Source of the DNA: a virus
Virus record (IMG/VR): IMGVR_UViG_3300017746_000077
Span: 1 to 31,136 of that record
Length of the DNA: 31,136 nucleotides
Strand: one strand, 5' to 3'
The translations under genes and the position numbers were made by a program. The notes under the pieces were generated by a model. It searched no databases. It had not been told where the DNA came from and saw only the letters and a list, made by a program, of their open reading frames with translations. Shown here piece by piece: positions 1-31,136 of the stretch. Each line of letters begins with the position of its first letter. Positions within the stretch are counted from its first letter, which is position 1.

Positions 1-123
1 AATGGTTTACCAAAGTATGCTTCCAAATTATCATCAACAAAATATCCATATTGTATTGTTGTTTGTGGAGCAGATAATGTAGGATTAACATTCACAAGAC
101 GTTCCATTTGAATATGCTCAAAA
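1..123. repeat. Terminal direct repeat, copy 1 (identical to 31014-31136); overlap from circular assembly or circular permutation
   Basis: Read directly: aatggtttaccaaagtatgc...ttgaatatgctcaaaa is present at both window ends, 123/123 identical. Identity stops at 31013/31014. Confidence 0.95.
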
Positions 124-1679
124 GGTAGTGTTACTTTATATGTTGGATTTGGTGCATCAAAGTTATTGCCTACTGTTGCGTTTCCTGTAAATTTTTCTGC
201 ACCCCAACTCTTACCTTGTAACTGTTCGTATTGTAAAGCAAGTAATGTTCCTGTTCCTTCATAACCAAACTCTATTTCTTTATAGGGTAATGCTACATTT
301 ACTTGACTTGTATTTGTATCTACATATTCGCTTATATCATAACTTGTTCCTGCTAAATAAAAATCATCTAATTTTTGTACTTTAATTTTACCATAATCTG
401 CATCTTGTCTATTACTTACATAATAAGCAGTTAGATTAAACATTTTAAATATTCCTGTTAAGAAGTCAATTATCTTCATATCAGGTATTTGTTCTGTAAT
501 AATAAATTGAAATGTAGCACTTGCTGTAAAAACTGTTGTTTCCCAAAATTCAGACCACCCTGAACCTGCTCCTTGAAAATATCCTGACAAATCCCACCTA
601 ACTAAATTAAAGTCAAGCGTAGTAGTAGTTTGTATTACTATTGTATATGTTTCAGCATCCATATTACCCATATCACTTGCATCAAATACTTGCTGACCAG
701 TTAAATTAGACCTTGTAAACCAAACCGAAGTACCTTTATTTATTATTACATCATATTCAGTAGTATTATTAGCAGGTGTTAATGTTAATTGTTGTTGTAT
801 TGTCGGTAATGCAGTACCGAATATTTGTAAACCAGACCCATTAATCATTCCTGTTTCATTACTTGGGGTTGGTATTCCAAAACCATCTACTAAAGTAGGA
901 AATGTTGTTACTTGTGATGCAGGAGCTACACTACCTTTTTTACGATGTAGCCACAAATGAAGATTATAAAATTCATCATTACTTGTACTAAAAAAATCAT
1001 CTGTAAAAACTAATGAAGGATAACTAACTGTAATTGCTTCTACTATCTCATATAATCTTATAGCATATTTTAAATCAGAATATAAAACACCGTGATTATT
1101 ACTACTTCCAGTATGGTAATACAAATTACCTGTATCGTCTGTATGTGCTGAATTATTACTATTATAAAACAATCTTGATTCTTCTCCACTTGCTCCTGAT
1201 GTTATAAGAGGACATAATATAGCGTTGCTTGTGTTTTGTAATCTTGCTTTTACTGTAGAAGCATCATAATTTAAATTGTATTGGTTTAAATCATCTAATG
1301 CTCCCAGTTTGTCATCCCCTAATATGTCTTTTACATTTACTGTTTCTCCAAAGAATGTAATTCGATATGCGTAGGCTTTATTTAGTTTTAGGTCAACACC
1401 TTCAAGTCTTATATAACCTTGCTTAAAAGCTACGTTATTTAGTTCTATGTTTGCATCTACTTTATTTCTTGCATCAAACCCACCTGATATATTAAAGTTG
1501 TAATAATGTTGAAATAATTTGTTATTAGTTTTAGAAGCTGGTACTGTAAATGTTTGAGTAAATTCAGTAAATATCTTTGCAGGGTCTTTAATGTTTTGTA
1601 TAGATTGGTTAAATGAAACCTGTTCATCTTTAAATAAATCTACTCTTTCTCCACCAATATATAATTGTAGTTTCTGCAT
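1..1679 (-). CDS. Large virion (tail-type) protein, N-terminal part. The ORF runs off the window start and continues at 31013 down to 30608, for 694 aa in total.
   Basis: Manual translation from ATG 1679-1677 (MQKLQLYIGGERVDLFKDEQVSFNQSIQNIKD...) is stop-free down to base 1. It is in frame with ORF 30608..31120 through the terminal overlap (1679+406=2085 nt, which is 695 codons). TAATG overlap with the upstream stop. Absent from the ORF track because it is edge-truncated. Confidence 0.85.
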   Translation of the reverse strand, partial: MQKLQLYIGGERVDLFKDEQVSFNQSIQNIKDPAKIFTEFTQTFTVPASKTNNKLFQHYYNFNISGGFDARNKVDANIELNNVAFKQGYIRLEGVDLKLNKAYAYRITFFGETVNVKDILGDDKLGALDDLNQYNLNYDASTVKARLQNTSNAILCPLITSGASGEESRLFYNSNNSAHTDDTGNLYYHTGSSNNHGVLYSDLKYAIRLYEIVEAITVSYPSLVFTDDFFSTSNDEFYNLHLWLHRKKGSVAPASQVTTFPTLVDGFGIPTPSNETGMINGSGLQIFGTALPTIQQQLTLTPANNTTEYDVIINKGTSVWFTRSNLTGQQVFDASDMGNMDAETYTIVIQTTTTLDFNLVRWDLSGYFQGAGSGWSEFWETTVFTASATFQFIITEQIPDMKIIDFLTGIFKMFNLTAYYVSNRQDADYGKIKVQKLDDFYLAGTSYDISEYVDTNTSQVNVALPYKEIEFGYEGTGTLLALQYEQLQGKSWGAEKFTGNATVGNNFDAPNPTYKVTLPFEHIQMERLVNVNPTLSAPQTTIQYGYFVDDNLEAYFGKP

Positions 1680-2674
1680 TATCTAATATTGTTTATGTAA
1701 TCAAATGACATATCAAAATCAAATGTGTAATCTATAAGTTTGTCGTTTAATGAAGTCTTTTGAACCATACTGTTTTTCTTTACATTGACAGGAACAGATT
1801 CAGTAGCAGAAGGGTTAGTTATAACTTGTCTTGTTAACCAAACTTGTTCTGACAATAGTAATTGCTCAAACCATTGATTAGCCCATTCAGGATAATAACC
1901 AGAACTTAAAGTTATACTTGTGTTTGCTACTGTATTATAATCTTGTTTAGTATGTACATAAGGACTATAAACTCCTGCTGTATTTGTAACAACTCTTTGA
2001 AATTGCTCTTGTTTTTTTGTAGTAGTATTTACTGATTTTAAAAAGAACCATAAGTCTTGTAATGCACCAAACTTATTTACAAAAGTTATTTTATGTCCGT
2101 TTCCATATTTAGTACAATCAATTCTATTTATATTCATTTTAATTCCAGCAGGACTACCTGTTATTTCAACATCTGTAGCTCCATAACTTTGATAGCCCAT
2201 AGTTTCGTTAGCAATTATATAAGGAACTGAACCTGATGTATTGTTAGGCACATAAATATAGTATTCATCATTTATTCCTGTATGGTTAGGGTCTCCACTT
2301 ATAAGCCAAGTAGGTCTTGAACCAAAAGGTATTTTAGGGTCACTACCTTCTGTAAAAGTACCGTAACCATCATAACCTATGTCTGTTATTGTTGATGTTG
2401 TTAAAGCTGTTCCACTTCCGTCTGTTGATGCGTGTGAAGTTAAAGTAGATATAATGGCTAAAGTTTCAGCAGTATAACTACCATCATAAGTTATGTTTAT
2501 AAAATCTCTACATAGTTCTGCTATTTCCCAAAGCATATTTGCTCCTGCTGTTGCTTTTTTTATTAAAGTATATTCTATTGTTCCATCAATACTAATAGTT
2601 ATTTTAGCAGAATTAGCTCCTGTACCTGCTGCTGCGTATTTATATTGTGGACTTCTTAATGCTATTGCTGCCAT
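1679..2674 (-). CDS. Virion structural protein, tail-associated (tube or tubular-protein candidate)
   Basis: 331-aa ORF with an ATG start, located between the neck-like genes and the 694-aa tail gene. No diagnostic motif recognised; the call rests on position only. Confidence 0.5.
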   Translation of the reverse strand: MAAIALRSPQYKYAAAGTGANSAKITISIDGTIEYTLIKKATAGANMLWEIAELCRDFINITYDGSYTAETLAIISTLTSHASTDGSGTALTTSTITDIGYDGYGTFTEGSDPKIPFGSRPTWLISGDPNHTGINDEYYIYVPNNTSGSVPYIIANETMGYQSYGATDVEITGSPAGIKMNINRIDCTKYGNGHKITFVNKFGALQDLWFFLKSVNTTTKKQEQFQRVVTNTAGVYSPYVHTKQDYNTVANTSITLSSGYYPEWANQWFEQLLLSEQVWLTRQVITNPSATESVPVNVKKNSMVQKTSLNDKLIDYTFDFDMSFDYINNIR

Positions 2675-2677
2675 TGT

Positions 2678-3211
2678 TTATTTTTTTGTTCCTAATATTA
2701 TTCCTTTTTCTATATCTAATACAAAGTCTTTTACTAATTCTTCTGGCAGTCTTTTAAATGCTGCTTCAAATGGTTTAGTGAAAAAGTATGTAGGTTTAAA
2801 ACCTTGTGCATATATACTTCTTTGTAATACAAACGCCATACTCTTATAACTTCCTTTTTTAAATTTACCTTCTTTATCTCTAAATCTTATATTCTTTTTT
2901 TGCGCCCAATCTCTTAAAGGTTGCATTGGTGGCATCTTTTGCTTATAACTAAACTTACTATTAGGTGCTTTTTGTTTACCCCCTTTTATTAAACTTGGAT
3001 TAGCACCCTTAACTCCTTCGTCTTGAAACATACCATAATCTTCCATATAGAAGTCAAGTATAAATCCTTTTTGTTCTTCGTCTAATGTGTACCTAATAGA
3101 ATCATATAAAGCACCACCACCCTGATTGTTTTTAGTTAGGCGTGACTTTGATTGTTGAACAACATATTTACCAAAATCGTTTAATGCTTTATTTATATTC
3201 TTGAAATTCAT
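2678..3211 (-). CDS. Neck / tail-completion protein, HK97 gp10-like (tentative)
   Basis: 177 aa. Size, position and the N-terminal pattern (FGKYVVQQSKSRL..GGGALYDSIRY...FQDEGVKG) resemble the gp10 family. TAATG coupling to the upstream gene. Confidence 0.4.
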   Translation of the reverse strand: MNFKNINKALNDFGKYVVQQSKSRLTKNNQGGGALYDSIRYTLDEEQKGFILDFYMEDYGMFQDEGVKGANPSLIKGGKQKAPNSKFSYKQKMPPMQPLRDWAQKKNIRFRDKEGKFKKGSYKSMAFVLQRSIYAQGFKPTYFFTKPFEAAFKRLPEELVKDFVLDIEKGIILGTKK

Positions 3212-3681
3212 TAACAGATTCTTATGTCATTATAAATTACTATATCCATTGTAGCCGTCCATCCTGCTAATTGGTTTTCAAACCTGTCATAAAATGGTTC
3301 ACAATTTACAAGACTATCAAGCTGGTACATATCTTGATGTAATGTTCCCATTCTTAATACTTGTATTGCCTTGTTTAATACTGCAAGTTGAGTGTTTAGA
3401 ATATCTTGTTCATTATTGTTTCCTGTAAACCTATCTGTTGTAGGTTGTTTAGATTGGTCTACTATATCCATTGCCAAGATGCTTATATTAAAATTAAGCG
3501 TTTGTTCTTCTTGTGTTACGTTGTTTACTATAATATGAGCAAGGGGAAATATATCTTGTTTGTTTAAATTAACATCGTATATGTCTCCTGTAGTTACTGT
3601 ATTGCAGTTTATGTCTGCAAGTAATTGTGCTTTTATAGTTTCAGTTAATTGGTAAAAACCTCTTATTCCTTGTTGGCTCAT
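3211..3681 (-). CDS. Neck protein (head-closure or tail-terminator candidate)
   Basis: 156-aa ORF in the neck position, coupled to the next gene by a 1-nt overlap. Confidence 0.35.
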   Translation of the reverse strand: MSQQGIRGFYQLTETIKAQLLADINCNTVTTGDIYDVNLNKQDIFPLAHIIVNNVTQEEQTLNFNISILAMDIVDQSKQPTTDRFTGNNNEQDILNTQLAVLNKAIQVLRMGTLHQDMYQLDSLVNCEPFYDRFENQLAGWTATMDIVIYNDIRIC

Positions 3682-3763
3682 TTAAATTTACTTTTTATTT
3701 GTTTCGATTCTAATTCGTTTTTGTCTTTCATAAATGCTAACATCATTAAACATTGGTGCATAC

Positions 3764-4414
3764 CTAATTTAGTGATATTTTCAAATCGTGTAATATCTCC
3801 TGCAGCGAGACCGTAAAGGCTCGAATACCATCCCCACTTTTTTGAAAACCCAGCTCTTGAAGAAGTTGTTTCTCCTCCTTGTTCTCCAAATAATTCATCA
3901 TAGTTTTCGATAAGTCGATGCCTAAATGATAAAAAAAAATAATAGAACCAAATACAGCATCCATTGGCATCTGTAGTAGGAGGTCTTTTGTTTCTACATT
4001 ATAATCTTCTATAAGGTATTTATCTCCTAACTTTTGTTTGATAGGTCTGTATAGTACATTCATAGCTGTATGAATATTATCCCAATCTCCCATATAGGTA
4101 TCAAGGTCAATATATTCGCCTAATGTAATTTCATCTAAATCAGGAACAAACCCATATTCAACACCACCTAAATAGAAACTTTTAACCAAGTCTGGTTTTT
4201 CTTCAAACATATTAGTTATTAATGTTGCTATACGGTCTGCGTCAGATAGTTTAATGTTAAGAGCATCTTGCGTTTTAATTCTACAAAATATCTCAATCAT
4301 TTTTGATTGTATGAAGTTATTGTCTTTGCTACTGTTTTGCACTTTTAAGAACTTTTGATATTGCTTTAATGTAATCTCATTAAGTTCTGTAGGCACGTTT
4401 ATATTAGCTTTCAT
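3764..4414 (-). CDS. Hypothetical morphogenesis protein; first gene of a late operon
   Basis: 216-aa ORF. The ATG at 4414 lies 3 nt downstream of the motif at 4418-4427 and just after terminator 4450-4476. Confidence 0.6.
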   Translation of the reverse strand: MKANINVPTELNEITLKQYQKFLKVQNSSKDNNFIQSKMIEIFCRIKTQDALNIKLSDADRIATLITNMFEEKPDLVKSFYLGGVEYGFVPDLDEITLGEYIDLDTYMGDWDNIHTAMNVLYRPIKQKLGDKYLIEDYNVETKDLLLQMPMDAVFGSIIFFYHLGIDLSKTMMNYLENKEEKQLLQELGFQKSGDGIRAFTVSLQEILHDLKISLN

Positions 4415-4417
4415 ACT

Positions 4418-4427
4418 TATATAACGT
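4418..4427 (-). promoter_or_regulatory. Late promoter-like motif ACGTTATATA (minus-strand reading), copy 1
   Basis: Exact 10-mer, 3 nt upstream of ATG 4414. Follows terminator 4450-4476. Confidence 0.6.
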
Positions 4428-4449
4428 AATTAAAGTACGATTTTAGTAT

Positions 4450-4476
4450 AAAAAAAAAGGTGCTATTTCTAACACC
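4450..4476 (-). terminator. Intrinsic terminator
   Basis: Minus-strand RNA GGUGUU-AGAAAU-AGCACC followed by U9. Confidence 0.6.
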
Positions 4477-4505
4477 CTTTTTCCACTAAAAACAAAACAA
4501 AATTA

Positions 4506-4619
4506 TTAATCTATATATTCGCATTGATGACTACAATACCCCTCCTTATAAATTGGTCTTTCACATTCAATACATTTGTATTGTGGCATATCGTCTGGTG
4601 TTTCTGTATAGTAGTTCAT
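4506..4619 (-). CDS. 37-aa zinc-ribbon miniprotein (CxxC...CxxxC)
   Basis: Manual translation gives MNYYTETPDDMPQYKCIECERPIYKEGYCSHQCEYID. ATGA overlap with the upstream stop. Followed by terminator 4450-4476. Confidence 0.5.
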   Translation of the reverse strand: MNYYTETPDDMPQYKCIECERPIYKEGYCSHQCEYID

Positions 4620-4891
4620 AAATTATAAGCTCTCATTTCTTCTTTGTATAATTCTAAATCGTATAGGGCTTCATTCATTCGTTCCCTGTAATCGCTATTA
4701 GCCATTTTACAAGCCGTTAAATCGTTTTGTAATCCTGCAACATAAATCGAGTTGTCTATAAATAGTTGTTGGAATTGTAATAGTTCTTTGTTCTTTGGTT
4801 TAGCTTTTACCCACTTGTTAATTAGTTCGCCAAGTATTATAGCGTTACTGGTATATTCTAAATCTTGTAAGTTCTGTATCTTGTTTCTCAT
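4616..4891 (-). CDS. Hypothetical protein (91 aa from the coupled ATG)
   Basis: The ORF track gives 4616..4948. An internal ATG at 4891 forms an ATGA overlap with the upstream stop (4888-4890), so I prefer it as the start (MRNKIQNLQDLEY...). Confidence 0.55.
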   Translation of the reverse strand: MRNKIQNLQDLEYTSNAIILGELINKWVKAKPKNKELLQFQQLFIDNSIYVAGLQNDLTACKMANSDYRERMNEALYDLELYKEEMRAYNL

Positions 4892-5061
4892 ACTATTGTT
4901 TCTAACAAATGTAAGAAAAAAAACATAGCTACATAAAAGATTGCCCATCCTAAAGCTGCATAACCTACAATTTTTAAAAATGATTCTTTGTTTTCTTTTG
5001 GAGATATTTTCTTTGCAATGTAATATCTACGCTGTCCGTTTACTTCGTAATAATGTTTCAT
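4888..5061 (-). CDS. 57-aa single-pass membrane miniprotein
   Basis: The track ORF 4888..5100 begins at a TTG. An ATG at 5061 forms an ATGA overlap with the upstream mini-ORF. Hydrophobic segment IVGYAALGWAIFYVAMFFFLHLL. Confidence 0.5.
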   Translation of the reverse strand: MKHYYEVNGQRRYYIAKKISPKENKESFLKIVGYAALGWAIFYVAMFFFLHLLETIV

Positions 5062-5192
5062 ACTAATTTTAGTGTTAAAGAAATTATACCTGCAGTCCAA
5101 GCTATTAAAAGTAATATGCCTATGATTTTCATTGAGTCATTTTCTTTTTTTGGACTTCTACCTTGATTACTTCTATATTGTCTTTTTTTCAT
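5058..5192 (-). CDS. 44-aa membrane miniprotein with a basic N-terminus
   Basis: Manual translation gives MKKRQYRSNQGRSPKKENDSMKIIGILLLIAWTAGIISLTLKLV. Tightly packed with its neighbours. Confidence 0.45.
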   Translation of the reverse strand: MKKRQYRSNQGRSPKKENDSMKIIGILLLIAWTAGIISLTLKLV

Positions 5193-5193
5193 A

Positions 5194-5355
5194 TTATGAA
5201 TGTTGGTATCTGAAATTACAGATGTTTTTATAAGATTTTACAACCCACTCTTTCTGATAGGGTTTTAAGTTTTCTGTAGTCAATAACATTTTTAATGTTG
5301 ATTCTACGTCTATAAGTTTTGAGTTGTCCTCAAATGTTAATTTATTTATTGCCAT
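5194..5355 (-). CDS. 53-aa hypothetical protein
   Basis: Manual translation gives MAINKLTFEDNSKLIDVESTLKMLLTTENLKPYQKEWVVKSYKNICNFRYQHS. It fills the gap between neighbouring ORFs. Confidence 0.4.
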   Translation of the reverse strand: MAINKLTFEDNSKLIDVESTLKMLLTTENLKPYQKEWVVKSYKNICNFRYQHS

Positions 5356-5359
5356 ATTA

Positions 5360-5722
5360 TTATAGTAATTTTTTTAATTGATTTTCTCTTTTGGCAATCG
5401 AATCTTTTAATATTTTTATAAAATCTCTTTGCCATTGATTATCGTCTCTTATTGAAGAAATATCGTTTTCAATTTCTAATTGAGCAGAAGTTTTTTCTCT
5501 AATTATTTTATTAGATTTTTCCCAAGATAAATCCCAGCCTAAACCTTCTATTGCTTTAAGATTATGTTTAATCTCTTGTTTTGCTTCATTAAGATTTCTT
5601 TTATCATCAATAATATTATTAATTAAATTATTAATAGTTAAAAGCCTTTTACTAATTTTAGTTTCTTTGTGAAGATTATCAATTTCTGATTCTCTTAAAC
5701 TTAATGTAATCGTATTATCCAT
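5360..5722 (-). CDS. Coiled-coil hypothetical protein
   Basis: 120-aa ORF rich in heptad-like K/E/L/I. Preceded by the duplicated regulatory region 5723-5814. Confidence 0.6.
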   Translation of the reverse strand: MDNTITLSLRESEIDNLHKETKISKRLLTINNLINNIIDDKRNLNEAKQEIKHNLKAIEGLGWDLSWEKSNKIIREKTSAQLEIENDISSIRDDNQWQRDFIKILKDSIAKRENQLKKLL

Positions 5723-5814
5723 TTGTTTTGTTTTGTTTATATAACTGCTTTATTGCAATTATGTAGCTAATATACAATTCTTTTTAATATAATAAACAAA
5801 AAAGTTAATAAAGT
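5723..5814 (-). promoter_or_regulatory. Duplicated ~90-bp intergenic regulatory region, copy A
   Basis: Aligns with 9646-9731. Shared core is AATTAT(G/A)TAGCTAATATA(C/T)AA (5757-5777 versus 9679-9699), plus the 22-mer motif and an AAACAAAACAAAA leader. Confidence 0.6.
5791..5811 (-). promoter_or_regulatory. Early promoter/operator-like motif, variant TTATTAACTTTTTTGTTTATT
   Basis: Directly after stop 5815 and upstream of the 120-aa gene. Part of the duplicated region 5723-5814. Confidence 0.4.
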
Positions 5815-5916
5815 TTATTCAAACTCTAATATATCGCACTTACTACAGTAGTAGTAGTCTTTATTGTCTTTACCTGAATATATAGTCATTGTCTGTTTGC
5901 ATTTTTTACATTCCAT
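5815..5916 (-). CDS. 33-aa zinc-ribbon miniprotein (CxxC...CxxC)
   Basis: Manual translation gives MECKKCKQTMTIYSGKDNKDYYYCSKCDILEFE. TAATG overlap with the terL stop. Confidence 0.5.
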   Translation of the reverse strand: MECKKCKQTMTIYSGKDNKDYYYCSKCDILEFE

Positions 5917-7118
5917 TATTGTATATAGTATTTGCCCCTGTTAGGATTTTGTAGCTGGTAACTTACTGCATATCTAATTGCATCTAAACAATGATTCCAT
6001 TTGTCTATTGGTGTTTTAGATTTCTTCTCAAGCCAACTGTAGTTGTTAAGTTCTTTTATTAAATTAATACTTTGTTCGTCTACTATTAAATCATAGTCCT
6101 GTAATAATGATATTCCATAAGTAATAGAACCAGCTCCTTTAATTGAAGCTACTATATTACATTTCTGTTTTAATTCATAGATTAATCTTTTTTCTGCAGA
6201 ATCGCCTACTATTAGATTGTCTACTGCGTGTTTCATATTTAAACGTGCTATTTCGCTTGTTGTTAGTTTAGGCAAGTAAAAACATTCTTTTAAATAAATA
6301 ATCTTATTAGCAGTATCTATATTAGTTTCTATTAATGTGTTTGGGTCATTCATTCCAAAGTCTTGACCAAAAACGCTTATACCTACTTTTTTAAATTCTC
6401 CTATTGACCAGTTGGTAAATATTACGCCTTCTGCTTTATTTAACCAGCCACCAAGCATTTGATGTTTATACTTTTGTGGTCTACGTTTCTTTATGTTGTC
6501 TATTTGGTTTATGTAACTTTCTGAAAGGTTTTCAAGATTGTCTAAATAGGTTGTATGTATATAGGTAACGTTATCTTTTGAAGTGTTTACACTTTCTTGC
6601 ACTCCTTTATCTTCAAAGAATCTTTTATATATCCAATGTTCTTTAGTTGTAGGATTTAGTATTAGTATAACTCTATTTTGTTTGCCTTGTTGTCTTACTG
6701 ATAAATCAATCTTGTCAAATGTATCTTCATTAGTAAGTTCTTCTGCTTCATCTAATACAAAGGTTGTAACGCCTTGTAATGACTTTAGATTAGCCGTCTG
6801 GTCTCCACTTGATGTTTTGATACCCTTGAATATTATCTTGCTCCCAGAACGCTTATTTCTTATTTCATCTTTTGTGATATGAAAGTCATCAAACTTTTTA
6901 AGTAGTTCGAGCTTCTCAATAAATTCAGGAATAATAGAAATATAAGTAGAAGATAAAGTGTAACGAGTAAACAGAATAGTATGTCCAGCTTCATAAGTTA
7001 AAAGAACTAATAAGAGGTTTATAGAAAATGATTTACCAGAACCACGCCCTCCAGTTACTATAAAGTATCTCCCATCTGATTCTGCAATAGGCGAATACTT
7101 TTTATTTATCTTAATCAC
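5916..7118 (-). CDS. terL: Terminase large subunit (PBSX / Terminase_3-like)
   Basis: Walker A is VTGGRGSGKSF and Walker B is FVLDEAEE, with a C-terminal nuclease-like half. The start codon is GTG, in a GTGA overlap with the terS-like stop. Confidence 0.9.
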   Translation of the reverse strand: MIKINKKYSPIAESDGRYFIVTGGRGSGKSFSINLLLVLLTYEAGHTILFTRYTLSSTYISIIPEFIEKLELLKKFDDFHITKDEIRNKRSGSKIIFKGIKTSSGDQTANLKSLQGVTTFVLDEAEELTNEDTFDKIDLSVRQQGKQNRVILILNPTTKEHWIYKRFFEDKGVQESVNTSKDNVTYIHTTYLDNLENLSESYINQIDNIKKRRPQKYKHQMLGGWLNKAEGVIFTNWSIGEFKKVGISVFGQDFGMNDPNTLIETNIDTANKIIYLKECFYLPKLTTSEIARLNMKHAVDNLIVGDSAEKRLIYELKQKCNIVASIKGAGSITYGISLLQDYDLIVDEQSINLIKELNNYSWLEKKSKTPIDKWNHCLDAIRYAVSYQLQNPNRGKYYIQ

Positions 7119-7381
7119 TTAAACTTAATTAAGTCTTTAAAGTTTATATTAAAGCCATCACTTGATGATATGTCTACTGATTCTTTAGGTTTGCCATATC
7201 TATAACCAAAGTATAAGTTCATAGCTCTTGAATCTCCTTTTAGTATTTGTTTGCCTAAAGTTTTTATTACTTCGTCATTGTCTATTAAGGCATCTAATTT
7301 TTCAATTAGTTTTAGTTCGTCTGCTTTCTTTGGTCTACCTGCACCTTCTCTTGCTCCACCATTGTTTTTTCTATTATCCAT
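7115..7381 (-). CDS. terS: Terminase small subunit-like DNA-binding protein
   Basis: 88 aa with an N-terminal GGAREGAGRPKK motif typical of small phage packaging and HTH proteins. Directly coupled to terL. Confidence 0.55.
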   Translation of the reverse strand: MDNRKNNGGAREGAGRPKKADELKLIEKLDALIDNDEVIKTLGKQILKGDSRAMNLYFGYRYGKPKESVDISSSDGFNINFKDLIKFK

Positions 7382-7391
7382 AATATGTTTT

Positions 7392-7526
7392 TTAAATTGT
7401 TCTAAAGCGTCTTTGCTTATTCCATTTAATACTCCTACAATCTCCTAATATATTTAATCTTGAAACCTTATTATTAAAGTTGTTTCTTTCTTCATTAAGT
7501 TGACTGTTTCCATTTTTAGAATCCAT
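7392..7526 (-). CDS. 44-aa basic hypothetical protein
   Basis: Manual translation gives MDSKNGNSQLNEERNNFNNKVSRLNILGDCRSIKWNKQRRFRTI. It is the first ATG downstream of the promoter-like motif at 7557-7566. Confidence 0.3.
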   Translation of the reverse strand: MDSKNGNSQLNEERNNFNNKVSRLNILGDCRSIKWNKQRRFRTI

Positions 7527-7556
7527 ATTGAAATATTATTGTTTATTCAATCTATA

Positions 7557-7566
7557 TATATAACGT
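7557..7566 (-). promoter_or_regulatory. Late promoter-like motif ACGTTATATA, copy 2
   Basis: Exact 10-mer in the gap upstream of the terS/terL block, 30 nt from ATG 7526. Confidence 0.55.
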
Positions 7567-7581
7567 AATTTTTAGCTTAAT

Positions 7582-7917
7582 TTATTCAGTACCAGATATT
7601 ATATCTTTTTTTGGTCTGTCTTGTAGAATACTAAAGCCTAATAATAAATAGTTAATAGCATCTGCATATCTACTTTCTATTGGTTCTGCTTGTGGCATAT
7701 AAGGGTCTCCTGCGTGTGTTAAGATTGCTTGTATGTGTTTATTAAAAAATACAGCCCAAACTTCCATAGGTTCAATGCCTATGCTTTCTGCTGTAGATTT
7801 AAAGTTGTTTAGAATGTCTATATTCTTTTGTGTGTATTCTGGTTGTTTAGCTTCCATTATCTCTTGACATTTATCAAGTAGATATTTTTTAGTTTCTTTA
7901 AATTCCTGTTGGTTCAT
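7582..7917 (-). CDS. All-alpha protein, DUF1599 / MazG-like (tentative)
   Basis: 111 aa. The pattern KQPEY..NF....G......W..F.NKH resembles small all-alpha NTP-pyrophosphohydrolase-like phage proteins. Recognised from memory only. Confidence 0.3.
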   Translation of the reverse strand: MNQQEFKETKKYLLDKCQEIMEAKQPEYTQKNIDILNNFKSTAESIGIEPMEVWAVFFNKHIQAILTHAGDPYMPQAEPIESRYADAINYLLLGFSILQDRPKKDIISGTE

Positions 7918-8116
7918 AATTCTGTATTGCTTTTTTTATGTATTCGTATAACTCTAATGTTGATAGGGCTTCGTTTAAGTGTAGTTCTATAGTTTCAAAA
8001 TCTATATTATTGTCTTTTTCTACATCAGATTCTATTTCTCTTATGAATCTTTTTTGTTCCCATATTTTTGATTGCACTTTTAGTAGTGCTTTATCTTTTA
8101 GTTTATTCTCCTGCAT
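7898..8116 (-). CDS. Hypothetical protein
   Basis: 72-aa ORF with an ATG start. Overlaps both neighbours, consistent with coupling. Confidence 0.5.
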   Translation of the reverse strand: MQENKLKDKALLKVQSKIWEQKRFIREIESDVEKDNNIDFETIELHLNEALSTLELYEYIKKAIQNYEPTGI

Positions 8117-8639
8117 AAGCTGTTGTGCTATCTCTATATTGCCATTCCCATCCTTTTATAAGTAGTTCTATTCTTGTTAATGCTTCTCCTTCTAAATGTT
8201 TAGGTATTTGATTTACTAACTTATATAATGGTGTTTCGTTTTTTAATCTATGTATTTCTTCTTCAAGTTCTTTACATTTTACTTCTAAATAGTTTTCTCT
8301 ATTTATTCCTTTTAGATTCATACTTGTTTTAAGTACAATCATTCCTTCTATTTCTTGAATCTTTTTATTTGTTGATTTGTATATCTCATAGTTTTTCAAT
8401 GAGTGCATTACTGTTGCGTGATTAATAGGTGTTCCTGAATCCTCAAAGTATCTTGATATTTCAGTCCATCCCATATTTACTTTTTCTCTTAATATGTAGA
8501 AGAATAATCCTCGCATTTCTACTACTTCTCTTTTTCTTGTTTTTTCAAATATGTTTATTCCTGATAACTGTATTACTTTTTGAGCTATTTCATTTTGCAC
8601 ATTCCAATCATTATCCAATTCTATTATTTTTTTATTCAT
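8103..8639 (-). CDS. DnaA C-terminal (domain IV)-like helix-turn-helix protein
   Basis: EVVEMRGLFFYILREKVNMGWTEISRYFEDSGTPINHATVMHSLKNYE matches the Bac_DnaA_C pattern (R..a.yL.re.t..S...Ig..f...dHsTV.ha). Confidence 0.6.
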   Translation of the reverse strand: MNKKIIELDNDWNVQNEIAQKVIQLSGINIFEKTRKREVVEMRGLFFYILREKVNMGWTEISRYFEDSGTPINHATVMHSLKNYEIYKSTNKKIQEIEGMIVLKTSMNLKGINRENYLEVKCKELEEEIHRLKNETPLYKLVNQIPKHLEGEALTRIELLIKGWEWQYRDSTTAYAGE

Positions 8640-9345
8640 TTCTTAATTTTAAAAGGTTATAACATTCTGCGTATTTCTGTCTTGCCTTACCTTTGTATTG
8701 TTCTTTAAATAGTTCGTATAGTTTTTTTGTGTATTGATATTTGGTTTTACAATCTGCATAATATCTTTCAGCAAACTTTTTACCTTTACCTTTAAAGTAG
8801 TTTACATTGTCTGCTGTATCTCCTACTATCATCTGTTCATAGAAGTTATACAATGCTTCTTGTTCGCTTATGTCTAATACCTTTCTTGTTTTATAATGAT
8901 AGTTATACATTAAGCAAGGGAATTGTTTGTAGTCCTTGTCTATACTTACAATCATTACATTATCCCTTCCAAATTCATTTGATAGTGTTTGCCAGTATTT
9001 AGCTACTAAATCGTCTGTTTCTAATCCATATACAAATTTGCTTTCAAAAGTATCTTTAACGTATTGGTGCATATCGTGAAGAAGTGGAGGTAATTCTTGC
9101 TTCTTTCTGTTTGCTTTATATACTGGTGTTAGTATTTTTCTAAAGTTTCCTTTGCTTCCGTTAAATGTAATTACTTTTTCTATTTCGTAATCTTCTTCTA
9201 AATCGTTTACAATTTTCATATATTGTTCATCGAATTTAGCAATAGAATCTTCTATGTCTCTATAGTAAGGGTCTTGGTTTTCTTCGTCTTTTGTTCTGTA
9301 GCAACTTGCGAAGATTAAGCTGTCTGCGTCTATGAGTAATATCAT
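8632..9345 (-). CDS. 5'-3' exonuclease / flap endonuclease (T4 RNase H-like, PIN-like fold)
   Basis: N-terminal MILLIDADSLIF, then SIDKDYKQ and GDTADNVNYFKGKGKKFA. These correspond to the conserved acidic clusters and H3TH segment of the FEN family. Confidence 0.8.
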   Translation of the reverse strand: MILLIDADSLIFASCYRTKDEENQDPYYRDIEDSIAKFDEQYMKIVNDLEEDYEIEKVITFNGSKGNFRKILTPVYKANRKKQELPPLLHDMHQYVKDTFESKFVYGLETDDLVAKYWQTLSNEFGRDNVMIVSIDKDYKQFPCLMYNYHYKTRKVLDISEQEALYNFYEQMIVGDTADNVNYFKGKGKKFAERYYADCKTKYQYTKKLYELFKEQYKGKARQKYAECYNLLKLRNE

Positions 9346-9369
9346 TCTATAAAAGTAATCAAAATTGGT

Positions 9370-9391
9370 TTATAAACAAAATGTTTAATAA
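9370..9391 (-). promoter_or_regulatory. Early promoter/operator-like 22-mer TTATTAAACATTTTGTTTATAA
   Basis: Lies between terminator 9399-9425 and the FEN start at 9345. Near-palindromic. Confidence 0.5.
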
Positions 9392-9398
9392 TCTAATT

Positions 9399-9425
9399 AA
9401 AAAAAAAGGGAGGTTTTACCCTCCC
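9399..9425 (-). terminator. Intrinsic terminator
   Basis: GGGAGG-GUAAAA-CCUCCC followed by U9. Confidence 0.8.
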
Positions 9426-9432
9426 ATTGTTA

Positions 9433-9645
9433 TTATTGATTGTTTAAATGATAGCTTGTTAATCCGTTTGGATATTCGCCTTCAAATATTAATTGTTTTT
9501 TTAATAGCGAACCTAAAACACCTTTTAATTGGTCTTTGCTTCCATTAAAACTATCGATTATATTATCAAAACATTCTGCAGGTGTTTCTTCGTAATCATC
9601 TCCCCAAGATATAATCTCTAATACTTTTTCTTCTAAATTTGTCAT
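9433..9645 (-). CDS. Acidic 70-aa early protein; apparently its own transcription unit
   Basis: 13 D/E versus 5 K/R by count. Regulatory region 9646-9731 lies upstream and terminator 9399-9425 downstream. Confidence 0.6.
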   Translation of the reverse strand: MTNLEEKVLEIISWGDDYEETPAECFDNIIDSFNGSKDQLKGVLGSLLKKQLIFEGEYPNGLTSYHLNNQ

Positions 9646-9731
9646 TTTTTGTTTTGTTTTTAATAATTACTTCGTTGTAATTATATAGCTAATATATAAC
9701 AACTAAAGTTATAAACAAAATATTTAATAAC
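9646..9731 (-). promoter_or_regulatory. Duplicated ~90-bp intergenic regulatory region, copy B
   Basis: See copy A. Confidence 0.6.
9709..9730 (-). promoter_or_regulatory. Early promoter/operator-like 22-mer TTATTAAATATTTTGTTTATAA
   Basis: 21/22 identical to the copy at 9370-9391. Directly after stop 9732 and upstream of the acidic 70-aa gene. Confidence 0.5.
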
Positions 9732-10142
9732 TTAATTTAGATTTATTCTTGTGGCTTCGTTTTCCTTGAGTAAATAAACAGGTTTAAGTAATCTTTTTTT
9801 AGTCCATAGTGTAGTATCAGGGCAATACATATCTACTGGTTCTGGAAGTTTTAAAGTGTTTAACCAATACAGGTAATTACCTTTAGGGTCATTTACAAAA
9901 TAAAGTTTAACTACTTCTTTATCCATTTTCATTAGAGCATCATATTTAGACTTCTCTAACATTTTATCTTCATAATATTTATTTCTAAACTTCATTTCTA
10001 TTACACAAGGATTTCCTTTGCGTGTAAAACCACAAGCGTCATAGTGTTTAAAACCATCTCCAGTCCATTCTAAATTCCAGCCATCAAAGTTCAAAAATTT
10101 AACTACAGCTTCTTCAAGTTTTTTAATAGTTTTAATTCCCAT
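9732..10142 (-). CDS. PD-(D/E)XK-fold nuclease-like protein
   Basis: YDACGF...PCVIEMKFR fits the D...(D/E)xK core of restriction-endonuclease-like and resolvase folds. Confidence 0.4.
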   Translation of the reverse strand: MGIKTIKKLEEAVVKFLNFDGWNLEWTGDGFKHYDACGFTRKGNPCVIEMKFRNKYYEDKMLEKSKYDALMKMDKEVVKLYFVNDPKGNYLYWLNTLKLPEPVDMYCPDTTLWTKKRLLKPVYLLKENEATRINLN

Positions 10143-10341
10143 TATCCCACACTACGTTTAATTCTTGAATCCATTTATTAATTAGTTTTGGATTGCAGGT
10201 ACAAGGGTGGTGCATCGGATGCTTATAGTAGGTCGAGTGGAACTGACAAACCATTTCAAATTCTTCACGACTAATTGTTGATTTTTTTGAAAGCCTAAAT
10301 TCTTCCCATCTTTTGAAATCATATTTATTAAATTTTACCAT
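10132..10341 (-). CDS. Cys/His-rich hypothetical protein
   Basis: 69-aa ORF containing HPMHHPCTCNP. Overlaps both neighbours. Confidence 0.5.
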   Translation of the reverse strand: MVKFNKYDFKRWEEFRLSKKSTISREEFEMVCQFHSTYYKHPMHHPCTCNPKLINKWIQELNVVWDNGN

Positions 10342-10481
10342 CTTTTAATTTTTATCTCATTGAATTTTTTTCTCCTTTTATCACATCCACAATCTGTTCC
10401 AGTCTTTTTTGAATACCAATCTACAAGCCATTTAATGCCTGTATATTTTGTGAAGTAAAATATCAAGTCTCCTAATCTCAT
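10335..10481 (-). CDS. 48-aa hypothetical miniprotein
   Basis: Manual translation gives MRLGDLIFYFTKYTGIKWLVDWYSKKTGTDCGCDKRRKKFNEIKIKRW. ATGA overlap with the upstream stop. Confidence 0.45.
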   Translation of the reverse strand: MRLGDLIFYFTKYTGIKWLVDWYSKKTGTDCGCDKRRKKFNEIKIKRW

Positions 10482-10984
10482 ATTAATTCGTTTATATTAT
10501 TTAATTGATTGTTTTTAATGAAATAACCATTTGTTTTTAATTTGAAATTTGTTCCATTATTTCTTTTTCTTAAAGTACCTTTTTTTAAAAATTCTGATTT
10601 TTGTAATAATTCATCTTTTGTAACCCAGCCACATATTTCTAAAACATTGTTTTTTTTGTTCAATGAATTAAATATATATATTTCGCAATCAAATTTATCT
10701 TGAAAGGCTATCAAATGGTGTACATATTCATCCTTCATAAATACATTTCTACCCATAGTTTTTACATCAACTTTTTTATTCTTATACAAAAAATCAAATC
10801 CTCCATCAAATCCATTAGTAAACTTATGTTTTACATTAAATACTTCTTTAGTCAAAACTTCTCCTAATAACCCTACTAATTGGTTTTCTTTATTTCCATT
10901 AGCAGAATGTCTGTTACCCATATTATTATTTTGCAAATAATTCCAACATTTTAATTTTAGTTCTTTTGGTATGTCTATTGTCAT
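10478..10984 (-). CDS. PD-(D/E)XK-fold nuclease-like protein
   Basis: GLLGEV...GFDGGFDFLY.NKKVDVKT fits an E...D...(D/E)xK arrangement. ATGA coupling to the sigma gene. Confidence 0.4.
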   Translation of the reverse strand: MTIDIPKELKLKCWNYLQNNNMGNRHSANGNKENQLVGLLGEVLTKEVFNVKHKFTNGFDGGFDFLYKNKKVDVKTMGRNVFMKDEYVHHLIAFQDKFDCEIYIFNSLNKKNNVLEICGWVTKDELLQKSEFLKKGTLRKRNNGTNFKLKTNGYFIKNNQLNNINELI

Positions 10985-11460
10985 AATAATTTTTTTAGTT
11001 TCTCTTTTACTTTTTTATAAGTGTTGTAAAGTGAATAGTAAGGTATGCCAGACTTTCGTGATAGTTGTGCAATACTTTCTCCACCTTCTATTATTTCAAA
11101 TATCTTTTTATCATACCAATACATATTGTTTAGTTCGTTTTGTATTGTAGCATATACATCTTCATAGTTAGCACAATCAAAGTCTGCTAAAAAATCCCTC
11201 ATATTGTCTATAGATAATGTAGTCACTTTTGCTTCTTTACGTTTTAAATCCAAGAATAAAGATTTCAATGTTTTAAAAATATAGTAATAATTATAGTCAT
11301 CTCCAAAATCTATGTCTAAACCTTTGTTGATTCTTTTTTGAATCTTGATGTACATTTCTTGTGTTATATCTTCTGCAGTTTCTTTATTGCAGCCAAAGGA
11401 GCAAACAATGTCAATCCATACTTGATGTTTCTTATAGATTTCCGATAAGTAATTCTTCAT
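10981..11460 (-). CDS. ECF-like (group 4) sigma-70 family RNA polymerase sigma factor
   Basis: 159 aa. Region 2-like AEDITQEMYIKIQKRI...YYYIFKTLKSLFLDLKRKE and region 4-like HTH ESIAQLSRKSGIPYYSLYNTYKKVKEKLKKLL. No region 1 or 3. Confidence 0.7.
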   Translation of the reverse strand: MKNYLSEIYKKHQVWIDIVCSFGCNKETAEDITQEMYIKIQKRINKGLDIDFGDDYNYYYIFKTLKSLFLDLKRKEAKVTTLSIDNMRDFLADFDCANYEDVYATIQNELNNMYWYDKKIFEIIEGGESIAQLSRKSGIPYYSLYNTYKKVKEKLKKLL

Positions 11461-11463
11461 AAT

Positions 11464-12312
11464 TTAGTTTTGTAATGGGTCGTATAAATCCCCTACGATT
11501 TCAGGTAGTCCTATATCATTTACCTTAAAACTAAATGTCTCAAACGCATAACCTCTACTTCTTTTGCACTTAACGGTTATCCATTCTTTATTAACTGTAT
11601 TTGCTTCTAATTGTATTTGTGTTTCTGCTTTTTTTTCTAAAAAACTTCCAAGATGTCCTGTAGGTTTATCAGAACCAAAGTTAGAATGTATCACACACAT
11701 AATATGTACTTTATGTTTAGCTGACCATTCCATAAGTCTTTGAACACAAGCATTAGATTCTTCAATATTGTTAACGTCTGCACATAAGTCTGCAATACCA
11801 TCTACAATAAGTAGACCAGCATTTTCTGCTTTATGTTCTAAACAATAATCTATAAAATCAATTCTGTCTTTATAATTTATAGTTCTTAAACCATAAGTCA
11901 AGTAACCATTAGATGTTCCAGACATTTCTGCTACTCTTTTAAAAACTCTTTGACAATGCCATTTACCTTGTTCTGTATCTATGTGAATTAATTCTTTGCC
12001 TTCTCTATGACCTTTTAAATCTCCTCCGAAATGATTTTGGTCTGATAAATAAACGGAAGCTATTAATGATATAAAGAATGTCTTTTTAGTCTTTGGAGGT
12101 GCTTGTACAAAGCTAAAGTTTCCATAAGTTCCAATAGGTATTGGCAAAAGCATATCTTTTATTTTTCCTTTTATTAATGTTTCTCCAAGCGATAAAGCTA
12201 CAGGAGGGTAATCTAATTTTTCATTTATATCTATATTACAATCTTCTTCAATAGATTGCATTATAAGATATTGTTCTGTTTGTTGTTCGTCCAGTCGTAA
12301 TTGCATTTGCAT
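11464..12312 (-). CDS. RecA-fold replicative ATPase (RepA / DnaB C-terminal / AAA_25-like)
   Basis: P-loop-like APPKTKKT, Walker B LLIVDGIADL, plus HIDTEQG and CVIHSNFG. Sits in the replication module. Confidence 0.6.
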   Translation of the reverse strand: MQMQLRLDEQQTEQYLIMQSIEEDCNIDINEKLDYPPVALSLGETLIKGKIKDMLLPIPIGTYGNFSFVQAPPKTKKTFFISLIASVYLSDQNHFGGDLKGHREGKELIHIDTEQGKWHCQRVFKRVAEMSGTSNGYLTYGLRTINYKDRIDFIDYCLEHKAENAGLLIVDGIADLCADVNNIEESNACVQRLMEWSAKHKVHIMCVIHSNFGSDKPTGHLGSFLEKKAETQIQLEANTVNKEWITVKCKRSRGYAFETFSFKVNDIGLPEIVGDLYDPLQN

Positions 12313-12320
12313 AAATATAT

Positions 12321-12345
12321 AAAAAAAAGGGGTGTGTTAGACCCC
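12321..12345 (-). terminator. Intrinsic terminator or attenuator between the SSB-like and ATPase genes
   Basis: GGGGU-CUAACAC-ACCCC followed by U8. Only ~8 nt separate it from the next ATG. Confidence 0.65.
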
Positions 12346-12371
12346 TCTTAAAAAAAAATGTTTTTTAGTTC

Positions 12372-12665
12372 TTAAAATGGTAAGTCATTTGATACAGGAG
12401 CAGAAGCATTTACTTCTTCTCTTTCTGCTAACTTTATAATGTCGTTAGTCCAAACTACTTTACCATTTCCAAGATAGTTTCTTTGTGCTTTAGCTTCACG
12501 TTCTTCTTTTGTTTGTGAATCCATTACAGCTACATTGTTACCGTATCTTGTTTCGTCATTTACTGAAATTGTTAAGTTATAGTAAACAGCTCCGTCTTTA
12601 CCTTTGATAAATTTTTCTTTAGGTAATTTATCTACCCTAATACTTGCATTGATAATTGCACTCAT
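12372..12665 (-). CDS. Putative single-stranded DNA-binding protein
   Basis: 97 aa with a beta-rich core and a C-terminal ...SNDLPF tail resembling the SSB acidic tip (DDIPF). Adjacent to the replicative ATPase. Confidence 0.45.
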   Translation of the reverse strand: MSAIINASIRVDKLPKEKFIKGKDGAVYYNLTISVNDETRYGNNVAVMDSQTKEEREAKAQRNYLGNGKVVWTNDIIKLAEREEVNASAPVSNDLPF

Positions 12666-12668
12666 AAT

Positions 12669-12839
12669 TTATTGATTTTTTATATTAATATTATTTTCTT
12701 TTGTAATCCATTTACCTTGTAGGTCAATAACTGTATAATTGTGTTCAGTTAAAAGATTAATTGCTTTATTTAACTCTTTTGCTTTTTGCCTATAATGGTC
12801 AAATATTTGATTTTCAAATGCGTTATGTTCTTTATACAT
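12669..12839 (-). CDS. 56-aa hypothetical protein
   Basis: Manual translation gives MYKEHNAFENQIFDHYRQKAKELNKAINLLTEHNYTVIDLQGKWITKENNINIKNQ. The start overlaps the upstream stop by 8 nt. Confidence 0.45.
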   Translation of the reverse strand: MYKEHNAFENQIFDHYRQKAKELNKAINLLTEHNYTVIDLQGKWITKENNINIKNQ

Positions 12840-13260
12840 CTTTCTTAATTTTAGTTATTAATTCTTCTTTTGTAGTTTTCTTTTTAAATGATTCAGATTC
12901 ATCTTCTGACATTACACCAAGTTCATAAAACCCTGATAGTTTTAATACACCTCTACTCATTGCACGTTTTTCTGCCATTTCAGCTACATACCAAGAATTA
13001 GTAGAACCATCTTTATAACCTGCACCTTTTAATGCACTTCCAAATGTTTCTATTTTAGAATCGCCTTTAGTTGCAATAGCTTTAAATACTGCAAAGTTAG
13101 GTTCGCACTTTACTACATCATAAGTAATATTAATTTGTGCTTTAGCTTGTATAGCATCAATTCCTGCACGAGTAATTATTGTGTAGTGTTGATGTTTAAA
13201 AAAGTGATTAGGATTTAATTCGTACTTCTCGTAAAGTTCTTTTAATTTTTCTTTGTTCAT
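12832..13260 (-). CDS. Conserved phage replication/recombination-module protein, function unknown
   Basis: 142-aa ORF with the motif ETFGSA...WYVAEMAEKRAMSRGVLKL. I have seen this in phage DNA-metabolism modules but cannot assign a family. Confidence 0.5.
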   Translation of the reverse strand: MNKEKLKELYEKYELNPNHFFKHQHYTIITRAGIDAIQAKAQINITYDVVKCEPNFAVFKAIATKGDSKIETFGSALKGAGYKDGSTNSWYVAEMAEKRAMSRGVLKLSGFYELGVMSEDESESFKKKTTKEELITKIKKDV

Positions 13261-13442
13261 AATGTCAGTAGATTTTGCGATTGTACTTCCAATTTAGCTT
13301 CTAAAACATCTTTTGCTTCTAAAGTAAATTGTAATTGTTTTTTAAGTTTTTGTATTTCTTCTTCTTTACCTTTGATAAAGTTTTGATAAAAACCAACTTG
13401 AACGTAATGTTCGTGATAGGAAATTGTTCTTTCTTTTGTCAT
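13257..13442 (-). CDS. 61-aa coiled-coil hypothetical protein
   Basis: The track ORF 13257..13475 starts at a GTG lying inside the promoter-like motif. The ATG at 13442 (MTKERTISYHEHY...) is preferred. Confidence 0.5.
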   Translation of the reverse strand: MTKERTISYHEHYVQVGFYQNFIKGKEEEIQKLKKQLQFTLEAKDVLEAKLEVQSQNLLTL

Positions 13443-13471
13443 ATATTTATTTTTAAATGAATTATAAATAT

Positions 13472-13493
13472 ACACAAAATATTTAATAAAAAA
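13472..13493 (-). promoter_or_regulatory. Early promoter/operator-like motif, variant TTATTAAATATTTTGTGT
   Basis: Abuts terminator 13488-13517, about 30 nt upstream of ATG 13442. Confidence 0.45.
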
Positions 13494-13517
13494 AAGGAGC
13501 TAATAAAATTAACCCCC
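13488..13517 (-). terminator. Intrinsic terminator after ninG
   Basis: GGGGGUUAAU-UUU-AUUAGCUCC (9 bp with 2 G-U pairs) followed by U8. Confidence 0.55.
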
Positions 13518-13561
13518 TTTCTTGACAAAGACAAATGTACAGAACACTATAAATATATAAA

Positions 13562-13951
13562 TTAGTTTAAGTCGTTTATTAACAAGTTATATTTATTTAT
13601 TAACTCCTCTATTTCAGGTGTAGAGAATTTAGTTATTTGTTTTGCCTTATAATAAAGTGCTTCTGAACATCCAGCTCCATATTCTAAATCAAGATTTTTA
13701 CCAAAAATAAATTGTTCCCCATACTTAAATACATTGCAACCTGCGCATTGTACTTGACAGTTTATTTCATCCCATCTTGTTGAATAGTGTTTACGACTTT
13801 GGAAGTGTCCACATTGTAATTTTTTCCAATGATTTTTTTTGCCACAAGTAAAACATTGAGCTATTTCATTTTTAGCATATCTTTGTCTTATATATAAACT
13901 AAATACTTTGTCAAGTTTTTTTATAAGTTTACTTCTGCTTAATTTCTTCAT
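13562..13951 (-). CDS. ninG: NinG/Rap-like recombination endonuclease
   Basis: The cysteine pattern CFTCGK...CGHF..R......W...NCQVQCAGCN..K.G matches the lambda NinG family. Confidence 0.7.
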   Translation of the reverse strand: MKKLSRSKLIKKLDKVFSLYIRQRYAKNEIAQCFTCGKKNHWKKLQCGHFQSRKHYSTRWDEINCQVQCAGCNVFKYGEQFIFGKNLDLEYGAGCSEALYYKAKQITKFSTPEIEELINKYNLLINDLN

Positions 13952-14032
13952 TAGTTGGTATGACGTTATTACATTTTAAACACAAGTAATAATAACCATT
14001 TTGGTTGATTTATAAATATAACATTTTTATTT

Positions 14033-14123
14033 AACAAAAAAAACAATACAAAAAAAAAAAAAAGAAAAAAAAAAAAAAAGGACAAAAAGAAAAAGAAAGA
14101 AAAAAGCCTACAAAAAAGAAATA
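14033..14123. repeat. Polypurine (A-rich) low-complexity tract; polypyrimidine on the transcribed strand
   Basis: Read directly: A14 (14050-14063) and A15 (14065-14079) runs within ~90 nt made almost entirely of A and G. Non-coding in all frames. Confidence 0.9.
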
Positions 14124-14190
14124 ATTTTAATTACCTGTTCCAAGCACCATCCATCTTTATTAGGTTGTGCAAGTTTTGCTATAAGCCAGA

Positions 14191-14198
14191 CAAATATA
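14191..14198 (-). promoter_or_regulatory. TAnnTTTG-type (Bacteroidota sigma-A -7 box-like) element TATATTTG
   Basis: Exact match to the published Bacteroidetes -7 consensus, at the upstream edge of the 264-bp late/early intergenic region. No clear -33 TTG seen. Confidence 0.25.
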
Positions 14199-14215
14199 TA
14201 AAATATTATTTAATT

Positions 14216-14623
14216 TTACTTTTTAATTATTTTAGCAGTTTTCTCTATACCTCTTGATGTAAAATAAAATCCTAAACTCATTATAACTATTTGACCAAGT
14301 AAATCAACGTATTGATTCGCTATATTAAATTCGCCTATGTTTCCGTCTATTAAAGCAAATAGAGTGTATAGAAACAAAGAAAATATAGTTAGCATAGGTC
14401 TTATGTTTTTACTTAACCAACTATCGCTTGACATATCTGCTGCGTGTCTTGATGTTATTTCTTTTTCTAAATCAAGTTCAGCTTTTATAAATATCTGCTC
14501 CATCTCTTTTTCAAATTGAGCTTTTTCAACTTTACTAAAAGTATGTGTGTCTATTATACCAGAAATTTTTTCTGCTATATTAGAACCTGCTGCTCCAAAA
14601 AGTTTTGCTAAAATATTTTTCAT
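14216..14623 (-). CDS. Holin, GTA_holin_3TM-like
   Basis: 135 aa. Soluble N-terminal part, then SWLSKNIRPMLTIFSLFLYTLFALI and QIVIMSLGFYFTS hydrophobic helices. Last gene of the late block. Confidence 0.55.
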   Translation of the reverse strand: MKNILAKLFGAAGSNIAEKISGIIDTHTFSKVEKAQFEKEMEQIFIKAELDLEKEITSRHAADMSSDSWLSKNIRPMLTIFSLFLYTLFALIDGNIGEFNIANQYVDLLGQIVIMSLGFYFTSRGIEKTAKIIKK

Positions 14624-14720
14624 AAACTAATTTTAATATGATTAATGTAATTGAAATTGTAAATAAGTTAGGATGCCAATGTTCCCCACAAAAACCTAAT
14701 AAGTGTTTTATAGTTTCCAT
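14580..14720 (-). CDS. 46-aa membrane miniprotein
   Basis: Manual translation gives METIKHLLGFCGEHWHPNLFTISITLIILKLVYEKYFSKTFWSSRF. Starts 3 nt after the lipoprotein stop and overlaps the holin start. Confidence 0.35.
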   Translation of the reverse strand: METIKHLLGFCGEHWHPNLFTISITLIILKLVYEKYFSKTFWSSRF

Positions 14721-14723
14721 AAT

Positions 14724-15068
14724 TTAATTTTTCATTTTTATTTTACTATTATTAACCTCTAATCTTGAAATGTCTTTTGTTTCTGCTTTAGGTTTATTTA
14801 TAGTTTTGTTATTGTTTTTTTCTACATAAATAGGTTGGTTATTTCTATAACCTCTATTCCAATTATTGTTATACCAATTATCATAGTATCGTGGGTAATT
14901 AGGGTATGATATTACATTGTAATAGATATTTGGTCTAATCATATTAATAGGAAGCCTTAATGTATCTCCTTGTTCTGTAACTGCTAAAACGTGAGTTATT
15001 TGTATTTTAGGTTTTGTGTTGTATGTGCCACAACTAACTATAAATAATAACAATAGTAATATTCTCAT
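14724..15068 (-). CDS. Lipoprotein (outer-membrane spanin or exclusion candidate)
   Basis: Signal peptide plus lipobox MRILLLLLFIVSC|GTYN. The mature part is N/Y-rich. ATGA coupling to the upstream gene. Confidence 0.65.
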   Translation of the reverse strand: MRILLLLLFIVSCGTYNTKPKIQITHVLAVTEQGDTLRLPINMIRPNIYYNVISYPNYPRYYDNWYNNNWNRGYRNNQPIYVEKNNNKTINKPKAETKDISRLEVNNSKIKMKN

Positions 15069-15391
15069 TTTTCTAAATGTATTATATTAACTCTATCTTG
15101 TATTTCTTCTTTTGTTGCTTCTACTTTAAAACTTAAACCTGCCTTCCATTGACCACGAGGTTTACCGTTTTTGTCAAGTAAAATAATAGTAGGTACTGAT
15201 TTAATTTGTGCTTTCATAGAAGGAACTAAATCTTCTAATAAAGTCATTTTTACTTTACAATTCTTTATTCCTTTTAAATTATAATTATTTGATTGATTCC
15301 ATTTTGCGTTTATGTGCAGTAATATCAAATCTTGTGCATTACCTATTGAACATAATAACAAAACAAACAATACATATATTAAATGTTTCAT
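15065..15391 (-). CDS. Secreted thioredoxin-fold protein lacking the CxxC active site
   Basis: Signal peptide MKHLIYVLFVLLLCSIGNAQ. ILLHINAKWNQSNN sits where thioredoxins have F.A.WCxxC, and VPTIILLDKNGKP matches the cis-Pro loop region. Confidence 0.55.
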   Translation of the reverse strand: MKHLIYVLFVLLLCSIGNAQDLILLHINAKWNQSNNYNLKGIKNCKVKMTLLEDLVPSMKAQIKSVPTIILLDKNGKPRGQWKAGLSFKVEATKEEIQDRVNIIHLEK

Positions 15392-15696
15392 CTTCTGTAA
15401 ACTTTATTTTCTAAATCTTTAATTGATTCTTTATTTTCTTCAATATCCTCTTTCATATTTTCAGTAAGTTTATCAATTTGTATAACGTTATTTCTAATTA
15501 ATTCATCTTTTAATTGAAACTCCATCCTTTGTACAAATTCATCTCCACTAAATCCATCAATCTTATTATTTAATGTAGTTATTTCTCCTTGTAAAGTAAA
15601 CCACATACTCGCAAGTGATATTGTTCCTGCTATTATAATACCAATAGTTTTTAAATCTAATTGTACGTTTGTATCTTCACTAATCTTTGTTGCCAT
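15388..15696 (-). CDS. Type-II membrane coiled-coil protein (i-spanin-like)
   Basis: 102 aa with an N-terminal TM segment (IGIIIAGTISLASMWFTL) followed by a charged helical region. ATGA coupling to the next gene. Confidence 0.5.
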   Translation of the reverse strand: MATKISEDTNVQLDLKTIGIIIAGTISLASMWFTLQGEITTLNNKIDGFSGDEFVQRMEFQLKDELIRNNVIQIDKLTENMKEDIEENKESIKDLENKVYRR

Positions 15697-16134
15697 TTAT
15701 TTTTTGTCTATTTGTTTTAGTTTACTTATTGCCCAATTAACTCCTGCAGAACCTCCCCAAGCATCCCACATTAAACCTCCACACCCTTCTGTATATGGAA
15801 CGTCTTTGTGTTGTTGATGTCTCTTAAACGAAGCCATACGAGATATTGTGTCTCTTGTTATGTTTTTACCATCTGCTAATTGTCTTGCACGAGTCCAGCC
15901 AACTTGTGTTCCACATTTAGAACCATTTTTTTCTTTAAATGCTATTGCTCTTTTTGCATTGTTTTTTGCACCTTGTGGGTAGTCATTATATGATTCTAAT
16001 TCTACAGAACCTTTAAAAGATTTATAACAAATAGCTACAGCTTGTTTTTCAGGATGGTACTTCATTAATTGAGGTACGCACCTAATCATATAGTCTTTTT
16101 GTTTTTCTCCTTGTTTCTTTTTAGGTATCGGCAT
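15697..16134 (-). CDS. Conserved phage protein of unknown function
   Basis: The track ORF starts at TTG 16161; the ATG at 16134 (MPIPKKKQGEKQKDYMIRC...AICYKSF) is preferred. C-terminal motif VGWTRARQLADGKNITRDTISRMASFKRH. Confidence 0.6.
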   Translation of the reverse strand: MPIPKKKQGEKQKDYMIRCVPQLMKYHPEKQAVAICYKSFKGSVELESYNDYPQGAKNNAKRAIAFKEKNGSKCGTQVGWTRARQLADGKNITRDTISRMASFKRHQQHKDVPYTEGCGGLMWDAWGGSAGVNWAISKLKQIDKK

Positions 16135-16282
16135 TATTATAAAATTTAAAATGTAATACAATAAATATTACATAAATGTTTAGTTCACTAAAATCACTAC
16201 TTTCATCTTCTGGTAAATAACTAAAACCTATTAAAATACCTAAAGCAAACCTTTCTATAATAGCAAACTCTATTTTTTTCAT
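16121..16282 (-). CDS. 53-aa hydrophobic miniprotein downstream of the endolysin
   Basis: Manual translation gives MKKIEFAIIERFALGILIGFSYLPEDESSDFSELNIYVIFIVLHFKFYNNADT. ATGA overlap with the endolysin stop. Confidence 0.4.
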   Translation of the reverse strand: MKKIEFAIIERFALGILIGFSYLPEDESSDFSELNIYVIFIVLHFKFYNNADT

Positions 16283-16749
16283 TTGCAGCCTTTACACCCT
16301 GTATATGTATAGTACCTGCCTTTGCGTTTTATTTCTAAAACTTGTTTTCTGTTTTTCTTTTTATTCCAACTAACGTGAATCCACTTTGGTTCGCCTTCTT
16401 CATTTGGATATTCGTTAATTAAAATATCATAATCTAAATTGTCTTTTATGTAATGAAACATTTCAAGATTTGTTTTACCCCCTAAAGAATCTAAATCTAT
16501 CGCTAAACCTTCTTTATGAGCAGATGAAATTGCACCACCAATTCTTGAGTTTAATTCTTCTGACCTATAAAAGCTGTTTATTCTAATAGGGTGTTCTACC
16601 CATTCTCTTAAAGGTTGGAATATTTTTTCAGCTATTAACTCCATATTCTCAATATGTTCTTTTTTAGGCTTATTAGATATGCCTAAACGCTTTGCTGTTT
16701 CGGAACGTACTGCTTCCTTATAGCTTATGTTTTCGCTTATTTTTTTCAT
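16279..16749 (-). CDS. Endolysin, peptidase M15 (VanY / L-Ala-D-Glu peptidase-like)
   Basis: SFYRSEELNSRIGGAISSAHKEGLAIDL and WIHVS correspond to the Zn-binding H..D...H arrangement of M15 cell-wall peptidases. Confidence 0.8.
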   Translation of the reverse strand: MKKISENISYKEAVRSETAKRLGISNKPKKEHIENMELIAEKIFQPLREWVEHPIRINSFYRSEELNSRIGGAISSAHKEGLAIDLDSLGGKTNLEMFHYIKDNLDYDILINEYPNEEGEPKWIHVSWNKKKNRKQVLEIKRKGRYYTYTGCKGCK

Positions 16750-16888
16750 ACATTAAATACCATTTATGAGTTGTGTACAGGATAGTAACTACAAGCAATA
16801 TGATTTTTAATACCATATCAATATTAGTAAAACTCAACGTGAACGCTGAAAAATTCATTGCATATAATTTCATATCCTGTATGCTCAT
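16718..16888 (-). CDS. 56-aa holin-like membrane miniprotein upstream of the endolysin
   Basis: Manual translation gives MSIQDMKLYAMNFSAFTLSFTNIDMVLKIILLVVTILYTTHKWYLMYEKNKRKHKL. One TM segment plus a basic C-terminus. Overlaps the endolysin start by 32 nt. Confidence 0.45.
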   Translation of the reverse strand: MSIQDMKLYAMNFSAFTLSFTNIDMVLKIILLVVTILYTTHKWYLMYEKNKRKHKL

Positions 16889-16893
16889 TATTA

Positions 16894-17130
16894 TTATTTA
16901 GTTTCTTCTTCTATAATCTCGTAAGAACCGTCTTTTAAATCTATGTTTATTTTACCGTAATTTTCTTCTAAACCTTTTTTAAGTTCTTCTTGTTTAGAAA
17001 TTTCTTCAACGTGCAAATGGTTTAAGCTATGTACTTGTGTACTTAATAAACCGATGTCGTGTCTAATAGCATTGATTCTACTTGTTGATTCTTGTAAATC
17101 TTTTAATTCTTCTTTTGTAATTTTTGACAT
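16894..17130 (-). CDS. Coiled-coil hypothetical protein
   Basis: 78-aa ORF with an ATG start, immediately after the tail-fibre gene. Confidence 0.5.
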   Translation of the reverse strand: MSKITKEELKDLQESTSRINAIRHDIGLLSTQVHSLNHLHVEEISKQEELKKGLEENYGKINIDLKDGSYEIIEEETK

Positions 17131-17162
17131 TTTATTAATTTTATGATTAAGATATAAATATA

Positions 17163-20100
17163 CTAATTTTTACATTTACATTCTTGTTTCAATTTGTCTA
17201 CTTCTGCTTTTAGTTCTTGTATTGACTTAACTAATAAAGGAACTATTTTAGAATAATCAACTGACTGCATTTCTTCTGCATCTTTTTCTCCTGAAACTGC
17301 ATCTGGTAAAACTTCTTGAAGTTCGTGAGCCATAACTCCATAACTTCTGCTTTCATCTGTTTTCCATTTAAAGTCATAAACAGGTATTTTAGAAACCATA
17401 TCTAAACCTGCAAAATCTTGTAAATCTTCTTTTAATCTATAATCAGAAGTTGTGTTATAAGTAGTTGTAGAGCCATTTGTAGTAATACTACCTATCCAAG
17501 AATTGGCATTTCCAAAAACTATATGATTTGAACCACCAGTTCCATCAGAACCACTATATAAAGCATAATTGTCTTGTGCTTCTATAAATAAACAGTCAGC
17601 ATCTGGGTCAGCAAAAGTTGTGTTAAATCCAATATCCCCTTGACTTGAAATACGCATTTTTTCTGTATTACCCGTATTTGACCCACCTGCAACAAAACCT
17701 AAATAAGAACCTCCTCCGTTTTGTGTTTCATTTCCAAACCTTATTTCTGATTCAACATAAGCATTAGAAATTGAATACTGCGAACCAATACTTGTATAAG
17801 AATTAGGACTTGTATTTTTACTGTATATATTAATTGCTTTTGTGTTTGAATTTGATGGAACTTCTATTCCTAATTTATTAACTGGCGAATCAGTTCCGAT
17901 TCCTACATCTCCCGAACTTGCAATACGCATTCTTTCTGTATTTCCTGTATATACTTTAACTGATGCCGTTGTTGCACCTAAAGTATTATATCCTGCTCGT
18001 ATATTTACATCTCCTGCAATACCTCCACCAGAAGAATATGAGTTACCTGCATTTAAATTTAAATCTCCTCCACCCATACTATTGCCACCACTTATAGCAG
18101 ATGAGGCTTGTACAATTAAGTTCCCTCTTTTTGTTGATGCAAAAGAATTAGAAGTAGCATTAGCAACACCTATTGTAACAGTAGTATTTGTGTTGACTGC
18201 AGGTGTTAAAACGTTTCCAGAACTGTCTATACGCATTCTTTCTGAACCATTAGTATAAAATGCTTGATGATAACCATTGCCAGATTCTCCTGCACTTAAT
18301 CTTAATTCCCCTGTGCTATAATCAATCTTTAAACCTCCTTTATTATTTGTATTGTTATAATTAAAATATATTTCACTTGATGTAGTAGATGGACCAATAC
18401 TTATAACTCCAGTACTTGTAATACGCATTCTTTCTGTGTCAACAGTAAAGAATTTCATATTACTACCTAATGAAACTGCTTTAATATCTAAGTCATCTGT
18501 GTCACTTGCGTTTAATTGTATTTTAGCTCTTGTTGTAGAACCATCTTGCAAGTATAAATTATCTTGTACATTGACATTTCCTCCAAAAGTTGCTGATTTA
18601 TCGTGATTTAAAGTTAAAGCAATTCCTGCACCTGTAGTAAATACTAAATTTGATGAGCTTAAAATATCTGTATTTGTTATATGACTCCAATTATTACTAC
18701 TACCATTTACATTATTTTTAATTGCTAATCCTGTTCCATCAATATTTAAAGAATGTGAAGTTGTATATAAACCTGTTCCTCCTATTCCTACATCTCCTGC
18801 AAAAGTTGCGTTTCCATTACTACCATCTATAACTAAAGATTCAGAATAAGTTAAAGTATTAGGGTTAGAATTATATGCTTGGGTTGTAGTTGACCTTGAT
18901 ATAGAAAAATTTGGAGTACCTGCTGTTCCAATACCTCCATAAGCTGACCTTAATCTTGTAGCACCTTGAGTTGAACCTAAATCATTAGTAAGAAATAAAT
19001 CCATCCCATAATTAAGACCACCACCATTTCCTTCAATCCAAGTAGATGCACTTTGAGTTGCTTTACTTTGAATACTTCCTGCAAAAGTTGAGTTTTGAGA
19101 TGTGTCTATTGTAAGGGCAGTAGTTCCATTTGTTTTTAATAAAAATGAAGCACCATAATCACTACCTAAAATTAGTTGGTCATTAGATAAATTTAGTCCA
19201 AAACTTGCAAGTACACTTGTATTAGTAGCGTTCTCAATATTAAACATATTTTGTAACCCTGCTATGTTAGATAATTTTGCATTTACACTTCCTGCAAAAG
19301 TTGAGTTTCCAGAACTGTCTATTGTTAAAGCCCTTGTATTTCCTGTTTTTAATGAAAATGAATGACTTGTTGATGTTCCTAAAGACATTGAAGTTGTAGC
19401 ATCATCATAACTCCAATTTCCTGCTACTGCACCACCTGACCTTTTTGCTTCAAATAATTTTACTGAACCACTACTTGCATAATTACCTTCTGAACTAATT
19501 ACTGTTGTTCCTGCTACTGTACTAACAAAACTTGAAGTAGTACCTGTTATACTTCCTGCAAAAGTTGCTCCACCTCCAGATGTAATTGAACCACCTAAAT
19601 ATAAATTCTTAAATCTTTCAGTAGAAGCTCCAATATCAAAAACATTATCATTTGTTGCTGCAGCAGTAGCGGGTAAAATAGAATTTGTTGCAAAACTTAT
19701 TCCTCCGTGACTTGCAGCACCTGCTAAAGTCATATTATTTCCACCTAATACAGAAATTGAACCTGAAGCTATTGATAAAGTTCCTGCAACTACTGTATTT
19801 CCACTTGTAGCATTTACTGTAAATTTATTAGTATTGATTGCTAAATCTCCTGTAAAGGCTGTATTTCCACTTGAAGCAGCTACTGTAAATTTATCTGTAT
19901 TTACTGCGAAGTTTCCTGTTGAACTTAAATTAGTATTTGTACTTAATGAGCCATCTACTGTTATTGCACTTCCTGATTCAGAAACTATTGAATCTGCTAT
20001 TACACTTGTTGATGACCATTTAGTTAAGTTACCTGTAGTTCCTGTACCATCTACTTGGCTATGGTCTAATTTAGTCCATTGATTGTTTGCTCCTGCAATT

Positions 20101-21800
20101 ACCCAATCTCCTATAGTCCAGTTAGAAACACCATTTAATGTTGTAGTACCTCCTACACTTACAACGTAATAATGTCCTTGTGTTATAAAAGGGCTATTAT
20201 CTATTGTATAGGCTTCGCCTGTTAGCATTATGTCAGCATCTAAAGAAAGTGTTGTATCGCTATCTACGTTTGATACTAATGCAGTTTGACCATCTACTTG
20301 ATTAACTACTTGGTCTCCTACAGTTACTGTACTTGTGAAAGAAGCAGAACTATCAACTAACTTGTTTGCAGTTGTTGATGTTGTTGTTCCGTTTGCAGCT
20401 TCTCCACCACCAGAACTTAATACTGGCGAATTAGTATCTGCATCCCAAGAACCCATAAATCTTAATCCTCCTGCTAATCCGTTTACTTGTGATTGTAGTT
20501 TTCCAAAACCTTCTACTATTGTATCTGTTGCTAAAACAGAACTTGCAGAAGGCGAAGTTAATCCTGTTAATACTTTGCCTGTTACTGAATTATTATCTAA
20601 TGTTACTGCACCACTTACATTGTTTGTTCCATCAACACTTGATATTGTTCCAGTTGCTTGACCTGTTAAAGATAAATCTCTTGCAGTTTCCCAAGCTGTA
20701 GCCGTATCTGCATTACCTGTTAGGTCTCCTGTCACATCTCCAGTAACATTTCCTGTTACATTTCCTATAACTGCTCCTGTATGAGTACCTGCTGAATTAC
20801 CTGTTAAATCGCCTGTAACATCTCCTGTTACGTTTCCTGTTAAATTACCTTGTACGTTTACATTAATTTGATTAGGCAGTCCTAAAGTAACGCTTTGACC
20901 ACTTACAACGCTATCTATTTCGTTTGTTGTTCCTAAAATACTTAATGATTGAGTGTTTAGGTTTACATCTCCTGTATTTGTTCCATCTGTTATATCTAAA
21001 TCAGAAGCAGCATCAAGTGTATCAACGTAAGAAGTTGTTGCTACCTTTGTACTATTATCTCCTGCACTTTGAGTTGTAGCTACAGAACCATTTGGTAATG
21101 TAATACCTGCACTTGGAAATTGTAAACTTAATCCTTGATTAGAAGCAGTTGATTCTATTTGATTAGCTGTTCCAGTTACTGCGAATATTTGTGTGTTTAA
21201 ATTAACATCGCCAGTTCCACTATCTCCACTAAAATCTAAATCACTTGCAGCATCTAAAGTATCTACATAAGATGTTGTAGCTATTTTTGTTGAATTATCT
21301 CCTGCAGTTTGTGTAATAGCAGTTGAATTGTCAGGTAAATTAACCCCTGTAGAATCTAAAGATAATGTTAATGATTGACCAGAAGCTACTGTTGTGATTT
21401 CGTTAGTAGTTCCACCTATTGCAAATATTTGTGAATCTAAATCTATTTGACCAGAACCTGTATCGCCTGTAAAATCTAAATCTTCTATAGTAATTTGAGC
21501 AGCTACATAATCTATAATTGCAGCAGTAGTAGGAATTGTAGTATCGTTGTCGTTATTTCCTATACCATCTGCAGCATCTACAAATTTACTTATGATTATA
21601 TTTTCTCCTGTATCTTTTAAAGAACCAAATTCTAATATAGCAGTAACCTTAAAATCTCCTGCATTATTCATATACAATCCAGAAGATAAACCTGAACCGT
21701 CTGTTAATTCTTTTAGACTTGCAGTTAAAGCAGCGTTATCAATAGTTTTTATTAAACCTGAATAAGTATCTGATATTCTTGTGTTAAATAGACTTGCCAT
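17163..21800 (-). CDS. Tail fibre / tail spike protein with a C-terminal S74 intramolecular chaperone domain
   Basis: 1545 aa. Contains three ~80-aa repeats ending GDNSTK(I/V)ATTSYVD, G-x-V-TGD repeats, recurring (T/S)E(R/K)MRI..(S/T)G modules, and C-terminal SDYRLKEDL...YGVMAHEL...VDY..IVPLLVKSIQEL. Confidence 0.9.
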   Translation of the reverse strand: MASLFNTRISDTYSGLIKTIDNAALTASLKELTDGSGLSSGLYMNNAGDFKVTAILEFGSLKDTGENIIISKFVDAADGIGNNDNDTTIPTTAAIIDYVAAQITIEDLDFTGDTGSGQIDLDSQIFAIGGTTNEITTVASGQSLTLSLDSTGVNLPDNSTAITQTAGDNSTKIATTSYVDTLDAASDLDFSGDSGTGDVNLNTQIFAVTGTANQIESTASNQGLSLQFPSAGITLPNGSVATTQSAGDNSTKVATTSYVDTLDAASDLDITDGTNTGDVNLNTQSLSILGTTNEIDSVVSGQSVTLGLPNQINVNVQGNLTGNVTGDVTGDLTGNSAGTHTGAVIGNVTGNVTGDVTGDLTGNADTATAWETARDLSLTGQATGTISSVDGTNNVSGAVTLDNNSVTGKVLTGLTSPSASSVLATDTIVEGFGKLQSQVNGLAGGLRFMGSWDADTNSPVLSSGGGEAANGTTTSTTANKLVDSSASFTSTVTVGDQVVNQVDGQTALVSNVDSDTTLSLDADIMLTGEAYTIDNSPFITQGHYYVVSVGGTTTLNGVSNWTIGDWVIAGANNQWTKLDHSQVDGTGTTGNLTKWSSTSVIADSIVSESGSAITVDGSLSTNTNLSSTGNFAVNTDKFTVAASSGNTAFTGDLAINTNKFTVNATSGNTVVAGTLSIASGSISVLGGNNMTLAGAASHGGISFATNSILPATAAATNDNVFDIGASTERFKNLYLGGSITSGGGATFAGSITGTTSSFVSTVAGTTVISSEGNYASSGSVKLFEAKRSGGAVAGNWSYDDATTSMSLGTSTSHSFSLKTGNTRALTIDSSGNSTFAGSVNAKLSNIAGLQNMFNIENATNTSVLASFGLNLSNDQLILGSDYGASFLLKTNGTTALTIDTSQNSTFAGSIQSKATQSASTWIEGNGGGLNYGMDLFLTNDLGSTQGATRLRSAYGGIGTAGTPNFSISRSTTTQAYNSNPNTLTYSESLVIDGSNGNATFAGDVGIGGTGLYTTSHSLNIDGTGLAIKNNVNGSSNNWSHITNTDILSSSNLVFTTGAGIALTLNHDKSATFGGNVNVQDNLYLQDGSTTRAKIQLNASDTDDLDIKAVSLGSNMKFFTVDTERMRITSTGVISIGPSTTSSEIYFNYNNTNNKGGLKIDYSTGELRLSAGESGNGYHQAFYTNGSERMRIDSSGNVLTPAVNTNTTVTIGVANATSNSFASTKRGNLIVQASSAISGGNSMGGGDLNLNAGNSYSSGGGIAGDVNIRAGYNTLGATTASVKVYTGNTERMRIASSGDVGIGTDSPVNKLGIEVPSNSNTKAINIYSKNTSPNSYTSIGSQYSISNAYVESEIRFGNETQNGGGSYLGFVAGGSNTGNTEKMRISSQGDIGFNTTFADPDADCLFIEAQDNYALYSGSDGTGGSNHIVFGNANSWIGSITTNGSTTTYNTTSDYRLKEDLQDFAGLDMVSKIPVYDFKWKTDESRSYGVMAHELQEVLPDAVSGEKDAEEMQSVDYSKIVPLLVKSIQELKAEVDKLKQECKCKN
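20703..20849 (-). repeat. Short-period coding repeat (GN/DVTG units)
   Basis: The peptide is GNLTGNVTGDVTGDLTGNSAGTHTGAVIGNVTGNVTGDVTGDLTGNADT. Confidence 0.85.
20877..21482 (-). repeat. Diverged tandem coding repeats (2.5 units of ~240 nt / 80 aa) inside the tail-fibre gene
   Basis: Residues 107-186, 187-266 and 267-308 align (DLDF.GD.G.G...L..QIFA..GT.N.I......Q.L.L......LP..S.A..Q.AGDNSTK.ATTSYVDTLDAAS). Roughly three-quarters nucleotide identity by eye. Confidence 0.85.
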
Positions 21801-21879
21801 ATTTTTTATTTTTATTTTCTTGTTTTTTTAAAAACGTCTTTAGTTTTTCTATATTCTTTTGTTTTGGTTTATATCTCAT
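21784..21879 (-). CDS. 31-aa highly basic mini-ORF (tentative)
   Basis: MRYKPKQKNIEKLKTFLKKQENKNKKYGKSI. ATGA overlap with the upstream stop and overlap with the fibre start. Could equally be a non-coding A-rich leader. Confidence 0.25.
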   Translation of the reverse strand: MRYKPKQKNIEKLKTFLKKQENKNKKYGKSI

Positions 21880-22388
21880 AATACCCAGCCATTAAATAAA
21901 GCGTCATAATCAGGGTAAATGTCATCGTTTGTATTACTTGTATATTCAGGATAATCTGACTGGTTAAATGACATAAAATCAATAAAGCGTCTTGAATAAT
22001 ATTCCATAAATTCTCTTGCTTTATCTACTAAATAATCTACTTCATTTTTACTGACCGTTTCGCTTGTTTCTGACCTATGCTTAAACACTCCACCATTCTT
22101 AATAGAATAAGCTGCAAAAGGAATATAATATACTTGTGCTGCCCAAATTAACATTGGTTGTAAATAGGTGTTTAATAATGTCTTGTATTTAGCATTAGCA
22201 ACGTCATCAATTTCGCCATTAGCTATTAATGTTGATATTTTATTATATAAATCTGTACCTGTATAGTTTTGTATATCTATTTCTTGAGCTACTTTAATAA
22301 ACTGTATAAATTTATCAGTATCTACATTTCCATCTAATATGGAATTTCTTACAAGGTCAGTTCTATTTATAAATAATGCTGTTGCCAT
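21876..22388 (-). CDS. Head-tail connector / adaptor candidate
   Basis: 170-aa ORF directly after the portal. Helical, gp6-like in size and position. No diagnostic motif. Confidence 0.4.
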   Translation of the reverse strand: MATALFINRTDLVRNSILDGNVDTDKFIQFIKVAQEIDIQNYTGTDLYNKISTLIANGEIDDVANAKYKTLLNTYLQPMLIWAAQVYYIPFAAYSIKNGGVFKHRSETSETVSKNEVDYLVDKAREFMEYYSRRFIDFMSFNQSDYPEYTSNTNDDIYPDYDALFNGWVL

Positions 22389-22394
22389 AGTTTT

Positions 22395-24434
22395 CTAATT
22401 TGGGTATGCTCCTCTATTTGGCATATTAATTGGTGCTATTTCTGATTGTTTAGTGCCTCTTGGATTTTTAATATACGTTTTAGGTATTGTTCTTGTTTTC
22501 TTATAATCGCTTAAATCTTTCGATGGTTTTGTGTTTTTCTTTAAACGGTATAATTGACGCATCCATTTATGTCTACAATATATTCCACCTTTAAATTTAA
22601 ATAAATCATAAGGTTTTTTGTTGTGTCCTAATTCTCTATTAACACCATCTCTTGACGCTTTATCAATATCTTCTAATCTATATACAATTCCTGATTTAGA
22701 TAAACGCATCATATTTTCGCAAAAATCTCTTGTAGAATTACTTGGTTTAGTAGAACCTACTGCATACTTATATCTAATTTTATAATTTTTAGAATCTAAA
22801 TAACTAAAGCCATCTGGTTTAGCACTTATTTCGTCTTTTAGTTGTTGAAATAAACTCTTTTTTTCATCAATACAAATGTTTGCCCAATCTTCATCACTAA
22901 TTTCAGAACCTTCTTGTAATTCATCTACAAGTTCCCATTCGTCATTTATTACTTCGCCTTTTAAGTTTTCTAAAATAACATCTGCTTGTTCACTTGACAT
23001 TTTAATAGGAATACAATTAGGAACTAAACGCCCTCCTTTTACTTTCATTCCGTATTGTTCGTAACCAGCTTCACAAGGTTTCTTTAAATCTATTTCATCG
23101 TGTGATTCGCAAGGCATATACCATACTTTATCTCCTTCTTTGTGTTCGTGATGACCAGAACATCCCATTTTTTTTGCTTGTTCTTCTGCTTCTTCTTTAG
23201 TTTCGTAAACTTCGTAACCGTCTACTTCTTTTAATTCAACAGACATTTTAACTCCTGTTTCTTCTTCTATATCTTCATCACTTTGTACGCTTCTGTCTAC
23301 GTCTGTAAATTCTAATGGCTGTAACGTAATAAAGTATAGGTTTAAGGCAATATTATTATAAGCTAATACATTATCAAAAGAATCTATTAAAAGCTCTTGA
23401 AATGGTCTTATAACGGTATTATCCATAAGCAAAGAAGCAGTCTTTATTTCATCTGCATTATTACCTAATCCTGTATTGTCTTTAATACCTAAAAGCATTG
23501 GGCTTACTACTCTATGAGCTACTAATACTTTACTTTGTGATTCGTCAGAAAGGAATTGATATTGATTATGTGCGTCTGATAATTGAACTGGTGTTATTTC
23601 AGCTTGTGCATCTTTATTGTCATTAAAACTTAAAATAAATTTACCTGCATTAGAACTACCTGAAAACTTTTGTGCAATTCTTGCTTCTATAAGTTCTCTT
23701 TCTTGTGGATTAGGTGTTCCATTATTGAAGTTAATTAACATTGAAGGACTTAATCCATTCATAATGTTGTTTAGGTGGTAATTAGATATTTCTTCTTCTA
23801 ATTCTGCGTATTGTATTCCACCTTGATAATCTACAGGTGCATAGTAATAAAAACCAGACTTGTATGGCTTTATGTAATATATTTCAATGTTTTCTTTTGA
23901 CATTCCATAAGCTGGTATTCTTAATGGCTTGTCGCTTGGTTTTAGTTTAGCCCAGTCTTTAAAATAATAGTAAGCAGGAATATCGCCATCTTCATTACAT
24001 TTTTCTGCTCTTAAAGTTTCTACTGGTATGTGTTCTATTTGTGCAATCTTTTTTCTGTCTTTAGAATATATTACTTGCATAGCACATTGACCCATAAGTT
24101 TTAGGTCATAACTTAATTTTCTAACTACATCTTTTTTTAGAAGTGTAATCATTTCAGCGTATTGTTCTGGCTTTCTATTTGAATCTGTAGCTCCTAAACC
24201 TTTACCGTAAATTTGTTGGCTAATACCATTAATACAGGCGTTGTTTGTAGGACTTCCATTGTATCTGTCTATTAAAAATTGGAAGTAATTGTTGTCGTCT
24301 CCATAAGCAATCCAATCTTGATTAGGAACTTCAATGATTTCAGGACTTGTGTAAGTGCTTAAATTAACAAAACTAACTTCTGATTTAGACCCTCTAACAA
24401 ATTGACCTAAACTATTTCTTTTTCTTTTTTTCAT
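22395..24434 (-). CDS. Portal protein fused to a C-terminal MuF / SPP1 gp7-like head-morphogenesis domain
   Basis: The first ~370 aa show a portal-family pattern (YYYAPVDYQGGIQYAELEEEISNYHLNNIMNGLSPSMLINFNNG...NAGKF...VAHRVVSPMLLG). The C-terminus has TRDFCENMMRLSKSGIVYRLEDI...GGIYCRHKW. An acidic linker and a Cys/His cluster lie between them. Confidence 0.8.
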   Translation of the reverse strand: MKKRKRNSLGQFVRGSKSEVSFVNLSTYTSPEIIEVPNQDWIAYGDDNNYFQFLIDRYNGSPTNNACINGISQQIYGKGLGATDSNRKPEQYAEMITLLKKDVVRKLSYDLKLMGQCAMQVIYSKDRKKIAQIEHIPVETLRAEKCNEDGDIPAYYYFKDWAKLKPSDKPLRIPAYGMSKENIEIYYIKPYKSGFYYYAPVDYQGGIQYAELEEEISNYHLNNIMNGLSPSMLINFNNGTPNPQERELIEARIAQKFSGSSNAGKFILSFNDNKDAQAEITPVQLSDAHNQYQFLSDESQSKVLVAHRVVSPMLLGIKDNTGLGNNADEIKTASLLMDNTVIRPFQELLIDSFDNVLAYNNIALNLYFITLQPLEFTDVDRSVQSDEDIEEETGVKMSVELKEVDGYEVYETKEEAEEQAKKMGCSGHHEHKEGDKVWYMPCESHDEIDLKKPCEAGYEQYGMKVKGGRLVPNCIPIKMSSEQADVILENLKGEVINDEWELVDELQEGSEISDEDWANICIDEKKSLFQQLKDEISAKPDGFSYLDSKNYKIRYKYAVGSTKPSNSTRDFCENMMRLSKSGIVYRLEDIDKASRDGVNRELGHNKKPYDLFKFKGGIYCRHKWMRQLYRLKKNTKPSKDLSDYKKTRTIPKTYIKNPRGTKQSEIAPINMPNRGAYPN

Positions 24435-24859
24435 ATTACAATGTAATCATTATTATAAGAATTATCTGTTATGTATTGACCTTGATTTATGTCATAATAT
24501 AAATTATCCATTTGGTCTATTTCTTGGTCAGTACAGAAAATCCTATCTTTAAATATATCTACAATGTCTGTTGTATCTACATTCCAAAACTCATTATATA
24601 ATTCCCATAAAAAATAATTAGTATTCCAAAAATTTGGGTCACTATATAATTCTATGTCGTAAAAATGACCTTCTACAAGTACAGGACTAAACGCTTGTGA
24701 AAATGTTAAATAATTTCCAGATGTTGTAGCATTAGAAACCTGATATGTTTGCTTTACATTTGTACTATCGTCTCTTATAGATAAAGTAAATTCGCTTCCG
24801 TAAACTCTTGGAATTACCTTAAAGTCTTGAGCCGATGTAATAGTCTTTAATACAATCAT
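24431..24859 (-). CDS. Hypothetical virion-module protein; first gene of a late operon
   Basis: 142-aa ORF. The ATG lies 4 nt downstream of motif 24864-24873. ATGA coupling to the portal. Confidence 0.6.
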   Translation of the reverse strand: MIVLKTITSAQDFKVIPRVYGSEFTLSIRDDSTNVKQTYQVSNATTSGNYLTFSQAFSPVLVEGHFYDIELYSDPNFWNTNYFLWELYNEFWNVDTTDIVDIFKDRIFCTDQEIDQMDNLYYDINQGQYITDNSYNNDYIVI

Positions 24860-24863
24860 TTTA

Positions 24864-24873
24864 TATATAACGT
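24864..24873 (-). promoter_or_regulatory. Late promoter-like motif ACGTTATATA, copy 3
   Basis: Exact 10-mer, 4 nt upstream of ATG 24859. Follows terminator 24907-24932. Confidence 0.6.
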
Positions 24874-24906
24874 AATAAATAACTTATTTTGTGAAAATGT
24901 TATTGC

Positions 24907-24932
24907 AAAAAAAAAGCACCCCATAGGATGCT
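24907..24932 (-). terminator. Intrinsic terminator after the 175-aa gene
   Basis: AGCAUCC-UAUG-GGGUGCU followed by U9. Confidence 0.75.
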
Positions 24933-24955
24933 CTTAATTTTAATATCAATAAATA

Positions 24956-25483
24956 TTAGTTAGGTACAATTTGTTCTGCGTCTGCAGTAATTAATCCTGA
25001 ATCTAAAAAGTAAGGAGCTAATTCTTCTTGACCTTCCATTACTAAAGTAAATCCTGATAAATCTCCTGCAGCAGCTCCAGAAACTACAGTTCCAGAAACA
25101 AACTCCATTCCGTTTTCAAGTCCACATAAGAATTGATTTCCGTAATAATCTTCAACAACTACATACGGTCTTGCAACTGCAATATCTTGTAATTCAGCTT
25201 GAGTTTTAGCATCAAGGTAAGTAAGTGTTAAATTTAATGTTTGAGTATAAAAAGTAGTTCCGTTTTCTCTTGAACTTGTTACAGTTGTTTCAAGTGATGA
25301 ATTTCCTTTTACGTCAAATTGATACCAGTCTGGTTGTGTTCCTGCGATAGTTGTTACTTGTTTTGTAGTAGAATCTACAGTTACACCAGTAATACCACCA
25401 AAATCTCCAAGCCAAACTGTTTTTATGCCACCAAAGGCACTTTTACAAGGTAATTTTCTACCTGTGTTTAATGTACAAGCCAT
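24956..25483 (-). CDS. Abundant structural protein candidate (major tail tube or capsid-decoration type)
   Basis: 175-aa beta-rich ORF bracketed by two intrinsic terminators, immediately after the capsid gene. The tube-like call is tentative. Confidence 0.4.
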   Translation of the reverse strand: MACTLNTGRKLPCKSAFGGIKTVWLGDFGGITGVTVDSTTKQVTTIAGTQPDWYQFDVKGNSSLETTVTSSRENGTTFYTQTLNLTLTYLDAKTQAELQDIAVARPYVVVEDYYGNQFLCGLENGMEFVSGTVVSGAAAGDLSGFTLVMEGQEELAPYFLDSGLITADAEQIVPN

Positions 25484-25502
25484 AGTTTATATTTTATTTT
25501 AT

Positions 25503-25537
25503 AAAAAAAGGGTAAGTAAGCATATACCCACCTACCC
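25503..25537 (-). terminator. Intrinsic terminator after the major capsid gene
   Basis: GGGUAGGU...ACUUACCC (8 bp, one G-U pair, 12-nt loop) followed by U7. Confidence 0.65.
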
Positions 25538-25561
25538 TTTATTTTTGGTTAATTTAATTTA

Positions 25562-26515
25562 TTAAGAATAAAGTACTATTTCAGACCCAATTCCGTATTG
25601 TACTCCAGCAGTAAATCTCATAATTACTCTTACGTTTTTACTTCCGTCTATGTCAGCCATATCAATTAGCTTAACAAGGTTGTAATCAGACATTAAGCCT
25701 GTTCCAAAGAATAAGTTAGATTTTTGTGCAGCCATTGCATAGTTGTTTGGTAAACCATTAGCAACAAAGATTTTTACACCATCAATAGAAAGGTTTTCGT
25801 TACCTCCATACCATAATGTTCCTCTATTGTCAATACCGTTTGCAACACCTCCACCATTAGCATCTGTAATAGCAGCATATCCACCTAAAGCTCTAACGTA
25901 TGCTTTAGCAATATTTTGTGAAACGTAAATGTGTAAATCATCTTTACCATATAATGTGCTTGGAATTGCATCAACAATTTTACCTAATTCAGCAACTACG
26001 TTACCAGAATTAACTCCACCACCTACAGCAGCAACGTCAATTACATCTGCATCTGCAGTAGCTAAAGTTGTAAATCCGTCAAATTCTCCAGCTTGCGCTC
26101 CACCAAGATTTCCTTGCCAGATATTGCTTTCAGTATTAGCAGATACTTGTTCTGCAACGTGAGCAATTAAAAAACTTGAAAAATCAGGAGGTAAATTATC
26201 AAAAGCAGAATATCCCATAGATACTGCACCCCAATCTGATTCAAATGGTGTTTTACATAATTCAAGATTTACTTGAAATTCTATTGGCTGGATAATTCTT
26301 TCTGTAAGTGTTACAGAACCAGCAGATGTGAAGTCACAAGAATCATCTGTAATTAAACCAGAAGTAACTACTTTTTTCATAACTTCTTTAAACTTAATGT
26401 TTGGCTTAATCTCGACAGCACCCTGACTTAATGTGTTACCACTCAATAGAGCAGCAGCGATGTACTTACCTGCAAATTCTCCAGCATAAGTAGTAGTAAT
26501 AGTTGGTTGTGGCAT
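25562..26515 (-). CDS. Major capsid protein (HK97-fold type)
   Basis: 317 aa. Preceded by protease and scaffold candidates and followed by a strong terminator. Sequence is typical of MCPs (TLTERIIQPIEFQVNLELCKTPFESDW...). Confidence 0.8.
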   Translation of the reverse strand: MPQPTITTTYAGEFAGKYIAAALLSGNTLSQGAVEIKPNIKFKEVMKKVVTSGLITDDSCDFTSAGSVTLTERIIQPIEFQVNLELCKTPFESDWGAVSMGYSAFDNLPPDFSSFLIAHVAEQVSANTESNIWQGNLGGAQAGEFDGFTTLATADADVIDVAAVGGGVNSGNVVAELGKIVDAIPSTLYGKDDLHIYVSQNIAKAYVRALGGYAAITDANGGGVANGIDNRGTLWYGGNENLSIDGVKIFVANGLPNNYAMAAQKSNLFFGTGLMSDYNLVKLIDMADIDGSKNVRVIMRFTAGVQYGIGSEIVLYS

Positions 26516-26526
26516 AATTTTTTATT

Positions 26527-27186
26527 TTATTTATTTAATTGATTTAATATATAGTCCATTGTAGAAGGGCGTCTGTTAGGAGCAATTCTAAAATTTTCCT
26601 TTTTTGCATTTCCAGCTTCTGGATTATGCTTGATTGGAGCAGCAGCAGGTTGTGATAATTCTTCCTTTAATTGCTCGTTTACTTCTTCGTTAAATTCTTC
26701 TTTAATTGTTCTGGATTTAGGTTGTCTTGAAACTTCTTCTTCCATTTCAACTTCTTTTTCTTCTTCCATATTGCTTTCTCCTACTTTAGATTTAAGGTCA
26801 GCAATGGCATCTTCAAGATTTTTAATTCTTTTTTCCATACCAGCCCAATCTTCAACGTCAGCTTCTTCTTCCATTTCTTCTTCTTCTTTTTCTAAATCTT
26901 CAGTTTCATCTTTAGATTCTTCTTCCTTTTGTGGAACTTCGTCAGATACTTCTCTAACGTCATCAATAATTCCTTCTTCTGCAACAACTACAAGTCTACC
27001 ATCTTCAAGCAGGTATTCTCCTACTGGCATAGCAACTTTTTCGTCATCTGTAAGAATGAATATCTCTTTACCTTTTTCAAACGATTCTGCTTCTACACGA
27101 GTGCCGTTCTCAAGTTTTTGTTCTTCAAGTTTAACTTCTATGTTTAGAAGCGTCTTGATTTGGTTTAACATTTCAGTTGATTTCAT
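26527..27186 (-). CDS. Scaffolding protein candidate (highly acidic)
   Basis: 219 aa with long E-rich helical tracts, immediately upstream of the MCP. The ATG lies 7 nt from motif 27194-27203. Confidence 0.5.
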   Translation of the reverse strand: MKSTEMLNQIKTLLNIEVKLEEQKLENGTRVEAESFEKGKEIFILTDDEKVAMPVGEYLLEDGRLVVVAEEGIIDDVREVSDEVPQKEEESKDETEDLEKEEEEMEEEADVEDWAGMEKRIKNLEDAIADLKSKVGESNMEEEKEVEMEEEVSRQPKSRTIKEEFNEEVNEQLKEELSQPAAAPIKHNPEAGNAKKENFRIAPNRRPSTMDYILNQLNK

Positions 27187-27193
27187 AATTATA

Positions 27194-27229
27194 TATATAA
27201 CGTGGTTAATTAATTTTTTTGCATTTTCA
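27194..27229 (-). promoter_or_regulatory. Late promoter-like motif, copy 4, with upstream AATGCAAAA element
   Basis: Minus strand reads AAATGCAAAAAAATTAATTAACCACGTTATATATATAATTATG. The 10-mer is at 27194-27203. Confidence 0.6.
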
Positions 27230-27376
27230 TATTGTTCTTGATATAACTCCTATGCCTTGCGCCCATAAAGAACCATCACAACATTTTCTTGAATAAGTAT
27301 TTTTGTCTTTACATAAACAAGCACGTCTTGAACTTTTAGGACTCGAATGACTTGGGAAAAATGTTTTTTTTGACAT
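27227..27376 (-). CDS. 49-aa basic cysteine-rich miniprotein
   Basis: Manual translation gives MSKKTFFPSHSSPKSSRRACLCKDKNTYSRKCCDGSLWAQGIGVISRTI (4 Cys). Confidence 0.4.
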   Translation of the reverse strand: MSKKTFFPSHSSPKSSRRACLCKDKNTYSRKCCDGSLWAQGIGVISRTI

Positions 27377-27389
27377 TTAATTATTTAAA

Positions 27390-27782
27390 TTATTTAGGCT
27401 CATTGTATAATCTTGGTAAATCCTTAACAAGACCATCTAATTTTCTTGACATATTATTTGCAGCTTTTAAGCCATCTACAGAATCAAAATCAACACCTAA
27501 ATCCATAGCAGCTTGATTAATGTCTGCAACATCATTTTCAAGTCTTTTTCTTTCATTTGCAACATCTTTTATTACACCTTGAAAATTTTGCCAAGCCTTT
27601 TTGTAAGACATAAATTGATTGTCAATTTTAGATTCAGCTTTACGCAATTTATCGTCAAGTTTATTTAAATCATTTAAAACTTTTGGTGCTTTACGAGCAA
27701 ACTCTACTTTTTCTAATTCAACTTTTTCTGATTTTAATTCAGTTTGAATCATACTGAATATTTTGTTTATATGCTTACTCAT
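27390..27782 (-). CDS. Helical protein, second scaffold-like candidate
   Basis: 130-aa coiled-coil-type ORF. Resembles the C-terminal extension of the upstream protease ORF. Confidence 0.5.
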   Translation of the reverse strand: MSKHINKIFSMIQTELKSEKVELEKVEFARKAPKVLNDLNKLDDKLRKAESKIDNQFMSYKKAWQNFQGVIKDVANERKRLENDVADINQAAMDLGVDFDSVDGLKAANNMSRKLDGLVKDLPRLYNEPK

Positions 27783-27796
27783 AGTTATATTTTAAT

Positions 27797-28693
27797 TTAT
27801 TGTACACTTCTAAAAACTGTTCTCATATCAGGAATGATACTTTCTAATTGCTTTACCCTAACATATTCTTTTATAGAATTTGGTTTGATACCTAAATCAT
27901 TAGCACTTTTTTCAATTCTTTTTAAAGTTTGTGCTATGTTTTGTTCTTCTTTGTTTAATAATTTTTCTGCTTCTGAACCTAAACTTCTTAATTTTGATTT
28001 TTCTTTTGATACTTCTTTAAAAGTTGGATTTAATTTTTTAGTAAAAACTTTTATTACTGCATCTAAATCATCTACTAAAGCAAGTTCTACTTTTTCGCCT
28101 TTGACTATTTTTTCTATTTGACTTAATAGTAAGTCTGCTTGTTTTTCTGACATATCTTCTTTTATTGATTCTTTAGGACGTTCCATTTTATCTGCAAAGT
28201 AGCCTTCTATTGAAAACCCTTTTACTTTACCTGTTTTTACATAGTCATTCCAGACTTCATCATTGTTGACTTTTACAGCTCCCATCCAAGTTCCTACAGG
28301 TACATTCATACCATACTTTCTGGACTTGTCGTGTACTTCATCTTCAACAAGCCAAGATTCTACTAAACTTAAACCACTCAATGAATGTTGGTGTTCTAAT
28401 GTTGAATTGTTTTGATTGCCTTTTGTCAAATACATTTGGGACGCTTTCAATACCGTATCTTTAGAGAAGTATATATAATATTCATCTTCTCCATTATTTC
28501 GATATATAGGCTTGTTTGGTATTAACAAAGCTCCCATTAATATCTTTTTTTCTTTATCTATTTCTGCAAGTTTAATTTCATTACTTTTTAAAGCAATAAA
28601 ATCTTCTTCTATGGCAGGATTTTCAACTATGGATATTGCTTCGATTCCAGAAGCATCTTGATTTTCGTCAAGTATCAATTCGACTATCTTCAT
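27797..28693 (-). CDS. Prohead protease, XkdF-like (Peptidase_S78_2-type) with a helical C-terminal extension
   Basis: ISIVENPAIEEDF...ILMGALLIPNKPIYR...YFSKDTVLKASQMYL...LEHQHS...GTWMGAVKV matches the XkdF domain pattern. The ATG lies 4 nt from motif 28698-28707. Confidence 0.65.
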   Translation of the reverse strand: MKIVELILDENQDASGIEAISIVENPAIEEDFIALKSNEIKLAEIDKEKKILMGALLIPNKPIYRNNGEDEYYIYFSKDTVLKASQMYLTKGNQNNSTLEHQHSLSGLSLVESWLVEDEVHDKSRKYGMNVPVGTWMGAVKVNNDEVWNDYVKTGKVKGFSIEGYFADKMERPKESIKEDMSEKQADLLLSQIEKIVKGEKVELALVDDLDAVIKVFTKKLNPTFKEVSKEKSKLRSLGSEAEKLLNKEEQNIAQTLKRIEKSANDLGIKPNSIKEYVRVKQLESIIPDMRTVFRSVQ

Positions 28694-28697
28694 ATTT

Positions 28698-28731
28698 TAT
28701 ATAACGTATTTAATTAAAAATTTTGCATTTA
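28698..28731 (-). promoter_or_regulatory. Late promoter-like motif, copy 5, with upstream AATGCAAAA element
   Basis: Minus strand reads AAATGCAAAATTTTTAATTAAATACGTTATATAAAATATG. The 10-mer is at 28698-28707. Confidence 0.6.
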
Positions 28732-30480
28732 TATTGTTGCTCCTTCTACAATATTTCTTTCAAGCCCTTGTGCAGTCGTTACATCGTTACTTACAACGTA
28801 TGCTCTAACAGGTTCACTTGCTTGGCTTCCTATTGCATCTGCTAACTGACTTGTTTCTCCTTGACCCACTACATTAAATGAAGGTGGTGCAGATGGTGTT
28901 GGTGGAATTGCTGAACCTCCACCTACTGATGCTCCTGATGGTGGCGTTGGTTCTGGTGTTGATGTTATTGTTTTTACGTTTGCAATACCTCCTGCAATTA
29001 CTGCTGCTGCACCTATAAATCCAAATATACCTCCTTGAGCTAATGCCTTGTTTGCACCTGCATAAGTATCTCTAATAGCTTGTACTATTGCTATAGCTTT
29101 ACCAAACTTTGAGTTTTTACCAACAATAGTAGCCATATCAGTTAACGCTTGTGTAGTTAAATCCTTTTTAGATTTATTTAAGTCTTTTTCTATTGCAACT
29201 TGTGTATTTGCGTTTTCTTGTTGGTATGCTAATAGTTCGTTGTTAGCGTCTTCATAGGCTTGTGTTCCTTGTTTGTATTGGTCTCTTTTTTCTGTTAGTC
29301 TTTTAGATTCTATTTCGCTTTCTTTTTGTGCAATATCTAATTGAGCTTGTAATCTTAAATAATCATTCTCTATTTGTTCTGCTGTAAATTCAGATTGTGC
29401 TTGATTTCTTTCTGCTTCTGCATCACTTATAGATTGATTTAATTCTTTTTGTTCCCTATCTAATGCTAAATCATTTGCTTTTTGTTCTGACCTAAAACCT
29501 GCAACTTGTGCTTGTACTGCTAATACTTCATTTTGTGCTTCAATTAAAGCTATTTGGTTTTCATCATTTCCGTTCTTGTCAAATTGTGCTTGAGCAGCAG
29601 CAAGTATAGCATTGGCATTACCTAACATTGCTTTTTCTTGTTCGTCTAATACTGCATTCAATTCATCGTTTGCTTTCTTTCTTTCAGCTATAGTGTTTCT
29701 TTCTTCATCTCTTACTTGTCTTAATGTTTCTGCCTGTAAGTCATACTTCTCAATTAAACCTTGATTTTGTACTGCTGCCAATTCTGCTGTTTTAGCAAGA
29801 TTAATATTTTCTGTTGCAGCTTTAACAGTTTCTTTTACATAATTTGAAGTAGCAGTAACCACCTTGTCTACAACTTCTACTGTTTTGTCAAATGAATCGT
29901 CAACACCTGTAACAACATCTACTAATTCTTTACCTGCATTTTTCGCTGAATCTAATGCACCTGCAAAGTCTCCTTTAAATACTTTCACTACTGCTTCTGC
30001 TAAAAACCCTAATGTATCTATTGAAGATTGTATTCTTTCAATTATGTTGTTTTTAATTGCCACACCAAAATCAATCATATTTTGTATGGGGTCATCAAAC
30101 GCTGCTTTAAAGAAATTTGTAATACCAGCAGTATTGTCAAATATAAAATTAAACAAATCATTAAAAGCTAATGATAATGTTTCAAATGTTATAGAAAAAA
30201 AGTCTGCTACCTTTTGATTTTCATTTAGAACTTCTGTAAACTTTGCAAAACCTGCTACTATAAGACCAATACCTAATGCTTTTAAAGCACCACCAATTTT
30301 CTTAACACCACCTGCAGTTTTATCAGATGCTTTTTCAACACCTTTTAAACCTTTAGCAGTTTCATCATTTCCTTTTTTAACCTCTTTATTAAGATTAACT
30401 ATTTCGTCTGTTAGGTTGTCTACACCTTTTTCAGCTTTTTTAGTTTCTATATCTAACTGAACTTGTATTACTTCTGCCAT
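28729..30480 (-). CDS. Tape-measure-like or internal (ejection) virion protein
   Basis: 583 aa. Has hydrophobic glycine-zipper segments (IGGALKALGIGLIVAGFAKF; GGIFGFIGAAAVIAGGIANV), a long central coiled coil and a Pro/Gly/Ser-rich C-terminal region. Confidence 0.5.
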   Translation of the reverse strand: MAEVIQVQLDIETKKAEKGVDNLTDEIVNLNKEVKKGNDETAKGLKGVEKASDKTAGGVKKIGGALKALGIGLIVAGFAKFTEVLNENQKVADFFSITFETLSLAFNDLFNFIFDNTAGITNFFKAAFDDPIQNMIDFGVAIKNNIIERIQSSIDTLGFLAEAVVKVFKGDFAGALDSAKNAGKELVDVVTGVDDSFDKTVEVVDKVVTATSNYVKETVKAATENINLAKTAELAAVQNQGLIEKYDLQAETLRQVRDEERNTIAERKKANDELNAVLDEQEKAMLGNANAILAAAQAQFDKNGNDENQIALIEAQNEVLAVQAQVAGFRSEQKANDLALDREQKELNQSISDAEAERNQAQSEFTAEQIENDYLRLQAQLDIAQKESEIESKRLTEKRDQYKQGTQAYEDANNELLAYQQENANTQVAIEKDLNKSKKDLTTQALTDMATIVGKNSKFGKAIAIVQAIRDTYAGANKALAQGGIFGFIGAAAVIAGGIANVKTITSTPEPTPPSGASVGGGSAIPPTPSAPPSFNVVGQGETSQLADAIGSQASEPVRAYVVSNDVTTAQGLERNIVEGATI

Positions 30481-30611
30481 TTTATTTCATTTTTAATTTG
30501 TTTAAATCCTTCTTTAAAGGTTTCAGCTAATTTATATTTGCCTTGTGCAATTCTTATTGTTTCTGTTTCTCCTTCTGCTATCTTTAATAATTCTAATATA
30601 TTTTTTATCAT
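30468..30611 (-). CDS. 47-aa hypothetical miniprotein
   Basis: MIKNILELLKIAEGETETIRIAQGKYKLAETFKEGFKQIKNEIKWQK. ATGA overlap with the 694-aa gene stop. Overlaps the next start by 13 nt. Confidence 0.4.
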   Translation of the reverse strand: MIKNILELLKIAEGETETIRIAQGKYKLAETFKEGFKQIKNEIKWQK

Positions 30612-31136
30612 AATTCATTTAATAATTCCATTGAACTTTCGCCTGTAATTAAATTAGTAGTTAAGTTGTTTATTAAATAACCTTGATTATTAATTACAAC
30701 CTTGTCATTCATATTTAAATTGTAAATAATCTTTAATGGGAAATATGCTTTTAATTTTGTTAACCTTCTTTTATTATTAAATATGTCTTGTATGTATTCT
30801 AAATAATGTTCTTCAAACAAAGTTCCTGTAAACGTTGTATCTAAACTATATTCATTTACTTCTAAATAAAAGTTTATATTTTTTGTACTTGTCGATGAAC
30901 TTATACTTAAACTATTGCTTGGTATGTAATAAGTAGTTAATGAAGATTGACTTGTTTTACTATCTCTAAAAGATATTTCTGTTCCACTTGTAATTTTAAT
31001 TGGATAAAATATTAATGGTTTACCAAAGTATGCTTCCAAATTATCATCAACAAAATATCCATATTGTATTGTTGTTTGTGGAGCAGATAATGTAGGATTA
31101 ACATTCACAAGACGTTCCATTTGAATATGCTCAAAA
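30608..31136 (-). CDS. C-terminal part of the 694-aa junction-spanning virion protein (see 1..1679)
   Basis: The track ORF 30608..31120 begins at an internal Met, which is codon 525 of the full ORF. Bases 31014-31136 duplicate 1-123. Confidence 0.85.
   Translation of the reverse strand, partial: FEHIQMERLVNVNPTLSAPQTTIQYGYFVDDNLEAYFGKPLIFYPIKITSGTEISFRDSKTSQSSLTTYYIPSNSLSISSSTSTKNINFYLEVNEYSLDTTFTGTLFEEHYLEYIQDIFNNKRRLTKLKAYFPLKIIYNLNMNDKVVINNQGYLINNLTTNLITGESSMELLNEL
31014..31136. repeat. Terminal direct repeat, copy 2 (identical to 1-123)
   Basis: Same comparison as copy 1. Confidence 0.95.

Follow-up and report, generated by a model that had tools for sequence, protein, structure and literature searches.

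Phage phiEco32 gp36 and Salmonella phage 7-11 gp47 are phage-encoded sigma factors with cognate middle or late promoters (PMC8948821). A comparable arrangement is found in the marine flavobacterial phage DNA analysed here, a stretch of 31,136 nt referred to as the window: a gene for a small sigma factor lies among presumed early/middle genes, a highly conserved motif stands before the late genes in about 5–8 copies per genome, and relatives hold the promoter positions while the consensus shifts as the sigma factor diverges. This combination of a sigma gene with a conserved late motif at equivalent positions in relatives places the window, as judged from sequence, with the phiEco32/7-11 type, and the promoters of 7-11 are likewise built from two blocks (GTAAtg-N16-aCTA). 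Differences concern the hosts (Enterobacteria, not Bacteroidota), the motifs, which are unrelated in sequence, and the transcript starts, whose distance from the element is 6–9 bp in phiEco32 and 7-11, with ordinary leaders as the result, whereas the late messages of the window are predicted to be leaderless or nearly so. The strategy is familiar in phages; the phage group described here is new and very widespread.

The late promoters of T4 (TATAAATA) are marked by a short invariant A+T-rich -10-type element read by gp55, a small divergent phage sigma factor. They have no -35 block and need T4 gp33 and the sliding clamp, and gp55 lacks region 4. The window shares the short invariant A+T-rich -10-type element at late genes and the small divergent phage sigma factor, but its signal is two-block and its sigma factor carries a region-4-like domain.

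Among cellular systems, extracytoplasmic-type (ECF, group 4) sigma factors are the closest match, with e.g., the SigW promoters of B. subtilis following the consensus TGAAAC-N16-CGTATA. Like these factors, the window protein consists by fold of two domains, sigma-2 and sigma-4, and like ECF promoters, including the flavobacterial motif SM6 with its CGT box, the signal has CGT in the -10 element, an A-rich or AAC block 15–17 nt upstream and a pyrimidine-purine pair at the predicted start. Unlike in cellular ECF systems, the factor is phage-borne, and a search for an anti-sigma partner gave none. The -35 block of the window clade is without the C of AAC, and the motif varies far less than those of cellular regulons. 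Leaderless phage transcripts include lambda cI from PRM and the middle and late genes of Thermus phage P23-45. Phage transcripts are in fact often leaderless (PMC5312081). As in these cases, the promoters described here are predicted to be placed such that +1 is the A of AUG; unlike in the others, the prediction here covers the whole lineage and the opening gene of most late operons.

Motif copies and the genes behind them

All long ORFs of the window lie on the minus strand, and the 10-mer ACGTTATATA has five exact matches on this strand (4418-4427, 7557-7566, 24864-24873, 27194-27203 and 28698-28707) and none on the other. All copies are located between ORFs and oriented with the genes. In 100 dinucleotide-preserving shuffles the mean count was 0.16 and the maximum 2, so that none reached five, and allowing one mismatch added only three sites in the window, which is not above chance (one within an ORF, one on the opposite strand and one, 1410-1419, in an unannotated stretch). 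Our recount thus returned the same five intergenic, gene-oriented positions as the first-pass annotation of this DNA, and the shuffles agree with its estimate of less than one chance occurrence per strand. The blocks preceded by the motif are terminase, neck/tail, protease, scaffold/capsid and portal/fibre, while the replication module contains no copy of ACGTTATATA. The candidate promoters and their genes are:

4414..4445, minus strand: predicted late promoter P1; TAAAAT block 4445-4440, CGTTATATA 4426-4418; C of CGT to ATG 12 nt, predicted +1 = A of the ATG at 4414; first gene encodes a 216-aa neck/tail-block protein (phrog_32199, a family of no assigned function)
7553..7584, minus strand: predicted late promoter P2; TAAATT block, CGTTATATA 7565-7557; C to ATG 39 nt, predicted +1 near 7553 and a conserved leader of ~27 nt; then a conserved 44-aa ORF (7392-7526), an 88-aa putative small terminase and the large terminase (Terminase_3, E 5e-36)
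24860..24891, minus strand: predicted late promoter P3; CAAAAT block, CGTTATATA 24872-24864; C to ATG 13 nt, ATG 24859; unit of a 142-aa protein, portal (phrog_33693, E 5e-102) and fibre
27190..27221, minus strand: predicted late promoter P4; CAAAAA block, CGTTATATA 27202-27194; C to ATG 16 nt, ATG 27186, predicted leader ~4 nt; 219-aa scaffold-like protein, then 317-aa capsid-like protein
28694..28725, minus strand: predicted late promoter P5; CAAAAT block, CGTTATATA 28706-28698; C to ATG 13 nt, ATG 28693; 298-aa prohead protease (Peptidase_S78_2, E 5e-14)

Further transcription signals on the same strand comprise terminators and host-type boxes, the latter following the Bacteroidota -7 consensus TAnnTTTG (PMC9723704):

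4450..4477, minus strand: intrinsic terminator (hairpin 4477-4459 plus U-run; dG -19.7 kcal/mol, z -5.3), closing the terminase unit directly upstream of P1
24903..24935, minus strand: intrinsic terminator (24935-24912), directly upstream of P3
25507..25540, minus strand: strong terminator after the capsid gene
14191..14198, minus strand: host-type -7 box TATATTTG within a gap of 264 nt; candidate early promoter, with the replication module and sigma gene downstream
13532..13539, minus strand: second intergenic host-type -7 box, TACATTTG

The two terminators previously noted just upstream of motif copies are present, at the 4418 and 24864 copies, and as they abut P1 and P3, new initiation is needed at both sites. 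The claim that each copy precedes the first gene of a packaging or morphogenesis block holds for all five blocks, but the 7557 copy fronts the 44-aa ORF and not the 88-aa protein. That every late operon is marked may be too broad a claim: a 175-aa gene between two terminators, behind the one at 25507..25540, has no motif.

Protein conservation among relatives, with synonymous changes in the DNA, begins at the annotated ATGs. From the ATG of P1, relatives keep the N-terminus MKANINVP; the pattern is seen with MKANINVP / MELKLTIP / MEVKLTIP, and with MKIVE, MKSTE and MIVLK across relatives. Judged by this pattern, the annotated ATGs are the true starts.

Conservation and the phage sigma factor

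In about 1.6 Mb of viral contigs from relatives, exact ACGTTATATA has 134 gene-strand copies and none on the opposite strand (71 vs 0 in 830 kb of sigma-centred and 63 vs 0 in 788 kb of capsid-centred relatives), and the copies are kept at equivalent gene positions. Across 28 contexts with <70% identity between their flanks, the 10-mer does not vary, and CGTTAT is present in 5/5 window sites and 134/134 copies of relatives. Sister clades carry TAAAAC-N15-CGTTATCA, also given as T(G/A)AAAC-N15-CGT, and the cultured Nonlabens phage P12024S shows AAAAC-N16-17-CGTTAA-N6-ATG at seven late genes. Here, the pattern AAACAA-N12-17-CGTTA gave 7 matches vs 0.36 expected, six of them before genes. As P12024S shares the layout, the model is testable at the bench.

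The presumed reader of the motif is encoded in the replication module:

10981..11460, minus strand: gene for a 159-aa ECF-type sigma factor, in the replication (early/middle) module

Its assignment as a phage sigma factor by the first-pass annotation is borne out by predicted fold and family profile. The AlphaFold model (pLDDT 81.6) shows a pair of helical bundles with a linker of low confidence between them (residues 80-100), and in Foldseek searches ECF sigma factors made up nearly all of the best 30 PDB matches, with alignments covering essentially the full length (157–179 columns for the 159-aa query). A profile of 74 sequences matched only sigma factors in the PDB, including region 2 of SigR (E 2e-4) and almost the whole of SigL. 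In Pfam, Sigma70_r2 was detected in 11/74 relatives and Sigma70_r4_2 in 3/74 (best E 5e-5), and P12024S gp33, a homologue, scored 25.2 bits for Sigma70_r2 vs a cut-off of 24. The 159-aa protein alone stays below the Pfam threshold for Sigma70_r2 (E 0.012), and the own match of its region 4 part is a weak HTH_psq at 120-156. Its size fits that of ECF factors (about 150–200 aa), and like them it has no region 1.1 or region 3. Taken together, model and profile identify the protein as an ECF-type sigma factor with regions 2 and 4. At 50% identity, the public members of the family form 961 clusters. Among cultured phages, detectable homologues of gp33 are restricted to the Nonlabens phages P12024S and P12024L, and a tblastn search with the window sigma factor gave no match.

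Comparison with relatives supports the model of the first-pass annotation. We consider it likely, with a probability of about 0.7, that each of the five motifs forms the -10 half of a late promoter, at which host core RNA polymerase would act together with this phage sigma factor, and infer its binding to the motif from sequence. Clades whose sigma homologues are ~30–35% identical have different -10 blocks at the same gene positions, a pairing of sigma and motif divergence that covers only four or five clades, and the homologue occupies the same genomic place in every clade examined. This also bears on a different reader: the sites could be genuine late promoters with a host ECF sigma factor as their reader, or host polymerase aided by another phage protein, while the phage sigma-like protein is aimed elsewhere. 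Host flavobacteria own several ECF sigma factors with CGT -10 promoters (PMC9723704), and phage protein and motif are linked here by sequence comparison. Yet a -10 block that varies with the diverged phage sigma factor while gene positions stay unchanged, together with a homologue in constant genomic place, has its precedent in phage 7-11 and phiEco32 (PMC8948821), which makes a host reader unlikely. Under the phage sigma model, clade-specific -10 blocks and divergent sigma factors would form a natural series for the evolution of ECF-type sigma specificity.

Proposed promoter architecture and predicted leaders

In the window clade the complete signal reads yAAA(A/T)T-N13-CGTTATATA. The AAA lies 15 nt from CGT, and A is found in 26/28 contexts at each of -18, -17 and -16; at ~1 bit per position, this block holds little information in DNA of 72% A+T. 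The spacer between the blocks measures 15 nt in the window and CGTTATCA clades and 16–17 nt in P12024S. Both points count against the promoter reading, and so do the ten invariant positions of the 10-mer, as a -10 element strictly requires fewer. The ECF layout proposed earlier has its counterpart in the CGT -10 element and, less clearly, in the A-rich block 15 nt upstream, which is AAA(A/T)T and lacks the C of the canonical AAC; sister clades carry a classical AAAC as their -35 element, 15–17 nt upstream. Downstream, a T-A pair is conserved 11–12 nt past the C of CGT (T in 22/28 at +11, A in 26/28 at +12), and this pyrimidine-purine pair stays in place even at sites with a more distant ATG.

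The gap between CGTTAT and ATG is 6, 7, 7 and 10 nt at four window sites, in line with the 6–10 nt reported before, and 33 nt at the terminase site. Among 95 unique window-clade sites with a callable ORF, the distance from the C of CGT to the ATG is 12–16 nt in 80 (12 nt, n=19; 13, n=32; 14, n=3; 15, n=3; 16, n=23), and it is 12 nt in 14/17 sites of the CGTTATCA clade. Longer distances occur at terminase sites (39–42 nt) and, in the sister clade, at the scaffold site (24 nt). Flavobacterial ECF promoters have their CGT box at -10 (PMC9723704), and ECF transcripts start 10–11 nt from the flipped -10 base, preferably at a pyrimidine-purine step, the leaderless ones beginning with A (PMC7776599). 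An ATG 12–13 nt past the C of CGT lies 10–11 nt past the base after CGT, i.e., at the expected ECF initiation point.

In the proposed cascade, host sigma-A polymerase would transcribe the replication module, including the sigma gene, from TAnnTTTG-type promoters near 14198 and 13539, and the newly made phage sigma factor would direct the polymerase to yAAA(A/T)T-N13-CGTTATATA, with region 4 reading the A-rich upstream block and region 2 the CGTT. Initiation is predicted at the conserved T-A pair, 12 nt past the C of CGT. The start A would then be the A of the ATG at P1, while at P3 and P5 it would precede the ATG by 1 nt and at P4 by 4 nt. These four messages would thus be leaderless or nearly so, and the first gene of each leaderless unit would be translated without a ribosome-binding leader. 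The five units would tile the entire packaging, tail, head and portal/fibre region, and their late timing is likewise a prediction. The previous claim of leaderless or nearly leaderless late messages, predicted from spacing, would hold to differing degrees: only one site would be strictly leaderless, two would have 0–1 nt, one would carry ~4 nt and one ~27 nt. Leaderless mRNAs are rare in the host flavobacteria (5.5%; PMC9723704), which makes it an assumption that very abundant structural proteins can be made efficiently from such messages.

A leaderless layout is notable in a Bacteroidota phage, and the predicted sites provide a concrete late-transcription map, open to testing, for uncultured marine Bacteroidota phages, a large group. 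Should transcription begin at the predicted points, structural genes with high expression would yield leaderless messages for translation in a phylum whose initiation is unusual and independent of Shine-Dalgarno pairing, which could be useful for understanding translation in Bacteroidota and for building expression tools. Only tentatively can this be extended to the whole globally distributed marine flavobacterial siphovirus lineage, in which the first gene of most late operons would be expressed from fused promoter/start-codon modules and be truly leaderless. Such modules would imply a phage-specific late translation regime, e.g., preferential 70S initiation on 5'-AUG, and a private sigma/promoter code co-diversifying clade by clade.

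Less likely readings: signal in RNA, operator or base composition

The tight spacing of 12–16 nt to the ATG and the ten invariant positions would also suit a translation signal, and Bacteroidota do without Shine-Dalgarno pairing (PMC9723704). The 10-mer could accordingly act in RNA, as translation enhancer or processing site, if transcripts from a more distant upstream promoter carried it in a short 5' leader. The distances at the terminase sites and at the sister clade's scaffold site do not fit this, nor does the promoter-like second block 15–17 nt upstream. Moreover, the terminators at P1 and P3 leave ~25–30 nt for another promoter, a stretch without TAnnTTTG box, and neither a shared RNA fold (z -1.9 to +1.1) nor an Rfam match was found, rendering a function in RNA quite improbable.

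We rate no higher the possibility that the 10-mer is the operator of a phage DNA-binding late-gene activator or repressor, such as the DnaA_C-type helix-turn-helix protein at 8103-8639. Other helix-turn-helix proteins are encoded in the window as well, and late activators binding just upstream of terS are known, e.g., RinA. However, the motif lacks symmetry and keeps one orientation without exception (134 to 0), it fits the ECF CGT type with the ATG in keeping with ECF start-site geometry, and an operator so near the ATG would still need a promoter, while no host-type one is present. A chance or compositional origin in A+T-rich intergenic DNA, suggested by the 70% A+T content of the sequence and the TATATA of the motif's 3' half, is refuted by the shuffles (0/100 at five copies), the strand ratio and the invariance in diverged flanks.

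A recurrent motif at the head of the late gene units

The 10-mer ACGTTATATA (minus-strand reading) occurs five times in the window and on the minus strand only, the strand that also carries all long ORFs. An exact search recovered every copy reported in the first-pass annotation, and all five lie in gaps between minus-strand ORFs in gene orientation; intrinsic terminators are found directly upstream of two of them, as had been noted. Each copy heads a packaging or morphogenesis block, again in line with that annotation (neck/tail, terminase, portal/fibre, scaffold/capsid and protease).

Predicted late promoters (P1–P5, each one copy of the 10-mer) with their downstream genes, and the candidate sigma factor
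4418-4427 (-), P1: 216-aa protein of unknown function, head of the neck/tail block
7557-7566 (-), P2: 44-aa ORF, 88-aa protein, large terminase
24864-24873 (-), P3: 142-aa protein and portal, then a 1545-aa tail fibre
27194-27203 (-), P4: scaffold-like protein and capsid-like protein
28698-28707 (-), P5: S78-type prohead protease
10981-11460 (-), sigma candidate: 159-aa protein, presumed reader of the 10-mer

The rarity claimed for a CG-containing 10-mer was borne out by dinucleotide-preserving shuffles of the window, which gave a mean of 0.16 copies and in no case five; a chance origin of the five copies is excluded. Allowing one mismatch added three sites, a number not above chance. The first, ACGTTATACA at 15479-15488 on the gene strand, lies inside the ORF 15388-15696, lacks an upstream A block or a nearby start codon and is probably a chance copy; the second (1410-1419) falls in an unannotated stretch and the remaining one is on the opposite strand. 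None of the other CGTTA sites across the window shares the context of the five copies.

The protease motif of relatives is preceded, at a distance of ~7 kb, by the 216-aa gene with its motif, so that the unit starting at 4427 leaves the window at its low end and resumes at the high end, where it reaches through a 583-aa virion protein. With this continuation, five units in a row, each headed by one motif, make up the packaging, tail, head and portal/fibre region. The window is a near-complete genome of an uncultured marine phage, with the IMG/VR contig UViG_3300046750_000103 (32.6 kb) as close relative and the Nonlabens (Persicivirga) phages P12024S and P12024L (genus Inhavirus) as distant ones; blastn against cultured phages returned only an 82-nt portal match to the Nonlabens phages. 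The stretches 1-1678 and 30481-31136 lie at its ends, with no complete ORF listed at the low end. Judging by synteny with the related locus L132, a long tail gene in the tape-measure position probably spans the two ends, which would make the window nearly one complete genome in circularly permuted form.

Genes for replication and recombination (NinG/Rap nuclease, AAA_25 ATPase, exonuclease, DnaA_C-type protein) occupy the region at 14.2-7.6 kb together with the sigma candidate; ACGTTATATA is absent from this region. Two intergenic Bacteroidota-type -7 boxes (TAnnTTTG, at 14198 and 13539) are positioned upstream of this module. A sigma-70-type promoter scan gave no enrichment (80 vs 93.9 expected; 67 vs 71.6 expected), as expected for a Bacteroidota system, and the window contains no Rfam matches or tRNA genes. 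The box at 14198, TATATTTG, belongs to a 264-nt gap (13949-14215, -). Downstream of the box comes a ~90-110-nt pyrimidine tract consisting almost entirely of T, with occasional C and G; a possible role for this gap is that of an origin or of an early control region. In the final stretch of the module, ~0.5 kb upstream of P2, a 178-aa protein (8103-8639) carries a DnaA C-terminal helix-turn-helix domain (E 1e-8).

Some further features of the late region were observed. A 175-aa gene (24956-25483) is flanked on both sides by strong terminators (25540-25507 and 24935-24912), has no motif of its own and is presumably expressed when transcription passes through the terminator of the capsid gene; in all clades, a similar terminator precedes its homologues (MACD...). 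The product of the portal gene (22395-24434) is extended at its C-terminus beyond the portal fold, and this extension contains a DUF3721 motif at residues 410-445.

Conservation and divergence of the signal among relatives

The exact 10-mer was found 71 times on the gene strand vs 0 on the other in 80 loci centred on sigma homologues (830 kb), and 63 vs 0 times in 80 capsid-centred loci (788 kb), all 63 copies of the latter set being confined to the 25 loci with a capsid protein identity of 81% or more. Conservation at equivalent positions, an expectation of the first-pass annotation, was confirmed by the presence of the same five sites in complete relatives, among which the flanks have diverged and the 10-mer is unchanged. 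The 103 unique contexts were reduced to 28 with flanks <70% identical. Here, counting from the C of CGT, positions -19 to -14 form an upstream block yAAA(A/T)T in which -18, -17 and -16 are each A in 26/28 contexts, and TA stands out at -2 and -1. Downstream, T is found at +11 in 22/28 and A at +12 in 26/28, a pair retained even where the A is not part of a start codon. The 10-mer is a real, strongly conserved regulatory signal.

Spacing is the distance between the C of CGT and the A of the first ORF-opening ATG. For 95 unique window-clade sites with a callable ORF it amounts to 12 nt (n=19), 13 nt (n=32), 14 nt (n=3), 15 nt (n=3) or 16 nt (n=23); the other 15 sites include 12 of the terminase type with 39-42 nt. 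Protein conservation, as judged from synonymous changes, begins at these ATGs, which are thus real starts. The ATG lies 12 or 13 nt from the C at 51/95 of these sites and at 14/17 sites of the sister clade with CGTTATCA, exactly 12 nt in the latter.

This sister clade (~65% capsid identity) is devoid of the 10-mer and carries T(G/A)AAAC-N15-CGTTATCA(T/A)A at the same genes; one of its genomes has, in the same place, a gene for a 186-aa protein homologous to the sigma candidate (~34% identical). Two more distant groups have no CGT and show, after AAACAAT and at the same late-gene positions, either TTAATTTTTAAAATAAAA (clade B; L116, L117, L130, L152) or TTATTAATAT(A) (clade C; L158, L173, L188, L199). 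A sigma homologue (180 aa, ~30% identical) is encoded in clade C. The cultured phage P12024S features AAAAC-N16-17-CGTTAA-N6-ATG before gp01, 05, 08, 35, 41, 44 and 45 (seven matches to a looser pattern vs 0.36 expected), and its gp33 (159 aa) is 27% identical to the sigma candidate. The clade comparison consequently describes a signal of two blocks at fixed gene positions, whose -10 half varies where the sigma homologues have diverged. Divergence of the sigma protein thereby appears to track divergence of the -10 block, as a correlation over four or five clades.

The sigma candidate and competing readers of the motif

On its own, the sigma candidate gave only weak matches (Sigma70_r2, E 0.012; mycobacterial SigE, E 0.5). 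An AlphaFold model built from 19 homologues reached a pLDDT of 81.6, and almost all of its top 30 Foldseek matches in the PDB were ECF sigma factors (SigH, SigE, AlgU, SigL, RpoE, SigW, BldN, CnrH), with alignments that span essentially the entire protein. The family comprises 961 clusters at 50% identity (E up to 0.001). From the PDB, a 74-member profile retrieved only sigma factors, among them SigR (region 2, E 2e-4) and SigL (nearly full-length match); among the 74 relatives, Pfam recognizes Sigma70_r2 in 11 and Sigma70_r4_2 in three. The gp33 of P12024S exceeds the Pfam threshold for Sigma70_r2, in agreement with its GenBank annotation. Based on these fold, profile and homologue matches, the product of 10981-11460 is filed as a putative ECF-type, two-domain sigma factor. 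Searches with tblastn using the window and clade C proteins gave no match in cultured phages, and the homologues from a genome scan were confined to Bacteroidota metagenome bins, on short contigs, and to a few archaeal bins that are probably mis-binned, with no clear host sigma relative. No anti-sigma domain was detected in neighbouring proteins. A 168-aa ORF (10478-10984) has a 4-nt overlap with the stop of the sigma gene, and the two are probably coupled in translation; the product of this ORF, which has a weak DUF6998 match and no anti-sigma domain, could be a sigma partner.

Alternatively, a host ECF sigma factor could read the sites, but the -10 motif changes clade by clade and a phage homologue is present in every clade examined. 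An RNA-level leader element would account for the fixed distance to the ATG; however, it leaves the 24- and 39-nt spacings and the second block at promoter spacing unexplained, the terminators provide no space for another promoter, and folding of the motif with its downstream sequence revealed no shared structure. An operator for another regulator is a less likely alternative: such a site would still require a promoter, and the motif lacks symmetry and keeps one strict orientation.

Predicted transcription starts and related systems

The five motifs are most likely late promoters read by the phage sigma candidate; in analogy to SigL and E. coli sigma-E, their flipped -10 base is taken to be the base after CGT. 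Flavobacterial ECF promoters have a CGT box at -10 (PMC9723704). ECF start sites lie 10-11 nt past the flipped base at a preferred pyrimidine-purine pair, and leaderless ECF promoters initiate with A (PMC7776599). Placing the flipped base after CGT predicts a start 12 or 13 nt past its C, a position that coincides with the conserved T-A pair. The message from P1 would then be strictly leaderless, with predicted leaders of 0-1 nt for P3 and P5, ~4 nt for P4 and ~27 nt for P2. As the predicted start meets both the T-A pair and the ATG positions, we infer that the late messages may well be leaderless or nearly so, the natural reading and the one originally put forward; the underlying ECF late-promoter interpretation has the support of comparative genomics.

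Examples of leaderless messages in phages are lambda cI and those of Thermus phage P23-45. Phage messages of this kind are known (PMC5312081), and in Flavobacterium psychrophilum leaderless mRNAs amount to only 5.5% of the host mRNAs (PMC9723704). The closest established systems are the phage sigma factors of phiEco32 (gp36) and Salmonella phage 7-11 (gp47), where a conserved motif precedes the late genes, relatives keep the promoter positions with a consensus shifting along with the sigma factor, and the 7-11 promoter is two-block (PMC8948821). The present system would work in the same way, but in another host phylum, with an unrelated motif and with the start-codon-abutting layout added. The literal motif was in no relevant paper found, and titles and abstracts of papers mentioning P12024S gave no evident treatment of its promoters or sigma factor; PMC8776804 (Bartlau et al.) alone was checked for 'sigma' and 'promoter'. 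The late-promoter model is directly testable in P12024S.

The P2 leader (7527-7556, -) reads tatagattgaataaacaataatatttcaat, and its core GATTGAATAAACAATA is kept in relatives. It is directly followed by the conserved 44-aa ORF (7392-7526, MDSKN...) and includes an AAACAAT resembling the upstream block of the sister-clade promoters.
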